A stretch of 64,000 bases of DNA from Squalus acanthias (taxonomy: Eukaryota). The stretch lies in the NCBI GenBank assembly GCA_030390025.1, contig JASTWF010000336.1, forward strand, positions 372,001 through 436,000, written 5' to 3'. Positions within the stretch are counted from its first letter, which is position 1; the number at the start of each line of letters is the position of its first letter. The notes under the pieces were generated by a model, which searched no databases, was not told the DNA's origin, and saw nothing but the letters and a program-made list of their open reading frames with translations. The position numbers and the translations under genes were made by a program. Positions 1 through 64,000 of this stretch are shown in pieces.

Positions 1-2195
1 CAAATCCTCTTTCAATGAAGGCCAACATACCATTTGCCTTCCTAACTGCTTCCTGCACCTGCATGTTTGCTTTCAGTGACTGTTGTACAGGACACCCAGA
101 TCCCTCTGTACATCAGCATTTCCCAATCTATCACCATTTAAGTAATACTCTACCTTTCTGTTTTTCCGACCAAAGTGGATAACTTCACATTCATCCACGT
201 TATACTGCATCTGCCATGTATTTGCCCACTCACTCAACTTGTCTAAATCGCCTTGAAGCCTCTTTGCATCCTCCTCACAACTCACAATCCCACCTAGTTG
301 CGTGTCATCAGCAAACTTGGAAATATTACATTTGGTTCCCTCATCCAAATCATTGATATATATGGTGAATAGTTGGGACCCAAACACTGATCCCTGCGGT
401 ACCCCACTAGTCAACACCTGACAACCCAAAAAAGAGCCATTTATTCCTACTCTCTGTTTCCTGTCTGTTAACCAATTTTCCATTCAATCCCCCAATCCCA
501 TATGCTTTAATTTTGCACACTAACATCTTATGTGGAACTTTATCAAAGGCCTTCTGAAAATCCAAATACACAGCATCCACTGGTTCTCCCTTATCTATTC
601 TAGCAGTTACATCCTCAAAAAACTCCAGTAGGTTTGTCAAACACGATTTCCCTTTCATAAATCCATGTTGACTTTGTCTAATCCCGTTGATATTTTCTAA
701 GTGTCCTGTTATCACATCCTTTATAATAAACTCTAGCATTTACCCTGCTGATGATGTTAGGCAAACCGATATGTAGTTCCCTGTTTTCTCTCTCCCTCCT
801 TTTTTAAATAGTGGGGTTACATTTGCCACCCTCCAATCTGCAGGAACTGTTCAATAATCTATAGAATTTTCTACATGACAACCAATGCCTCCACTATTTC
901 CATGGCTAGCTCTTTTAGTACTCTGGGATGCAGATTATCAGTCATTGGGGATTTATCAGCTTTCAGTCCCATTAATTTCTCCAGCACTATTTTTTTACTA
1001 ATAATAATTTCCTTTAATTCCTCCTTCTCACTAGACCCTTGGTTCCCTAGCATTTCTGGGAAGTTATTTGTGTCCTCTTCTGTGAAGACAGAACCAAAGT
1101 ATTTGTTTAATTGCTCAGCCATTTCCTTGTTCCCCATTAAAAATTATCTCGTTTCTGACTGTAAGGGACCTACATTTGTCTTCACTAATCATTTTCCTTT
1201 TACATACTTGTAGAAGCTTTTACAATCCGCTTTTATGTTCCTTGCAAGTTTACTCTCATATTCTATTTTTCCCCACTTAATCAATCTATTGGTCCTTTTT
1301 TGCTGAACTCTAAACAGCTCCCACTCCTCAGGCTTGCTACTTTTTCTGGTAACTTTAAATGTCTCCTCTTTGGATCTAATACTATCCTTAATTTATTTTG
1401 CTGGCCATGGTTGGGCCGCTTTTACTTTTGTGTTTTTGCGCCAGAAAGGAATGTAAAACTGTTGCAATTTGTGCTTTTGTCCTTAAATCTTAGCCATTGC
1501 CTATCCATGTATTTTAATGAAGCTCCCCAATCTATCAGAGCCAACTCACTCCTCATACCATCGTAGTTTCCTTTGTTTAGATTTAGGACACTAGTTTCAG
1601 ATTAGACTTCTTCACTTTCCATTTTAATGAAGAATTCTATCATGTTAAGGTCACTCTTCCCTATAGGATCCCACAGAACAATATTATTAATTAACACCTT
1701 CTCATTGCACAATACCCAATCTAGGATAACCTGTTCCCTAGTTGGCTTACTGGTCTAAAAAAAATCTCGTACACACTCCACAGTATTATTGCTAATTTGG
1801 TTTGACCAGTCTATATGTAGATTAAAGTCACCCATGACTACTGTAGTACCCTTGTTACATGCATCTCTAATTTCCTGTTTGATGCCATCGTCTACATTAC
1901 CACTACTGTTTGGAGGCCTATAGACAACTCCCACCAATGCTTTCTGCTCCTTGGTGCTAATTAGCCCCACCCAGACTGATTGTACATCTTGATTTTCTGA
2001 TCCAATATCCTTTCTCACTATTGCTCTGATTTCATCCTTTACTAACAAGGCCACCCGACCTCCTTTTCCTTTTCGCCTGTCCTTCCTAAATATCGAATAT
2101 CCTTGGATATTCAGCGCCCAGCCTTGGTCATCCTGCAGCCATGTCTCCGTAATTGCAATTATATTGTATCCGTTTACATCTATTTGTGCTGTTAA
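1..2195 (-). mobile_element. CR1-clade LINE ORF2 remnant (endonuclease + RT), frameshifted; runs off the window start
   Basis: ORFs 1755-2234 (IAITETWL, VYRPP, GDFN endonuclease motifs), 407-739 (QHGF, YLDFQKAFDKV), 73-483 (GVPQGS, KFADD); near-identical to 44758-46960. Confidence 0.95.
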
Positions 2196-2518
2196 AATGG
2201 AATAAGGCAAAAGGAATTTTAAAAAGTTCGGCAATATTTGGCTAATGGTGAATTTATTAAATTAATTCTCCAGTTTAGGAAAATATTGGCAGGCTTTGTA
2301 AATTTAGAAATCGTTGGCGGTCTGACTGTTGACAGTTATTTCCGCCCTCTTTTCATTGGCGGGAGAAACAGGCTGTAATTGGCCACCGGAAAAGACCAAT
2401 GAAATTCAGCACAGAGCGACCAATCACAAGCTCAGTACCTGAATTCCTCAGGAAGGTATAAGAAGGGCAGATGTGAGAGAAGATTCTTAGTCTTTGTCTG
2501 CCTTGGTGCGTTGTGGGA

Positions 2519-2908
<390 letters not shown>

Positions 2909-2938
2909 AGCGGACAAGAATCAATCTAATAACCTAAA

Positions 2939-2954
2939 GGCTCTTCTCAGAGCC
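2939..2954 (+). terminator. Histone 3' stem-loop (loop variant TCTC)
   Basis: GGCTCT-TCTC-AGAGCC followed by ACCCA and a purine-rich downstream element. Confidence 0.9.
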
Positions 2955-3727
2955 ACCCACTATCTGAGAAAGGGCTGCTCCTTGTTCTGTTATATGAATC
3001 ACACTTCTACCAGATTTAATTAAACATTGAATTTCTGCAATTAAGCTGGGAGTTTTCTGATCACAAATGAATGACATTCTCGGTTATAAACAGGACACAC
3101 TCTGTCGGATATGTTGAAATGTAGATCCACACACAAACTACCGCAGGTTTGCTGTTATCGGATATTCAGATCAGTGATTTAATATAGAGGGGGACCGGCT
3201 TCAGAGAAAAACAACCAACGGAAATTTGAGAGCGGCCGGCATTGAACACTCTGAGAACCGAGTATAAAGGAGTTGTTGATGGGCGGTTAGGGGCCAATAA
3301 TGCCATGGGGAGAAGTATATACATCCTGAATACAATTATTTTCCCTTTTAATTTAGACAGGATGGAGCCAGCATTACAGCTCCGGTTAATTTAAAATATT
3401 CCAAATATTAACTGAGGTTCCCACCTGTCACCGCAACAAGAGCTGATTTATAGGTGAGATTCAGACCTCAGCCACCTCATTCTCTGTCACGGTATGTGGA
3501 GTGGGGGCAATTAACTACCAGAGCTCCTACTTCTAGTTTCCCACCCACATTATTCAGGTGGTCAGTCTACTCGGAGATCACTCACATTCAAACCCGCACC
3601 GTCAGAAATTAACTGCCTCCCACGTTAAACGCCCAGTTTCAGTACCACGAAAAGACTAGGAGGGTTTGTGTGTGGACAGATCAGTTTGCCTTGCCCCGAT
3701 GGCAACTCTTTCCTGTGCTGATTTGGT

Positions 3728-3743
3728 GGCTCTTAAAAGAGCC
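3728..3743 (-). terminator. Histone 3' stem-loop of H3
   Basis: Minus strand GGCTCT-TTTA-AGAGCC-ACCA. Confidence 0.95.
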
Positions 3744-3787
3744 TTAGTTGTATTTGGTGCTAAAGTCTGGAGCCGGGCAGGGTGAGA

Positions 3788-4216
<429 letters not shown>

Positions 4217-4259
4217 CTAAATCTGGAACACAGGAACTGTTAATGCGGAATTTGCGGAG

Positions 4260-4390
4260 TGTCCGCCTTCTTATACACAGCGAGGGACCGCCCCGAGCAC
4301 TGATTGGCTGCAGACCGGCGCCCACCCACTTTATACCCAACTCTGATCAATCAATGAAACGCTGGAAACTCAGGCCCCGATTGGCTAAGC
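4260..4390 (-). promoter_or_regulatory. H3 promoter (TATA-like, GC and CCAAT boxes)
   Basis: Minus strand GTATAAG near 4270, GGGCGG near 4290, CCAAT near 4303 and 4380. Confidence 0.7.
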
Positions 4391-4574
4391 TGTGATTATC
4401 GCCCATTTCAAAAAGTCCGCCAATTTTAGTGCAGGAAATAACCGTTTTGAGACGAATCGATTTTATTCTGCACAAATTGAAATGATCATTACCAGAATCA
4501 TTGAACGTTTTAAATGTAACTTCCTCGACTTGGTGCTTTAGGGCCCTTCCCATTGCCTGCACTCTGGGCTGTTG

Positions 4575-4666
4575 TTTTTTTTTTGGCCTTCCTTTCTTGC
4601 TCCTTCTCCTCTCCTGTCCTCTCTCTCCAGGCACCTCAGTTGGAGTGGTTGAGTTTGGGTTGGTGG
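4575..4666 (-). mobile_element. Short polyadenylated retrocopy of a Tx1-A 5' UTR segment
   Basis: Resembles ~40865-40950; T10 at 4575-4584; 14-bp direct repeat ACTCTGGGCTGTTG at 4561-4574 and 4667-4680. Confidence 0.8.
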
Positions 4667-5664
4667 ACTCTGGGCTGTTGATGCTGACAGGAGCGGGGAA
4701 AGAGACCCGCGCCAATCTCCCTCTCCTCTCCTCTCCAACCCATTCAGACTTTCCCTCCGCCCGTCCGATTGTGACGTTAGCCGCCGCTTTCAGGGGAGAG
4801 GATCAGAAATCAGTCGCTTCTCTCTGACCCCGTGGAGCCTGTGAGAAGGGCTTGGCCAATAATCTGTCATTCGGTAACTGTGCAGTGAGCGATCTGATAC
4901 TCGGCACATTTTAGATTGCTGAGTGGAGACTTATTGCCGCCTGTTACTGATAAGAGGCTGACAAATTAAACCTGTTCGTGGAACAGCGCCAGGAATGTGT
5001 GACGGTGAACCGAGAATAACAGAACGAAAGGCCCGAGATTTTAAATTCATTCCCTGGAAATTAGACTTTCGATTAATTCGCTTCTTTCCGGCACTGGAAT
5101 TGGCGGGCTTTTTCAAATACAAAAAAATTCAAACATTTTGCTAGGTCGACAATTTCAACCAATGATGTGCTTATTTTCTAATCTGCGGCTCTGCGATTGG
5201 TTAAGAAATGGGATTGTGACGCGGACCGCCAATCAGAAGTAAACTCGGGTGAGAGCGGGCTCATAAACCGCGGTGACTTCAGATCCCCGAATAACTGAGC
5301 TGAAATTGTTCAATTTCACAAACCCTGTCAGTATCAGTGCCGGACATCACCGTCTGGCGGGAAATAATTCACAAGTTGGACTATATTCAGTGACCCATTC
5401 AACGACTCCTGCCCGACCAGCCAGATAATTATTATAGAATAACACAATGAACAAATGTGATGTGATTTTTCACCGAGAGGGAGCATCTGGCGTCTGGGGA
5501 AAAACTCTCAATAAATCTAGTGTATCAGAAAGCGAAATTCAGATTCCAAAATTCAGAACACAGCGCAAATCCGTTACTAATATTTCTGACGACAATCTAC
5601 TTTTGAGCACAATCTACACCAGCTCCCGTTCCCAGGTCTCTGTTCTCTTTGTGAGGCAGTGGGT

Positions 5665-5680
5665 GGCTCTTAAAAGAGCC
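5665..5680 (-). terminator. Histone 3' stem-loop of H4
   Basis: Minus strand GGCTCT-TTTA-AGAGCC-ACCCA. Confidence 0.95.
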
Positions 5681-5714
5681 TTTGTGTTGTGTTTGGTGGA
5701 AAGAGTCGAGTTGT

Positions 5715-6035
<321 letters not shown>

Positions 6036-6079
6036 TCACTCAAACTTCTGCTGAATGTGAAACGAACTACTTCTGGTTG

Positions 6080-6120
6080 CTCTTATATACAGCCGACTCC
6101 GACCTGACTGAGAAAGCGCA
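6080..6120 (-). promoter_or_regulatory. H4 promoter: subtype element and TATA box
   Basis: Minus strand CTTTCTCAGTCAGGTCGGAGTCGGCTGTATATAAG; homologous to ~33800-33840. Confidence 0.75.
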
Positions 6121-6873
6121 GAGTGAGAGAGGCGGGGAGGGGAGGAGACAGAGTGAGAGATTAAACAGAGAGAGCGGGAGGGGAGGAGACAGTTTCAAGA
6201 GTGACAGACAGAGCAGAGAGCGGCCTCTGATCTTCCAGCTCCACCTCCAGCTTTCTCCAACCGCCAATTTCAAACCGTTTATCGACAATAGAATCGAAAC
6301 CCAGCGCTCCGCACAAACCCTTACAAACTCGGACTTCATATTCAAGGTTTCCAGAAACCGGAATCTTTTAAATAAAGTCCTGTTACAATTAACAATCAGT
6401 AATATTCCCGCCTATATACAGTCCCTTCTATCACAAGTCAACCCGTCTCCTTCCATGTCAATCTCTGGCCTTATTCCATCTCCCCACACTGCCCTCACAG
6501 ACGGGTTCAGCAGTTTACAATCAGCTTATTCCAGGTGATTTACAGAATCTCATGTGTTGGGGTTTGAGTTGTGACGCGGGGTATCTCCGCCAGTGTCACC
6601 GTCTCAGAGACTCTCACCCTGAACCTCTGAACTGAAAATGACCACGAACTGAGACTGGAGCCGAAAACCCCCCGGCCCCAGTTAGAGTGAGGCCCGGCCC
6701 GGACATCCCATTCTGTTTTATTGGACACTGGGGGAGGGGTGGGCGCAGCGAATGTCAGCGAGTCACCAGGGAGCCTGGGTTCATTTGAAATGATTTCAAT
6801 CGGGAGTCTGATACCGGCCCCGGGACATGGATCATTTGATTCCGCGATCAGCTCTTTTTGGAAAGACTTGGGC

Positions 6874-6889
6874 GGCTCTGAAAAGAGCC
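6874..6889 (-). terminator. Histone 3' stem-loop of H1
   Basis: Minus strand GGCTCT-TTTC-AGAGCC-GCCCA. Confidence 0.92.
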
Positions 6890-6920
6890 TTTGGGTTCAG
6901 ATGTTTACAAGTTGTCCTTT

Positions 6921-7592
6921 TTACTTTCTTTTGGCCGGTACTTTCTGAGACTTTGCTGATTTGGTCTTGGCCTTGGGTTTTTCCACCTTCTTGGCCGCCT
7001 TCACCATTCCGCCTGTGGCCTTCTTGGGGCTCTTAGGCTTCTTCGCCGCAACCTTCTTCCCAGCCGCCACTTTCGCTGACTTTTTTGATGTTGGCGCCTT
7101 CTTGACGATCGTTTTCTTGGCGATCGTTTTCTTGGCTGGAGATTTCTTGGCTGGAGATTTCTTGGCTGCTGGTTTCTTTACTGCAGATTTCTTGGCTGCT
7201 GGTTTCTTTACTGCAGATTTCTTGGCTGCCGGTTTCCTCACCTTCTTTCCCTCTTTCGATTGGGATTCCTTCTTAGCGAGCCTGAAGGATCCCGCGGCGC
7301 CCGTGCCCTTGGTCTGCTCCAGGGAGCCTTTTAACACTTTCCTCTTGATGCTTAAAATGATCTGGGAACGCTGCTTCTGCACATCGACGCCGTTGGCAGC
7401 CAGAGCCTTCTTCATTGCGGCCAGCGACATCCCCTTGCGTCCGCTGCCACTCGCCGCAACCTTGAGGATCTGCTCGCCCAACGTGGGACCGGCTGCCTTG
7501 GAGCGGGGAGTCACCTTCTTCTTCTTGATGGGAGACTTGGTTTGAGCGACGGCGGCAGGAGGAGCCGTTTCGGCGGCTGCAGTTTCAGTCAT
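6921..7592 (-). CDS. H1: Linker histone H1
   Basis: 223 aa; globular domain ([24 protein letters not shown]), K/A/P-rich tail with SP(A/K)K motifs; stem-loop. Confidence 0.96.
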
Positions 7593-9160
7593 GTCCGCGA
7601 CTCTGTAGAAACTCTCTGACAGTCAGAGTTGGGTCAGAAATGAAACGAGAGGCGGCGACACAGAGCAACTTAAAGGCAGCGAGCGGACGGGGCGGAGACA
7701 TCCTGCTGTCAGCTCCCGGCCCCTCCAGCCTCTCTGTGTTACTCTCTCCTCATTAACTCTCCGATTCCAATTAAACTCGGGCACTCCAGATTCCCAGACT
7801 GGCCTCTTTCTGTCTCGAAGACCGGGATGTTTCCCTGCGAGAAAGTTTCATCAGAATTCAAGGCAGCAATTTCGATTTAAAGCCGTTTCATTGCTGCACT
7901 GATGGCGCTCTCTCACCCGATCTCGGAAAAGTTCTTTGTTTTTTGGCTGATATTTGAAATCAAATATAACTTCACGTTTAATTCGCACTTCGGGGCTGAG
8001 CAGGGGGGCAGGGCGATCCTATGACAGTGAAATCTTTGAATTTTACACAAGAGGGTCTGTGAAATCCGGCGATGAGAGCGGACACACAAACACAGTGACA
8101 TTAGTCTAACCCGCCCGCTCCTTTAACACACTCTCGCTGACACAATGCTCACTCTGCTCATTCACAGCACAATCTGCTCCCAGATTTACAGTTCCCGGGA
8201 CAGGTTTTCCTCTCCGCTCGGCCTGTGCTGCCGATTTTCGGAGTTAGTTGGAGTTTCCCAGCTCAGTCAGTGTTAAACACTCTGAGGTCGGCGCTCCTCA
8301 CAGTGTCTGATCCCCAGATTCAGGGACAGGAGCCAATCACAGCTCTGGCTGTGTTCACCCATATCTGCTTTGAAGGTATTATCTTGTTCGCAGGCAGAAA
8401 TAGGTTTGATTTATATGAAAATAGAAATGATGAGCTCACCGCCCCTCTAGCCTCTCTCTGTCTCTCTCTCCTCCGAAACTGAGGAACAGAACAGAGCAAC
8501 TGGTGTCCTGTGCATTCCATTCTCAACACCCAAAGACAGCAACCAGAGAGAGAGAGAGAATATCAGTCTTAAACTTCGTACTCTGAGCCAGGCGGTCCAC
8601 GCACTCTCTGTTACCGAGATTTAGGGGCAGGAATGTGTCACAGTTTGGCTGTGTCGATCCTAGCCTGCTTTTAGATTATAGTATTATTCACAGAAATAGT
8701 GAGACATTGTGTTCACCACACATGCCCTGAACTCGGTCTCAATCGACCGGAAACTGAGAGGTTGAGCATCTATCCAGATATAACAGGGAGGGCTGGGGGA
8801 TAGAGGGACTGAGGATTGATCCTGTACACAAGGCACAGAGACAGACACAGGGGGTGACAGTCGCACAGGCCCGGGAACTTGTCTGGTATCTGTCGCCTAC
8901 TCACCCAGCGGGGACAGGCAGAGACTGATTAAACTCCCCACTCTCCAGCAGTTCAGTGTCAGAGATTGACAGAGCCTGTTCCTCTCCATCCTTCCATACA
9001 GTATTGGGGAAACAAATCGCTCTCAGGGGCAGGATTCGCGTCGCTCTCACACTCACCGGCAGCAACTGACGTGTGTCCAGAGTGACTTTCTCCTCTCCTA
9101 ATATCTCCTTATCTGTCTCGGTGTCAATGTTTCTTTGATAACGCTCCTGTCAAGCTCATT

Positions 9161-10993
9161 TTTTTTTGTTGTCAATAATCTTTTTATTCAAGTAAAATAG
9201 TACTTATACAACTCATCAATTACATAGTAAACCTTTTCATTCCTTGATCACAATAAAGCCTTAAAAAACAGCTTTATGGATTTCGATTTTCATTTTTTTT
9301 TTACAAATAATCAATAATGTACTGGACAAATCTAATCTACTGGAATTTTTTGAGGATGTAACTGGGAAAATAGAAAATGGAGAACCAATAGATGTGGTGT
9401 ATTTGGACTTTCAAAAGGCTTTCGATAAGGTCCCGCATAAGAGATTAGCGTGTAAAGTTAAGGCACATGGGATTGGGGGCAAGGTATTGACTTGGATAGA
9501 GAACTGGTTGGCGGACAGAAAGCAAAGAGTAGGAATTAATGGGTTTTTTTTGAGTGGCAAGCAGTGACTAGTGGGGTACTGCAGGGATCGGTCCTTGGAC
9601 CCCAGCTATTCACAATATACATTAATGATCTAGATAAGGGAACTAAATGTAATATCTCCAAGTTTGCAGATGACACAAAGCTGGGTGGGAGTGTGTGCTG
9701 CGAGGAGTATACCAAGAAACTCCAGTATGATGTGGACAGGTTGGGTGAGTGGGCAGAAGCGTGGCAGATGCAATATAACGTGGATAAATGCGAGGTTATC
9801 CACTTTGGTGTCAAAAACAGAAAGGCAGACTATCATCTGAATGGCAATAGATTGGGAGAAGGGGAAGTGCAACGAGACCTGGGTGTCCTTGTGCACCAGT
9901 CGCTGAAGGTAAGCATGCAGGTGCAGCAGGCGGTGAAGAAGGCAAATGGTATGTTGGCCTTCATAGCGAAAGGGTATGAGTATAGGAACAGGGATGTCCT
10001 GCTGCAGTTGTACAGGGCCTTGGTGAGACCACACCTTGAGTATTGTGTGCAGTTTTGGTCGCCGTATCTGAGGAAGGATGTTCTTGCCATGGAGGGAGTT
10101 CAGCGAAGATTCACAAGGCTGATACCTGGGATGGCAGGAATGACATATGAGGAGAGATTGGGTCGATTGGGCTTATACTCGCTGGACTATAGAAGAATGA
10201 GAGGGGATCTCATCGAAACATATAAAATTCTGACAGGTCTGGATAAACTAGATGCAGGAAGAATGTTCCCGATGGTCGGAGAGTCCAGAACCAGGGGTCA
10301 TAATCTAAGGATAGGGGGTAAGCCATTTAGGACAGAAATGAGGAGGAATTTCTTCACCCAGAGAGTGGTGAACCTGTGGAATTCTCTACCACAGAAGGTA
10401 GTTGAGGCCAAGTCATTAAATATATTGAAGAATGAGTTAGATATATTTGTTAAAGATAAAGGTATCAAGGGATATGGGGAGAAGGCAGGTACAGGGTACT
10501 GAGTTTGGATGATCAGCCATGATCTCATCGAATGGCGGAACAGGCTCGAGGGGCCGAATGGCCTACTCCTGCTCCTATCTTCTATGTTTCTATGTCATGT
10601 TTACAGTACAAATACTCTTAAACAATACCACACAACTTTTAAGATTTAAAATAATAAATCTCAAAGTTAACTCCACATAAAACAAAAACCATTTCAACAC
10701 CACAGTGTACAAACACATAGCACCATCATAATCCAATTAAATGCTGCAGATAACATTTATTCCAATAAACCAAGAAAAAACCCGTTTTACGCCAGTCCTA
10801 CTGGCATTGTTCGTTCGATCATTCGATCATCCATTCAATTGTTCGTTCGTTCATTCAAGCGTTCGTTCATTCGTTCGTTCGATCCAGCGTAAGTTCCAAT
10901 ATGTATGTACGAATGCGTGCATGCGTATCATTTGTGTAAGTGCGCGCCTGCGTGCGTTCGCTCGCTCGCTCGATTATCGTTCGTCTGATCGTG
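9161..10993 (-). mobile_element. 5'-truncated insertion related to the Tx1-B 3' UTR, interrupted by a CR1
   Basis: 9175-9240 and 10600-10845 align with 49309-49600; oligo(T) near 9159-9167; 15-bp TSD CCTGTCAAGCTCATT at 9146-9160 and 10994-11008. Confidence 0.8.
9330..10595 (+). mobile_element. CR1 LINE 3' fragment with complete 3' end
   Basis: ORF 9564-10502 (KFADD, RPHLEYCVQFWSP); TTCTATGT tail repeats. Confidence 0.95.
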
Positions 10994-11346
10994 CCTGTCA
11001 AGCTCATTGGGACGATTGATTCCCTTAAAGGCGCTATATAAATTCAAGTTCTTGTTGTTGTTGCTTTATTTAAATGGTGTCCGGAAGAGAGGTCTGAGCA
11101 TGCGTGATAAACACTTGCCTGCTCCGCCCCCTCTCTCCGCACAGTGTTTGAACCGACAAGAAGGGTTCCTGCGAGCTCCCCTCCCCCAGCTCTGCCAGCG
11201 GGGGCCGTTTCCTCTGTGCTCGGCTGATGATGGTTGAACACATCAGGGAGCGGAGATATCACGGGCCCGAGTAAGGGAGCAAACAGCAGCCTCCTCACAG
11301 CAGCACATCGCACTGGGACTGTGTCCGCAGATGGGCTTTGAGTCTA

Positions 11347-11794
11347 GGGCAACACGGTGGCATAGTGGTTAGCACTGGTGCCTCACAGCGCCAGAGACCC
11401 GGGTTCGAATCTGGCCTCGGGTGACTGTCTGTGTGGAGTTTGCACATTCTCCCCGTGTCTGCGTGGGTTTCCTCCGGGTGCTCCGGTTTCCTCCCACAGT
11501 CCAAAAATGTGCGGGTTAGGTTGATTTGGCTATGATAAATTGACCCTTAGTGTTAGGGGGGGATTAAATATGTGGGGTTACAGGGATAGGATGGGATATG
11601 TTAAGGGGAATTAAATACGTGGGGTTACGGGGATAGGGTGGGATATGTGTCGGTGCAGGCTCGATGGGGATTCTGTGTGAGAAAGCAGGGACAGGGTACT
11701 GGATTTGGATGATCAGCCATGATCGTATTGAATGGTGGAGCAGGCTCGACGGGCCGAATGGCCTACTCCTGCTCCTAGTTTCTATGTTTCTATG
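11347..11794 (+). mobile_element. tRNA-derived V-SINE (HE1-like) with CR1-derived tail
   Basis: A box (TGGCATAGTGG), B box (GGTTCGAAT), V-domain TGTGTGGAGTTTGCACATTCTCCCCGTGTCTGCGTGGGTTTCCTCCGGGTGCTCCGGTTTCCTCCCACA, CR1-type 3' end. Confidence 0.9.
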
Positions 11795-12231
11795 AGTCGG
11801 GGTAAGTTCAGCGGCAGTCGGGGCTGTGTGTCAGAGGCAGAGTGGAGCAGGAACTAGTTCCGGGACATGGAGTAAGTGGGGGAAGGGAGAGGCCATTCTC
11901 GGGCTGTGTGTGGACAGTGTCAGGTAACAGAGAAAGTAAATCACCTCGCTCTTTCAGATCATTGCTGCTTTCTTCCCCCAAATCAGTAGTGAATGTTCCT
12001 GATTCAATTCCAATCTCACCGTGTCTGTTGTTCTTGGACAGTGAACAGTGGAAACACAGCCTGACAGTGAGGATGTGAGCAGTTCCACAAAGTGCATCTA
12101 TTGCAGGCACCAGGTGAGAAGTGTGAAAGAATACATTTCAAAAATGGGTTATTTTGTTTTGTAATGTTGAGTTCTCCAGAACCGTGTGCCTGGTGATCGG
12201 GAGATACATTGTCGCCCCCTCAGATACATCA

Positions 12232-12902
12232 GAAAACAAATCCAGCTTCTCCAAAGTTTCCTTGTAGCTAAGATCCCCCATCCCCAGAACCATTCTGCTA
12301 AATCTTCTCTGCACTCTCTCAAGGGCCTTCACATCCTTCCTAAAGTGTGGTGAGCAGAACTGGACGCAATAATCCAGTTGCGGCCTAACCAGCGCTTTAT
12401 AAAGATTCAGCATAACTTCTCTACTTTTGTACGCAATACCTCTATTTATGAAATCCAAGATCCCATATGCTTTGCTAACCACTCTCTCAATATGTCATGC
12501 CACCTTCAGGGACCTATGCACAGTAACTTCCAGGTCCCTCTGTCCCTGCACACTCTTTAAAACTGTGCCATTAAGTGTATATTGCCTCTCCCTGTTCCTT
12601 CATCCAAAATGCATTACCTCACACTTCTCTGTATTAAATTCCATCTGCCACTTGTCTGTCCATTCTGCTAGCCTTTCTATGTCCTGTTGCAATCGATTGG
12701 TATCATCCTCACTGTCTGTGACACCCCCAGGTTTGGTGTCAACTGCAAATTTAGAAATTCTACTTAGTATTCCAATATCCAGGTCATTTATATCTATTAA
12801 AAATGCAGTGGCCCCAGCACTGACCCTTGGGGAACACTACTGTCTGCCATCCTCCAGTCTGAAAAACAGCCATTTACCACAACTCGCTGTTTTCTGTCCT
12901 TA
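12232..12902 (-). mobile_element. CR1 LINE internal fragment
   Basis: ORF 12138-12482 (LVRPQLDYCVQF) and adjacent RT-region homology. Confidence 0.9.
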
Positions 12903-13504
12903 GACTGAAAACAATTGCTTGTGCAGCCCAGGTACCTGTGGTTATATTCCAGGAAGCCATCCGGAACTTCATAGGTAGTGCAATGGGAATGGGAGATATA
13001 AATCTGGACTGTGCCAATCGGGTGGTCCCATTCATGGTCCAGTGCTGGGTTTGGGTTGTGTCTGGATGCTGATAACTTACTATAGAACCGTCCTACACAC
13101 CTGGTGTGGAGAATCTGAGTGCCGCTGTACTGCAGTGAGGTCAGACAATAACCCTGTTTGTATCGCGGTTTCCTCTCTCCAGATACTTTACTTTATTAAA
13201 AACAAATACGTTCATTGTAACTTTATCTTTATATTCTACACACAACTGTCCATATCGTATAACTAATATTGTTCTCATATTGTTATTCTCGTAGCAAAGT
13301 CCTTCAATGAGCCAAAATAAATGTGTTCTTTCCTCCACGCGGAACACGAGGAATAGTGCAGGCAGCTCCTTCTCACACACAGTAAGTATATTATCACTCA
13401 CAGAATGACAGATGGAGAAAGAATCACATACTGTAACTGAGATTGACAGACTGACAGATACAGAGGAAAACCCACACTCACATACCAGAGATAGACAGAT
13501 AGAC

Positions 13505-14483
13505 AATATATTAATGATCTAGACGAGGGAACTAGATGTAATATCTCCAAGTTTGCAGACGACACAAAGCTGGGTGGGCGTGTGTGCTGTGAGGAGGATG
13601 CCGAGAAACTCCAGTATGATTTGGACAGGTTGGGTGATTGGGCAGATGCATGGCAGATGCAGTATAATGTGGATAAATGCGAGGTTATCCACTTTGGTGG
13701 CAAAAACAGGAAGACAGATTATTATCTGAACAGCAATAGATTGGGAAAAGGGGAAGTGCAACGAGACCTGGGTGTCCTTGTGCACCAGTCGCTGAAGGTA
13801 AGCATGCAGGTGCAGCAGGTGGTTAAGAAGGCAAATGGTATGTTGGCCTTCATAGCGAGAGGATTCGAGTACAGGAGCAAAGATGTCTTGTTGCAGTTGT
13901 ACAGGGCCTTGGTGAGACCACACCTTGAGTATTGTGTGCAGTTTTGGTCGCCTTATCTGAGGAAGGATGTTCTTGCCATGGAGGGAGTGCAGCGAAGATT
14001 CACCAGACTGGTACCTGGGATGGCAGGAATAATGTATGATGAGAGATTGGGTCGATTAGGCTTGTATTCGCTAGAGTTTAGAAGAGTGAGAGGGGATCTC
14101 ATTTAAACTTATAAAATTCTAACAGGATTAGACAGACTAGATGCAGGAAGGATGTTCCTGATGGCAGGGGAGTCCAGAACCAGGGATCACAGCCTAAGGA
14201 TAAGTGGTAAGCCATTTAGGACTGAGATGAGGAGGAATTTCTTCACCCAGAGAGTGGTGAACCTGTGGAATTCTCTACCACAGAAGGCAGTTGAGGCCAA
14301 TTCATTAAATATATTAAAGAAGGAGTTAGATATATTTCTTAAGGCTAAAGGGATCAAGGGATATGGGGAGAAAGCAGGGACAGGGTACTGAATTTGGATG
14401 ATCAGCCATGATCTCATTAAATGGCGGAGCAGGCTCGAGGGGCCAAATTACCTACTCCTGCTCCTATCTTCTATGTTTCCATG
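13505..14483 (+). mobile_element. CR1 LINE 3' fragment
   Basis: ORFs 13582-14106 and 14152-14391; 3' UTR and tail. Confidence 0.95.
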
Positions 14484-16728
14484 TTATATTCCAGGAAGCG
14501 ATGCACAATTTTACAGGTAGTCCCATGAGAATGGGAGATTTCAAGCTGGACTGTGCCAATCGGGTGGTCCCATTCATGATCCAGTGCTGGGTTTGGGTTG
14601 TGTCTGGATGCTGATAACTTACTATAGAACCGTCCTACACACCTGGTGTGGAGAATCTGAGTGCCGCTGTACTGCAGTGAGGTCAGACAATGACACTGTT
14701 TGTATCGTGGTTTCCTCTCTCCAGATACTTTACTTTATTATAAACAAACACATTCATTATAACTTTATTTTTATATTCTACCGACACCTGTCCATATCTT
14801 ATAACTAATATTGTTCTCTTATTAGTCCCTAGCAAAATACTTCAACGAGCCAGAATAAATGTGATCTTTCCTCCACCCGGAACACAAGGAACAGTGCAGG
14901 CAGCTCCTTCTCTCACACAGTAAGTACATTGTCACTCACAGAGCACAGAGACACAGAACTGGCCTCAATCCTATTATCACAGGCAGCAGAAGCAGTCAGT
15001 CCCACAGTGATCTGAATTCCCAGAGTTACATTATGAATCCCACAGTCACTTGCAGCAGTAGAATAAGATGTTGTTTCAAAGTCCAATCATCTCGCAATGA
15101 CAGGCAGATCTATTTTCACTCCCTCACACACACTCACGAACAGATAGACACTGATACGGTGTCAATCCACACTGCTGGCTGTACACAGACTCTCAAACCC
15201 AACAACTAACAGACAAGACCAGAGAATCGAAGGTAATGGACTGAACCAAACCTCCTCCTGATTCAGTCTCAGATAATCTCAAAATAGCATACGCCTGCAC
15301 AAGGTGGAGAAAGAATGGCATCCAACAGTCACACAGAGCAAGAATAGTACATTACAAGAGACTGTAAATTACATAATTCAGTCGGGGTAAGTTCAGTGGC
15401 CGTCGGGGCAGATTTTAAGAGGGAGAGTGGAGCAGGAACTAGTTCCGGGACATGGAGTAAGTGGGGGAAGGGAGAGGCCATTCTCGGGCTGTGTGTGGAC
15501 AGTGTAAGGTAACAGAGAAAGTAAAGCACCTCGCTCTTTCAAATCATTGCTGATTTCTTCCCCCAAATCAGTAGTGAATGTTCCTGATTCAATTCCAATC
15601 TCACTGTGTCTGTTGTTCTTGGACAGGGAACAGTGGAAACACAGCCTGACAGTGAGGATGTGAGGAGTTTCACAAAGTGCATCTATTGCAGGCACCAGGT
15701 GAGAAATGTGAAAGAACACATTTCAAAAATGGGTTATTTTGTTTCGGTGCGATGAGTTCTCCAGAACCGAGTTGCTGGTGATCGAGAGATACATTGTTGC
15801 TGCCTCAGATACATCAGGATCCGAGCTCTGAGAAATTCTGTTAACTACACAGCCCCTCAACTCGGTTTCAATAGATTGAAAATAATTGTTGTACAGCCCA
15901 GCTACCTATGGAATTATTCCAGGAAGCGATGCAGAATTTTACAGGTAGCCCCATGAGAATGGGAGATATAAACCTGGACTGTGCCAATCGGGTGGTCCCA
16001 TTCATGGTCCAGTGCTGGGTTTGGGTTGTGTCTGGATGCTGATAACTTACTATAGAACCGTCCTACACACCTGGTGTGGAGAATCTGAGTGCCGCTGTAC
16101 TGCAGTGAGGTCAGACAATGACACTGTTTGTATCGTGGTTTCCTCTCTCCAGATACTGTACTTTATTATAAACAGACACATTCATTATAACTTTATTTTT
16201 ATATTCTACAGCACCTGTCCATATCTTATAACTAATATTGTTCTCTTGAGCAAAATACTTCAACGAACCAGAATAAATGTGAGCTTTCCTCCACCTGGAA
16301 CACAAGGAACAGTGCTGGCAGCTCCTTCTCACACACAGTAAGTACATTATCACTCACAGAGCAGAGAGACACAGAACTGGCCTCAGTCCTATTATCACAG
16401 GCAGCAGAAGCAGTCAGTCCCACAGTGATCTGAATTCCCAGAGTTACATTATGAATCCCACAGTCACTTGCAGCAGTAGAATAAGATGTTGTTTCAAAGT
16501 CCAATCGTATCGCAATGACAAGCAGATCTATTTTCACTCCCTCACACACACTCACGAACAGATAGACACTGATACGGTGTCAATCCACACTGCTGGCTGT
16601 ACACAGACTCTCAAACCCAACAACTAACAGACAAGACCAGAGAATCGGAGGTAATGGACTGAACTAAACCTCCTGAGACAGTCGCATGTAATCTCAAACT
16701 AGCATTGGCCTACACAAGGTGGAGAAGG

Positions 16729-17155
16729 AATAGAAACATAGAAGATAGGAGCAGGAGAAGGCCATTCGGCCCCTCGAGCCTGCTCCGCCATTCGATGAGA
16801 TCATGACTGATCATCCAAACTCAGTACCCTGTCCTTGCCGCCTTCCCATATCCCTTGATACCTTTAGCCTTAAGAAATATATCTAACTCCTTCTCGAATA
16901 TATTTACTGGCTTGCCCTCAACTGCCTTCTGTGGTAGAGAATTCCACAGGTTCACCACTCTCTGGGTGAAGAAATTCCTCCTCATCTCTGTCCTAAATGG
17001 CTTACCCCTTATCCTTAGACTGCGATCCCTGGTTCTGGACTCACTCGCCATCGGGAACATCCTTCCCGCATCCAGTCTGACTAGCCCTGTTAGAATTTTA
17101 TAAGTTTCAATGAGATCTCCTCTCATTCTTCTGAACTCCAGCGAGTATAAGCCCA
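16729..17155 (-). mobile_element. CR1 LINE 3' fragment
   Basis: ORF 16821-17204 (RGDLIETYKI, FFTQRVVNLWNSLP); tail at 16729-16745. Confidence 0.93.
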
Positions 17156-18366
17156 ATGGAATACAACAGTCACACAGAGCAAGAATAGTGCAAGAGACTG
17201 TCAATTACATAATGATTCTCACACTCACCTGCATTACCAGTCTAACAGATACAGAATCAATCCCACACTCACAAAGCAGAGACAGACAGGTACAAAATAA
17301 AATCCACACTCACACCAGAAACTGACAGGTACAGACAAAACTCCACATCCATATACTAGAAACTGAGTTAGAGTAAAATCCACACACACATCCGAGTGAC
17401 CGATAGCTAGAGTAAAACCCACACTAACATACCAGGTTGACAGCTATAGATAAAATCAACACTCACTTAAAAGAGACTGACAGATGCAGAGTGAAACTCA
17501 CACTCACATCCCAGAGAGTGACAGTTACAGGGTGAAACCCACACCCACAAGCATAGACTGGCAGATACATACTGAAATCCACACTCCCCTACCAGAAACA
17601 GGCAGCGACTGATTAAAACCTTTACTCATATAACAGAAACTGACAGGTACAGCATAAAATCCCACTCATGTACTAGCAACTGACATTTACAGAGATAGTA
17701 CCACACTCACATACAAGAGATAGAAAGTTACAGAGTGAAATCCACACTCGCACACCAGAAGCTGACAGATACAGAATAAAATCCCAGAGACTGACAGGTA
17801 CAGAGTAAAGCCCGCACTCACATTCCAGATTCTGAATGATACAGATACAGATTAATGCCATTACTCACAAACAAGTGACTTACAGATGCAGACTAAATTC
17901 CACACTCCCCTCCCAGAAATTGTCAGGTACTGAATAAAACCCTTACTCTTCCAAAAAAAAATTAACAGTTACAGCATAAAGCTCACACTCACATACCAGA
18001 GACTGTCAGATAGAGTGAAACTCACACTCACATACCAGAGACTGTCAGATACAGAGTGAAACTCACATTCCAGAGACTGTCAGATACAGAGTGAAACTCA
18101 CATTCCAGAGACTGTCAGATACAGAGTGAAACTCACACTGACATTCCAGAGACTGTCAGATACAGAGTGAAACTCACACTCACATACCAGAGACTGTCAG
18201 ATACAGAGTGAAACTCACACTCACATACCAGAGACTGTCAGATACAGAGTGAAACTCACACTCACATACCAGAGACTGACAGATACAGAATTAAATCCAC
18301 ACTCACATACCAGAGACTTTCAGATACAGAGTGAAACTCACATTCACATCCTTGAAACTGTCAGCT

Positions 18367-19090
18367 ATAAGAAAATAAGAAATAGGAGCAGGAATAAGTC
18401 ACACAGCCCCTCAAGCTGCTCCGCCATTCACTAAGATCATGGCTGAACTTCAACCACAACTCCAATATCCCACCCTCTCCCGATATCTCTTGATTCCCTT
18501 CGTGCCCAAAATTCTATCGATCTCAGTCTTGAATACACTCATCGACTGAGCTTCCACAGCCCTCTGGGGTAGAGAATTCCAAAGATTCACAACCCACTGA
18601 GTGAATACATTTCTCATCATCTCAATCCTAATTGGCCGATGCCTTATCATGAGAGGATGACCCCTAGTTCTAGACTTTCCTGCCAGGGGAAACAGCCTCG
18701 CAGCATCTACCCCTGTCAAACTAATAAGAAATTGAAATGTTTCAATGAGATCACCTTTCATTCTTCTAAACTCCAGACAATATAGGCACATTTTACTCAA
18801 TCTCTCCTCATAGGACAGCCCTCTCATCCCAGGAATCAATCTGGTGAACATTTGTTGCACCTTCTAAACCTAGTATAACCTTCCTTATATAAGGAGAACA
18901 AAATGTACAAAGTACTCAAGTTATGGTATAACCAAAGGCCTATGTAATTCCAGCAACACTTACTTATTCGTTTACAGCAACCCTTTTGCCATAAAGGCTA
19001 ATGTACCATTTACCTTCCCAATTGATTGTTGTACCTGCATGTTAACTTCCTGCGATTCTTGTAAAAGGACACTCAAATCCCTCTGAATAG
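18367..19090 (-). mobile_element. Diverged CR1 LINE 3' fragment
   Basis: ORF 18450-18860 CR1 C-terminal motifs. Confidence 0.88.
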
Positions 19091-21654
19091 GGACAGAGGG
19101 AAACCCACACTCACATACCAGAGACTGTCAGGGACAGAGTAAAATCCTCAATCATACAACAGATACTGGCAGATACATAATGCAACCCACTCACACATAC
19201 CAGAAACCACAGGAACAAAATAAAGCACATACTCACATACCAGACACTGACTGGTACAAAGAAAAACCCACACTCACATCCCAGAGACAGACAGGTACAG
19301 AGTAAAACACACACACACATGGCAGAAACTGACAATTACAGACAAAAACCCACACTCACATCCCAGAGTATGACAGATATAGAGTAAAACCTACCCTCGC
19401 ACACGAAAGATTAACAGATACAGAGTAAAACCCACACTCACATCCCAGAGACAGACAGGTACAGAGTAAAACACACACTCACATCCCAGAGTATGACAGA
19501 TATAGAGTAAAACCCACACTCACATCCCAGAGACAGACAGGTACAGAGTAAAACACACACACACATGGCAGAAACTGACAATTACAGACAAAAACCCACA
19601 CTCACATCCCAGAGTATGACAGATACAGAGTAAAACCCACACTCACATCCCAGAGTATGACAGATATAGAGTAAAACCAACAGTCACATCCCAGAGTATG
19701 ACAGATACAGAGTAAAACCCACACACACATCCCAGAGTATGACAGGTACAGAGTAAAACACACACACACATCCCAGAAACTGACAATTACAGACAAAAAC
19801 CCACACACACATCCCAGAGACAGACAGGTACAGAGTAAAACCCACACTCACATCCCAGAGTATGACAGATATTGAGTAAAACACACACTCACAACCCAGA
19901 GTATGACAGATGTAGAGTAAAACCCGCACACACATCCCAGAGTATGACAGATACAGAGTAAAACCCCCACACACATCCCAGAGTATGACAGATACAGAGT
20001 AAAACCCCCACACACATCCCAGAGTATGACATATACAGAGTAAAACCCACACATACATCCCAGAGTACGACAGATATAGAGTAAAACCCGCACACACATC
20101 CCAGAGTATGACAGATACAGAGTAAAACACACACACACATCCCAGAGTATGACATATACAGAGTAAAACCCACACACACATCCCAGAGTATGACATATAC
20201 AGAGTCAAACACCCACACACATCCCAGATTATGACATTTACAGGTTAAAACCCACACAAACATCCCAGAGTATAGCATATACAGAGTAAAACCGACACTC
20301 ATATCCCAGAAACTAGCAGGTACTGATTCCAATCCTCACACATATAACAGTAACTAAAAGGTACATAATACAAACCACTCGCACATACAAGAAACCAAAA
20401 GGTGCAGAATAAAGCCCATCCTCACAAACCAGACACTGACAGGGACAAAGAAAAACGCACACTCGGATACCAGAGACTGACAGATACAGAATAAACTCAC
20501 TCTCACTCACCTGTGACTGACTGATACAGAAGAATCCCACACTCACATACCAGAAGCTGACAGGTACATAGTAAAACCCACCTTTGCATACCAGAAACAG
20601 AAGATAGTGAAAAAGACACTCACATAGCAGAGACTGACAGATAAAGACTAAAACCCACACTCCCGCACCAGAAACTTACAGATTCAGCGTAACCCTTTCT
20701 TCCACAGCAGAAATTGACAGGTAGAAAGGAAAAGCCACACTCATGTATCAGAAACTAACTGGTACAGAGTAAAACCAGTAATAGCATACCAGAGACCGAT
20801 GGGTACAGAGTAGAACCCACATTCACAAACCAGAGACTGATTGATGCACAGTAAAACTCACAATCACATATCACAAACAGCCAGTTATAGCATAAAACCC
20901 ACACTCACATGTCAGACACTGATAGATAGAGAATAAAAAATGCATTCAAATACCATACACAGACAGACACAGACTAAAACCCACATTCACAAACCAAAGG
21001 CTGACAGATACAGAATAAAACCCATTCTCACAGAAGAGAAATTGAAAGATGCAGAATAAAACACACACTCACATATCAGAGACTGACTGGTAGAGTAAAA
21101 CCCATAATTCACATATCTGAAACTGATAGTACAGGGTAAAAGCCACATTCACGTACCAGAGACTGACAGGTACAGATTGAATCACACACTGACACACAGT
21201 ATCAGAGGGTGACAGACACAGAATGGATCCCAAACTCACATACAGTACCAGAAATGATAGACACAATGAATCCCACACTGTCACAGATTATTAAAGACTG
21301 ACTGGTACAGAATGAATCTCACTCTCACACATAATCCAGAGACTGACAGAGAATGTACCTCACTGTCACATAAAGTACCAGAAACTGACAAATACAGAAT
21401 CAATCACACAATGACAAGAGTATTAGAGACAGACATACAGAATGATTCTCACTCTCACACACAGTACCGGAGACTGAGAGACACAGCATTAATCTAAATC
21501 TCACATAGAGCTCCAGAGACTGACAGATATAGAATTAACCTCACTCCCACATACAGTATCAGAGATTGTCATTTACAGAATTAATCTAACTGTCACATAC
21601 AGTATCAGAGACTGAGAGATCCAGAATTAATCTATCTCTCACATACAATGTACA

Positions 21655-21817
21655 GAGATCGATAGACTTTTGAATATTAAGGCAATCAAGGGATATGGGG
21701 ATAGTTCAGGAAAGTGGAGATGAGGTAGAAGATCAGCCATGATCTTATTGAATGGCGGAGCAGGCTCGAAGGGCCAAATGGCCGACTCCTGCTCTTATTT
21801 CTTATGTTCTTATGTTC
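21655..21817 (+). mobile_element. CR1 3' tail fragment
   Basis: Near-identical to ~42582-42745; TTCTTATG tail. Confidence 0.85.
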
Positions 21818-22384
21818 TAATTGATTGTTGTACCTGCATGTTAACTTTCTGTAATTCATGTAAAAGGACACTCAAATCCCTCTGAATAGGGACAGAGGAA
21901 AACCCACACTCACATATCAGAGACTGTCAGGGACAGAGTAAAATCCTCAATCATATAACAGAAACTGACAGATACATCATACAGTCCACTCACACATACC
22001 AGAAACCAACAGGTACAAAATAAAGCCCACACTCACATACCAGACACTGACTGGTACAAAGAAAAACCCACACTCACATCCCAGAGACAGACAGGTACAG
22101 AGTAAAACACACACACACGTGGCAGAAACTGAGAACTACAGACAGAAACCCACACTCACATCCCAGAGACATAAGAATTAGAAGCAGGAGTAGGCCGTAC
22201 GGCCCCTCGAGCCTCACAGATACAGAATAAAGCCACAGTCACACACCAGAGATTGTCAGGTACAGAATGACCACCCACTCTTCCATACCAGAAACTGACA
22301 GGTAAAGATTAAAACCAACACTCGGGAACCAGAAACTGACACATATAGAGTAAAACCCACCCTCGCACACCAAAGACTAACAGA

Positions 22385-23202
22385 ACAGTGGCAAATGGAA
22401 TTTAACCCTGAAAAGTGTGAGGTGATGCATTTTGGGAGGACTAAGAAGGCAAGGGAATACACAATGAATGGTAGGACCCTAGGAAGGACAGAGGATCAGA
22501 GGGACCTTGGTGTGCATGTACATAGATCCCTGAAGGCAGCAGGACTTGTAGATAAGGTGGTTAAGAAGGCATATGGAATACTTGCCTTCATTAGCCGAGG
22601 CATAGAATATAAGAGCAGGGAGGTTATGATGGAGCTGTACAAAATGCTAGTTAGGCCACAGCTGGAATACTGTGTGCAGTTCTGGTCGCCACACTATAGG
22701 AAGGATGTGATTGCATTGGAAAGGGTGCAGAGGAGATTCACCAGGATGTTACCTGGGCTGGAGCGCTTCAGCTATGAAGAGAGACTGGGTAGGCTGGGGT
22801 TGTTTTCCTTAGAGCAGAGAAGGCTGAGGGGGGACCTGATTTGAGGTGTACAAAATTATGAGGGGCATAGATAGGGTAGATAGAAAGGAACTTTTCTCCT
22901 TAGTAGAGGGGTCAATAACAAGGGGGCATAGTTTCAAGGAAAGGGGCAGGAGGTTTAGAGGGGATTTGAGGAAAAACTTTTTCACCCAGAGGGTGGTTGG
23001 AATCTGGAACTCACTGCCTAAAAGGGTGGTAGAGGCAGGACCCTCACAACATTCAAGAAGCATTTAGATGAGCACTTGAAACGCCATAGCATACAAGGCT
23101 ATGGACCAAGTGCTGGAAAATGGGATTAGAATAGATAGGGCTTGATGGCGGTGCGGACACGATGGGCCGAAGGGCCTCTTTCTGTGCTGTATAAATCTAT
23201 GA
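22385..23202 (+). mobile_element. CR1 LINE 3' fragment (different subfamily)
   Basis: ORFs 22395-22844 and 22846-23067; distinct 3' UTR. Confidence 0.92.
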
Positions 23203-24618
23203 CTGAGATACAGAGTAAAACCCACCCTTGCAAACGAAAGACTAACAGATACAGAGTAAAACCCACACACATATTCCAGAGTATAGCAGATATAGAGTAA
23301 AACCCACCTTCACATCCCAGAGTATAGAAGATACAGAGTAAAACCCACATTCACATCAAAGAGTATGACAGATACAGAGTAAAACACACACTCACATCCC
23401 AGAGTATGACAGACAGTGTAAAATCTAAAACTCACATCCCAGAGTATGACAGATAGTGTAAAACCTGCACACACGTCCCAGAGTATGACAGATACAGAGT
23501 AACATTCACACTCACATCCCAGAAACTAGCAGGTATTGATTGCAATCCTCACACATATAACAGTAACTAAAATGTACATAATACAACCCACTCGCACATA
23601 CAAGAAACCAAAAGGTGCAGAATAAAGCCCATCCTCACAAGCCAGACACTGACAGGTACAAAGAAAAATGCACACTCAGATATCAGAGACTGACAGATAC
23701 AGAATAAACTCACACTCACTCACCAATGACTGACTGATACAGAAGAAACCCACACTCGCATACCAGAAGCTGACAGGTACATAATAAAATCCACCTTTGC
23801 ATACCAGAAACAGAAGATAGTGAAAAAGACACTCACATAGCAGAGACTGACAGATAAAGACTAAAACCCACACTCACGCACCAGAAACTTACAGATTCAG
23901 CGTAACCCTTTCTTCCACAGCAGAAATTGACAGGTAGAAAGGAAAAGCCACACTCATGTATCAGAAACTAACTGGTACAGAGTAAAACCAGTAATAGCAT
24001 ACCAGAGACCGATGGGTACAGAATAGAACCCACATTCACAAACCAGAGACTGATTGATGCACAGTAAAACTCACAATCACATATCACAAACAGCCAGTTA
24101 TAGCATAAAACCCACACTCACATGTCAGACACTGATAGATAGAGAATAAAAAATGCATTCAAATACCATAGACAGACAGACACAGACTAAAACCCACATT
24201 CACAAACCACAAACTGACAGATACAGAATAAAACCCACTCTCACAGAACAGAAATTGAAAGATGCAGAATAAAACCCAAAATTCACATATCAGAAACTGA
24301 CAGTCACAGAGTAAAACCCACACTCTCATCAGAGACTGACAGGTACAGGGTAAAACCCACATTCATGTACCTGAGACTGACAGGTACAGATTGAATCACA
24401 CACTGACACAGAGTATCAGAGGGTGACAGACACAGAATGAATCCCACACTCCCATACAGTACCAGAAAATGATAGACATACAATGAATCCCACACTGGCA
24501 CTGATAATTAAAGACTGACTGGTACAGAATGAATCTCACTCTCACACATAATCCAGAGACTGACAGAGAATGTAAAGTACTAGACACTCACAAATACAGA
24601 ATCAATCACACAATGACA

Positions 24619-26653
24619 GGGGAAATTAGAGACAGCATAAAATCCAAAGATAGGGCGTATAAAATAGCCAAAAAAAGCGCCAGAGCGGAAGATTGGGAAC
24701 AGTTTAAGATAGAGCAAAGGAGGACAAAGGGCTTAATCAAGAGGGGCAAAATAGCTTACGAAAGCAAGCTGGCGGAAAATATAAAAACTAACTCCAAAAG
24801 CTTTTATAAGTATATCAAGAGGAAAAGACTGGTGAAAACCAAAGTTGGCCCATTGCAGTCAGATACGGGGGAATATATAACGGGAAATAAGGAAATGGCA
24901 GACCAACTAAATGCATACTTTGGGTCAGTCTTTACGAAGGAAGACACAAAAAACCTCCCTGGGATATCGGGAAAAATAGGGACATTTGCAAAGGAGGAAC
25001 TGACGCAAATCAATATCTCTAAGGATATGGTGTTAAGGAAGCTAAAGGGATTGAAGGCTGACAAATCCCCAGGGCCTGATAACATGCATCCTAGGGTACT
25101 GAAGGAGGTGGCCCTAGAGATAGCGGATGCACTAAGTATGATTTTTCAGAATTCATTAGACTCGGGAACAGTGCCCATGGATTGGAGGGTAGCTAACGTT
25201 ACCCCACTATTCAAAAAGGGGGGTAGGGAAAAAGCAGGTAATTACAGACCTGTAAGCCTTACATCAGTTGTGGGCAAAATGCTGGAGTCCATCATTAAGG
25301 ATGAAATAGCGGAGCACTTAGCAAATGGGGACAGGATAGGACAGAGTCAACATGGATTTACAAAGGGTAAATCGTGCTTGACTAATCTATTGGAATTTTT
25401 TGAGGGAGTAACTGGTAAAATAGATGGGGGAGAGCCAGTAGATGTGGTGTACCTGGACTTCCAAAAGGCCTTCGATAAGGTCCCACATAAAAGATTAGCA
25501 GGGAAAATTGAAGCTCATGGGATAAAGGGGAAAGTATTGACGTGGATAGAGAACTGGCTGTCAGATAGAAAACAGAGAGTTGGAATAAACGGCTCATTTT
25601 CTGAATGGCAGGCAGTAACAAGTGGTGTACCACAGGGATCTGTCCTGGGTCCCCAGCTGTTCACAATTTACATTAATGACCTGGATCAGGGAGTCGGATG
25701 CAGCATTTCCAAATTTGCAGACGACACTAAACTAGGAGGGGGGGTGGGCTCAGAGGAGGAGACCAGGAAGCTCCAGAGCGATTTGGACAGACTGGGTGAT
25801 TGGGCGGATAAATGGCAGATGCACTATAATGTGGACAAGTGCGAAGTTATCCACCTTGGGTGCAGGAACGGGAGGGCAAATTATTATTTAAATGGCAATA
25901 AATTGGGAGAGGGGGAAGTACAGAGAGACCTGGGTGTTCTTGTACATCAGTCACTGAAGGCGAGCATGCAGGTGCAACAGGCGGTCAAGAAGGCAAACGG
26001 TATGCTGGCCTTCATAGCAAAAGGGTTGGAATACAGGAACAGGGATACCTTGCTGCAGCTGTACAGGGCACTGGTGAGACCACACCTCGAGTACTGTGTA
26101 CAGTTTTGGTCGCCTCATCTGAGGAAAGATGTTCTTGCCATGGAGGGGGTGCAGCGGCGATTCACCAGGCTGATACCAGGAATGGCGGGATTGACCTATG
26201 AGGAGAGACTATGTAGTTTAGGGATGTACACACTGGAGTTTAGAAGATTGAGAGGGGACCTCATAGAAGTGTATAAAATTCTGACAGGTCTAGACAGACT
26301 AGATGCAGAAGGAATGTTTCCCTTGGCGGGTGAGAACAGAACTAGAGGACATAATTTAAGGATAAGGGCTAAACCATTTAGGACAGAAATGAGGGGGAAT
26401 TTCTTCACTCAGAGGGTGGTGAACCTCTGGAACTCATTGCCACAGAGGGCAGTGTACGCCAGCTCATTAAATATATTTAAGAGGGAATTAGATATATTTC
26501 TACAGGCAAAAGGGGTTAAGGGTTACGGAGAGAAGGCGGGGACGGGATACTGAATTGGAGGATCAGCCATGATCTCATTAAATGGCGGAGCAGGCTCGAA
26601 GGGCTGGATGGCCTACTCCTGCTCCTATCTTCTATGTATCTATGCATCTATGT
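24619..26653 (+). mobile_element. Young 5'-truncated CR1 LINE with uninterrupted RT reading frame
   Basis: ORF 24529-26553 with RT motifs (NYRPVSL, QHGF, KAFDKV, PQGS, FADD); ATGACA on both sides; empty site in the duplicate at ~21411. Confidence 0.96.
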
Positions 26654-28837
26654 ATGACAAGAGTATCAGAGACAGACAGACCCAGAATGATTCTCACTCT
26701 CGCACACAGTACCGGAGACTGAGAGGCACAGCATTAATCTAAATCTCACATAGAGCACCAGAGACTGACAGATACAGAATTAATCTATCTCTCACATACA
26801 TTATCAGAGACTGACAGACCCAGAATTAATCTATCTCTCACATACAGTATCAGAGACTGACAGATACAGAATGAATCCCACACTTACATACAACACCAGG
26901 GACTGATAGATACTGAATTAATCTAACTCTCACATGAACACACCTCATTGTCACATACAGTACCAGAGACCGACAAATCCAGAATTAACCACACACTGAC
27001 AAAGAGTATCAAAGTCTGAGAGATAAAGATTGAATCTAACTCTCACATAGCGTACCAGAGACTGACAGAGAGAGAATGAATCTCACACTAATACAAAGTA
27101 TCAGAGACAGACAGGTACAGAATGAATCCCACACTCATATACAGTACCAGATAGTGACAGAGACTGAATTAAACTAACTCTCACATACAGTATCATAGGC
27201 TGACAGGTACAGAATAAATCACACGCTGACAAAGAGTATCAAAGTCTGAGAGATAAAGATTGGATATCACTCTCACATACGGTACCAGAGATTAACAGAG
27301 CCAGAATTAATCTATCTCTCACATAAGATATCAGAGACTGACAGATATAGAATGATTCCCAAATTCTCATGCCATGCCAGAAACTGACTGATATAGAATA
27401 CATCTCATTCTCACATACAATATCAGAGACTGACAGATGCAGAATGAACCCTGCACTTACATACAACATCAGAGAATGACAGATACTGAATTAATCTAAA
27501 TCTCACATACAGAATCATAGACTGACAGACAGAGAATGAATCTCACACTAACTTTGTGACAGGGCCTGACAGACATAGAATAAATCCCACACTCACATAC
27601 AGTACCAGAAAATGAGAGAGACAAAATGAATTCCACTCTGATACAGAGTATTAAAGACTGACTGATACAGAATGAATCTCAATCTCACACATAACACCAG
27701 AGACTGACAGATACAGAATGTATCTCACTGTCACATAGAGTATCAGACACTGACTAATACAGAATCAATCCCACACTGACACAGATTATCAGAGACTGAC
27801 AGATACAGAATAAATCTCACGCTCACATACGGTTTCAGAGACTGACAGATGCACAGAATGAATCTCACACTCACATACAGTTCCAGATAGTGACAGAGAC
27901 AGAATTAAACTAACTCTCACATATAGTATCAGAGACTGACAGGTACAGAATAAATCCCAAACTCACATGCCATACCAGGAACTGATAGATATAGAATAAA
28001 TCTCAATTTCACACACACTATCACAGATTGGCAGAGAGAGAGAATGACAGAGTATCAGAGGGTGACAGACACAGAATTAATACACACTCGTATACAGTAC
28101 CAGAAAATGAAAGAGACAAAATTAACCCCACATTAAAGACTGATTGGTACAGAATGAATCACACTTTCACATACAGCACCAGAGATTGACAGATATATAA
28201 TTACTCTAACATACACCTACAGAACATAGACTGACAGACAGAGAATCTTTCTCACACTGACACAGAGTATCAGAGTCCCTGACAGATACAGAATGAGTAC
28301 ACAATTACATGCAGTTCAATTGATTTACAGATAGATTCAGACCCACACTCACTAGCAGAGATGGAATGAATCTCAAACTATCAAGTACCAGAGACTGATC
28401 GATACAGTATGAATGCCACATTCATAAACCGAGTGAGTAGCAGATTCATGCGGAATCTGTCGCTGAAATACAGTACCAGAGACAGACAGATTCAGAACTA
28501 ATCAGACAGTGACATATAGTACCAGAGAATGACAGATTCAGGATGAATCCCAACACTTGACACACGGTACCAGAGTCTGACGGATACAGATGGAATCCCA
28601 CTCTAAGACGTGGTACCAGTGACGGACAGGAAACGAATGGATCCCACACTCTCAGAATGTAACAGAGACTGAGATTGAGAATGATTCCCACACTGACATA
28701 AATCACCAGAGACTGAGTGATATAGAACTATTCCCACACACACAGTACTGGAGACTGACAGATACAGAACTAAAATAACAACAGAAAATGCTGGAAAAAC
28801 TCAGCAGGCCAGGCAGCATCCGTGGAGAGAGAAAGAG

Positions 28838-28874
28838 AGTTAACGTTTCAGGTCGATGACCTTTCGTCAGAACT
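28838..28874 (-). ncRNA. Minimal type I hammerhead ribozyme motif
   Basis: Reverse complement of the 29217-29253 motif. Confidence 0.8.
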
Positions 28875-29216
28875 GTGAAGAGCCGGAAATCAAATAGATT
28901 TAAGGCCAGAGTAAAGCTGGGAAAAGGGGGAGGGGATAAAAGAACAAAGAGGGAGATGAAGAGACATTAAGAGACATTAAGAGATATGCAAGGCTAGAGG
29001 TGGTGTTAATGTGACAGATTAAGGCTGAAAGAAGCGTGAAATCCACTGGCAGAATGAAGGACAGCTGCCAGTGGATCTCTTAATGTCTCTTAATGTCCCT
29101 TGCATATCTCTTAATGTCTCTTAATGTCTCTTCATCTCCCTCTTTGTTCTTTTATCCCCTCCCCCTTTTCCCAGCTTTACTCTGGCCTTAAATCTATTTG
29201 ATTTCCGGCTCTTCAT

Positions 29217-29253
29217 AGTTCTGACGAAAGGTCATCGACCTGAAACGTTAACT
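29217..29253 (+). ncRNA. Minimal type I hammerhead ribozyme motif
   Basis: AGTT-CTGACGA-A-AGGTC-ATC-GACCT-GAAA-CGTT-AACT: stem I AGTT/AACT, stem II AGGTC/GACCT, palindromic AACGTT stem III. Confidence 0.82.
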
Positions 29254-29554
29254 CTCTTTCTCTCTCCACGGATGCTGCCTGGCCTGCTGAGTTTTTCCAG
29301 CGTTTTCTGTTGTTATTTCAGATTTCCAGCATCCGCAGTATTTTGCTATCAGATACAGAACTAATGTGGCGGTGACCACACCGCAAGGCGAGAAGATAGT
29401 GCACTGGTTGGAGGAAGTACATCTAAATTGCTGTCTCGTCCGCAAGGAGTGCTTGGGACCCTGGATAATGGTCTGGGAAATGGGGAGATGATGCTCTCTC
29501 TGCTCTTGGAATGACTTTTCTGACTGCAGGGGGCGCGCTGGTGGCAAACACTAA

Positions 29555-29695
29555 GTCTGATTGGATACATAAAGAAGCCAATCGGAGAGATGCAGAACAA
29601 TGGAAATTTGACATCACTCCTAACCAGCCAATCAAAATCATTGCCTTCACCAATCCTTCATTAGCATAGGGCTGTGGGGGCTGCCTATTTAATCC
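29555..29695 (+). promoter_or_regulatory. H2B promoter
   Basis: Several CCAAT boxes, TGACATCA (CRE-like), octamer-like ATTAGCAT near 29660, TATTTAA near 29686. Confidence 0.75.
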
Positions 29696-29733
29696 GAGCG
29701 CGGAGCGGTTAGTGTCTGATATCAAGATTGAGA

Positions 29734-30111
29734 ATGGTTGACGAAAAGAAGAAACCAGTTGCCAAGAAGGGCGTCAAGAAAACCGTCACTAAACCAGCAG
29801 CGAAGGGCGGCAAGAAGCGCCGAAAGTCGAGGAAGGAGAGTTACTCCATCTACATCTACAAAGTGATGAAGCAGGTTCACCCTGACACCGGCATCTCCTC
29901 CAAGGCCATGAGCATCATGAACTCGTTTGTGAACGATATTTTCGAGCGCATCGCGGGTGAGGCTTCCCGCCTGGCCCATTACAACAAGCGGCACACCATC
30001 AGCTCCCGGGAGATCCAGACCGCCGTGCGCCTGCTGCTGCCCGGGGAGCTGGCCAAGCACGCCGTGTCGGAAGGGACAAAGGCGGTGACCAAATACACCA
30101 GCTCCAAGTAA
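29734..30111 (+). CDS. H2B: Histone H2B, intact
   Basis: ATG 29734; 125 aa [12 protein letters not shown]...[26 protein letters not shown]...KYTSSK. Confidence 0.98.
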
Positions 30112-30138
30112 AACTCCACGCTCTCCTCAAAACAAAAC

Positions 30139-30154
30139 GGCTCTTTTAAGAGCC
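30139..30154 (+). terminator. Histone 3' stem-loop of H2B
   Basis: GGCTCT-TTTA-AGAGCC-ACCCA, GAAAGAG downstream. Confidence 0.95.
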
Positions 30155-30919
30155 ACCCACAACCTCTTTGAAAGAGCGACACAAATGTATCTCCGTTTAG
30201 AATCGCTGTACTGTTATTGTTTTCTTGACAAGTGTGTTTGAGAAGGTTTGAAGCTCCAGCAGTTCAAGACCTTTTCAATGTTTTTTAATGCCTGTTGAGA
30301 GTCAATCCGTTTATTAACCCGAGACCTCCTGCGGTGTAACAACCCAGAATGGGACTTCTTACACAGACCAGAACGGGGACAGTTTGAACACTCTGTCCCT
30401 CTTTTTTCTCAGAAGGACTCCCAGTTCTGGTTTCACTCCCGCAGCAGCGCCTGTGCAAAGGATCGATCGATAATCTGTGAAACCTCACTTTTACAGAGAT
30501 TGAGCTGGAATGTGTCCTGTTACAGAATCAATGGGGATCGCTTCCCGCCCGTTTGAAATTGAACCCAAAATTAATCCTGATTGTAACAGCCTTGAATTAG
30601 CAAGGGAGAGATGAAATAAGAAAAGGAATTTAAAAAAATGTTCGGAATTCTTTGGCTAATTAATGGTGAATTTATTAACTTAATTCGCTCGTTTCGGAAA
30701 ATATTGGCGAGCTTTTTGAAATTAAAAATACGTTGGCGGTCTGACTGAAGGACAGTTATTTCCGCCCTCTTTTCATTGGCGGGAGAAGCAGACTGTGATT
30801 GGTCACCGGAAAACACCAATGAAATTCACCACAGCGACCAATCACAAGCTCACTCCCTGCATTCCTCCAGATGGTATTAGTAGGGCAGATGTGGGAGGAG
30901 ATTCTCATTCTTACTGTGA

Positions 30920-31324
<405 letters not shown>

Positions 31325-31354
31325 AGCGGACAAGATTCAATCTAATAACCCAAA

Positions 31355-31370
31355 GGCTCTTTTCAGAGCC
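31355..31370 (+). terminator. Histone 3' stem-loop of H2A
   Basis: GGCTCT-TTTC-AGAGCC-ACCCA. Confidence 0.95.
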
Positions 31371-32124
31371 ACCCACTTTATCTGAGAAAGGGCTGGTCAC
31401 TGTCGTAAGAAAATGATCCATTGATCACAATTATCTCATCTGATTAAATGTAATAGATCCCTGCTGATAAATTGGGAGTTTCATGATCTGAAATGGCCTT
31501 CAGTTTGCCGTTTATAAACAAGTCCCAGTCTGTAGAGGAAGAGCAGGTAAAGCGACACCAATCTATTCAGCATTGGCAGAATCCCAGCACCAAGTGGTCT
31601 GACCACATTACTGATCAAACTAAGTGAACTACAGGATGGCGGAAAACAATTAAATAAACACAATATTCAGTGTAACTTGCAAACACAATCCCATCCCCGA
31701 ATCTATTCAGTCCCACACTGATCCCAGTTAATTTAATTGAACCCACACTGGACCTGTCACCGGCCATCCGGTCCCTGAATTGATCCAGTCCCACATTGAA
31801 TCCCAGTTCCAGTTACATCCATTGTAGGACTAGTCCCCGGTCTCGTGCTGCTCAGATCGGCATTTGGCGCATTTTCCCGGACCAAAAGTTGTCTGTTTAT
31901 TGTCCGATTTCCACGGGCTCTGCCGCCACGCCGCACTCCGGGTTCGACTGGGGGAGATTTGAGACCCGGGAAAGGCATCTGATGCCTTCAACACCGGTGT
32001 AAGTTCATTGAACTATTGGGCGCCTCTTGTCAGCTGGATTCAGGGAACTAAAAGTGTCCTTGAATGGTTCTGTAGGGGTTGTGATTGATTATGCTTTGGT
32101 AATTATTGTATTTAATGTCCAAAA

Positions 32125-33515
32125 TCACGAGGGATCAAGACAGAGCAGAATAGAGAGAAACTGTTCCCATTCTTCTTCTTAGGCAATCCCTCGGAACCGA
32201 GGATGACTTGGTTCCACATTAAAAATGAATTCCCAGGTGACTGATGAGTCCAATGCGGGACCTACAGTCTCTGTCTCAGGTGGGGCAGACGGTGGTTGAA
32301 GGGGGTGGGTGGGTGGGGAGCTTGGGTTGACGTGCGCTCCTTCCGCTGTTTGCGCTTGGCTTCCGCTTGCTCCCGGCGAAGAGACTCAAGGTGTTTGGCG
32401 CCTTCCCGGATGCTTCTCCTCCACTTTGTGCAGTCTTGGGCCAGGAATTCCCAGGTGTCGTTAGGGATGGTACACTTTTTCAAGGAGGCTTTGAGGGTGT
32501 CCTTGAAGCGTTTCCTCTGCCCACCTGGGGCTCTCTTGCCGTGTCGGAGCTCCGAGTAGAACGCTTGTTTTGGGAGTCTCGTATCGGGCATGCGGACAAT
32601 GTGACCCATCCATCGGAGCTGATCGAGCAGCGTCAAAGCTTCGATGCTGGGGATGTTGACCTGAGTGAGAATACTGACATTGGTGCGCCCATCCTGCCAA
32701 TGGATTTGCAGGATCTTGCGGAGGCAGCATTGGTGGTACCTCTCCAGTGCTTTGACGTATCTGCTGTACATGGTCCATGTCTCTGAGGCATACAGCAGGG
32801 CGGGTATCACTGCTGCTCTGTAGACCATGAGCTTAGTGCCGGGTTTGAGGTCCTGGTCTTCAAACACTCTCTTCCTCAGGCGACTGAAGGCTGCACTGGC
32901 ACACTGAACGCGGTGTTGGACTTCGTCATCAATGTCTGCCCTTGTTGACAGTAGCCTTCCGAGGTATGGAAAGTGGTCCACGTTGTCCAAGGTCTTGTCA
33001 TGAAATTTGATAATCGGGGGGCAGTACTGTGTGGCGGGGGCAGGTTGGTGGAGGACCATTGTCTTACGGATGTTTGGTGTAAGGCCCATGCTCTCATACG
33101 CTTCGGTGAAGGTGTTGACGATGGTTTGGAGTTTGACCTCCGAGTGAGCGCAGACGCAAGCGTCGTCTGCATACTGTAATTCGATGACAGGGGATGGGAC
33201 ATTGGCGGAACGGTGGAGAACCAGAGGACACAGATTTAAGGCGATTGGCAGAAGATCCAAAGGCGACATGAAGAAAAACTGTTTTACACAGCAAGTGGTT
33301 AGGATCTGGAATGTACTGCCTGGGAGCGAGGTGGAGGCAGACTCAATCGTAACTTTCAAAAGGGAATTGGATAAGAACTTAAAGGAAAATAATTGCAGGG
33401 CTACGGAGAAAGGGCGGGGGAGTGGGACTAGCTGAAGTGATCTCGCAGAGAGCCGGCACGGGCTCGACGGGCCGAATGGCCTCCTACTGCGCTGTCACCA
33501 GTCTATGATTCTATA
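32125..33515 (+). mobile_element. CR1 3' fragment split by an RTE insertion
   Basis: 32125-32171 continues at ~33200 (CTGTTCCCATT|GGCGGAA); ORF 33184-33435 CR1 C-terminus. Confidence 0.8.
32170..33199 (-). mobile_element. RTE-clade LINE 3' fragment
   Basis: ORF 32262-33359: LQYADDACV, LLYASETW, QLRWMGHIVRM, GGQRKRFKD; (AAG)n tail. Confidence 0.92.
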
Positions 33516-33669
33516 ATAGATTTGAAGTGCAGCGGGACACATTTAATGAATTTTAATTATATTGTCCGGCTATTGCTTTTCTAGAAATCTCTGAATATCA
33601 ATCCTTGATTATCAGGATTTATCTGAATTTGTGTGAAGTATGGTGAAGATTTTAAAGAGGATTGTAACT

Positions 33670-33840
33670 TCAAATTGGAGAGGTTGCTGGAAGCTGAGAG
33701 CCCTTTCTCTCTGTCACTCTGGATCTGTCTCCTCCCTTCCCGCTCTCTGCTCTGTCTCTCATTCAAATTCCCTCCCGTTCACCTCACGCACAGTGTCTGC
33801 CTTTCTCAGCCAGGTCCGCTCCGGCTGCATAAATAAAGCT
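33670..33840 (+). promoter_or_regulatory. Displaced upstream promoter of the H4 gene at 41199
   Basis: Homologous to the promoter of H4 at 6026 (CTTTCTCAGCCAGGTCCG...GGCTGCATAAATA); 13-bp repeat CATAAATAAAGCT at 33828-33840 and 41138-41150. Confidence 0.85.
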
Positions 33841-33958
33841 CCGAAAGCTTGTAATTTTAAATAAATCGGTTGGACTATAACCTGGTGTTCCTCTTTTTGG
33901 TTGGACAGAACCCAAATTAACTGTAAATCAATTAAAACTTTAAATGAAACTTAATAAA

Positions 33959-36900
33959 TCAAATTAAAATTTGGAAGTCCGGGGTGACGATGCACTCCAG
34001 TCCCCGCGGCGCCCACCGGTCGCGGAAAAACTCAAGCGTGCCGGTGGACACCGCGTGCTCCATCTCCAGGGCCACCCGGGCGCGAACATGGCCGCGGAAG
34101 AGAGGCAGGCAATCGGGCCGAACGACCCCCCCGACCGCCCGCTGCCTGGACCAATTAATGGCTTTCTTGGCCAGGCCCAGGAGCAGTCCTACGAGGAGGT
34201 CCTCCGACCTACCCGCTCCCCTCCGCACCGGGTGACCGTAGATCAGGAGCGTGGGGCTGAAGTGCAACCAGAAATTGAGGAGCAGCCCCTTCAAATAATG
34301 AAAGAGGGGCTGCAACCTCTCACATTCAACATAAATGTGATAGACGGACTCCTCCAGGCCGCAGAAATGGCAAGCAGCCTGGGAGTCCGTAAACCTACTT
34401 AAAATCCTATTGCACGGGACTGCTCCGTGCAACACCCTCCAGGCCAAGTCCCCAATAGAACAAGGGAAGACTCCCGCGTAGAGAGCCTTCCAATGGGGAC
34501 CTTCGCCTCCGCCGGACGGCAGGATGGTACGCCAAGGCGTGTCCGGACGGCAGACGAAGATGGCAAAGTGGAGAGTGTGCAGGAGCAGCCCGTACAGGAA
34601 ACGCCTCCGTGCGGATTGAAAGGGCACGGAGGGCATTTCTCCGAGAAGGCTCAAGTGGTGAGGCGGCGGCTCCCGAGGGAGGATTCGGGGCCGGGCGCCG
34701 ATAAGGAATTCCGTCCGAACGGGGGTCAGTTCGGACGGGATCGCCCCACGTGCTTGAGCCTCCTCGACACACCTAGTGGAGACGGGGCCCAGTGCCACTT
34801 TTAGCGACTCGATGGCTTTGACCGCGAGCCGGACGTTGACCCAGGACATGCGCCTCGCCAACTCCTCCGGCGCCATCCAGCCCGCTCCTCCGCCATCGAG
34901 CAGGTCCCCGACTCTGGTCACCTTACCGGGCACAGCCCTGCCCTCCGCCAGCCAGCCGAACCCGCGGTCGTGGAGGTGCGGATTCCTGAACAGCGGCTCC
35001 CGAAGGACGGCCGCCGCTCCTGACGGGGGAGAACTGCGCTCGGAGGCGACGCTGTTCCAAACCCATAGCAGTTCCTGGTAGAAGATAGGCAGCTCCCGCA
35101 GGCTGGCACGCGTGCCACCCACTCTCACAAACAGGAGCTGCGTGTCGTAATTGAGGCCGTGCAGCTGGCGGAAGAAATACGTCGCCAGCGCACGCCACCT
35201 AGGAGGATTCTCCACGTACAGGTATCTCTGCAGCGTCTGAAGACGGAAAGTCGCCGCCTGGGTGCGAAGGCACACCAGCGCCTGACCGCCCTCCCTAAGC
35301 AGGAGACTCAAAACCGCGGCAGAGACCCAGTGCTTCCTTTTGTCCCAGAAGAAGTCGACGAGATTCTTCTGCATCTTGGCGACAAACGCAGGGGGAGGGA
35401 TCAAAGTGATCAACCGGTACCACAACATGGCGGCCACCAGCTGGTTTATGACCAGCGCTCGACCCCTGTAGGACAACACTCGGAGCAGTCCTGTCCAGCG
35501 CCCTAGGCGAGCGGTGACTTTGGCCTCCAGCTCTTGCCACTTCGCCGGCCAGGCGTCCTCGGCCGGGCTGAGGTAGACTCCCAGGTAGAGGAGGTGCGTG
35601 GTGCTCCAGGCGAAAGGCCCGAACTCCTCCGGCAGGGAGTCCACCCGCCATGGGCCCACCAGGAGTCCAGAACATTTCTCCCAGTTGATCTTGGCGGAGG
35701 ATGCGTCCGAGTAAATCTGCTGGCATTCTCGCATCCTCCGCAAGTCGACGGGATCCGTGACCGCGAGGAGCACGTCATCGGCGTAAGCCGAGAGGACCAC
35801 CTCCACGCCCGGCCCTTGCAGAGCCAGTCCCGTCAACCTCTTCCGCAAGAGGCGCAGGAAAGGCTCCACGCAAACGGCGTATAACTGACCGCACATGGGG
35901 CATCCCTGACGCACCCCCCTCCCGAAGCGAAGGGGCGCCGTCAAAGACCCGTTAACTTTAATCAGACACTCCGCGGCGGCGTACAGAAGTCGGATCCGGG
36001 CGACGAAATGCGTCCCGAACCCGAATGCGCGCAGAGTCCCGAAAAGATACTCGTGATCCACCCTGTCGAACGCCTTCTCCTGATCTAGGGAAAGGAAGGC
36101 GACCGACAGACCAGCCCTCTGGGAATGGTGGACCAGGTCCCGGACCAGATGGATGTTGTCGTGGATTGTCCGGCCCGGGACCGTGTAGGACTGGTCGGGG
36201 TGGATCATGCGGGCCAGCACGGTGCCAAGGCGAGCAGACATAGCCCTGGCGAAAATTTTGTAGTCCGTGCTGAGGAGGGAGACCGGGCGCCAGTTCTTAA
36301 GTAGGCGGAGATCGCTCTTCTTGGGCAGCAGGACGATGACCGCCCTGCGCCAAGAGAGGGGCATCTCCCCGGTCGCCAGACTTTCCCCCAGGACCCGCGC
36401 GTAGTCGTCCCCCAAGACGTCCCAGAACGCCCTGTGGAACTCCACGGTCAGCCCGTCCAGCCCCGGGGACTTGCCCCTCGAGAGCTGGCGCAGGGCGCCG
36501 GTCAGCTCCGCCAGGCTTAGCGGAGCTTCTAAATACTCGGCGCCCTCCGGGCCGACCTTCGGCAGGTTCTCCCACAAAACTCTGCGTGCATCCTCGCTGG
36601 ACGGATCCGAAGAGAACAGAGCCCCGTAATAGGCCCGGGCCTCCGCGCTGATGCCCTCCGGATCCGAGACCAGAGATCCGTCGTCGGCCAGCAGCCCCAA
36701 GAGCTGCTTACGGACCCCCCGTCTTTTTTCCAGCGAGTAGAAGAAGGGGGAGCCGCGGTCCAGGTCCCACAGGAACTGGATCCGCGACCTCACGTACGCG
36801 CCTCGGGACCCGACCAGCTGCAGGTCCTGCAGCGCGCCCTTCTTCTCTTCGTACACCTTCCGCAGGGCCGGGTCCTCGACGACTTGACCGAGACTGGACT

Positions 36901-37858
36901 CCAGGTCGAGCACTTCTTTCTCCAATCGCCCGACCCGGGCCTCCCGCCTCTTGGTCGACCCCTTCGCGTACTCCTGACAGAAGACGCGGACGTGAGCCTT
37001 GCCCATGTCCCACCATAGCCTCAAGGAGGGGAAGCCTCCCCGCTTCCTTCTCCAGTCGGCCCAGAACCGGCGAAACGAATCCCGGAACCGCACGTCCTCC
37101 AGCAGCAGGTTGTTAAAATGCCAGTACGCGGACCCCCCCCGCGCGCGCAGCGGAGCGAGCTCCGCCCACACCAGGTGGTGGTCCGTGCACGGCACCGGCC
37201 GCATGGAAGCCGCCGGAACGCAGGAGACGTACGCCCGGGAAATGTAAAGGCGGTCGATTCTGGACCTTCCTCCTCCAGACCTTACGCTCGTGAAGGCGCT
37301 GGAGTCGGGATGGAGATATCGCCAGACGTCCACCAAGTCGAAGGACCCGACCAGGTCCCGCAACTTCTCCATCGCCGCCGGGCTTCGCGGGGGACCCGAC
37401 CGGTCCCGCGCCTCGAGGGTACAATTGAAATCCCCCCCGAGGATGACGCACTCGCCCACGTCGATGGAGCCCAGAAGAGCGGACACTTCTCCGAAGAAGC
37501 GCACTTGCTGCGCACCGGGCCGGGGGGCGTACACGTTCACTAAATGGAGCGGCACGCCTCCCAGGCGAACAGTGACCTGGAGCAAGCGGCCCGGCACGTG
37601 CTCCTTGACCCTCAAGATCTCCGGCTGAAAATGCGGGGCCAGCAAGACAGCCACCCCGCAGGAATTGTTAGAGAGGTGACTCATGCTGACCCCTCCTTGC
37701 CACTCCAGGAGCCACGTGGCCTCGTCTCCCGGAACGGTGTGGGTTTCTTGCAGGAAGCACACCGCATATTTCCCGTCCCGAAGGACCGAGAAGTTATTGA
37801 ATCTACGGCGCGCCTCCCTGCTGCCGTTGATGTTGAGGCTGGCTATGGTTATCTTCAT
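33959..37858 (-). CDS. Tx1 ORF2: APE endonuclease, reverse transcriptase, C-terminal zinc finger; intact
   Basis: ASLNING, LQETH, GGDFN, SRIDR, TDH; KNWRPVSL, DQEKAFD, RQGCP, YADD; CHFCGLEESVYHIYVEC. Confidence 0.96.
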   Translation of the reverse strand: MKITIASLNINGSREARRRFNNFSVLRDGKYAVCFLQETHTVPGDEATWLLEWQGGVSMSHLSNNSCGVAVLLAPHFQPEILRVKEHVPGRLLQVTVRLGGVPLHLVNVYAPRPGAQQVRFFGEVSALLGSIDVGECVILGGDFNCTLEARDRSGPPRSPAAMEKLRDLVGSFDLVDVWRYLHPDSSAFTSVRSGGGRSRIDRLYISRAYVSCVPAASMRPVPCTDHHLVWAELAPLRARGGSAYWHFNNLLLEDVRFRDSFRRFWADWRRKRGGFPSLRLWWDMGKAHVRVFCQEYAKGSTKRREARVGRLEKEVLDLESSLGQVVEDPALRKVYEEKKGALQDLQLVGSRGAYVRSRIQFLWDLDRGSPFFYSLEKRRGVRKQLLGLLADDGSLVSDPEGISAEARAYYGALFSSDPSSEDARRVLWENLPKVGPEGAEYLEAPLSLAELTGALRQLSRGKSPGLDGLTVEFHRAFWDVLGDDYARVLGESLATGEMPLSWRRAVIVLLPKKSDLRLLKNWRPVSLLSTDYKIFARAMSARLGTVLARMIHPDQSYTVPGRTIHDNIHLVRDLVHHSQRAGLSVAFLSLDQEKAFDRVDHEYLFGTLRAFGFGTHFVARIRLLYAAAECLIKVNGSLTAPLRFGRGVRQGCPMCGQLYAVCVEPFLRLLRKRLTGLALQGPGVEVVLSAYADDVLLAVTDPVDLRRMRECQQIYSDASSAKINWEKCSGLLVGPWRVDSLPEEFGPFAWSTTHLLYLGVYLSPAEDAWPAKWQELEAKVTARLGRWTGLLRVLSYRGRALVINQLVAAMLWYRLITLIPPPAFVAKMQKNLVDFFWDKRKHWVSAAVLSLLLREGGQALVCLRTQAATFRLQTLQRYLYVENPPRWRALATYFFRQLHGLNYDTQLLFVRVGGTRASLRELPIFYQELLWVWNSVASERSSPPSGAAAVLREPLFRNPHLHDRGFGWLAEGRAVPGKVTRVGDLLDGGGAGWMAPEELARRMSWVNVRLAVKAIESLKVALGPVSTRCVEEAQARGAIPSELTPVRTEFLIGARPRILPREPPPHHLSLLGEMPSVPFQSARRRFLYGLLLHTLHFAIFVCRPDTPWRTILPSGGGEGPHWKALYAGVFPCSIGDLAWRVLHGAVPCNRILSRFTDSQAACHFCGLEESVYHIYVECERLQPLFHYLKGLLLNFWLHFSPTLLIYGHPVRRGAGRSEDLLVGLLLGLAKKAINWSRQRAVGGVVRPDCLPLFRGHVRARVALEMEHAVSTGTLEFFRDRWAPRGLECIVTPDFQILI

Positions 37859-37883
37859 CTCAGAAGCATAGTGCAACCTCTAC

Positions 37884-40041
37884 CTAACGGAGGGGAGGGA
37901 GCGCGGTCACTGACGACCGCCACTCCCTCAGCAGCCCAGTGTGGAAACTCTTGAGCCGACGCAGCTCGAGCCGGCCAACGTCCTTGTCCGCGCCCATGAT
38001 TTTAACGGCGGCGCGGACGGACACGACGAGCAGCGCCAGCTCCGACCACTTGTCGAGGGCCAGCCGGATCTTCTTGTGACGACCCTGGCTCATGGCCATA
38101 AAATCCCAGAGTTCCCCTACGGGGATGAGGGGAGAGTCGGTGAAGGGCACAAGGGCGTCCATCACCTCGCTGCCGATGGACTCCAAATCGTCCTCGATGC
38201 CCACCACCGAGTCCCCGTCCTCCTCCGGGAGGTCGTCACCGGCGGCCGACCCGTCCGTCGCACGGGGTGCAGCGAAAGGCTCGGCCGCACCGGCCGGCCC
38301 CGCCTCCGTCACGATCCCACCCCCAGGATCGGCGGCAGAGGAGTCCACCCTGGGCTCCTTCAGGGGCGCCGGGCCGGGAGGCGGCGGCGGTTCGGGCCCC
38401 CCCCCCGCCTCAGGCGCCGGAGCGACCGGAGAAACCGGGGAGAAAATAATCTCAAATTCCTCCAGTACGTCCGGCGCCAACATCAGAGACGGAGTCAGGG
38501 GGCTTTCTGTCTCCCCGCCACCAACCTCCGACCCAGCGGACTGGGGATTGTTATACTCCTCCACCAGGTCGAGCAGTCCCTGGGAGATATCTGGATTGTA
38601 AAAGGCGGGCTCGGCTTCAGCCTCTTTGGCCTCGCCCGCCCCAGTCCCCAGGACGCCCGACCCGGCGAGGAGCAACGGTTCCGGAACTACATTTCCCTCC
38701 GCGGGTTGTTCCGCGCCCCCCCCCCCCCATGGGCAGGGTCTCTTCCCCATCCCCGGGAGGCACAGGTCGGACAGACTCGGCTGTCTCACCCTCCCGAGGG
38801 ACAGGCGACCCCCGCCGCTCGCGCGCGACGATGACGGTGGTGGGGTGGGGCGCAGCACCCGCGGCGGGCGACGACTCCCCTTCCGCGGAGGGACCTTCCT
38901 CCTCGCAGTCCTCCTCCTGGGGGTCGAGCTTCCTTTTTAACATATTGGGGCCCGGAGAGGGGGAGGCCTCCATGTCTGCTGGGGCCTCCCTCTCTGCCCC
39001 CTTCCGATGACTGGGTTTCTTGGGCCCCTCGGGCCCGAGCCCGGCCGCAGGTCTTGATTCAGCTGCCTCAGCAGTTGCGGTCACGGTCACGGGCCCGGGC
39101 ACGAGGACCCCCCCAGTCTCATGCGTCCCGACCAACTCCGCGATGTACTCGGGCGTGAGTTCGGTCAACTCGGATGTTTCCTCCGCGAGGGGATCCGCCC
39201 TTAGGTGTTTATTTTTCCTACGCGCCTTCCTTCCCCCCGGACGCTCTCCCTCCTCCCCGCCGGAGGCCGTGGTGGTGTTGGCCTCCGATTTCGACCGCGC
39301 ATCCGTCGCCGTCGACGCGCGGACAGTATCAGGGGGAGGGGGGGCGGCAGCGCCAACCCTGGCCGCGCCAGGTGTCGTGGCGGCCTTGGAGGCGGGGCAG
39401 TTTTTGCGGACGTGCCCCACCTCCTTACAGGCGTAGCACCGCACGCTGTCCGAGGTCCAGAAGACGCGGTGGGCGGTCCCCCCGTGGAGCACCGTGAACG
39501 CGCCATCCGCGTCCTCCTCCCGCGCCAGCCGGACGAAAAGCTGGCGCCGGAAGGAGAAGACGTGCCGAAGGCTGGCTTCCCGGAAGCCGAGCGGGATGGG
39601 TGTGATCCCCGACCTCACCTCCCCCAGTTGACGTAGGTGGGGGAGGAGGAGCTCACCCGGAACAAAGGGCGGGACGTTGGAAACCACAATCCTTTGCGCG
39701 GTGGCCTCAAGGGGGTCCACCGGCAGGAAGGTCCCGCCCACGGTGAGCCCCTTCTCGATGACCAGGGACACCGCCCGCTCCGTCCCCAGGAAGAACACAG
39801 CCTTGCCGTACATTTTAGAGGCGGCGACGATGGCTGAAGGGCCGACAACCCCAGCCATGGCTTTTACGCACGCCTCTATTGTCATATTGGGGTGAGTGCA
39901 GCTCTTGACCCCATTCTTCCTCGTAAGGAGGGTAAAAGGTGACGGGGTAACAGGAGGACTCGTGGCTGAGGCCGTGGCCGCGGCTGCCACGCTTGCGTAT
40001 GTCCTCGCTGCCCCCGCCACCGGCGAAGATGTAGTCGCCAT
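37884..40041 (-). CDS. Tx1 ORF1 (zinc knuckle), frameshifted in a C13 run at 38716-38728
   Basis: ORFs 38617-40071 and 37884-38858 join to match the intact ORF1 at 57507-59654; CYACKEVGHVRKNC. Confidence 0.9.
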
Positions 40042-41034
40042 GATGGGTTGGTCCTTAAGGGCTACACTCACCCCAAGTCACAGGCCTGAAGGTGTTAATG
40101 GCCTCTGGTTTTTTGTTTTTGTTTTCCCCTGAGCAGAGGGAGCTCTTAAATTGAAGGCACACCTCTCCCTTTGTATGAATTAATTAGGAGAGGGGCCTTC
40201 TCCCCTCTGCTCAATAGGTACTTAATTAAAAGATAATGAGGTGCCTCTTAGAGAGAGAGGCAGAGAGAGACAAGAGACAAAGAGAGAGAGAGAGGGGGTG
40301 GGAAGGAGGGAAGCCGCAAGGGCAGGGTCGCCACTCAGGATGGTGGGTGGGTGGGTGTTGGCAGGGGGGTGCACTCTCCGATGTAATAAAAGTCTTTGGT
40401 GGTGGTCTTCTGGTGGGGGGAGAAGATGTCTTCACCTGGGATAGCTGGAGATGCCCAGGCTCAGTCCTGCACCAGGTCTTAACGATGCCCAATAAGATTA
40501 AATTAATTGGGGACTTCACCTAGGCAGCTCCAGATGTCCCAGGCCAGGCAATGGGAAAGGGGTGTTTAATATGGTGTGTGCGGCCTAGCTTTTACAGAAG
40601 CCACACACACACACACACACACACACCCCTTGGATGTTCCGGCCCTCTTCTTTTTCTTCTTTCCTCCCCCCACCTACAAAACAAAGTCTCTGGGAGAGTG
40701 CACCAGAATCACACCCACCTGTAGATGATGTTCTTTCCTTCCTCCCTCCTTCCAAACAGTTGATGTTTGTTGTTGGTATGTTTTCTCCCCTCTCTCCCTC
40801 TCCTAAAATGGAGGCCAATTGAGGAGGCAGTGTGGAAAGACCTCTCCTCTGATGTTTGATGGCCTTGGCCTTCTTTTCTTTTCTTTCCTCTCTCCTCTCC
40901 TGTCCTCTCTCTCCAGGCACCTCAGTTGTGGATGTGTTGGTTGTTGGTGGTGGCCTGCTGTCTGGTCTCCTTCTCCTTCTCCTCTTCCTGCTCACAGAGA
41001 CCACTCTGCTGCTGCTGCTGCTCCTCCGTCAGCA

Positions 41035-41137
41035 GCTCCGAAAGCTTGTAAAATTAAATAAATCTGTTGGACTATAACCTGGTGTTGTGCGACTTCTCAT
41101 TTTTGTCCACCCCAGTCCAACACCGGCATCTCCACAT
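41035..41137 (+). mobile_element. 3' half of hammerhead repeat plus its tail (Penelope/retrozyme-like), Tx1-A target
   Basis: GCTCC-GAAA-GCTT-GTAA...TTGGACTATAACCTGGTGTTGTGCGACTTCTCA; same family as 48888-49009 and 63649-63722. Confidence 0.8.
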
Positions 41138-41189
41138 CATAAATAAAGCTGTAAGGCGAGAGATTCTCATTTAGCGACGATTTGAGTGA

Positions 41190-41510
<321 letters not shown>

Positions 41511-41544
41511 ACAACTCGACTCTTCCTACCAAACACAACACAAA

Positions 41545-41560
41545 GGCTCTTTTAAGAGCC
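41545..41560 (+). terminator. Histone 3' stem-loop of H4
   Basis: GGCTCT-TTTA-AGAGCC-ACCCA. Confidence 0.95.
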
Positions 41561-41964
41561 ACCCACCGCCTCACAGAGAGAGCAGTCACCTGGGAACGAG
41601 GACAGACAGTTGATTTACATTGTATTCGATGTAAATCTATATTTTACTCCCAAGATTTATATCTTAGTGTGGAAGTGTTTTAAATCACCATAGGTACGAT
41701 GGGCTGAATGGCCTTTATTCATAGACTCGTAGTCATTTACTGCACAGAAAGAGGCCATTCGGCCAATCGTGTCTGCCGGCCGCAGTTTTCTCCACCTGTC
41801 AGTTTCTGGTCTGGGATTAATGTGGGTGTTGATTTTACTCAATCTGTCATTTTCTGGGTTGTGACTGACAGTTACTGTGTATCTCTTAGGCTCCAGTATG
41901 TGAGTGTGGGTTTTACACTGTAGCTGTCTGACTGGGTTTTTTAGGATTATAGAAATTTACGGCG

Positions 41965-42745
41965 CAGAATATAGCGTGGAGAAATGTGAAGTTATCCACT
42001 TTGGTACGAAAAATAGAAAATCATAGTATTTTTAAAATGGTGAGAGATTGGGAAATGTTGGTGTTCAGAGGGACCTGGGTGTCCTTGCACATGCAAGTAC
42101 AGCTAGCAAGTAGGAAAGCAAATGGGATGTTGGCCTTTATTAGTACAACAGTAAAGACGTCTTACTGCAATTATATAGGGCCTTGGTGAGACAGAAACTG
42201 GAGTATTGTTTACAGTTTTGGTCTCCTTACCTAAGGAAGGATATACTTGCCATAGATGGAGTGCAACGAAGGTTCACCAGACTGGTTCCTGGGATTGGGA
42301 GACAGATTTAGTAGACGAGGCCTACATTCTCAAGTTTAGAAGAATGAGAGGTGATCTCATTGAAACATACAAAATTCTGACAGGCCTTGACAGGGTAGAT
42401 GCAGGGAGGATGTTTCCCCTGGCTGGGGAGTCTAGAACTATGGGTCACAGTCTCAGAATAAGGGGTCGGCCATTTAGGATTGAGATGAGAAGAAATTTCT
42501 TCACTCAGAGGGTGGTGAATCTTTGGAATTCTCTACCCAAGAGGGCTGTGGAGGCTCTGTCATTGAGTATATTGAAGACATAGATCGATAGATGTTTGAA
42601 TATTAAGGGAATCAAGGGATATGGGGATAGTTCAGGAAAGTGGAGATGAGGTAGAAGATCAGCCATGATCTTATTGAATGACGGAGCAGGCTCGATGGGC
42701 CAAATGGCCGACTCCTGCTCCTATTTCTTATATTCTTATGTTCTA
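41965..42745 (+). mobile_element. Degenerate CR1 3' fragment
   Basis: RGDLIETYKI and FFTQRVVNLWNSLP motifs; 3' tail. Confidence 0.9.
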
Positions 42746-43048
42746 AATGCCATTTCTCTAAAATTTACAAAACATAATCATCATCCATTTGCTCATCCCA
42801 TGAACCTGATTTTCAACTATTTTTTGTGTATAACTGTTTTTAAACTATAAAGGGCTTTAAAATATTAAATGGGGTGACGGTTCAGTCGAAGCAAGTTAAC
42901 TATTCACAGTGGCCATTTTTAATTGGAGGGAAGGTGCATCAGTATCGTGCTTACGTACTGATTAAAATGATTGCTGAGTATCTTATTTGTCCCGCTTAAG
43001 ATCCGAAACAAGTAGTTAGTCTGTAAATATAAAAACATTAACATCTGA

Positions 43049-43120
43049 GCGATGGTGGTATAGTGGTGAGCATAGCTGCCTTCCAAGCAGTTGACCCGGG
43101 TTCGATTCCCGGCCATCGCA
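43049..43120 (+). tRNA. tRNA-Gly-TCC: tRNA-Gly (anticodon TCC)
   Basis: 72 nt GCGATGG...CCATCGC-A acceptor stem, anticodon arm GCTGC-CTTCCAA-GCAGT, T arm GGTTCGATTCC; TTTT at 43131-43134. Confidence 0.97.
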
Positions 43121-43164
43121 ACCACGATACTTTTATATACCCCTCACTGGTCAGAACTGATTTA

Positions 43165-43595
43165 TGGTGCCTGTGTCGGCTGTGGCTCACTCGCCTCTGA
43201 GTCAGAAAGTTGTGGGTTCAAGTCCCACTCCAGGGACCGTAACACAAAGCTAGGCTGACACTCCAGAGCTGTGCTGAGGGAGTGCTGCACTGTCGGAGGT
43301 GCTGTCTTTCGGACCGAGGCCCCGTCTGCTCTCTCAGGTGGACGTAAAAGATCCCATGGCACTATTCCGAAGAAGAGCAGGGGAGTTATCCCCGGTGTCC
43401 TGGCCAATATTTCTCCATCAAACAATCGAACAAAAACAGATGATCTGGTCATTCTCACATTGCTGTTTGTGGGAGCTTGCTGTGCGCAAATTGGCTGCCG
43501 CATCTCCCACATTACAACAGTAAATCCACACAAAAAAATAATACTTAATTGGCTGTAAAGCGCTTTGAGATGTCCGGCAGCAGGATTGTATAACA
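43165..43595 (+). mobile_element. Deu-domain SINE (SacSINE1/AmnSINE-like)
   Basis: tRNA-like head (GGTTCAAGTCCC) and recalled Deu-like core GAAGAGCAGGGGAGTTATCCCCGGTGTCCTGGCCAATATTT...TGTGCGCAAATTGGCTGCC. Confidence 0.75.
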
Positions 43596-44140
43596 AAATA
43601 ATTGCCTCTGCCATTTCTAAATTACAATTGACAAAAAACTTTCATCATCTCCCATAGAATGAAAAAGGACTTTAAACTATTAAATCTGTTCTCAGTCAGA
43701 AACAGTAGTAAAAATGGTAGTTAGATACACAAAAAAGGGAGAAGAGCAGAGTTCAGGTCACAAACAGTGCTGTGGATACTCCAGGGGAAGGTAATACTAA
43801 AATAATTACTGTATTTAAAGCAGCAGTTACAAATAAGAAACGTGTTAAATCAGACGGTCTGATAAAGGCAGCAGGACAGGTGAGGGTCTCTTTTGTTATT
43901 GGTCGTTCTCCTGCATTGTAACTACCCAGAATGGGATTTCTTACAGAGACCAGAACCGGGACAGTTTGAACACTCTGTCCCTCTTCTCTTTTCACACAGA
44001 AGGACTCCCAGTTCTGGCTTCACTCCCACAGCAGCGCCTGTGCAAAGGATCAATCGATAATCTGTGAAACCTCACTTTTACAAAGATTGAGCTGGAATGT
44101 GTCCCGTTACAGAATCAATGGGGATCGATTACCGCCTGTT

Positions 44141-46960
44141 ACATAGAAACATAGAAAAATAGGAGCAGGAGTAGGCCATTCGGCCCTTTGAGCCTGCTCC
44201 GTCATTCAATATGATCATGGCTGATCCTCTATCTCAATAACATATTTCCACTCTCTCCCCATACCCCTTGATGCCTTTTGTGTTTTGAAATCTATCTATC
44301 TCCTTCTTAAATATATTCAGTGACTTGGCCTCCACAGCCTTCTGTGGTAGAGAATTCCACAGGTTCACCACACTCTGAGTGAAGAAATTTCTCCTCATCT
44401 CAGTCCTAAATGTCCTATCCCATATCCTGAGACTGTGACCCATCGTACTAGGCCCCCCAGCCAGGGGAAACATCCTCCCTGCATCCAGTCTGTCTAACCC
44501 TGTCAAACTTTTATACGTTTCAATGAGATCCCCTCTCATTCTTCTAAACTCCAGTGAATACAGGCCTAGTCGACCCAATTTCTCCTCATACGACAGTCCT
44601 GCCATCCCAGGAATCAGTCTGGTGAACCTTCGCTGCACTCCCTCTACGGCAAGTATATCCTTTCTTAGGTAAGGAGACCAAAACTGCACACAGTACTCCA
44701 GGTGTGGTCTCACCAAGGCCCTGTACAACTATAGTAAGACATCCTTGCTCCTGTACTCAAATCCTCTTTCAATGAAGGCCAACATACCATTTGCCTTCCT
44801 AACTGCTTCCTGCACCTGCATGTTTGCTTTCAGTGACTGTTGTACAGGACACCCAGATACCTCTGCACATCAGCTTTTCCCAATCTATCACCATTTAAGT
44901 AATACTCTACCTTTCTGTTTTTCCGACCAAAGTGGATAACTTCACATTCATCCACGTTATACTGCATCTGCCATGTATTTGCCCACTCACTCAACTTGTC
45001 TAAATCGCCTTGAAGCCTCTTTGCATCCTCCTCACAACTCACAATCCCACCTAGTTGCGTGTCGTCAGCAAACTTGGAAATATTACATTTGGTTCCCTCA
45101 TCCAAATCATTGATATATATGGTGAATAGCTGGGACCCAAACACTGATCCCTGCGGTACCCCACTAGTCAACACCTGACAACCCAAAAAAGAGCCATTTA
45201 TTCCTACTCTCTGTTTCCTGTCTGTTAACCAATTTCCCATTCAATCCCCCAATCCCATATGCTTTAATTTTGCACACTAACATCTTATGTGGAACTTTAT
45301 CAAAGGCCTTCTGAAAATCCAAATACACAGCATCCACTGGTTCTCCCTTATCTATTCTAGCAGTTACATCCTCAAAAAACTCCAGTAGGTTTGTCAAACA
45401 CGATTTCCCTTTCATAAATCCATGTTGACTTTGTCTAATCCCGTTGATATTTTCTAAGTGTCCTGTTATCACATCCTTTATAATAGACTCCAGCATATAC
45501 CCTGCTGCTGATGTTAGGCAAACCGATCTGTAGTTCCCTGTTTTCTCTCTCCCTCCTTTTTTAAATAGTGGGGTTACAGTTGCCACCCTCCAATCTGCAG
45601 GAACTGTTCAATAATCTATAGAATTTTCTACATGACAACCAATGCATCCACTATTTCCATGGCTAGCTCTTTTAGTACTCTGGGATGCAGATTATCAGTC
45701 CCTGGGGATTTATCAGCTTTCAGTCCCATTAATTTCTCCAGCACTGTTTTTTTACTAATACTAATTTCCTTTAATTCCTCCTTCTCACTAGACCCTTTGT
45801 TCCCTAGCATTTCTGGGAAGTTATTTGTGTCCTCTTCTGTGAAGACAGAACCAACGTATTTGTTTAATTGCTCAGCCATTACCTTGTTCCCCATTAAAAA
45901 AAATCTCGTTTCTGACTGTAAGGGACCTACATTTGTCTTCACTAATCATTTCCTTTTACATACTTGTAGAAGCTTTTACAATCCGCTTTTATGTTGCTTG
46001 TAAGTTTACTCTCATATTCTATTTTTCCCCACTTAATCAATCTATTGGTCCTTTTTAGCTGAACTCTAAACAGCTCCCACTCCTCAGACTTGCTACTTTT
46101 TATGGCAACTTTAAATGACTCCTCTTTGGATCGAATACTATCCTTAATTTATTTTGCTGGCCATGGTTGGGCCGCTTTTACTTTTGTGTTTTTGCGCCAG
46201 AAAGGAATGTATAACTGTTGCAATTCGTGCATTCGTTCCTTAAATGTTAGCCATTGCCTATCCATGTCTTTTAATGAAGCTCCCCAATCTATCATAGCCA
46301 ACTCACTCCTCATACCATCGTAGTTTCCTTTGTTTAGATTTAGGACCCTAGTTTCAGATTAGACTTCTTCACTTTCCATTTTAATGAAGAATTCTATCAT
46401 GTTATTGTCACTCTTCCCTATAGGATCCCGCAGAACAAGATTATGAATTAACACCTTCTCATTGCACAATACCCAATCTAGGATAACCTGTTCCCTAGTT
46501 GGCTCCTCAGCGTACTGGTCTAAAAAAAATCTCGTACACACTCCACAGTATTATTGCTAATTTGGTTTGACCAGTCTATATGTAAATTAAAGTCACCCAT
46601 GATTACTGTAGTACCCTTGTCACATGCATCTCTAATTTCCTGTTTGATGCCATCATCTACATTACCACTACTGTTTGGAGGCCTATAGACAACTCCCACC
46701 AATGCTTTCTGCCCCTTGGTGCTTCTTAGCCCCACCCAGACTGATTCTACATCTTGATTTTCTGATCCAATATCCTTTCTCACTATTGCTCTGATTTCAT
46801 CCTTTACTAACAAGGCCACCCGACCTCCTTTTCCTTTTCGCCTGTCCTTCCTAAATATCGAATATCCTTGGATATTCAGCTCCCAGCCTTGGTCACCCTG
46901 CAACCATGTCTCCGTAATTGTAATTATATTGTATCCGTTTACATCTATTTGTGCTGTTAA
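44141..46960 (-). mobile_element. CR1 LINE, 5'-truncated, frameshifted
   Basis: ORFs 44234-44728, 44830-45240, 45164-45586, 46520-46975; tail at 44141-44156. Confidence 0.95.
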
Positions 46961-47247
46961 AATGGAATAAGGCAAAAGGAATTTTTAAAAGTTCGGAAAT
47001 ACTTGGCTAATGGTGAATTTATTAAATTAATTCTCTAGTTTAGGAAAATATTGGCGGGCTTTGTAAATTTAGAAATCGTTGGCGGTCTGACTGTTGACAG
47101 TTATTTCCGCCCTCTTTTCATTGGCGGGAGAAACAGGCTGTGATTGGCCACCGGAAATGACCAATGAAATTCAGCACAGAGCGACCAATCACAAGCTCAG
47201 TACCTGAATTCCTCAGGAAGGTATAAGAAGGGCAGATGTGAGCGTAG

Positions 47248-47673
<426 letters not shown>

Positions 47674-47703
47674 AGCCGACAAGATTCAATCTAATAACCC
47701 AAA

Positions 47704-47719
47704 GGCTCTTTTCAGAGCC
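47704..47719 (+). terminator. Histone 3' stem-loop of H2A
   Basis: GGCTCT-TTTC-AGAGCC-ACCCA. Confidence 0.95.
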
Positions 47720-48441
47720 ACCCACTGTATCTGAGAAAGGGCTGCTCCTTGTTCTGTTATATGAATCACACTTATCCCGGATTTAATTAAACATTGAATT
47801 TCTGCAATTAAGCTGGGAGTTTCTTGATCACAAATGAATGGCATTCTCGGTTATAAAAAGGACACTGTCGGATTTGTTGAAATCTAGATCCACACACACT
47901 GCCGCAGGTTTGCTGTTACCGGCTATTCAGATCAGTGATTTAATATAGAGGGGGACCGGCTTCAGAGAAAAACAACCAACGGAAATTTGAGCGCGGCCGG
48001 CATTGAACACCCTGTCGGAGAACCGAGTATAAAGGAGTTGTTGATGGGCGGTTAGGGGGCAATAATGCCATGGGGAGAAGTATATACATCCTGAATACAA
48101 TTATTTTCCCTTTTAATTTAGACAGGATGGAGCCAGCATTACAGCTCCGGTTAATTTAAAATATTCCAAATATTAACTGAGGTTCCTACCTGTCCCCGCA
48201 ACAAGAGCTGATTTATAGTTGAGATTCAGACCTCCGCCACCTCATTCTCTGTCACGGTATGTGGAGTGGGGGCAATTAACTACCACAGCTCCTACTTCTA
48301 GTTTCCCACCCCCATTATTCAGGTGTGTGCTCAGCCCACGTTATAAATGCCCAGTTCCAGTACCATTACAAGACCGGCACGGTCTGTGTACACATCAGTT
48401 TGCCTTGCGCCGATCAGAGCTATTTCCTGTGCTGATTTGGT

Positions 48442-48457
48442 GGCTCTTAAAAGAGCC
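48442..48457 (-). terminator. Histone 3' stem-loop of H3 pseudogene
   Basis: Minus strand GGCTCT-TTTA-AGAGCC-ACCA. Confidence 0.92.
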
Positions 48458-48501
48458 GTTGTTGTATTTGATGCTAAAGTCTGGAGCCGGGCAGGGTGAG
48501 T

Positions 48502-48887
<386 letters not shown>

Positions 48888-48896
48888 TATTTGAAA

Positions 48897-48938
48897 TCAC
48901 AAGCTTTCGGAGCTATCGATCGCCCCTTCCTCAGGTGA
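48897..48938 (-). ncRNA. Minimal type I hammerhead motif in a 96-bp tandem unit
   Basis: Minus strand TCAC-CTGAGGA-A-GGGGC-GATCGATA-GCTCC-GAAA-GCTT-GTGA. Confidence 0.8.
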
Positions 48939-49857
48939 AGTGAATGAGAAGTCGCACAACACCAGGTTATAGTCCAACAGTTTTATTTGAAATCACAAGC
49001 TTTCGGAGCTGCTGACGAAGGAGCAGCAGCAGCAGAGTGGTGGTCTCTGTGACCAGGAAGAGGAGAAGGAGAAGGAGACCAGACAGCAGACCACCACCAA
49101 CAACCACTACTGAGGTGCCTGGAGAGAGAGGACAGGAGAGGAGAGAGAAAAGAAGGGAAGGCCAAGGCCATTAACAACAGAGGGGAGGCCTTTCCATCAC
49201 TGCCTCCTCAATTGGCCTCCATTTTAGGAGAGGGAGAGAGGGGAGAAAACATCACAACATCCATCATCTGTTTGGAAGGAGGAAGGAAGGAAAGAACAGC
49301 TACAGGTGAATCTTTTATTCAAACCAATAATACAAATTACATAGTAAAACCATTACATTCATCCATCAAAATACAGTACAAATACCCCCAAACAATACCA
49401 CACTTTTTTTTTTATATTAAAATAATACATCTCACTTAACTCCACATAAAACAACCCATTTCAACACCACAGTGTACAAACACATAGCACCATCACAATC
49501 CAACTAAATGCCACATATAACATCCACTCCAATAACCCAAGAAACCTGTTCCGCGCCAGTCCCACTGGCACCGCCCACCCGACCATCCACTCAATTGTTC
49601 TCCGTGCTGGGCCTCCCGCCCAGGCCACTCTCCTCCGGGTCTTCCACCTTGGGCCTTCTGCACCGGACCCTCCGCACCGGCATTCCCCGCGAGCAGCCGG
49701 GGTGAATCAACTGCATCTCCCGACTCCACCTCTGCCGACCAGCCGCCCCGCCCTGGGCCCCCCGCCTGGGGTTCTCCGTGCTGGGCCTCCCGCCCAGGCC
49801 ACTCTCCTCCGGGTCTTCCACCTTGGGCCTTCTGCGAAGCGGACAACTTGGAGTGCA

Positions 49858-52800
49858 TTAAATTAAAATAACATTTCCCGGGGAAACGATGCACTCCAGT
49901 CCCTGCGGCGCCCACCGGTCTCGGAAGGCTTCAAGTGTGCCGGCGGACACCGCATGCTCCATCTCCAGGGCCACCCGGGCGCGAACATAGCCGCGGAAGA
50001 GAGGCAGGCAATTGGGCCGAACGACCCCCTCGACCGCCCGCTGCCTGGACCTGTTAATGGCCACTTTGGCCAGGCCCAGGAGCAGTCCTACGAGGAGGTC
50101 CTCCGACTTGCTCTCTCCCCTCCGCACCGGGTGACCGTAGATCAGGAGCGTGGGACTGAAGTGCAACCAAAAAGCGAGGAGCAGCCCCTTCAAATATTCA
50201 AAGAGGGGCTGCAACCTCTCACATTCCACATAAACGTGGAACACGGACTCCTCGAGGCCGCAAAAAAGACAGGCGGCCTGGGAGTCCGTGAACCTACTTA
50301 AAAACCGATTGCACGGGACTGCTCCGTGCAACACCCTCCAGGCCATGTCCCCAATAGAAAAGGGGAGTACTCCCGCATAGAGAGCCCTCCATTGGGGACC
50401 TTCGCCTCCGCCGGACGGCAAGATGGCACGCCAAGGCGTGTCCGGACGGCAGGCGAAGATGACAAAGTGGAAAGTGTGCAGGAGCAGCCCGTACAGGAAA
50501 CCCCTCCGTGCAGAACTGAAGGGCACAGAGGGCATTTCCCCGAGACGGCTCAAGTTGTGAGGCGCCGGTTCCCGAGAGGGGTTTCGGGGCCGTGCGCCGA
50601 TGAGGAATTCCGTCCGAACGGAGGTCAGTTCGGACGGGATCGCCCCACGTACTTGAGCCTCCTCGATACACCTAGTGGAGTCCGGGCCCAGTGCCACTTT
50701 CAGCAACTCGATGGCTTTGGCCGCGCGCCAGACGTCTGCCCAGGAGAGGCGCCGCGCCAACTCCTCTGGCGCCATCCAGCCCGCTCCTCCGCCATCGAGC
50801 AGGTCCCTGACTCTGGTCACCTTGCCTGGCACAGCCCTGCCCTCCGCCAGCCAGCCGATCCGTCGGACGTGGAGGTGCGGATTCCTGAACAGCGGCTCCC
50901 GAAGGAGAGCCGCCACTCCTGACGGGGGAGAACTCCGCCTGGAGGCGACCTGGTTCCAGACCCATAGCAGTTCCTGGTAAAAGACAGGCAGCTCCCACAG
51001 GTAGGCTCGCGTGCGGCCCAATTCCACAAACAGGAGCTGCGTGTCGTAGTTGAGGCCGTGCATCTGGCGGAAGAAATACGTCGCCAGCGCACACCATCTG
51101 GGAGGATTCTCGACGTAAAGGTACCTCTGCAGCGTCTGAAGACGGAAAGTCGCCGCCTGGGTGCGAAGGCACACCAGCGCCTGACCGCCCTCCCTAAGCG
51201 GGAGACACAGAACCGCGGCAGAGACCCAGTGCTTCCTTTTGTCCCAGAAGAAGTCGATGAGCATCTTCTGTATCTTGGCGACAAACGCAGGGGGAGGGAT
51301 CAAAGTGACCAACCGGTACCACAACATGGCGGCCACCAGCTGGTTTATGACGAGCGCTCGACCCCTGTAGGACAACACTCGGAGCAACCCCGTCCAGCGT
51401 CCTAGGCGAGCGGTGACCTTGGCCTCCAGCTCTTGCCAGTTCGCCGGCCAGGTGTCCTCGGCAGGGCTGAGGTAGACTCCCAAGTAGAGGAGGTGTGTTG
51501 TGCTCCAGGCGAAGGGCCTGAACTCCTCCGGCAGGGAGTCCACCTGCCACTGGCCCACCAGGAGTCCAGAACATTTCTCCCAGTTGATCCTGGCGGAGGA
51601 TGCGTCCGAGTAAATCTGCTGGCATTCTCGCATCCTCCGCAGGTCGACGGGATCCGTGACCATGAGGAGCACGTCATCGGCGTAAGCCGAGAGGACGACC
51701 TCCATGCCCGGCCCTTGCAGAGCCAGTCCCGTCAACCTCTTCCGCAAGAGGCGCAGGAAAGGCTCCACGCAAACGGCATATAACTGACCGGACATGGGGC
51801 ATCCCTGACGCACCCCCCCTCCCGAAGCGAAGGGGCGCCGTCAAAGACCCGTTAACTTTAATCAGACACTCCGCGGCGGCGTACAGAAGTCGGATCCGGG
51901 CGACGAAATGCGTCCCGAACCCGAATGCGCGCAGAGTCCCGAAGAGATACTCGTGATCCACCCTGTCGAACGCCTTCTCCTGATCCAGGGAAAGGAAGGC
52001 GACCGACAGACCAGTCCTCTGGGAAAGGTGGACCAGGTCCCGGACCAGATGGATGTTGTCGTGGATTGTCCGGCCCGGGACCGTGTAGGACTGGTCGGGG
52101 TGGATCATGTGGGCCAGCACGGTGCCGAGGCGGGCAGACATGGCCCTGGCAAAAATTTTATAGTCCGTGCTGAGGAGGGAGACCGGGCGCCAGTTTTTTA
52201 AAAGGCGGAGATCACCCCTCTTGGGCAGCAGGACGATAACCGCCCTGCGCCAAGAGAGGGGCATCTCCCCGGTCGCCAGACTTTCCCCCAGGACCCGCGC
52301 GTAGTCGCCCCCCAAGACGTCCCAGAACGCCCTGTGGAACTCCACGGTCAGCCCGTCCAGCCCCGGGGACTTTCCCCTCGAGAGCTGGCGCAGGGCGCCG
52401 GTCAGCTCCGCCAAACTTAGCGGAGCGTCCAATTCTTCGGCGCCCTCCGGGCCGACCTTCGGCAAGTCCTCCCACAAAACTCTGCGCGCATCCTCGCTGG
52501 ACGGATCCGGAGAGAACAGAGCCCCGTAATAGGCCCGGGTCCCCGCGCTGATCCCCTCCGGATCCGAGACCAGAGATCCGTCGTCGGCCAGCAGCCCCAA
52601 GAGCTGCTTACGGACCCCTCGTCTTTTTTCCAGCGAGTAGAAGAAGGGGGAGCCGCGGTCCAGGTCCCGCAGGAACTGGATTCGCGACCTCACGTACGCG
52701 CCTCGGGACCCGACCAGCTGCAGGTCCTTCAGCGCGCCCTTCTTCTCTTCGTACACCTTCCGCAGGGCCGGGTCTTCGACGACTTGACCGAGACGGGACT

Positions 52801-53758
52801 CCAGGTCGAGCACTTCTTTCTCCAATCGCCCGACCCGGGCCTCCCGCCTCTTGGTCGACCCCTTCGCGTACTCCTGACAGAAGAGACGGACGTGAGCCTT
52901 GCCCACGTCCCACCATAGCCTCAAGGAGGGGAAGCCCCCCTGCTTCCTTCTCCAGTCGGCCCAGAACCGGCGAAACGAATCCCGGAACCGCACGTCCTCC
53001 AGCAGCAGGTTGTTAAAATGCCAGTACGCGGACCCCCCCGGCGCCTGCAACGGAGCGAGCTCCGCCCACACCAGGTGGTGGTCCGTGCACGGCACCGGCC
53101 GCATGGAAGCCGCCGGAACGCAGGAGACGTACGCCCGGGAAATGTAAAGGCGGTCGATTCTGGACCTTCCTCCTCCAGACCCCACCCAAGTGAAGGCGCT
53201 GGAGTCGGGATGGAGATTTCGCCAGACGTCCACCAAGTCGAAGGACCCGACCAGGTCCCTCAACTTCACCGTCGCCGTCAGGCTTCGCGAAGGGCCCGAA
53301 CGGTCCCTCGCCTCGAGGGTACAATTAAAATCCCCCCCGAGGATGATGCACTCGCCGACGTCGACGGTGCCCAGAAGAGCGGACACTTCATCGAAGAAGC
53401 GCACTTGCTGCGCACCGGGCTGGGGGGCGTACACGTTCACTAAATGGAGCGGCACGCCCCCCAGACGAACAGTGACCTGGAGCAAGCGGCCCGGCACATG
53501 CTCCTTGACCCCCAAGATCTCCGGCTGAAAATGCGGGGCCAGCAAGATAGCCACCCCACCGGAAACGTTGGAGAGGTGACTCATGCTGACCCCTCCTCGC
53601 CACTCCAGGAGCCACGTGGCCTCGTCTCCCGGAACGGTGTGAGTTTCCTGCAGGAAGCACACCGCATGCCTCCCTTCCCGAAGGACCGAGAAGTTATTAA
53701 ATCTACGGCGTGCCTCTCTGCTGCCGTTGATGTTGAGGCTGGCTATGGTTATCTTCAT
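49858..53758 (-). CDS. Tx1-B ORF2 (EN-RT-zinc finger), one frameshift in a C run at 51813-51819
   Basis: ORFs 51674-53776 and 49858-51813 join; C7 here versus C6 in copy A1. Confidence 0.92.
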
Positions 53759-53789
53759 GACAAGAGCATAGTGCAACCTCTACCTTACT

Positions 53790-55877
53790 CTAACGGGAGG
53801 AGGGAGCGCGGCCGCTAGTCGACCGCCACTCCCTTCCAAGCCCAGCGAGGAAATTCTGGATCCGACGCCGCTCGGCCAGGCCCACGCCCCCGTCCGCGCC
53901 CATGGTTTTGACTGCGGCGCGGACGGAGCAAACGAGCAGCGCCAGATCCGACCATTTATCGATGGCCAGCCGGATTATATCCTGGCGACCCTGGCCCATG
54001 GCCACAAAGTCCCGGAGTTCCACAACGGGGATGAGGGGGGACCCGGAGGAGGGCACGAGGGCATCCGCCGCCTCACTGGCGACGGATTCCATATCATCCT
54101 CAGTGTCCTCCGCCGGGTCCCCGTCCTCCTCCGGGGGGTCGCCATCGGCCAGCCCTACCTCTGCCCCGATCCCACCCCCAGGATCGGCAGCAGAGGAGTC
54201 CTCCCTGGGCTCCTCCAGAGGCGCCGGGTCAGGAAGCGGCGGCGGCTCGGGGCCCCCCTCCGCCCCCGGCACCGGGGTGCACAGGGAAACCGGGGAGCAC
54301 ATTAGTGCCAGTTCCCTCAACAACCCCGGCGCCAGCGTCGCAGACGGAGTCAGGGGGCCTTCCCCTTCACCGCCACCATCCTCCGACCCAGCGGACCAGG
54401 TACCCTGGTTATATTGCTCAACCAGGTCGAGCAGTGCCTGGGAGTGGTCCTGACCGTACACGGCGGGCTCTGCCTCATCGGCCTCGCCCGCCCCGGTCCC
54501 CAGGATGCCCGACCTGGCGAGAAACAACGGATCAGCGTAACTCCCCACCGCGGGTAGTTCCGCGGCCCCCCCCATGAGCAGGGCCTCTCCCCCATCCCCG
54601 GGAGGCACAGGCTGGACAGACTCATCTGTCATGCCCTCCCGGGGGACAGGCGGCCCCTGCCGGATCTCGGTGATGGTGTCGGTGGGGGGGGGCGCAGCAC
54701 CCGCGGCGGGCAACGACTCCCCTTGCGAGGGGGGACCCCGTTCCTCACGGTCCTCCCCCTCATCCAGGATGTCGCGCCTCCTTTTCGAAGAGGAGGGACA
54801 CGAAGGTTGGGAGACCTCCATGCATACCGAGGCCTCCACCTCCGCTCCCCCCTGTCGATCGGTCTGCTCGGGGGTCCCGGGCCCGGTCACGGCCGCAGGT
54901 CTCGATTTTGCCGCCTTGGCGGATGCGGCCGCAGGCCCGGGCACAAGGTCCCTCGCATTCTCGAACTCCGCCGCCACCCGCGCAAGGTGTAGGGGCGTAA
55001 GCTCGGGTAAGTCATCATATATGTGAAGGGGACCCGCCTGAAGGTGTTTGCTTTTCCTCCGCGCCTTCCTTCCAGTCGGACGCTCCCCCTCCCCTTCGCC
55101 GGATGCCGCGACGGCGTTGACCTCCGGCGTCGACCGCGCATCGGGTGTCGCAGACGTGCGGACAGAAACAGGGGGAGGAGCGGCGGCGGCGCCAGCCTTG
55201 GCCGCCTCAGATGCTTTGGCGGCCTTGGAGGCGGGGCAGTTCTTTCTTATGTGCCCCACCTCCTTACAGGCATGGCACCGCACACCGTCCGACGTCCAGA
55301 AGACGCGGTAGGCGGTCCCCTCGTGTGTTATGCTAAATGCGCCTTCCGTGTCTTCCTCCCGCGCCAGCTGGATAAACAGCTGGCGCCGGAAGGAGAAGAC
55401 GTGCCGGAGGCTGGCCTCCCTGCAGCCGAGCGGGATCGGATTAATCCCCGACCTCACCTCCCCCAGTTGACGTAGGTGGGGGAGGAGGAGCTCAACCGGA
55501 ACAAATGGCGGGACATTCGATAGTATGAGTCGCTGCTCGGTGGCCTCGAGCGGATCCACCGGCAGGAAGGTCCCGCCCACGGTGAGCCCCTCGGTGACGG
55601 CCAGGGACACCGCCCGCTCCGACCGCAGGAAGAACACAGCCTTACCGTACATTTTAGAGGCCGCAACGATGGCTGAGGGGCCGACTACCCCAGCCATGGC
55701 TTTGACGCAAGCCTCTATGGTCATGTTGGGGTGAGTGTAGCTCTTCACCCCCAGCTTTTTTGTCAATAGCCTGAAAGGCGACGGGGCAGCAGAAGCAGCG
55801 GGACCAGCTGTGGCCGTGGCTGCCACACCCGCGTACGACCTTGCTTGCCCCGCCGCCGGCGAAGATGTGCTCGCCAT
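53790..55877 (-). CDS. Tx1-B ORF1, intact
   Basis: MASTSSPAAGQ...; CHACKEVGHIRKNC zinc knuckle. Confidence 0.9.
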   Translation of the reverse strand: MASTSSPAAGQARSYAGVAATATAGPAASAAPSPFRLLTKKLGVKSYTHPNMTIEACVKAMAGVVGPSAIVAASKMYGKAVFFLRSERAVSLAVTEGLTVGGTFLPVDPLEATEQRLILSNVPPFVPVELLLPHLRQLGEVRSGINPIPLGCREASLRHVFSFRRQLFIQLAREEDTEGAFSITHEGTAYRVFWTSDGVRCHACKEVGHIRKNCPASKAAKASEAAKAGAAAAPPPVSVRTSATPDARSTPEVNAVAASGEGEGERPTGRKARRKSKHLQAGPLHIYDDLPELTPLHLARVAAEFENARDLVPGPAAASAKAAKSRPAAVTGPGTPEQTDRQGGAEVEASVCMEVSQPSCPSSSKRRRDILDEGEDREERGPPSQGESLPAAGAAPPPTDTITEIRQGPPVPREGMTDESVQPVPPGDGGEALLMGGAAELPAVGSYADPLFLARSGILGTGAGEADEAEPAVYGQDHSQALLDLVEQYNQGTWSAGSEDGGGEGEGPLTPSATLAPGLLRELALMCSPVSLCTPVPGAEGGPEPPPLPDPAPLEEPREDSSAADPGGGIGAEVGLADGDPPEEDGDPAEDTEDDMESVASEAADALVPSSGSPLIPVVELRDFVAMGQGRQDIIRLAIDKWSDLALLVCSVRAAVKTMGADGGVGLAERRRIQNFLAGLGREWRSTSGRAPSSR

Positions 55878-57506
55878 ACTGAGGTGGTATAAAGGGCTAC
55901 ACCCACCCCAAGTCACAGGCCGGGTGATGTTTAAGTGGCCTTGGGTTTTTTTTGTCTTTTCCCCCGAGCAGAGGGGGTTGTTTTGAGAAAAAGAAGGCAC
56001 ACCTCTCCCTTTTATGATTGGAATTGGGAGTGGCCTTCTCCCCTCTGCTCAATTGGGTAATAAATAAGGTTTGAGGTGCCTCATTAGAGAGAGGCAGAGA
56101 GAGAGAGAGAGAGAGAGGGGGTGGGAAGGAGGAAAGGGGGAAGGCCGCACGGGCCTATTCGCCACTCAGGATAGTGGGTGGGTGGGTGCCTCCTTGGGGG
56201 GGGGGGGGCACTCTTCGATGATAAATAAAGTCTTTGTTGATGTTCTTCTGGTGGGGGGAGAAGATGTCTTCACCTGGGAAAAAATAAAGCTGGAGATGCC
56301 CAGGCTCAGTCTACAACCAGGTCTTAACAATGTTCTAAAATGTGAAGCAATAGGCAAGGGGTGCTTGTTGATGGTGTGTGTGGCCAAGTTGTTAGCAAGA
56401 GCCACACACACTCACACACACCCCTTGCTATCCTGGTCTTCTCCTTCTTCTTTCCTCCCCCCACCTCAAATACAAAGTCTTTTGGAGAGTGCCCTTTTTA
56501 ACACCCACCTCTCGATGTTGTTTTCCTTCTCGAAGGCTCGCTCTCCCTCCTTCCAAGCAGATGTTGGTCTTGTTCTCCCCTCTCTCCCTCTCTCGTAATG
56601 GAGACCAGTTGGGGAGGCAGTGATGGAAAGGCTTCCCTCTGTTGCTGTTGCTGGTCTCCTCTCTCTCCTCTCCTCTCTCACCTCAGCAGCAGTCGTGGTT
56701 GTAGCTGTAGCTGCAGGCGTGGTGGAGGTGGAAAAGGTCTCCACTCTGTCCTTCGTGGCTCCTTCTCCTTCTAGGCACAGAGAAAAGAGACCTCTCCTTT
56801 CCCCTCCTCTTCTCAGCAAACGGCGCTCACCCGTTCACGCAGCACCGTGTTGAGCTGAGTCCCTCGCAGCCTCAGCCTCTGCCTCCGTCTCCGTCTGTCC
56901 TCGCCTGGGACCGCACTCGGTGTGTGTGTGTGTGTGTGTGGCTTCTGTAAAAGCTAGGCCGCACACACCATATTAAACATCCCTTTCCCATTGCCTGACC
57001 TGGGACAGCTGGAGCTGCCTAGGTGAAGTCCCCAATTCAAACAACATCTAATTGGGCATCGTTAAGACCTGGTGCAGGACTGAGCCTGGGCATCTCCAGC
57101 TATCCCAGGTGAAGACATCTTCTCCCCCCACCAGAAGACCACCACCAAAGACTTTTATTACATCGGAGAGTGCACCCCCCCTGCCAACACCCACCCACCC
57201 ACCATCCTGAGTGGCGACCCTGCCCTTGCGGCTTCCCTCCTTCCCACCCCCCCTCTCTCTCTCTCTCTTTGTCTCTTGTCTCTCTCTGCCTCTCTCTCTA
57301 AGAGGCACCTCAATCTATTTTTATTAAGTACCTATTGAGCAGAGGGGAGAAGGTCCCTCTCCCAATTCAATCAACTAAAGGGAGAGGTGTGCCTTCAATT
57401 TAAGAGCTCCCTCTGCTCAGGGGAAAACAGAAACAAAAAACCGAGGCCATTAACACCTTCAGGCCTGTGACTTGGGGTGAGTGTAGCCCTTAAGGACCAA
57501 CCCATC

Positions 57507-59654
57507 ATGGCGACCACATCTTCGCCGGTGGCGGGGGCAGCGAGGACATACGCAAGCGTGGCAGCCGCGGCCACGGCCGCAGCCACGAGTCCTCCTGTTA
57601 CCCCGTCACCTTTTACCCTCCTTACGAGGAAGAATGGGGTCAAGAGCTACACTCACCCCAATATGACAATAGAGGCGTGCGTAAAAGCCATGGCTGGGGT
57701 TGTCGGCCCTTCAGCCATCGTCGCCGCCTCTAAAATGTACGGCAAGGCTGTGTTCTTCCTGGGGTCGGAGCGGGCGGTGTCCCTGGCCATCGAGAAGGGG
57801 CTCACCGTGGGCGGGACCTTCCTGCCGGTGGACCCCCTTGAGGCCACCGCGCAAAGGATTGTGGTTTCCAACGTCCCGCCCTTTGTTCCGGGTGAGCTCC
57901 TCCTCCCCCACCTACGTCAACTGGGGGAGGTGAGGTCGGGGATCACACCCATCCCGCTCGGCTTCCGGGAAGCCAGCCTTCGGCACGTCTTCTCCTTCCG
58001 GCGCCAGCTTTTCGTCCGGTTGGCGCGGGAGGAGGACGCGGATGGCGCGTTCACGGTGCTCCACGGGGGGACCGCCCACCGCGTCTTCTGGACCTCGGAC
58101 GGCGTGCGGTGCTACGCCTGTAAGGAGGTGGGGCACGTCCGCAAAAACTGCCCCGCCTCCAAGGCCGCCACGACACCTGGCGCGGCCAGGGTTGGCGCCG
58201 CCGCCCCCCCTCCCCCTGATACTGTCCGCGCGTCGACGGCGACGGATGCGCGGTCGAAATCGGAGGCCAACACCACCACGGCCTCCGGCGGGGGGGAGGG
58301 AGAGCGTCCGGGGGGAAGGAAGGCGCGTAGGAAAAATAAACACCTAAGGGCGGATCCCCTCGTGGAGGAAACATCCGAGTTGACCGAACTCACGCCCGAG
58401 TACATCGCGGAGTTGATCGGGACGCATGAGACTGGGGGGGTCCTCGTGCCCGGGCCCGTGACCGCAACTGCTGAGGCAGCTAAATCAAGACCTGCGGCCG
58501 GGCTCGGGCCCGAGGGGCCCAAGAAACCCAGTCGTCGGAAGGGGGCAGAGAGGGAGGCCCCAGCAGACATGGAGGCCTCCCCCTCTCCGGGCCCCAATAT
58601 GTTAAAAAGAAAGCTAGACCCCCAGGAGGAGGACTTCGAGGAGGAAGGTCCCTCCGCAGAAGGGGAGTCGTCGCCCGCCACGGGTGCTGCGCCCCACCCC
58701 ACCACCGTCATTGTCGCACGCGATCGGCAGGGGTCGTCTGTCCCTCGGGAGGGTGAGACAGCCGAGTCTGTCCGACCTGTGCCTCCCGGGGATGGGGAAG
58801 AGACCCTGCCCGTGGGGGGGGGCGCGGAACAACCCGCGGAGGGAAATGTAGTTCCGGAACCGTTGCTCCTCGCCGGGTCGGGCGTCCTGGGGACTGGGGC
58901 GGGCGAGGCCAAAGAGGCTGAAGCCGAGCCCGCCTTTTATAACCCAGATATCTCCCAGGGACTGCTCGACCTGGTGGAGGAGTGTAACAATCCCCAGCCC
59001 GCTGGGTCGGAGGTTGGTGGCGGGGAGACAGAAAGCCCCCTGACTCCGTCTCTGATGTTGGCGCCGGACGTACTGGAGGAATTTGAGATTATTTTCTCCC
59101 CGGTTTCTCCGGTCGCTCCGGCGCCTGAGGCGAGGGGGGGCCCCGAACCGCCGCCGCCTCCCGGCCCGGCGCCCCTGAAGGAGCCCAGGGTGGACTCCTC
59201 TGCCACCGATCCTGGGGGTGGGATCGTGACGGAGGCGGGGCCGGCCGGTGCGGCCGAGCCGTTCGCTGCACCCCGTGTGACGGACGGGTTGGCCGCCGGT
59301 GACGACCTCCCGGAGGAGGACGGGGACTCGGTGTTGGGCACCGAGGACGATTTGGAGTCCATCAGCAGCGAGGCGATGGACGCCCTCGTGCCCTTCACCG
59401 ACTCTCCCCTCATCCCCGTAGGGGAACTCCGGGATTTTATGGCCGTGAGCCAGGGTCGTCACAAGAAGATCCGGTTGGCCCTCGACAAGTGGTCGGAGCT
59501 GGCGCTGCTCGTCGTGTCCGTCCGCGCCGCTGTTAAAATCATGGGCGCGGACAAGGACGTTGGCCGGCTCGAGCTGCGTCGGCTCAAGAGTTTCCACACT
59601 GGGCTGCTGAGGGAGTGGCGGTCGTCGGTGACCGCGCTCCCTCCCCTCCGTTAG
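57507..59654 (+). CDS. Tx1-A ORF1, intact
   Basis: MATTSSPVAG...; CYACKEVGHVRKNC. Confidence 0.92.
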   Translation: MATTSSPVAGAARTYASVAAAATAAATSPPVTPSPFTLLTRKNGVKSYTHPNMTIEACVKAMAGVVGPSAIVAASKMYGKAVFFLGSERAVSLAIEKGLTVGGTFLPVDPLEATAQRIVVSNVPPFVPGELLLPHLRQLGEVRSGITPIPLGFREASLRHVFSFRRQLFVRLAREEDADGAFTVLHGGTAHRVFWTSDGVRCYACKEVGHVRKNCPASKAATTPGAARVGAAAPPPPDTVRASTATDARSKSEANTTTASGGGEGERPGGRKARRKNKHLRADPLVEETSELTELTPEYIAELIGTHETGGVLVPGPVTATAEAAKSRPAAGLGPEGPKKPSRRKGAEREAPADMEASPSPGPNMLKRKLDPQEEDFEEEGPSAEGESSPATGAAPHPTTVIVARDRQGSSVPREGETAESVRPVPPGDGEETLPVGGGAEQPAEGNVVPEPLLLAGSGVLGTGAGEAKEAEAEPAFYNPDISQGLLDLVEECNNPQPAGSEVGGGETESPLTPSLMLAPDVLEEFEIIFSPVSPVAPAPEARGGPEPPPPPGPAPLKEPRVDSSATDPGGGIVTEAGPAGAAEPFAAPRVTDGLAAGDDLPEEDGDSVLGTEDDLESISSEAMDALVPFTDSPLIPVGELRDFMAVSQGRHKKIRLALDKWSELALLVVSVRAAVKIMGADKDVGRLELRRLKSFHTGLLREWRSSVTALPPLR

Positions 59655-59679
59655 GTAGAGGTTGCACTATGCTTCTGAG

Positions 59680-62600
59680 ATGAAGATAACCATAGCCAGC
59701 CTCAACATCAACGGCAGCAGGGAGGCGCGCCGTAGATTCAATAACTTCTCGGTCCTTCGGGACGGGAAATATGCGGTGTGCTTCCTGCAAGAAACCCACA
59801 CCGTTCCGGGAGACGAGGCCACGTGGCTCCTGGAGTGGCAAGGAGGGGTCAGCATGAGTCACCTCTCCAACAATTCCTGCGGGGTGGCTGTCTTGCTGGC
59901 CCCGCATTTTCAGCCGGAGATCTTGAGGGTCAAGGAGCATGTGCCGGGCCGCTTGCTCCAGGTCACTGTTCGCCTGGGAGGCGTGCCGCTCCATTTAGTG
60001 AACATGTACGCCCCCCGGACCGGTGCGCAGCAAGTCCGCTTCTTCGGAGAAGTGTCCGCTCTTCTGGGCTCCATCGACGTGGGCGAGTGCGTCATCCTCA
60101 GGGGGGATTTCAATTGTACCCTCGAGGCGCGGGACCGGTCGGGTCCCCCGCGAAGCCCGGCGGCGATGGAGAAGTTGCGGGACCTGGTCGGGTCCTTCGA
60201 CTTGGTGGACGTCTGGCGAAATCTCCATCCCGACTCCAGCGCCTTCACGAGCGTGAGGTCTGGAGGAGGAAGGTCCAGAATCGACCGCCTTTACATTTCC
60301 CGGGCGTACGTCTCCTGCGTTCCGGCGGCTTCCATGCGGCCGGTGCCGTGCACGGACCACCACCTGGTGTGGGCGGAGCTCGCTCCGCTGCGCGCGCGGG
60401 GGGGGGTCCGCGTACTGGCATTTTAACAACCTGCTGCTGGAGGACGCGCGGTTCCGGGATTCGTTTCGCCGATTCTGGGCCGACTGGAGAAGGAAGCGGG
60501 GAGGCTTCCCCTCCTTGAGGCTATGGTGGGACGTGGGCAAGGCTCACGTCCGCGTCTTCTGTCAGGAGTACGCGAAGGGGTCGACCAAGAGGCGGGAGGC
60601 CCGGGTCGGGCGATTGGAGAAAGAAGTGCTCGACCTGGAGTCCCGTCTCGGTCAGGTCGTCGAGGACCCGGCCCTGCGGAAGGTGTACGAAGAGAAGAAG
60701 GGCGCGCTGAAGGACCTGCAGCTGGTCGGGTCCCGAGGCGCGTACGTGAGGTCGCGGATCCAGTTCCTGCGGGACCTGGACCGCGGCTCCCCCTTCTTCT
60801 ACTCGCTGGAAAAAAGACGGGGGGTCCGTAAGCAGCTCTTGGGGCTGCTGGCCGACGACGGATCTCTGGTCTCGGATCCGGAGGGCATCAGCGCGGAGGC
60901 CCGGGCCTATTACGGGGCTCTGTTCTCTTCGGATCCGTCCAGCGAGGATGCGCGCAGAGTTTTGTGGGAGGACCTGCCGAAGGTCGGCCCGGAGGGCGCC
61001 GAGAATTTAGAAGCTCCGCTAAGCCTGGCGGAGCTGACCGGCGCCCTGCGCCAGCTCTCGAGGGGCAAGTCCCCGGGGCTGGACGGGCTGACCGTGGAGT
61101 TCCACAGGGCGTTCTGGGACGTCTTGGGGGACGACTACACGCGGGTCCTGGGGGAAAGTCTGGCGACCGGGGAGATGCCCCTCTCTTGGCGCAGGGCGGT
61201 CATCGTCCTGCTGCCCAAGAAGGGCGATCTCCGCCTAATTAAGAACTGGCGCCCGGTCTCCCTCCTCAGCACGGACTACAAAATTTTCGCCAGGGCTATG
61301 TCTGCTCGCCTTGGCACCGTGCTGGCCCGCATGATCCACCCCGACCAGTCCTACACGGTCCCGGGCCGGAGCATCCACGATAACATCCCTCTGGTCCGGG
61401 ACCTGGTCCACCATTCCCAGAGGGCTGGTCTGTCGGTCGCCTTCCTTTCCCTGGATCAGGAGAAGGCGTTCGACAGGGTGGATCACGAGTATCTTTTCGG
61501 GACTCTGCGCGCATTCGGGTTCGGGACGCATTTCGTCGCCCGGATCCGACTTCTGTACGCCGCCGCGGAGTGTCTCATTAAAGTTAACGGGTCTTTGACG
61601 GCGCCCCTTCGCTTCGGGAGGGGGGTGCGTCAGGGATGCCCCATGTCCTGTCAGTTATACGCCGTTTGCGTGGAGCCTTTCCTGCGCCTCTTGCGGAAGA
61701 GGTTGACGGGACTGGCTCTGCAAGGGCCGGGCGTGGAGGTGGTCCTCTCGGCGTACGCCGATGACGTGCTCCTCGCGGTCACGGATCCCGTCGACTTGCG
61801 GAGGATGCGAGAATGCCAGCAGATTTACTCGGACGCATCCTCCGCCAAGATCAACTGGGAGAAATGTTCTGGACTCCTGGTGGGCCCATGGCGGGTGGAC
61901 TCCCTGCCGGAGGAGTTCGGGCCTTTCGCCTGGAGCACCACGCACCTCCTCTACCTGGGAGTCTACCTCAGCCCGGCCGAGGACGCCTGGCCGGCGAACT
62001 GGCAAGAGCTGGAGGCCAAAGTCACCGCTCGCCTAGGACGCTGGACAGGACTGCTCCGAGTGTTGTCCTACAGGGGTCGAGCGCTGGTCATAAACCAGCT
62101 GGTGGCCGCCATGTTGTGGTACCGGTTGATCACTTTGATCCCTCCCCCTGCGTTTGTCGCCAAGATGCAGAAGAAGCTCGTCGACTTCTTCTGGGACAAA
62201 AGGAAGCACTGGGTCTCTGCCGCGGTTTTGAGTCTCCCGCTTAGGGAGGGCGGTCAGGCGCTGGTGTGCCTTCGCACCCAGGCGGCGACTTTCCGTCTTC
62301 AGACGCTGCAGAGATACCTGTACGTGGAGAATCCTCCTAGGTGGCGTGCGCTGGCGACGTATTTCTTCCGCCAGCTGCACGGCCTCAATTACGACACGCA
62401 GCTCCTGTTTGTGAGAGTGGGTGGCACGCGTGCCAGCCTGCGGGAGCTGCCTGTCTTCTACCAGGAACTGCTATGGGTTTGGAACAGCGTCGCCTCCGAG
62501 CGCAGTTCTCCCCCGTCAGGAGCGGCGGCCGTCCTTCGGGAGCCGCTGTTCAGGAATCCGCACCTCCACGACCGCGGGTTCGGCTGGCTGGCGGAGGGCA

Positions 62601-63580
62601 GGGCTGTGCCCGGTAAGGTGACCAGAGTCGGGGACCTGCTCGATGGCGGAGGAGCGGGCTGGATGGCGCCGGAGGAGTTGGCGAGGCGCGTGTCCTGGGT
62701 CAACGTCCGGCTCGCGGTCAAAGCCATCGAGTCGCTAAAAGTGGCACTGGGCCCCGTCTCCACTAGGTGTGTCGAGGAGGCTCAAGCACGTGGGGCGATC
62801 CCGTCCGAACTGACCCCCGTTCGGACGGAATTCCTTATCGGCGCCCGGCCCCGAATCCTCCCTCGGGAGCCGCCGCCTCACCACTTGAGCCTTCTCGGAG
62901 AAATGCCCTCCGTGCCCTTTCAATCCGCACGGAGGCGTTTCCTGTACGGGCTGCTCCTGCACACTCTCCACTTTGCCATCTTCGTCTGCCGTCCGGACAC
63001 GCCTTGGCGTACCATCCTGCCGTCCGGCGGAGGCGAAGGTCCCCATTGGAAGGCTCTCTACGCGGGAGTCTTCCCTTGTTCTATTGGGGACTTGGCCTGG
63101 AGGGTGTTGCACGGAGCAGTCCCGTGCAATAGGATTTTAAGTAGGTTTACGGACTCCCAGGGTGCTTGCCATTTCTGCGGCCTGGAGGAGTCCGTCTATC
63201 ACATTTATATTGAGTGTGAGAGGTTGCAGCCCCTCTTTCATTATTTGAAGGGGCTGCTCCTCAATTTCTGGTTGCACTTCAGCCCCACGCTCCTGATCTA
63301 CGGTCACCCGGTGCGGAGGGGAGCGGGTAGGTCGGAGGACCTCCTCGTTGGACTGCTCCTGGGCCTGGCCAAGAAAGCCATTAATTGGTCCAGGCAGCGG
63401 GCGGTCGAGGGGGTCGTTCGGCCCGATTGCCTGCCTCTCTTCCGCGGCCATGTTCGCGCCCGGGTGGCCCTGGAGATGGAGCACGCGGTGTCCGCCGGCA
63501 CGCTTGAGTTTTTCCGCGACCGGTGGGCGCCGCGGGGACTGGAGTGCATCGTCACCCCGGACTTCCAAATTTTGATTTGA
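59680..63580 (+). CDS. Tx1-A ORF2, one frameshift in a G run at 60398-60406
   Basis: ORFs 59662-60426 and 60515-63580 match the intact ORF2 of copy 1; G9 versus G8. Confidence 0.92.
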
Positions 63581-63683
63581 TTTGTTAAGTTTCATTTAAA
63601 GTTTTAATTGATTTACAGTAAATTTGTGTTTGTCCAACCAAAAAGAGCAACACCAGGTTATAGTCCAACAGATTTATTTAATT

Positions 63684-63722
63684 TTACAAGCTTTCGAAGC
63701 AGTTCGCTCCTTCGTCACGTAA
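63684..63722 (-). ncRNA. Hammerhead motif variant (core C3 changed to G)
   Basis: Minus strand TTAC-GTGACGA-A-GGAGC-GAACT-GCTTC-GAAA-GCTT-GTAA. Confidence 0.65.
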
Positions 63723-64000
63723 GTTAGCAATGAGAGAATCTCCCAGAATTCACAATTTAAACCCAGACAAAATCGATTCACATTATTCCCTACAACAAAG
63801 AGCACAGCCAAGACAATGAGTTGTGTCCCAGGGGGTCGAACGTGTCAAACCACCTGCTTGCTGCATATCCTGTCAATTTGTGTTCTTGTGTTAGTCTTTT
63901 TAAAAATAAACACCTGGGAAGACCGGCCATGATGTCAAGTCACGTTCTGTATCGTGACATGAACCCGATATCGCGATTGAGGCCATCCTCATGTGTGCGG

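What the first reader, a model, noticed from the sequence alone, without database searches (positions are those of the whole stretch)
33838..63722. Tx1 retrotransposon family that appears to target a hammerhead-ribozyme repeat
Seen: both family-A copies (33890-41034 minus; 49010-63648 plus) have the same junctions. In element orientation the 3' end ...CCAACCAAAAAGAG(G/C) abuts AACACCAGGTTATAGTCCAAC, and the 5' end follows ...CAAGCTTTCGGAGC. The target is a ~96-bp repeat whose opposite strand folds as a minimal type I hammerhead; the 5' junction falls at the stem II loop. Established: Tx1-clade APE elements are often sequence-specific (snRNA, tRNA, 5S genes, microsatellites, DNA transposons), and Penelope-like elements and metazoan retrozymes carry minimal hammerheads. 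Inference: this is a site-specific LINE parasitising a ribozyme-bearing retroelement. I do not recall such a target being described, but cannot check, and there are only two insertions here.
Basis: partly seen in the sequence, partly recalled or inferred. Interest (0 to 1): 0.92.

Follow-up and report, generated by a model that had tools for sequence, protein, structure and literature searches.

The report
Tx1 LINE that targets Penelope elements
A young Tx1-type jumping gene in this large vertebrate genome inserts at one exact spot in the tail of another retroelement, a Penelope-like element that carries a small hammerhead ribozyme; this appears to be a new target for a family already known to be site-specific.

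Summary
Both window copies are APE+RT LINEs, and ORF2 is 50% identical over its full length to Xenopus Tx1 ORF2. Both have the reported junctions.

In a genome-wide sample queried with LINE-internal sequence only, 42 of 42 distinct 3' ends abut AACACCAGG(T)TATA.

The target is not really a 96-bp repeat. It is the 3' untranslated tail of a Penelope-like element (PLE), which encodes RT plus a GIY-YIG-type C-terminus on the opposite strand. The insertion point lies 39 nt past the cleavage site of the PLE's minimal hammerhead. All 20 of 20 PLE copies sampled are unoccupied there, reading ...CCTGGTGTT|GTGCGAC.

The downstream 52-mer matches the subtype of its host PLE in 11 of 11 cases. The upstream 52-mer is one subtype in 18 of 18 cases, even inside PLEs of another subtype. 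So it is probably a leader carried by the LINE, not a true 52-bp duplication. Truncated copies show 14–32-bp duplications.

The element also forms full-length (~7.17 kb) and satellite-like arrays.

Nothing shows that the ribozyme itself is recognised or used.

Tx1 families that target other transposons are already published. Five literature searches found no PLE target, but Repbase and Dfam could not be checked.

Verdict: a real, well-supported new member of a known kind, of moderate interest.

The parts
33838..33889 (-). 52-nt target piece on the 3' side of LINE copy A. It is the 'AAAATTAC' subtype and is not followed by any PLE body.
33890..41034 (-). LINE copy A, 7145 bp. ORF2 (33959-37858) is open at 1299 aa with APE, RT and zf-RVT. 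ORF1 is split into 474-aa and 288-aa frames.
41035..41086 (-). 52-nt piece on the 5' side of copy A ('AATTTTAC' subtype). It differs from the 3' piece at 3 of 52 positions.
41087..41140 (+). Long-form PLE 3' tail (GTGCGACTTCTCAT...CATCTCCACATCAT), in PLE sense.
   Evidence: The same tail ends 7 of 20 unoccupied PLE copies.
48888..48957 (-). Extra partial PLE/retrozyme-like unit upstream of copy B. It holds a complete minimal hammerhead of the 'TCAC/GTGA' subtype plus the PLE tail start. This gives the local 96-bp period.
48958..49009 (+). 52-nt 5' piece of copy B ('GAAATCAC' subtype). Read here as a leader carried by the LINE.
   Evidence: The 5' census gave 18 of 18 of this subtype.
49010..49298 (+). 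LINE copy B, 5' part. Positions 49012-49027 are identical to the sense 5' half of the subtype-2 hammerhead.
49303..56920 (-). Nested related LINE ('family B'). It has ORF1 with CCHC, APE and RT, and no 52-mer at its ends. It is not part of the targeting system.
56920..63648 (+). LINE copy B, remainder. ORF1 is 715 aa. ORF2 is split into 248-aa and 801-aa frames.
63649..63700 (+). 52-nt target piece on the 3' side of copy B ('AATTTTAC' subtype). It is continuous with the host PLE.
63701..64000 (-). Host PLE on the opposite strand. It holds the 5' half of the hammerhead (here GTGACGA, with G at core position 3), the 3' UTR and the end of the PLE ORF. It continues past the window end.

Best explanation
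Family A is a recently active Tx1-clade non-LTR retrotransposon. It integrates by target-primed reverse transcription at one fixed site in the 3' tail of Penelope-like elements (PLEs), antisense to the PLE.

The endonuclease nicks the PLE-sense strand at ...TATAACCTGGTGTT^GTGCGAC.... This is 39 nt downstream of the cleavage site of the PLE's minimal hammerhead and 14-54 nt from the PLE's 3' end.

The 3' junction is invariant. The 5' junction depends on the copy.
- 5'-truncated copies and a leaderless variant join 14-32 nt downstream. This gives ordinary target-site duplications.
- Full-length RNA carries a 52-nt 5' leader homologous to the target, up to the helix II loop. The new cDNA end therefore probably joins by homology. 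This produces what looks like a 52-bp duplication.

Because each insertion regenerates the target, the element piles up head-to-tail in ~7.17-kb arrays. Its 3' ends have also been amplified into satellite-like arrays.

Shown: element class, fixed 3' junction, native unoccupied targets, independent hosts, and the subtype pattern of the two 52-mers. Inferred: which strand is nicked first, the homology-mediated 5' joining, and that the hammerhead matters only because it keeps the target conserved and abundant.
For: Element class: Exo_endo_phos E=1.4e-11, RVT_1 E=9e-36 and zf-RVT in ORF2; zf-CCHC in ORF1. ORF2 is 50% identical over 100% of its length to Xenopus Tx1 ORF2.

Site specificity: a query of LINE-internal sequence only returned 30 loci with 42 distinct 3' ends. 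All 42 are followed by 1-2 variable bases and then AACACCAGG(T)TATA. After that, 11 continue into PLE hammerhead and body, 7 into the next full-length LINE, 20 into 5'-truncated LINE units, 3 into an inverted PLE, and 1 into unknown sequence.

The target exists without the LINE: 20 of 20 PLE 3' ends fetched read CCTGGTGTT|GTGCGACTTCTC... uninterrupted.

Independent hosts: the flanking PLE pieces range from 81 to more than 1574 bp, are 78-98% identical to each other, and lie on many contigs.

A clean small example is L010. A PLE fragment with its own 13-bp duplication contains a 247-bp LINE 3' piece, inserted exactly between GTCGCAC and AACACC with a 14-bp duplication.

The host is a PLE. A 542-aa ORF on the opposite strand has an RVT_1 match and a C-terminus with VVY...YIG spacing. 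Its homologues carry RVT_1 + DUF8422 + HTH_animal, and some carry GIY-YIG.

Leader: the 3' 52-mer subtype matches the downstream PLE subtype in 11 of 11 cases. The 5' 52-mer is the GAAATCAC subtype in 18 of 18 cases with at least 45 nt present. Copy B and the C644 copy have a subtype-2 5' piece but a subtype-1 3' target.
Against: The genome search scores only the 40 best of 1283-2015 first-look candidates, so only the youngest copies were sampled. Older copies could differ.

Many of the 42 junctions sit in arrays whose units share one truncation point. Those arose by DNA-level amplification and are not independent insertions.

The first 14 nt of target are present at every 3' end, so from sequence alone they could be counted as part of the element.

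Copy A has no PLE body beyond its 3' 52-mer, and the whole composite is flanked by a 13-bp direct repeat. This fits either insertion into a 105-bp PLE fragment or an off-target event with carried flanks. It is unresolved.

One of four full-length copies checked at both ends (C10) has matching subtypes. That also fits a plain 45-bp duplication.

No biochemical evidence exists for the nick site or its strand.
Confidence: 0.88

Rival explanations
1. True 52-bp target-site duplication. The endonuclease, or a hairpin in the DNA, cuts the second strand at the helix II loop, 52 nt from the first nick. Both 52-mers are then host DNA.
For: A 52-mer flanks both ends of both window copies. The boundary is sharp at GGAGC| in most full-length copies. 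The C10 copy has identical subtype at both ends over 45 nt.
Against: In 3 of 4 full-length copies checked at both ends, the two 52-mers are of different PLE subtypes (window A, window B, and C644). The 5' piece is subtype 2 in 18 of 18 cases, whereas the 3' pieces follow the host in 11 of 11. Truncated or leaderless copies show 14-, 15-, 17- and 32-nt duplications instead.
Confidence: 0.2
2. No targeting at all. The 52-mer is an intrinsic terminal repeat or shared 3' module of the LINE, and the PLE association is incidental.
For: Every LINE 3' end carries at least 14 nt of it. The 5' copy does seem to travel with the element.
Against: All 20 of 20 PLE tails sampled hold the 52-mer with no LINE. 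Sequence beyond the 3' 52-mer is PLE hammerhead and body in 11 of 17 full 52-mers, and another LINE in 5 of the rest. The subtype of the 3' 52-mer covaries with the PLE beyond it in 11 of 11 cases. PLE tail lies on the other side.
Confidence: 0.03
3. One or a few ancestral insertions were spread by segmental or tandem DNA duplication, so the shared junctions are not independent.
For: There are arrays with identical truncation points and periods of ~332, ~445 and ~763-790 bp, and full-length arrays of ~7.17 kb. L004/L005, L019/L027 and L023/L026 have the same flank length.
Against: Flanking PLEs are truncated at about a dozen different lengths, belong to three subtypes, and differ by up to 22%, while the LINE ends are 94-100% identical. 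Both short and long PLE tails occur upstream. Junction dinucleotides vary (GC, TC, GG, TG).
Confidence: 0.05

Closest known systems
Tx1L of Xenopus laevis, inserted in the piggyBac-type element Tx1D (as described in PMC4494074, passages read)
   Same: ORF2 has the same architecture and is 50% identical over its full length. Both are sequence-specific LINEs that live inside another transposon.
   Different: The host here is a retroelement of the Penelope class, not a DNA transposon. The insertion is antisense, next to a hammerhead. There is a 52-nt 5' leader homologous to the target. The Tx1L junction details were not read here.
Crocodilian Tx1-Mar (Mariner-N4_AMi), Tx1-9_AMi (Harbinger) and Tx1-8_Crp/Tx1-4_AMi (LTR retrotransposons) (PMC4494074, passages read)
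   Same: These are Tx1 families with a preference for a defined place in another transposon family. Tandem insertions that sandwich the duplicated target are reported there for the partner SINE.
   Different: Specificity here is stricter in the sample (42 of 42, against the paper's >20% criterion). The target class is different. The copies are young (many 100% identical, against 85-87% to consensus).
R2 elements of 28S rDNA (as cited in PMC4494074; otherwise recalled)
   Same: Target-derived sequence at the RNA ends is thought to aid precise joining. Both depend on a conserved multicopy target.
   Different: R2 has a restriction-like endonuclease and its own HDV-like ribozyme in sense orientation. 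Here the endonuclease is APE-type. The only ribozyme motif belongs to the host element on the opposite strand. No HDV-like or hammerhead match was found on the LINE strand.
Minimal hammerheads of metazoan Penelope-like elements (PMC4209133, passages read)
   Same: The target's motif has the published traits: helix I of 4-5 bp, a longer helix II with a bulged base at its 5' end, no real helix III but a palindromic AGCU, and location in the PLE terminal repeat or tail.
   Different: Nothing new about the ribozyme itself. What is new is that a LINE uses the adjoining sequence as its landing site.

Membership tests
Tx1 clade of non-LTR retrotransposons | ORF2 with an N-terminal APE-type endonuclease followed by reverse transcriptase | tested here: met
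   Exo_endo_phos at residues 6-227 (E=1.4e-11), RVT_1 at 512-761 (E=9e-36) and zf-RVT at 1121-1181
Tx1 clade of non-LTR retrotransposons | Closer to Tx1 of Xenopus than to other LINE clades | tested here: inconclusive
   50% identity over 100% of the query to YTX2_XENLA, and hits named Transposon TX1 in Takifugu. No tree with reference L1, R1 or other clades was built, so formal clade placement is not shown.
Tx1 clade of non-LTR retrotransposons | ORF1 with a CCHC zinc knuckle (that this is typical of the clade is recalled, not checked) | tested here: met
   zf-CCHC in ORF1 of copies A and B and of family B
Sequence-specific LINE | Most copies share the same flanking target. The published criterion is >20% of flanks (PMC4494074). 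| tested here: met
   42 of 42 3' ends and 19 of 19 readable 5' flanks carry target sequence. Only the best 40 candidates of each search were sampled.
Penelope-like element (the host) | Single ORF with RT followed by a C-terminal GIY-YIG endonuclease | tested here: inconclusive
   RVT_1 scores 23.2 bits in L031 (below the 29.6 cut-off) and 31.1 bits in L032. Pfam finds no GIY-YIG in the last 140 aa. A VVY-x12-YIG motif is visible. Homologues at 41-45% identity over 97-99% of the query carry PF01541. Atlas neighbours are RVT_1 + GIY-YIG clusters (a lead only).
Penelope-like element (the host) | Hammerhead motif in the terminal repeat, variable 3' tail, 5' truncation, and inverted or tandem copies | tested here: met
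   Hammerhead about 250 bp after the ORF stop. Short (13) and long (7) tails in 20 copies. Flank lengths 81 to >1574 bp, and inverted arms of 581 bp at 99.7% identity. The tail signature is described in PMC11167929 (abstract and main text part 1 read).
Type I minimal hammerhead ribozyme | Conserved core CUGANGA ... GAAA ... UH, with paired helices I and II | tested here: met
   Among 23 unique variants: core CTGANGA in 21 (2 have G at position 3); bulged A in 23; helix II 5 of 5 paired in 22; helix I 4 bp in 20; TTAC/GTAA versus TCAC/GTGA is a compensatory change; loop 2 varies from 3 to 9 nt
Type I minimal hammerhead ribozyme | Match to the curated Rfam hammerhead models | tested here: not met
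   No hammerhead family matched at gathering score over the window or at E<=10 around two copies. Minimal forms lack helix III, so this is expected, but it remains a miss.
Type I minimal hammerhead ribozyme | Self-cleavage | not testable with these tools
   PMC4209133 reports only low in vitro activity for such motifs, and only as dimers (passages read)

The most novel reading that the evidence does not exclude
Integration is guided at both ends by RNA-DNA homology to the host element, not by endonuclease specificity alone. This would involve the 52-nt 5' leader and possibly a read-through 3' end. The family would then be a natural LINE with 'homology arms', retargetable by swapping the leader. 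In addition, the intact PLE hammerhead 39 nt upstream of each insert would trim PLE read-through transcripts into defined antisense LINE RNAs. That would couple the two elements' regulation.
Probability: 0.15. Interest if true: 0.8.

Novelty: new member of a known kind. Interest (0 to 1): 0.5.

Why it matters
Site-specific LINEs are the natural models for safe, programmable insertion of long DNA. This one is young: many 261-nt 3' ends are 100% identical, and one window copy has an open 1299-aa ORF2. It is abundant, and its target is a precisely defined 14-52-nt site. That makes it a tractable system for asking how an APE-type endonuclease and terminal RNA homology together set the integration site.

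It also adds a third retroelement class, the Penelope-like elements, to the list of transposons that Tx1 elements colonise. It shows that a conserved ribozyme-bearing tail can serve as a safe haven. It explains some large tandem arrays in this genome.

For annotation, the 52-mer and hammerhead next to these LINEs belong to the host PLE and should not be read as a LINE-encoded ribozyme.

Tried and rejected
- Rfam found no hammerhead or HDV-like hit, over the whole window at gathering score or over two junction regions at E<=10. A LINE-sense ribozyme across the 5' junction was looked for by eye. The LINE starts with CTGACGAAGGAGCAGC, but no GCTCC-GAAA partner follows within the 5' UTR read, so this idea was rejected.
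Short stretches were fetched instead, so the censuses rest on 16-42 junctions each, not on all copies.
- Pfam on the PLE C-terminus gave no family.
- Sequencing runs: four coded runs hold LINE contigs, many at 99% identity. Their RNA status is only a guess and all are assembled contigs, so nothing can be said about expression, transcript starts or the leader. Two of the four 3'-end fetches aimed by distance (L104, L106) missed the junction and were dropped.
- One 5' flank (L089) is masked with N and was dropped from the count.
- Family B was checked as a possible second targeting system for family A's 5' UTR. Its 16 sampled 3' flanks are mixed: 7 continue into what looks like another family-B 5' end, and the others are unrelated or CA-rich. 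The idea was not pursued.
- Earlier notes of this scan were searched by words and by sequence and returned nothing.
Full report
**1. What is at the coordinates**

- Copy A is at 33890-41034 on the minus strand. Copy B is at 49010-63648 on the plus strand.
- Both end ...CCAACCAAAAAGAG(G/C) next to AACACCAGGTTATAGTCCAAC, and both start directly after ...CAAGCTTTCGGAGC.
- The same 52-nt piece therefore lies on both sides of both copies.
- Its 19-nt core occurs 4 times in the window, against 0.03 expected.
- Copy A aligns to copy B at 98% over 6.8 kb. Copy B is split at 49298/56920 by a related LINE on the other strand.

ORFs and domains:
- ORF1 has a CCHC knuckle.
- ORF2 has Exo_endo_phos, RVT_1 and zf-RVT.
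- Copy A has an open 1299-aa ORF2 but a split ORF1. Copy B has a 715-aa ORF1 but a split ORF2.
- ORF2 is 50% identical over 100% of its length to the Xenopus laevis Tx1 149-kDa protein.

A tree with other LINE clades was not built. Tx1 membership therefore rests on architecture and on this similarity.

**2. What the target is**

The window lies in a 3.7-Gb, 3882-contig genome.

A first search used the LINE 3' end plus flank. Homology continued far beyond 96 bp downstream of the LINE.
- The flanks are pieces of one repeat family, between 81 and more than 1574 bp long.
- They are 78-98% identical to each other and are often arranged as inverted pairs. In L020 the arms are 581 bp at 99.7% identity.

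Extending two loci by 10 kb showed a 542-aa reading frame on the strand opposite to the LINE.
- RVT_1 scores 23.2 bits in L031 (below Pfam's cut-off) and 31.1 bits in L032.
- The C-terminus reads ...VVYLIRCSKGCSRAWYIGET...R..H...E...N.
- Pfam does not call GIY-YIG on that part.
- Homologues with 41-45% identity over 97-99% of the query carry RVT_1 + DUF8422 + HTH_animal + GIY-YIG.
- Language-model neighbours have the same domain set (a lead only).

This ORF, the features in sections 3 and 4, and two earlier notes on the same genome together identify the host as a Penelope-like element (PLE).

**3. The hammerhead**

About 250 nt after the PLE stop codon lies ...TTAC CTGA(N)GA A GGAGC (loop) GCTCC GAAA GCTT GTAA....

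Among 23 distinct variants found in the loci held:
- The core CTGANGA is kept in 21. Two have G at position 3, including the copy next to window copy B.
- The bulged A is present in 23, and GAAA-GCTT in 23.
- Helix II is fully paired in 22. Helix I has 4 contiguous pairs in 20.
- Position 7 and loop 2 (3-9 nt) vary freely.
- Helix I shows one compensatory change: TTAC/GTAA in 14 variants against TCAC/GTGA in 6.

These are the published traits of PLE minimal hammerheads: short helix I, longer helix II with a bulged base at its 5' end, and no helix III apart from a small palindrome, so that the motif is thought to act as a dimer (PMC4209133, passages read).

Rfam's models do not match. Self-cleavage is untested, and the paper reports only low activity in vitro for such motifs.

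**4. Is the LINE site-specific?**

To avoid circularity I repeated the search with 261 nt of LINE-internal 3' sequence, with no flank. There were 1626 first-look candidates; 40 were scored and 30 loci were returned.

These loci hold 42 distinct 3' ends after removing overlaps. All 42 are followed by one or two variable bases (GC, TC, GG, TG) and then AACACCAGG(T)TATA.

What follows the target sequence:

| Continuation | Count |
|---|---|
| Full 52-mer, then the rest of the hammerhead and PLE body | 11 |
| 45-52 nt, then the 5' end of another full-length LINE | 7 |
| 14-32 nt, then a 5'-truncated LINE (arrays) | 20 |
| Inverted PLE end | 3 |
| 46 nt, then unidentified sequence (L054) | 1 |

The reverse test was also done. 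Of 40 top matches to the PLE 3' region, I fetched the first 20 other than the query itself.
- All 20 read ...TATAACCTGGTGTT|GTGCGACTTCTC... with no LINE.
- They end either shortly after (13 copies) or with a longer tail ...CATCTCCACATCAT (7 copies).
- Variable tails are a known PLE signature (PMC11167929, abstract and first part of the main text read).

So the 52-mer is native PLE sequence, and the LINE sits inside it. Its 3' end lies 39 nt downstream of the hammerhead cleavage site, counted on the sequence, in antisense orientation.

The insertion leaves the PLE ORF and a complete hammerhead on one side, and 52 nt plus the tail on the other.

Limits: only the best-scoring, hence youngest, copies were seen. 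The arrays are not independent events.

**5. How the ends are made**

5' census: 20 flanks were fetched and one is masked by N. Of the 19 readable:
- 18 have at least 45 nt of the 52-mer directly before the LINE.
- One (L085) has 17 nt, followed by a different and longer 5' UTR.
- Upstream of the 52-mer lies either the 3' end of another LINE (14 cases) or the PLE tail in reverse complement, long or short (5 cases).

The two 52-mers behave differently.
- Three PLE subtypes can be told apart by the helix I strands.
- The 3' 52-mer always matches the subtype of the PLE body beyond it: 11 of 11 in the unbiased sample, and the same by eye in the rows.
- The 5' 52-mer is the GAAATCAC subtype in 18 of 18 cases.

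Four full-length copies were examined at both ends (the two non-window pairs are inferred to be one copy each from spacings of about 7.1 kb):

| Copy | 5' 52-mer subtype | 3' 52-mer subtype |
|---|---|---|
| Window copy B | 2 | 1 |
| C644 | 2 | 1 |
| Window copy A | 1 | 3 |
| C10 | 2 | 2 |

A plain 52-bp target duplication predicts identical subtypes. I therefore read the 5' 52-mer as a leader carried in the LINE RNA, through which the finished cDNA joins the target by homology.

Copies without the leader show ordinary duplications.
- L010: 14 nt. Here a PLE fragment with its own 13-bp duplication hosts a 247-bp LINE 3' piece.
- Other cases: 15, 17 and 32 nt.

The order of nicks and the homology step are inference from the usual target-primed reverse transcription scheme.

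**6. Arrays**

- Full-length copies recur at spacings of 7158-7188 bp on six contigs, with one 52-mer between units.
- Short 3' pieces form arrays with periods near 332 bp (14 or more units on C8), 445 bp and 763-790 bp.
- Units within an array share one truncation point. These arrays therefore grew by DNA-level amplification after an insertion.
- Tandem insertions that sandwich the duplicated target are described for Tx1-mobilised SINEs (PMC4494074).

**7. Comparison with what is known, and novelty**

Tx1-clade families are known for target preference (PMC4494074, passages read; PMC4640811, passages). Published targets include:
- U2 and U5 snRNA genes, 5S rDNA, microsatellites and satellites.
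- Other transposons: Tx1D (piggyBac), Mariner-N4_AMi, Harbinger, and some LTR retrotransposons.

I found no report of a Penelope-like element or a hammerhead-bearing repeat as a Tx1 target. Five full-text searches were run (listings only for the hits). Not seen: Fig. 3 and the supplements of PMC4494074, Repbase, and Dfam. Prior annotation therefore cannot be excluded.

The preprint that links animal retrozymes to PLE terminal repeats (10.64898/2026.07.22.740005, abstract only) fits the 96-bp mini-unit upstream of copy B.

**8. Verdict**

- The thing is a new member, with a new target class, of the known kind 'sequence-specific Tx1 LINE'.
- Nothing ties the ribozyme's chemistry to the LINE. The likeliest link is that the ribozyme region keeps the neighbouring sequence conserved and abundant.
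- The leader-by-homology feature and the youth of the family make it a good experimental model.
- Interest is moderate.

Noticed in passing
window 49303-56920 (minus strand): A second, related LINE ('family B') is nested in the 5' UTR of copy B. It is 92% identical to family A in ORF2 and 75-78% in the ORF1/5' part, and has a long repeat-rich 3' UTR. Its 5' end abuts a (GT)n run at about 56920-56945. Of 16 genomic 3' flanks sampled, 7 continue into the same sequence, which looks like another family-B 5' end (tandem copies). The others are unrelated or CA-rich. It may be a microsatellite-targeting Tx1.
   Followed up: partly
window 33828-33840 and 41138-41150: The whole composite (52-mer, copy A, 52-mer, PLE tail) is flanked by a 13-bp direct repeat, CATAAATAAAGCT. 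No PLE body lies beyond the 3' 52-mer. Either a 105-bp PLE fragment was hit, or a LINE RNA with carried flanks landed off-target beside a histone gene. This is unresolved.
   Followed up: partly
window 49012-49027 (also copy A, near 41020-41033): The LINE begins with CTGACGAAGGAGCAGC. This is identical to the sense 5' half (core, bulge, helix II strand, loop start) of the subtype-2 PLE hammerhead, and it is inverted relative to the adjoining 52-mer. Most genomic copies read CTGACTGAGGAGC instead. It may be a relic of an inverted PLE junction at the family's origin.
   Followed up: partly
window 2934-48462, several places: The window is a histone gene cluster. There are seven histone 3' stem-loops (Rfam) and a tRNA at 43049-43120. 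The ORF starting at 41199 reads like histone H4 (my reading, not tested). Copy A's PLE tail ends about 60 bp upstream of it.
   Followed up: no
G000:C8:141706316-141710905 (L051, L056, L057); C18:15297777-15300351 (L060-L062): Satellite-like arrays built from the last 300-770 bp of the LINE plus 15-17 nt of target. Units carry different 3' UTR variants and different junction dinucleotides, which suggests a higher-order repeat structure.
   Followed up: partly
L020 (flank 1-581 versus 714-1294), L025, L039, L053: Host PLEs often occur as head-to-head inverted pairs, with breakpoints in or near the hammerhead. Arms are up to 581 bp at 99.7% identity.
   Followed up: no
L089 (G000:C1505:364102-364282): The stretch upstream of one array member reads N (an assembly gap or withheld stretch), at the start of a full-length LINE array.
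   Followed up: no

Follow-up and report, generated by a model that had tools for sequence, protein, structure and literature searches.

A 52-bp repeat around Tx1-clade LINEs of Squalus acanthias probably combines a 14-bp target site duplication with a target-derived leader

Background

Target site duplications (TSDs) of LINEs with an APE endonuclease usually measure 10-20 bp (PMC6895275). Within the window, a 64,000-nucleotide stretch of the S. acanthias genome (contig JASTWF010000336.1, positions 372,001 to 436,000 of the forward strand), an earlier sequence-only reading described two LINE insertions, each flanked by 52-bp direct repeats whose copies differ, and took these repeats for unusually long and imperfect TSDs. 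How do such repeats arise, and why are their copies not identical? Our analysis suggests that the TSDs are probably not unusually long after all, and that the apparent 52-bp TSD most likely consists of a true TSD of 14 bp and a 38-bp target-derived leader of full-length elements.

Two insertions in the window

The first insertion is an element (A) in the promoter of a histone H4 gene, the coding sequence of which starts at 41199.

33828..33840, plus strand: left copy of an outer 13-bp duplication, TATA-like box of the H4 promoter; identical to 41140-41152, overlaps the 52-mer by 3 bases
33838..33875, minus strand: 3' copy of the repeat, positions 15-52; putative Penelope-like tail fragment, 5'-truncated at hammerhead stem II
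33876..33889, minus strand: probable true TSD, 3' copy, 14 bp, identical to 41073-41086; length taken from truncated copies
33890..41034, minus strand: full-length Tx1-clade LINE (A) with ORF1 and ORF2
41017..41032, minus strand: inverted scrap of a hammerhead 5' half at the start of the element body; counterpart in D at 49012-49027
41035..41072, minus strand: probable target-derived 5' leader, 38 nt (repeat positions 15-52); missing from four truncated copies joined at 41073
41073..41086, minus strand: probable true TSD, 5' copy, AACACCAGGTTATA on the element strand
41087..41139, plus strand: AC-rich tail of the putative Penelope-like repeat; its end lies 115-118 nt from where hammerhead stem II is inferred to start
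41140..41152, plus strand: right copy of the outer 13-bp duplication, identical to the left copy

Public contigs free of the insert join the left and right flanks of this locus (33838->41151 in run X1, 33828->41139 in run X2). ORF1 of element A (40041-37884) is frameshifted and its ORF2 (37858-33959) is open, encoding an APE endonuclease, an RT and a weak zf-RVT domain. The second insertion, previously treated as one uninterrupted element, proved to consist of a 5' piece (D), an antisense element (B) and a body (C).

48888..48957, minus strand: tandem neighbour unit, cut short at a damaged H3 gene; contains a second putative minimal type I hammerhead motif (48897-48939)
48958..48971, plus strand: probable true TSD, 5' copy; with the upstream flank included, 29 of 29 bases identical to 41073-41101
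48972..49009, plus strand: probable leader of D, 38 nt; a target variant other than the leader of A (5 of 38 differ)
49010..49308, plus strand: piece D, 299 bp, start of a Tx1 5' UTR of the A/C family
49309..56919, minus strand: Tx1 element B of a second family, nested antisense in the D/C leader, 85% to A
56920..63648, plus strand: Tx1 body C, 5'-incomplete, beginning at a (TG)n tract; 98.0% to A over 6793 columns
63649..63662, plus strand: probable true TSD, 3' copy, 14 bp, or 15 bp counting the base C at 63648
63663..63722, plus strand: local target, the remaining 52-mer continuing into a hammerhead 5' half, with the motif on the minus strand (63683-63722)

Element B has its own 5' end and a long 3' UTR with AATAAA, body C has an open ORF1 and an ORF2 frameshifted near 60398, and a frameshift is present in each of A, B and C. 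By sequence similarity the elements are Tx1-clade LINEs: ORF2 aligns over its full length with YTX2, the Tx1 ORF2 of Xenopus laevis and among its top matches (646 of 1299 residues identical, 50%), and contains Exo_endo_phos (1.4e-11), RVT_1 (9e-36) and zf-RVT (3.9e-5, below the curated cut-off) domains. A zf-CCHC zinc knuckle was detected in ORF1 of C (21.5 bits against a cut-off of 20.8), and the domain search found no family in ORF1 of B. Independent copies share one target position, as seen from two 3' junctions and two full-length 5' junctions in the window and from four truncated copies at 41073 in public contigs.

The target site

The elements lie antisense in the minimal-hammerhead tail of what appears, by motif and geometry, to be a Penelope-like repeat. 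Pattern parsing yielded two copies of a putative minimal type I hammerhead motif in which stems I and II are paired. The core motif, short helix I, palindromic minimal helix III, tandem units, the AC-rich tail that stops some 115 nt from stem II and the AT-rich insertion site are shared with the pLTRs and tails of Penelope-like elements (PMC4209133, PMC11167929), and the start sites of PAc RT at 111-118 go with a similar geometry of the AC-rich tail (PMC11167929). The copy at 63683-63722 differs from the Penelope-like hammerheads described there in its first core base, and one of its stem II pairs is also changed. Free-energy folds of the motifs were not significant (z -1.36 and 0.13), Rfam at the gathering threshold returned one tRNA and seven histone stem-loops but no hammerhead in the window, and neither a Penelope ORF nor an RT plus GIY-YIG ORF was recognised within it. 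A pattern scan of prokaryote genomes gave 0 hits, and matches in viral (2) and metagenome (17) contigs were treated as chance, none of the 19 loci having a blast match of more than 27 bases to the window. On the elements' own strand the start of a hammerhead core is present with no properly placed GAAA seen by eye, and the element 5' ends fold differently from each other (z -2.27 and -0.18).

Differences between the repeat copies

All four 52-mers reported by the sequence-only reading are real and lie where it placed them, at 33838-33889 and 41035-41086 (pair 1) and at 48958-49009 and 63649-63700 (pair 2). Its comparisons were likewise confirmed: pair 1 has three mismatches (positions 22, 34 and 35) and pair 2 has six (24, 32, 34, 35, 37 and 49), the 5' copy of the first insertion differs from the 3' copy of the second solely at position 49, and the 5' copy of the second matches its tandem neighbour (48888-48913) at 26 of 26 bases. 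Using the ORF2 divergence between A and C (1.1%) as the decay rate, pair 2 lies beyond decay (Poisson P=3e-5 for six substitutions, 3e-4 for five events; full range 3e-5 to 4e-3) and pair 1 is borderline (P=0.02 for three substitutions, 0.11 for two events), with positions 34-35 resembling, by eye, a single micro-inversion of positions 31-38. Identity of the two copies at insertion followed by decay is compatible with pair 1; it does not fit pair 2, but that pair may be composite. All nine mismatches fall within positions 15-52 of the repeat (P=0.11, weak when taken alone). The mismatches of pair 2 match real target variants, since the form carried by D is the loose-end consensus at 41056 in three runs (36 contigs in X1, 50 in X2 and one in X11); loose ends list departures from the window sequence only and are no measure of the commonest target form.

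Junctions of truncated copies

Junctions at other loci were taken from short Logan contigs of the public runs X1, X2 and X11, of which X1 and X2 stem from different samples and studies. Four of the 15 joints listed, out of 142, belong to 5'-truncated Tx1 copies (from 34130, 34175, 34199 and 34540). All four land on 41073, which is position 14 of the repeat, and none lands on 41035, position 52; the joint from 34175 is common to X1 and X2. The chance of four of five such joints falling at one of 52 positions is about 4e-5. Unlike other X1 joints, these four have no GATC or GANTC within 6 bases of either end, and the letters between the ends are given as not known for two of them; 12 of 53 between-letter entries were listed. 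As truncated copies join the target at position 14, the usual stagger is 14-15 bp, and a TSD of 52 bp was not borne out. A long duplication common to truncated and full-length copies, as expected for a true long TSD of the R9 type, was not seen either: all four truncated joints free of restriction sites among the 15 of 142 listed keep 14 bp only.

The joint 34914->41076, with GANTC at one end, was left out of the four. Joints 41087->40707 and 41087->36898, as well as those ending at 36607, 37303, 34685, 34739, 36206 and 36310, coincide with GATC or GANTC sites and were dropped as apparent proximity-ligation products. Joint 41103->34344 in X2 fits no explanation offered here. The raw RNA run X21 gave seven reads, all less than 90% alike.

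A leader carried by full-length elements

Among the options put forward by the sequence-only reading, a copy templated by RNA is the best supported, specifically for positions 15-52 of the 5' copy and next to a true TSD of ordinary length (14-15 bp). In the mechanism we propose, a Tx1-clade LINE would target, in antisense orientation, a single site of an abundant Penelope-like repeat, within the tail that bears the hammerhead. Its APE endonuclease would nick the bottom strand where the 52-mer starts, as the fixed 3' junction suggests, and the top strand would be opened 14-15 nt further on, as indicated by the junctions of truncated copies. The full-length RNA would start with target sequence, which would cover positions 15-52 as a minimum and probably also part of the TSD and of the tail upstream. 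The cDNA end would anneal to the 14-nt overhang, and during second-strand synthesis the leader present in the RNA would be copied into the new site. For positions 15-52, the parent element would then be the source of the 5' copy and the local target that of the 3' copy; derived from different target molecules, the two could therefore differ from the day of insertion. An ancestor may have gained the leader and the short inverted hammerhead scrap together, via an aberrant 5' junction, and the leader would rebuild a complete target ahead of each full-length copy.

Besides the truncated joints, the clustering of mismatches in positions 15-52, the target variants in pair 2 and the precedent of earwig R2 (PMC3774820), two observations argue for this leader. 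A and D, the two full-length 5' ends in the window, share both the 5' junction and the scrap, and locus A has no downstream sequence that could pair with the scrap, yet its junction is identical. From the window loci, those read on both sides, we infer that full-length copies inherit the leader. The scrap of A carries one substitution, and blast matches the scrap of D (49013-49024) to the flank from 63701 on. The leader of A may extend 2 nt further, to 41033, where a loose end in X11 reads as empty target with a loop that also matches 41033-41034. The stretch 33838-33875 would be local target sequence of local origin; the target fragment at locus A stops exactly at position 52-53, for which a 4-nt microhomology is the sole account we can give.

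Other observations weigh against the leader. Joints at position 52 may occur among those beyond the 15 listed of 142, pair 1 by itself fits a true duplication with two later events, and the comparison of leader with lineage and local target comprises two 5' ends, of which that of D equals its local tandem neighbour, a match that local origin explains more directly. The leaders of A and D also differ more (5 of 38) than the adjacent UTRs (17 of 297), and a leader would therefore have to be refreshed occasionally from target copies.

Alternative explanations

One alternative is cutting at two sites. The top strand would be cut at +14 by default, as in truncated copies, and full-length RNA would shift the cut to +52, at hammerhead stem II, perhaps because its inverted 5' scrap pairs with top-strand sequence immediately downstream. 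In that case the 52-bp duplication would be real, pair 1 would reflect decay and pair 2 would join two loci. Full-length-specific cut sites are known in R1A of the melanogaster group (PMC2718515), the scrap is complementary to sequence just beyond the repeat at locus C, the 5' copy of D equals its local neighbour and the two-event count of pair 1 agrees with decay. However, locus A lacks that complementary sequence downstream and its scrap has the substitution, a chimeric pair 2 is needed and unproven, and a 52-nt stagger falls outside the range quoted for APE LINEs (PMC6895275), so that we consider such cutting unlikely. Its more explicit form, in which the RNA of a full-length APE LINE pairs the scrap with the target strand beside the stem II hairpin and so moves the second nick from +14 to +52, seems to us distinctly improbable; if true, it would amount to an RNA-directed choice of the second nick, with real 52-bp duplications in complete copies only. 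That pair 2 is recombinant, with D plus its flank and C plus its flank originating from two insertions that became linked via element B or around it, is a possibility we entertain tentatively. D is more diverged from A (17 of 297 mismatches, 5.7%, with 8 gap openings) than is the adjacent UTR of C (17 of 557, 3.1%), about 95 bp of the UTR of A are absent at the site of B, and the left and right flanks are different target variants. Against this, the divergence contrast is not significant (Fisher p=0.066), the 3' UTR of C also differs from A (4 of 68), D and C are collinear in the same orientation, and a 3-bp insertion in D predominates by depth in two of the three DNA runs (87945/90857 in X1 and 68.5/96.4 in X11) and is a minority form in X2 (8317/27466). 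A recombinant pair 2 would make its mismatches uninformative on TSD formation and is compatible with the leader, which does not require it.

The reverse assignment, with an RNA-borne 3' copy (52 nt of target at the element 3' end and a nick at +52), or with locus A formed by retrotransposition of a Tx1 transcript and both flanks into a degenerate site in the H4 promoter, appears very unlikely. The 3' copy at locus A does stop exactly at +52-53 and the outer 13-bp duplication is close to the Tx1 stagger, but truncated joints would be predicted at +52 and are seen at +14, the 3' copy at locus C continues into a matching hammerhead half with stem I paired, and the other end of locus A lies at the expected Penelope-like RT start, 115-118 nt from stem II. 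Equally hard to sustain is a true 52-bp duplication altered by ordinary decay or by assembly errors, or insertion between pre-existing tandem units as the sequence-only reading had proposed. The frameshifts in A, B and C show that decay or error exists and pair 1 is borderline; yet pair 2 exceeds decay, variant bases recur in the neighbour unit and in public contigs, and neither version accounts for the +14 junctions. Moreover, the tandem unit beside the second insertion is a whole hammerhead unit of about 96 bp rather than 52 bp, and both full-length 5' junctions are identical. Finally, an inversion between the oppositely oriented A and C could have swapped their 5' flanks, making the A 5' and C 3' copies, which differ at 1 of 52 bases, the original pair. 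We give this almost no credence: the flanks of A together make up one H4 promoter, a direct 13-bp duplication is present there and contigs show the empty site, and the other swapped pair still differs at four positions. A simple crossover between A and C is refuted by the outer duplication and the empty-site contigs, a refutation that does not extend to short gene conversion.

Implications

A target-derived leader would do away with a seeming exception to the rule of 10-20 bp TSDs in APE LINEs and extend the junction-propagation mechanism of R2 and R1 to the Tx1 clade. Since the target, in contrast to homogenised rDNA, is polymorphic and dispersed, mismatches between leader and local sequence would mark RNA-derived and target-derived bases at each locus, providing a natural read-out of second-strand priming, a poorly understood step. 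Furthermore, targets rebuilt ahead of full-length copies could feed head-to-tail arrays, and flank divergence would be unsafe for dating such insertions.

Comparison with known systems

Tx1L of X. laevis, the type element of the clade, found in Tx1D, likewise has two ORFs, an ORF1 zinc knuckle, an APE plus RT and site-specific insertion into another mobile element; its target is a piggyBac element instead of a Penelope-like hammerhead tail, and we found no target-derived leader described in the parts of these sources consulted (PMC4494074, PMC1950540). Crocodilian Tx1 families, including Tx1-Mar, are also aimed at other transposons, many SINEU copies are antisense to their target with transcription from the flanking target proposed, and tandem insertions occur around a short TSD (16 bp for SINEU-3); the targets named are Mariner, Harbinger and LTR elements and microsatellites, with no Penelope target in the text consulted (Kojima 2015, PMC4494074). 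A literature search covering few subscription papers and Repbase entries found neither a Penelope-targeting Tx1 nor a target-derived Tx1 leader. Rotifer R9 resembles our loci in a very long flanking duplication (126-bp TSD) around a site-specific LINE, which is described as a true distant stagger (cited in PMC6895275), whereas truncated copies here show a 14-bp stagger.

In earwig R2, all 5' junctions carry a 22-bp copy of downstream 28S sequence with three substitutions, explained by RNA propagation (Eickbush et al. 2013, PMC3774820), and the likeness is that full-length copies, here both A and D, have downstream target sequence at a fixed 5' junction. R2 differs in its restriction-like endonuclease, 28S rDNA target and RNA processing by an HDV-like ribozyme (PMC3774820). 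The elements described here have an APE endonuclease, a dispersed, polymorphic transposon as target, and a probable 38-nt leader in addition to a 14-bp TSD; on the element strand, no ribozyme for RNA processing was identified. R1 is an APE-type element. Ancestral R1 duplicates 14 bp in full-length and truncated copies, the same TSD length as here, and in R1A of the melanogaster group the 5' junctions seen in full-length copies and in truncated ones differ because 28S sequence is part of the full-length RNA (Stage and Eickbush 2009, PMC2718515). The sequence carried by R1A is upstream target, giving a 9-bp deletion or a rearrangement (PMC2718515), whereas the sequence that the Tx1-clade elements would carry is downstream target, lengthening the apparent duplication.

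LINE copies in the histone gene cluster

The window covers a histone gene cluster (seven histone stem-loops) in which LINE fragments are abundant. The element 2 of the sequence-only reading is composed of three parts, here called D, B and C, and element 1 is called A.

33890-41034, minus strand: A, full-length LINE; ORF2 with APE and RT domains
49010-49308: D, 5' UTR piece
49309-56919, antisense: B, Tx1 of a different family, 85% to A
56920-63648: C, 98.0% to A

Judged on its domains and on the 50% identity of its ORF2 to Xenopus Tx1 ORF2 across 1299 columns, A is assigned to the Tx1 clade; the partial ORF2 matches with the highest identity, from Heterodontus (74%) and Hemitrygon (68%), suggest a cartilaginous fish as the source of the window. 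A and C diverge by 1.1% in ORF2 (11 synonymous and 23 non-synonymous differences in 1048 codons), 2.0% in ORF1, 3.1% in the shared 5' UTR and at 4 of 68 bases of the 3' UTR. Their UTR differences (3-6%) are concentrated in short AT-rich patches (40050-40620 versus 56920-57506 and 33890-33958 versus 63581-63648), and such patchiness beside the low ORF2 divergence suggests mosaic subfamilies. Between D and A, 17 of 297 bases differ, and D may be C's own 5' end (Fisher p=0.066 for the comparison of their divergences from A). Since the 3-bp insertion that sets D apart from A prevails in the public sequencing runs X1 and X11 (minority in X2), D is not an odd relic.

B lies antisense in the 5' UTR of the first family, with a CACACC-like stretch on each side; the site has lost about 95 bp of host UTR and shows no clear target-site duplication (TSD). 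Its 3' UTR is long, with an internal repeat and AATAAA, and those of A and C are short and without poly(A). In X11, a run labelled as another organism, the ORF2 DNA of contigs 10 and 11 (at 34494-37858) shows 17 differences in 2390 bases and 7 in 974 against A, and more than half of the sampled words were found in runs from six organisms; the near-identity may reflect horizontal spread, close relatedness or slow evolution. Long decayed satellite arrays of 41-bp and 46-bp units, broken by CR1-like LINE pieces, occupy 17245-28600.

Mismatches between the flanking repeats

All four 52-mers previously read as two pairs of TSDs were found (pair 1, 33838-33889/41035-41086; pair 2, 48958-49009/63649-63700). 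In element-strand numbering, pair 1 has the three mismatches reported for it (positions 22, 34 and 35) and pair 2 indeed has more (positions 24, 32, 34, 35, 37 and 49), while positions 1-14 are free of mismatches in either pair. The further claims also held: position 49 alone separates the 5' copy of element 1 from the 3' copy of element 2, and 48888-48913 recurs in the 5' copy of element 2 without a mismatch (26 of 26 bases). The 51/52 match does not stem from a simple A-C inversion, which the collinear flanks of the A insertion site (locus A) rule out. Taken alone, pair 1 is compatible with decay if 34-35 is counted as one event (P=0.11); the six differences of pair 2 exceed what decay predicts (P=3e-5 at 1.1%; 4e-3 for five events at 2%) and match a target variant present in loose ends, contigs departing from the window sequence, of three runs.

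Junctions of truncated and full-length copies

We aligned four of 23 public runs to 33700-41250 and considered joints, contigs linking two non-adjacent positions; all counts are among the 15 of 142 joints listed. Four of these lead from the Tx1 body (34130, 34175, 34199 and 34540) to the right-hand target and all end at 41073, position 14 of the repeat; none among the 15 lands on 41035. The 34175 joint is present in X1 and X2 alike, the letters between the sides are given for two of the four, and GATC/GANTC is absent within 6 bases of each. A GANTC site at one end led us to discard a fifth joint (34914 to 41076), and several other X1 joints at GATC or GANTC sites had the appearance of ligation products. 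The four retained joints are 5'-truncated copies with just 14 bases of target duplicated, readable as 15 if the C at 63648 is counted. The 3' junction is fixed at position 1. At the 5' end, truncated copies join the target at +14 and full-length copies at +52, where A and D then continue with a shared inverted hammerhead scrap. One X2 joint runs from 41103, further up the tail, to the Tx1 body at 34344, with 21 other letters between.

The target and locus A

On the strand opposite Tx1, a minimal type I hammerhead motif contributes its 3' half to the 52-mer, and the start of a tail makes up the rest. The motif was parsed with paired stems I and II in two window copies (63683-63722 and 48897-48939); an Rfam search of the window called neither, and their free folds were not significant. 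Minimal hammerhead motifs of this sort are described as a hallmark of Penelope-like terminal repeats (PMC4209133). On the minus strand, 48480-48890 holds a damaged H3 gene, its start replaced by a truncated tandem hammerhead unit.

The whole insert at locus A is bracketed by a 13-bp duplication (33828-33840/41140-41152) of the H4 TATA-like box, and the simplest order of events would place a short Penelope-like tail first and Tx1 second. Public contigs connect both flanks without the insert, which may represent paralogous H4 promoters. The 7.3-kb composite of Penelope-like tail and Tx1 lies between a histone H4 gene and its promoter. At 41199 the reading frame of H4 is open, begins MTGR and has KRTT in place of KRKT, the usual H4 form.

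Origin of the 52-bp repeats

The repeats described as unusually long TSDs are real, yet the truncated copies with 14 bases only indicate that they most likely combine a true 14-15 bp duplication with a 38-nt leader, which, from the 5' ends of A and D only, we judge to be probably inherited. Positions 15-52 would be carried in the RNA of the full-length element, having been acquired a single time via an aberrant junction, and would be copied into every new site, probably once the cDNA end has annealed to the 14-nt overhang. The parent element would then be the source of the 5' copy and the local target that of the 3' copy, so the mismatches would require no time. Several observations count against this reading: pair 1 by itself fits decay as noted above, D has a leader identical to that of the neighbouring unit, and at locus A the tail fragment stops exactly at +52-53, for which a 4-nt microhomology is the only explanation on offer. 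Furthermore, the leaders of A and D diverge more than their UTRs, so that occasional refreshing from target copies would be needed.

A second cut at +52, made only with full-length RNA, is a live rival that would be analogous to the R1A elements of the melanogaster group, in which full-length and truncated copies are reported to be unlike (PMC2718515). The 5' scrap has a pairing partner at locus C (the C insertion site) but none at locus A, and this speaks against the rival unless A arrived as a composite; we regard an RNA-directed second nick as improbable. As to the proposed leader, an X11 loose end at 41033 carries a target variant without interruption, in which the loop of stem II agrees with the two bases following the 52-mer in A and D; thus the leader may be 40 nt long, and the ancestral junction may have formed by folding back at the hairpin.

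Comparison with known systems

Tx1 families aimed at other transposons are already known (PMC4494074; PMC1950540). Neither a Penelope-targeting Tx1 nor a target-derived Tx1 leader was found in the literature searched, whose coverage is incomplete, and PMC6155905, bioRxiv 10.64898/2026.07.22.740005 and PMC2861651 contributed nothing specific. For APE LINEs, PMC6895275 gives a range of 10-20 bp, which includes the 14-15 bp duplication, and the tail at locus A, which ends 115-118 nt away from where stem II is inferred to begin, comes close to the RT start sites (111-118) given for an anole Penelope-like element (PMC11167929). The proposed Tx1 leader itself resembles earwig R2, where all 5' junctions are reported to bear 22 bp copied from downstream 28S, with three substitutions in the copy, attributed to propagation through the template RNA (PMC3774820); both have a downstream-target copy with substitutions at their 5' junctions.

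Follow-up and report, generated by a model that had tools for sequence, protein, structure and literature searches.

The apparent tandem of hammerhead ribozyme (HHR) units at 48.9 kb of the 64-kb window (the whole stretch of Squalus acanthias DNA that was analysed, 64,000 nucleotides) is probably composed of decayed ends of Penelope-like elements (PLEs) that were split by a PLE-targeting LINE of the Tx1 clade, whose leader supplies the "second unit". The sequence TATTTGAAATCACAAGCTTTCGGAGCT recurs exactly at 48888 and 48984, and no exact repeat there is longer than 27 bp (period 96). The first-pass annotation had described this arrangement as a tandem of 96-bp units, but when the two copies are aligned in register, just 14 of the 69 positions beyond these 27 bp agree, and Tandem Repeats Finder has no entry at 48.9–49.0 kb among its 38 rows for the window. 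The second hammerhead is incomplete: 48984-49010 carries GCUCC-GAAA-GCUU-GUGA, without a CUGANGA upstream on that strand. It is best read as one half of an HHR that adjoins the 5' end of a Tx1 LINE. With good confidence in this explanation as a whole, the 27-bp repeat corresponds to the 3' half of the HHR, contributed first by a resident PLE copy and again by the Tx1 leader. The locus is made up of the following features.

48888..48942, minus strand: PLE-type pseudo-LTR piece carrying the hammerhead H1, cut off within AATAAA and fused to a histone H3 pseudogene at about codon 3
48897..48938, minus strand: H1, complete minimal type I HHR (descriptor scan, folding and sequence)
48943..48971, minus strand: pseudo-LTR 3' end, short form without tail, abutting H1 at ATT and including the 15-bp Tx1 target (48957-48971)
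48972..49010, plus strand: 39 bp of PLE-antisense sequence ahead of the Tx1 5' end of segment D (the "second unit"); the minus strand holds the HHR 3' half and AATAAA
49011..49308, plus strand: segment D, Tx1 5' UTR, 94.6% identical to that of element A (280 of 296 aligned positions)
49012..49027, plus strand: CTGACGAAGGAGCAGC, flipped HHR 5' half, the perfect reverse complement of the next 16 nt in the intact repeat
49311..56919, minus strand: element B, a second Tx1-clade LINE, antisense inside the 5' UTR between D and C, with a frameshifted ORF2 and a different, long 3' UTR
56920..63647, plus strand: segment C, Tx1 body, with a CCHC knuckle in ORF1 and an APE+RT ORF2 broken into two frames
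63648..63731, minus strand: remainder of the target repeat with the HHR copy C3 (stem I UUAC/GUAA, core GUGACGA, stem II GGAGC/GCUUC)

All hammerhead parts named in the first-pass annotation (stem I, core, stem II, GAAA and the palindromic AAGCUU) were found on the minus strand at 48897-48938. Stem I of H1 pairs UCAC (48938-48935) with GUGA (48900-48897); the core CUGAGGA (48934-48928) is followed by one unpaired A, stem II (GGGGC/GCUCC) has the loop GAUCGAUA and is followed by GAAA and GCUU, and cleavage is predicted 3' of 48901, after CUU. U at position 17 gives the weakest NUH triplet. A minimal-HHR descriptor built for this analysis produced three matches in the window (H1 and an inverted pair at 28870 minus and 29220 plus) and none in 100 block-wise dinucleotide shuffles, which indicates that the H1 motif did not arise by chance. 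A motif search had been proposed as a check; the custom descriptor detected H1, whereas no hammerhead family was among the 14 Rfam matches in the window at E <= 1, and the HHR identification thus rests on the descriptor. H1 combines CUGANGA, the unpaired base, a stem II with G10.1-C11.1, GAAA, a palindromic NUH and stem I, as minimal type I PLE-HHRs do, and this combination is lacking in the 63.7-kb copy (C3G) and in three half copies. H1 is a real hammerhead, although neither this type of ribozyme nor the type of element that probably carries it is new, and its earlier interpretation as a minimal dimer-type hammerhead of retroelement origin, with a predicted cut after CUU, was right. Loop II of H1 is longer than the family consensus, and contigs carry 4-nt deletions relative to H1 at 48915/48916; the predicted minimum free energy (MFE) homodimer of H1 would pair via the stem and the self-complementary loop II, not via AAGCUU.

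Minimal HHRs occur in the pLTRs of metazoan PLEs (Cervera and De la Pena, 2014; PMC4209133), and for these metazoan motifs no cleavage as monomers and weak cleavage as dimers is described (PMC4209133). H1 shares with them the 4-bp helix I, the unpaired nucleotide before helix II, the G10.1-C11.1 pair and the palindromic positions 15.2-16.2, and the PLE motifs likewise are mostly single and dispersed, stemming from truncated elements (PMC4209133). Differences are seen in helix II, which has 5 bp in H1 compared to 7–8 bp in the Schistosoma set, and in the lack of a linked ORF at the squalid locus; sharks are not named in the part of that publication that was available (PMC4209133).

The window holds five copies of the HHR repeat, of which H1 is intact, C3 at 63.7 kb is a core mutant and three are half copies (33.8, 41.0 and 49.0 kb). 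The stem I covariation previously reported for the 63.7-kb copy is real in so far as UUAC/GUAA represents one compensatory pair (C-G to U-A; two complete copies compared, with zero stem I variants listed in the contig tables), but the core there reads GUGACGA, a C3G mutation at position 63718 that had been overlooked. H1 and C3 are 82% identical, a divergence that fits, as expected, two separate PLE copies and not a recently amplified unit.

Contigs from four public runs (4 of 24 listed runs, among which X19-X24 have a small or zero share; X9 is possibly RNA) were aligned to 48840-49440, with contig detail for the best 32 of 18,508 pieces and the best 24 of 349 loose-end rows. Summed contig depth in run X1, which is not a copy number, amounts to 5–6 million over 48945-48986; within the Tx1 5' UTR it is about 13–25 thousand in four bins at 49176-49259 and up to 0.5 million in the other bins. 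The repeat at 48945-48986 is very abundant and dispersed, with an optional 39-nt tail. Among the loose-end rows listed, ends at 49008-49014 continue in all four runs into CTCCTTCGTC(A/G)GGTGAA, which is the 5' half of an intact HHR with the CUGACGA core and the UCAC of stem I. At 48943-48945, 53–111 contigs per place depart with long low-agreement ends in X1 and X2 (the two large DNA runs), and the loose ends at these positions run into the tail or varied DNA and not back into a hammerhead (four runs; 24 of 349 rows). The junction between the H3 pseudogene and the pseudo-LTR is known from the window alone; contig depth is 0 at 48840-48881, which may reflect filtering. One 21-mer of the repeat, matched exactly, was absent from the metagenome, viral and prokaryote collections alike (0 loci each).

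A further insertion of the repeat, together with the full-length Tx1 copy from which the identities of D and C are counted, is located upstream in the window.

33828..33890, plus strand: 5'-truncated HHR-half repeat downstream of element A, with one copy of a 13-bp duplication at its end
33891..41033, minus strand: element A, full-length Tx1, with an ORF2 of 1306 aa (APE, RT, zf-RVT) and a CCHC in ORF1, its two junctions matching those of D and C
41034..41150, plus strand: leader/target upstream of A, pseudo-LTR end, 39-nt tail and second copy of the 13-bp duplication

Here a whole 5'-truncated copy of the repeat sits in an H4 promoter, flanked by 13-bp duplications of the promoter sequence AGCTTTATTTATG (33828-33840 and 41138-41150). 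An HHR-bearing end repeat, 5' truncation and partial tandems are marks of PLEs (PMC8557442), which may also carry an optional tail of 30–40 bp (PMC11167929, PMC8557442); all of these were found for the squalid repeat, and the 39-nt tail at locus A (41102-41140) lies within the described size range. The repeat is likely the short pseudo-LTR (~96 bp) of a very abundant PLE. No PLE ORF (RT + GIY-YIG) of the HHR-repeat family was found in the 64-kb window, and the assignment to the PLEs thus rests on HHR type, tail and layout. The Poseidon PLE PAc of Anolis offers a close parallel (Frangieh et al., 2024; PMC11167929): it resembles the locus in having two 3' ends that are one 30–40-nt tail apart and a partial tandem joined at ATT, but its ORF starts inside the HHR, whereas the squalid repeat has no ORF beside it in the window. 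In PAc, C3G abolishes HHR cleavage and the HHR needs the PLE protein, and the PLE endonuclease prefers ATT in its own pseudo-LTR (PMC11167929). By analogy, this preference may be what placed the joint between the short 3' end and H1 at ATT.

The repeat could also be a non-autonomous, SINE-like HHR element that exists as dispersed monomers and has no living PLE partner of the same sequence. An ORF is absent beside all five window copies, and at locus A the repeat forms a short insertion with its own duplication, as such an element would. The same picture is, however, produced by 5' truncation of PLEs (PMC8557442), and upstream of C3 the sequence continues for at least 270 bp, where two short frames have no Pfam match. 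A SINE-like nature appears very improbable, and the pseudo-LTR of a PLE is retained as the likely identity of the repeat.

The hallmarks of the Tx1 clade (CCHC in ORF1; APE, RT and zf in ORF2; Tx1 as nearest named relative) are present in A, B and C/D taken as a group; no CCHC match was obtained for ORF1 of B. Residues 1-300 of the ORF2 product of A are 46% identical to the Xenopus Tx1 149-kDa protein, and among named proteins one from Heterodontus is the best relative of the LINE endonuclease (76%), which indicates a cartilaginous fish. The 3' ends of A and C both read AAAAAGAG and are positioned at the same base of the repeat (2/2 in the window). Correspondingly, the 5' ends of A and D both follow the same 54-nt stretch of the repeat (2/2; A boundary 41034/41033) and begin with GCTGACG(A/G)AGGAGCAGC. 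The leader and its boundary with the Tx1 5' end are spanned by a contig of run X9 (record 30, 48957-49048). An X9 contig runs through the target to 48971, continues with 36 letters that resemble the Tx1 3' end, and re-enters the target from 48957; this joint is a short insertion with a 15-bp duplication at the Tx1 site. The data on target specificity thus comprise two of two 3' ends and two of two 5' ends in the window plus one contig joint, all at the same site; for comparison, Kojima (2015; PMC4494074) regards a family as target-specific if >20% of its flanks share one site. Segment C is 97.0–99.6% identical to A in 500-bp blocks, and the similarity of A and C is 98% when 53 bp of flank are counted in; they could share a recent duplication, in which case their 3' junctions would not be independent.

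The same stretch of 53–54 bp flanks both ends of A and of D..C, and 27 bp of it are identical to the neighbouring H1, so that the half-HHR at 49.0 kb might be regarded as part of a long target-site duplication of ~54 bp or as a local PLE remnant truncated by Tx1. Yet the 5' and 3' 54-mers differ by four mismatches in A and seven in D/C although the elements are young, and 10 of these 11 mismatches lie beyond the 15-mer; moreover, the X9 contig displays a duplication of 15 bp, and the 27-bp identity would be expected anyway because the contigs list no other letters at those positions. A long duplication or local remnant is therefore considered unlikely, and the 39 bp beyond the 15-mer are read here as a putative target-derived leader carried by the Tx1 RNA. 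The flipped 16 nt that follow were identified against the loose-end consensus at 49009 in X1 and X2 and are complementary to the bases just past the target stretch. A ribozyme in the Tx1 sense strand was also considered and rejected: CUGACGA is present, but there is no CUGANGA..GAAA on that strand at 49.0 kb, and folding yields only a GCUGCU/AGCAGC hairpin.

Segments D and C are in register around element B, except for about 95 bp of A that are missing there, and we rather favour their origin from one insertion. This confidence is tempered by the lower similarity of D to A (94.6%, vs. 97–99.6% for C): D and C may instead be two fused insertions, in which case the assumption of a single event would be wrong. 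If they do form one insertion, C3 and H1 formerly lay next to each other at a distance of 96 nt, which would account for the link that the first-pass annotation drew to 63.7 kb. The 96-nt spacing obtained without the Tx1 block follows from the length of the leader, however, and is not independent evidence.

Element B differs from A by an ORF2 that is 86–93% similar and by its long 3' UTR, which ends with AATAAAAGATT; CACC adjoins both ends of the element. Among the pieces listed for X1 and X2, contigs have one B-type 3' end, truncated, sitting directly on another at GGTG (49413 to 49305); this second Tx1 family may therefore recognise a target word of its own. A remnant 80% similar to the 3' UTR of B lies at 10602-10844, cut at 10602 by the end of a CR1-type LINE, and a fragment 83% similar to the Tx1 5' UTR is found at 4583-4800 (minus strand), about 400 bp upstream of an intact H3 gene.

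Based on these junctions, a history of three steps is proposed. First, a PLE copy would have been ended by target-primed reverse transcription at ATT just upstream of the HHR of another copy, giving an ordinary partial tandem. Second, the Tx1 endonuclease would have cut one fixed pseudo-LTR site (CAACACCAGGTTATA, ~15-bp duplication); the inserted Tx1 would have displaced the upstream HHR to 63.7 kb and brought along a 5' leader composed of PLE-antisense sequence with the HHR 3' half and the flipped 5' half. Third, a member of the second Tx1 family would have entered the 5' UTR of the first. According to the literature, cleavage of precursor RNA by the HHR of intact PLEs would be weak and would proceed through a dimer or with the help of protein. 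In minus-strand RNA of the present locus, the upstream AGCU and GUGA could pair with H1 and permit a single cut in cis at 48997, although the corresponding one-cut fold is predicted to lie 6.2 kcal/mol above the MFE, with a stem I pair probability of 0.014. The present allele is thus predicted to be cuttable at most once in cis, and since the core for a second cut is absent, no 96-nt monomer or circle would be expected in cis.

The first-pass annotation had taken the locus for a 96-bp non-autonomous tandem retrozyme, whose dimeric hammerheads would release ~96-nt linear or circular RNAs. Besides the reality of the minimal HHR and the 96-nt spacing of the cut sites (48997 and 48901), this interpretation can draw on the reported size of retrozyme units, which derive from PLE pLTRs and have lengths of 51–972 bp, with a mean of 98 bp in the only sarcopterygian sampled (Li et al., 2026; bioRxiv 10.64898/2026.07.22.740005). 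Type I HHR, lack of a protein, pLTR origin and a unit length within this range are shared between the locus and the non-LTR retrozymes (PMC7229834; Li et al., 2026). Furthermore, the X2 loose-end consensus at 49009 ends with ...GGTGAAGTGAGAAGT, which suggests another head-to-tail joint and that short pseudo-LTR tandems may recur elsewhere, and, should D and C stem from a single insertion, two whole HHRs would have stood 96 nt from each other at the empty site. These HHRs are, however, the different variants described above, one of them with C3G, and a crossed stem I would hold a C-A mismatch; the locus now contains just one complete unit, an intact HHR is found in only one of the five window copies of the repeat, and the listed contigs at the spacer end enter the tail or varied DNA. 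The working definition of an active non-LTR retrozyme is two consecutive units with complete HHRs (bioRxiv 10.64898/2026.07.22.740005); the locus differs in having no such pair and, by prediction, one cut at most, and the metazoan retrozymes demonstrated experimentally have ~170–400 nt with canonical HHRs (PMC7229834). A 96-nt retrozyme would rank among the smallest retroelements with a ribozyme, but a stand-alone element that yields ~96-nt circles is not supported by the data, and we regard it as very unlikely. Since retrozymes derive from PLE pLTRs with units from 51 bp, the line between a partial tandem, as preferred here, and a nascent retrozyme is nevertheless thin.

PLE minimal HHRs, retrozymes and transposon-targeting Tx1 families have all been published already. 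Among the latter, Tx1L targets Tx1D, Tx1-Mar targets Mariner-N4_AMi and Tx1-9_AMi targets Harbinger, whereas Tx1-8_Crp and Tx1-4_AMi target LTR elements (Kojima, 2015; PMC4494074). The family of A and C agrees with these in its clade and in its fixed site within another mobile element, and target-derived 5' extensions are described in the same source for SINEU-2B (PMC4494074). It differs in that the target is a probable PLE pseudo-LTR adjacent to a hammerhead, and in its putative leader with a flipped ribozyme half; the word "Penelope" occurs 0 times in PMC4494074. No Tx1 family that targets a PLE end repeat was found in the literature searched, and Repbase may already hold both families.

The targeting and leader of this Tx1 family are more interesting than the hammerhead at the locus. 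A young Tx1 LINE (copy A, with an intact ORF2 of 1306 aa) appears to insert at a single base of a PLE end repeat and seems to carry target-derived 5' sequence, which adds a target class to the known habit of Tx1, and the APE endonuclease of element A could serve studies of specificity as a natural enzyme with a candidate site of 15 bp. The observations are also a warning that "tandem hammerheads" in such genomes can arise from the leader of an insertion. A more far-reaching possibility, which we regard as speculative and improbable when all its parts are taken jointly, is that the Tx1 family is a parasite of a parasite with its target built in: its RNA would start with PLE-antisense sequence and a disarmed, flipped hammerhead half, the leader would pair with the cut target and guide 5' joining or the second nick, and the opposite strand would retain the GAAAGCUU-GUGA half, with which PLE hammerheads nearby could form dimers. 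If the leader does pair in this manner, targeting by this APE-type LINE would be RNA-assisted and directed at a ribozyme.

The window as a whole represents a vertebrate histone cluster crowded with LINEs. Rfam gave nine Histone3 stem-loop matches, eight of them at or above the gathering score, and Pfam identified H2A and H4-type histone folds. An intact H3 gene is located at 3.8–4.2 kb, and the H3 copy at 48.5–48.9 kb has no start and is frameshifted; 44758-48877 and 1-4166 form a 4.2-kb histone-cluster duplication (94%). At locus A, the HHR repeat and Tx1 A separate the H4 gene by 7.3 kb from most of its promoter, with the insertion situated within CATAAATAAAGCT, which we take to be TATA-like.

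A second, different minimal hammerhead (CUGACGA...GAAACGUU) occurs twice in the long inverted arms at 28780-29330 (cores at 28870 minus and 29221 plus), which resemble an inverted 5'-truncated PLE arrangement; Rfam labels these arms as MIR2118 below the gathering score, which is a mislabel. A CUGAUGA...GAAAC-like string at 7854 (minus strand), upstream of an H1 histone gene, failed the stem I test of the descriptor and probably occurs by chance. About 11 kb at 17245-28600 consist of a 41/46-bp minisatellite interleaved with pieces of CR1-type LINEs. The 410-aa open frame at 32262-33494 (minus strand) has a weak RT match (E 0.0017) and presumably corresponds to the C-terminal part of an RTE-type LINE. 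Finally, a tRNA gene lies inside the histone cluster at 43049-43120 (plus strand); its anticodon loop reads CCA in the alignment, and its body is presumably that of a tRNA-Gly.

Follow-up and report, generated by a model that had tools for sequence, protein, structure and literature searches.

An inverted target motif in the leader of a Tx1-type LINE of Squalus acanthias: a probable Penelope fold-back relic

Nested mobile elements among histone genes

The window, a stretch of 64,000 nucleotides from Squalus acanthias (GenBank assembly GCA_030390025.1, contig JASTWF010000336.1, positions 372,001 to 436,000 of the forward strand), contains histone genes and three LINE copies (Table 1). Copies 1 and 3, assigned to Tx1 family A, are 98% alike. 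The family B copy, which shares 85% DNA identity with family A and 93% identity in ORF2 over 660 aa, interrupts the leader of copy 3, and ~90 nt of that leader are gone at the insertion. Together, the stretch 48500-63722 and locus L324 display a five-level nest, in which a histone H3-like coding stretch is outermost, followed by a folded-back Penelope copy (the other arm of the outer piece lies past the window end), a second Penelope subfamily, Tx1 family A and finally family B. Family B is likewise found reversed at the start of a GT run, at family A leader position ~411-413, in L099, L101 and L128.

Table 1. Mobile-element features of the window (positions in the window; strand as read)
Position	Strand	Feature
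33838..33890	-	Right-hand target of copy 1; stops at GGAGC, before any segment that could have given the inverted motif
33891..41034	-	Tx1 family A copy 1, with an open ORF2 of 1305 aa and a variant of the motif at 41032-41020
41035..41087	-	Carried arm of copy 1; unlike the right-hand target 33890-33838
48888..48941	-	Penelope-like terminal repeat piece with putative minimal hammerhead (by eye); inserted earlier, as the outer element, into a histone H3-like coding stretch
48942..48956	-	Penelope target upstream of the Tx1 nick
48957..49009	+	Target-like arm at the family A front; direct copy of Penelope antisense, not of the local target
49010..49029	+	Junction probably captured from a Penelope fold-back; TG is followed by the hammerhead core and the 5' strand of stem II, both inverted
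49020..49308	+	Native 5' leader, first part, of Tx1 family A copy 3
49309..56919	-	Tx1 family B copy, inside the family A leader of copy 3
56920..63647	+	Remainder of Tx1 family A copy 3, with a zinc-knuckle ORF1 and an ORF2 split over two frames
63648..63722	-	Local Penelope target past the 3' end of copy 3; putative minimal hammerhead, core position 3 changed to G

The Penelope piece around copy 1 lies in the TATA-like box of a histone H4 promoter, flanked by a 13-nt duplication (33828-33840, 41139-41151), and the H4 coding region begins at 41199. L104, L106 and L319 are independent Penelope plus Tx1 insertions in one multicopy gene, each at its TATA-like box, with both orientations represented. 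Elsewhere in the window, several kilobases of diverged internal tandem repeats occupy 17190-28770 (self-matches 63-74%), and positions 1-4166 and 44758-48877 form a 4.2-kb direct duplicate of 94% identity that is part of the histone cluster repeat.

The ORF2 product contains the Pfam domains Exo_endo_phos, RVT_1 and a weak zf-RVT, and ORF1 contains zf-CCHC. In pairwise scoring, ORF2 is 50% identical to YTX2_XENLA (Tx1L of Xenopus laevis) over 99% cover with 1369 bits, and reaches 270 bits with human L1 ORF2p, below the Tx1L score. The 3' ends lie at the target site, a single base of the Penelope terminal repeat, in 73 of the 76 copies that have one; 7 of the 83 copies classed below have no 3' end in the examined stretch. 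Judged by domain content, likeness to Tx1L and the site-specific 3' junction, the element would belong to the Tx1 clade.

The target is a Penelope-like terminal repeat, of which a 30-mer has 90,712 matches in the genome; the genome-wide counts given here for this 30-mer, the leader anchor and the LINE junction types are exact matches in the 3.7-Gb assembly. Weak protein matches to RVT_1 (E 2.6e-4, L277) and GIY-YIG (E 4.2e-4, L285) were obtained, both under curated cut-offs, and the reading frames end just before the terminal repeat, where those of a Penelope would be expected. Inspection by eye identified a putative minimal type I hammerhead in this repeat, with core, stem II, GAAA-GC-UU and a 4-bp helix I; it has no match in Rfam, and a pattern script found none in the window. 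Penelope-like elements are described as having an inverted 5'-truncated copy, a 30-40-nt tail at one end and minimal hammerheads (PMC8557442, PMC4209133, PMC11167929). The target here likewise has inverted 5' copies, one-sided tails and a putative hammerhead in which helix I is short and helix III palindromic.

Insertion into a mobile element is known in the clade: Tx1L inserts in the piggyBac-type Tx1D, and both Tx1L and the crocodilian Tx1-Mar/SINEU resemble family A in having a mobile-element target and tandem insertions around a duplication (PMC4494074). The 5' extension that SINEU-2B derives from its own Mariner target is similar to the arm carried by family A (PMC4494074). Unlike Tx1L and Tx1-Mar as portrayed in the accessible text, family A targets a Penelope terminal repeat, several arm lengths coexist and neighbouring copies share 5' ends. 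The literature search, whose scope lay outside Repbase, most subscription papers and supplements (that of PMC4494074 lists Tx1 targets), found no Tx1 element targeting Penelope repeats and, within the same scope, no report of coexisting arms of several lengths, of neighbours with common 5' ends or of shared breakpoints with mixed tails.

The inverted motif and the front ends of family A

In copy 3, TG at 49010-49011 is followed by CTGACGAAGGAGC at 49012-49024, and copy 1 reads CTGACGGAGGAGC at 41032-41020 on the minus strand. The reverse complement, GCTCCTTCGTCA, is located in the target at 63706-63717. These letters and positions all agree with the initial annotation. The motif 12-mer has one match per strand in the window, against a chance expectation of 0.008; the inverted motif is target sequence by homology, and chance is excluded. 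The inverted stretch is longer than first noted, extending to 18 nt (49012-49029) when compared with a target variant with loop TGCT (L073), and positions 49020-49029 are common to the fold-back junction and the native leader.

The element had been taken to begin at the motif, but the 53 nt ahead of it (48957-49009) travel with the element, and the motif now stands ~55 letters inside a front-end arm of target-like sequence. Nor is this stretch the duplicate of the local target that it was thought to be: it differs from 63648-63700 at 6 positions, and the arms of copy 1 differ as well. Neither window motif was copied on the spot, since the target of copy 3 reads GTGACG rather than CTGACG (63718 = C) and that of copy 1 ends at GGAGC, before the segment. 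The local target is thus discarded as the source of the motif.

A 23-nt leader anchor gave 816 matches genome-wide, and the first 83 in genome order were classed by front end; they include array units, and counting one per type per array leaves 49 (15, 12, 11, 7, 3 and 1). Eleven of the 83 are not full length and were left out of the body trees, the linkage test and the neighbour comparisons. The full motif is present in 26 of the 83 copies, CTGAC alone ahead of the native TGAGGAGC in 20, and no motif in 37. Among the latter, 17 combine a 16-nt target copy with the longest native leader, 9 and 4 are joined after AAGCTT, 5 after GGAGCTG and 2 elsewhere. The assumption that the motif is fixed in the family does not hold, as these 37 include full-length copies. 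Six front ends occur among full-length copies, with 16 to ~75 nt of target-like sequence that is often unlike the local target. The genome counts by junction type are 222 for the full motif (a figure that takes in some Penelope-only sites, 3 of the first 30), 222 for the short motif and 93 for the 16-nt type.

Targets were compared in 55 rows, after four of 59 were dropped (L112, L125, L265, L221), from a set in which 40 copies collected earlier, with a bias towards the motif, are pooled with the 83 unbiased ones. For the 17 motif copies with a natural right flank, the target equals the motif in 8, deviates in 8 and has no such segment in 1. The motif matches a deviating local target in none of the 8 informative copies, and the covariation with target variants that had been envisaged is therefore absent; only L202, L208 and L239 among the eight carry subfamily variants and are hence robust, the remaining 5 deviations being single changes that could postdate insertion. 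The same 0 of 8, together with the missing local source in copy 1, rules out a fresh fold-back at each insertion.

On element-body trees, which are poorly resolved, junction types do not cluster (leader, 30 changes vs 28.3 when shuffled), and they are barely linked to nearby variants. Junction type as a lineage marker is supported by neither the trees nor the linkage. Simple RNA inheritance of the junction is not shown by descent, because tree clustering is absent and linkage slight, and the pattern has to be read as heavy reshuffling of junction types, which it fits. In a set of 17 sequencing runs, represented by assembled contigs and of presumed RNA status, X1 has a contig that spans 48986-49052 with zero differences, and X16 contains a tandem junction without 8 nt of the motif region; these contigs show presence only.

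Origin of the motif

We assign a probability of roughly 0.7 to the reading that the motif is an inherited, dispensable relic, probably a scrap of a Penelope fold-back captured by a Tx1-type LINE, and that it requires no function of its own. Fold-backs are routine in the target family: an inverted arm lies within 1.5 kb in 15 of the first 30 exact target matches, a count made per match in which one insertion may count twice. The motif junction itself occurs without the LINE, letter for letter, at L171, the single genome-wide copy of the exact LINE-free junction, and LINE-free junctions 1-2 nt off were found at L162, L177, L305 and L097. A second LINE front end continues into, and matches, a second Penelope fold-back class, centred on AAGCTT and represented by 84 LINE-free sites.

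A search for other letters ahead of the motif returned 4 matches, three with one variant junction and the fourth at L321. There, ~90 nt of the locus's own fold-back target, private variants included, are repeated at the left end; the left repeat enters the leader via the inverted arm, and the hairpin tip of the right copy is shorter by 7 nt. We read L321 as a fold-back capture, seen once. A comparable ancestral event would have started with pairing between the native leader and the inverted arm of a folded-back target, both of which contain GGAGCAGCAG. Such pairing would have created the motif, and later copies would obtain it from the RNA or from a neighbour. This differs from Penelope-like elements as the available accounts describe them, in that a fragment of the fold-back junction would here have moved into the leader of another element. 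The initial annotation had offered, among three options, a fixed relic of an ancestral template switch: the relic stands, its fixation in the family does not, and the inversion was probably made by Penelope.

An origin by the LINE alone, in which an ancestral cDNA end snapped back on nearby target and was copied in reverse, would also leave a passenger relic, and we consider it unlikely. R2 has a low-frequency class of 5' junctions with reverse-complemented nearby target (PMC11331408), the 3-nt microhomology at the junction could serve either process, and the exact LINE-free junction is single-copy. These points are weighed against the regularity of Penelope fold-backs, the LINE-free junctions within 0-2 nt of the motif junction and the capture from a fold-back target at L321.

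Retention of the motif as a second landing place for the cDNA, raising insertion success by means of the inverted arm present in many targets, appears improbable. L321 joined exactly there, and no front ends are commoner than the full and short motif types; however, the dedicated search produced one such junction in 4 matches vs ~200 ordinary motif junctions, and the longer direct arms alone could account for the abundance of the motif types. Motif copies are also not enriched in fold-back targets, with 6/17 vs 4/16, 4/9, 1/2 and 3/10 for the other front-end types in the 400 nt examined.

It is very improbable that Penelope machinery moves the whole unit backwards, with the inversion disabling the tail hammerhead so that the LINE stays attached. 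The 9-14-nt repeat around the whole Penelope plus LINE unit in many solo copies is compatible with such a move, but is equally expected from a LINE entering an existing Penelope copy; moreover, identical LINE 3' ends adjoin many different Penelope subfamilies, and none of the 19 odd copies examined is a clean 3' truncation with an outer duplication.

Scarcely tenable is the option that the motif joins an antisense GCUCC-GAAA-GCUU RNA as a hammerhead in trans that cleaves this RNA: positions 49012-49024 do hold the CUGANGA core and a stem II strand, an extra unpaired base before stem II fits Penelope minimal hammerheads (PMC4209133) and the second type retains CUGA..GA and GGAGC with a shifted register, but helix I, with 4/4 pairs in Penelope, has 1/4 or 0/4 in trans, the core of the sense RNA is predicted to be hidden in a hairpin with a CAG run (-13.5 kcal/mol vs -10.2 for stem II in trans), antisense RNA across the junction is predicted to form a full duplex (-102), and 37/83 copies are without the motif. 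A type II/III hammerhead on the sense strand, with GAAA at 48988, was rejected, with no helix III seen by eye and no Rfam match. A search for a 5' self-cleaving ribozyme at 48800-49400 gave no Rfam match, and the folds there are not unusual. As the ribozyme reading fails, the motif itself is ordinary; precedents exist in the target sequence carried by R2 and R1 and in L1 templated insertions. The main interest lies in the record of homology-guided 5' joining and not in the motif.

Carried arms, arrays and the joining of 5' ends

Of eight truncation breakpoints, seven have 14-18 target letters and the other has 24; 14-18 nt is accordingly taken as the true enzymatic target duplication. A true duplication of 54 nt as the rule is ruled out by these breakpoints and by the differences between arm and target. 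The longer arm is carried, since a difference from the right target is present in 32 of 45 long arms, the arm exceeds the available right target in length at L095, L122 and L256 (three of six 'short target' flags, L097, L227 and L234, were artefacts and are left out of this count), and G at arm position 12 occurs in 24/93 short-arm junctions and in 0 of the 55 right targets compared. These left/right differences indicate that target-like sequence is probably inherited at the LINE 5' end.

Against carriage alone, letters private to the target, from +19 to +58, recur on the left in L222, L223, L204-207 and L307; the point at which copying passes from target to donor thus differs between loci. 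Such a variable switch point would follow from homologous pairing of the cDNA end with DNA downstream of the nick. As regards possible carriage of sequence upstream of the nick, inverted arms extend only 12-17 nt in that direction, with one clear mismatch (L115). It is likely that direct homology guides 5' joining, the element carrying a 16-58-nt target copy. The RNA would start no later than position 12 of the target copy, leaving target-like sequence at the end of the cDNA; this end would then pair with matching DNA downstream of the nick, be it in the target, in the inverted arm of a folded-back target or in a resident LINE, and all sequence from the nick to the pairing point would be copied. 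The option that pairing between the element's end and the target guides joining thus survives in spirit, with the direct target copy ahead of the motif as the probable guide in place of the motif itself. The motif served as landing homology in at most one locus (L321) among ~200 motif-bearing junctions.

The last letters of family A 3' ends vary between copies (GAG or GAT, then C or G), which suggests, by analogy with R1, that the RNA may run into the target at the 3' end too. Internal deletions with both ends kept are found in L264 (42 nt of leader plus ~15 nt of tail), L113 and L110, and these copies are possible non-autonomous seeds.

In R2 and R1, the second strand is primed by annealing of target sequence at the cDNA end to the target itself (PMC3774820, PMC2718515, PMC11331408), and duplications propagate and lengthen the 5' end, with R1 tandem arrays inside the element's own duplication (same sources). 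In earwig R2, 22 bp of downstream target are carried as a duplication that has substitutions (PMC3774820, PMC2718515), and the arm of family A is close to R2/R1 elements with target-bearing RNA, earwig R2 above all. Family A differs from R2/R1, as far as the accessible sections go, in that its homology lies downstream of the nick and spans 16-75 nt, and no 5' ribozyme was found. In L1 templated insertions, the growing cDNA pairs with nearby homology and duplicates a close genomic segment; they are rare, with 22 cases and templates mostly <250 bp (10.1101/2024.08.27.596794). In contrast to L1 in the part of that study available, templated copying looks routine in the Tx1 element, because the homology always adjoins the nick.

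Arrays of family A units exhibit strong sharing of 5' ends. Neighbours have the same junction type in 22 of 25 cases (22% expected), and an unusually long common 5' run is present in 15 of 24 full-length array pairs, a common 3' run in 1 of 24; the common runs measure 200-4400 nt in 14 of the 24 pairs. L309 comprises 14 truncated units of ~332 nt with one breakpoint and 6 tails, mostly among the genome-wide common tails; all 13 adjacent pairs differ, and two private variants occur in neighbouring blocks and in 0/72 elsewhere. In L310, 8 of 9 units share one breakpoint with 6 tails, and in L311 one private tail is present in 4 of 5 units; one unit in each of these two arrays has its own breakpoint. 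The R1 model of independent double insertion predicts distinct truncations (10.1101/158386, in its accessible part), unlike the identical truncation points with different tails seen here. Other observations concern L311 and L314 (C18:15.19 and 15.30 Mb), which have the same left flank and breakpoint with different tails and are a segmental duplicate or two alleles, of use for timing the gain of units, and L204 and L206, which are near-identical. A more diverged family A array in another target (TACACTGTGTTG...), repeated between units, is present at L252 and L253 (C4:101.81-101.83 Mb).

We infer, by analogy with L1 templated insertions, that new array units may be completed from the downstream resident copy. 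The broader proposal, that the LINE routinely completes insertion by its cDNA invading matching DNA downstream of the nick and thereby takes over a neighbour's front end, is tentative, and we would give it slightly less than an even chance. The main competing account, which we regard as somewhat unlikely, has arrays arising by DNA duplication, after which reverse transcription overwrites the 3' ends via the upstream copy; sharing of 5' ends would then be uninformative. The private tail in four units of L311, the resemblance of L314 to the same site with other tails and the near-identity of L204 and L206 speak for it; L311 and L314 point to DNA-level copying in some arrays, and for these two duplication with overwriting is the better fit than completion from a downstream resident. 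Diversity at four-fold sites is lower in ORF2 (0.005-0.012) than in ORF1 (0.017-0.028), a pattern consistent with younger 3' parts under either account. Overwriting would nevertheless be needed after almost every duplication, given the 13/13 differing pairs of L309 and the single long 3' run in 24 pairs, and L321, a solo copy without prior duplication, displays copying from downstream DNA.

In the 3' two-thirds of ORF1 (72 full-length copies), second-codon-position diversity (0.029) equals or exceeds that at four-fold sites (0.028, 0.019). ORF1 may therefore be under relaxed or positive selection, and ORF2 appears constrained.

How LINEs join their 5' ends is an open question, for which family A provides a natural marker system, with a polymorphic target at >90,000 exact sites, a carried copy of that target and distinguishable array units. 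The 5' ends shared by neighbours likely record copies finished by pairing with DNA next to the cut. If the LINE routinely completes its insertions in this manner, front ends of up to kilobases would come from a neighbour and truncated cDNAs would become full-length copies, arrays of broken copies would grow with one inherited breakpoint, and scraps of target would be ratcheted into the leader. Hundreds of copies in this genome would then document, as natural records, the step of LINE insertion that is least understood. Completion by downstream homology would explain both mosaic LINE copies and uniform truncated arrays, and would have a bearing on template design in retrotransposon-based gene insertion.
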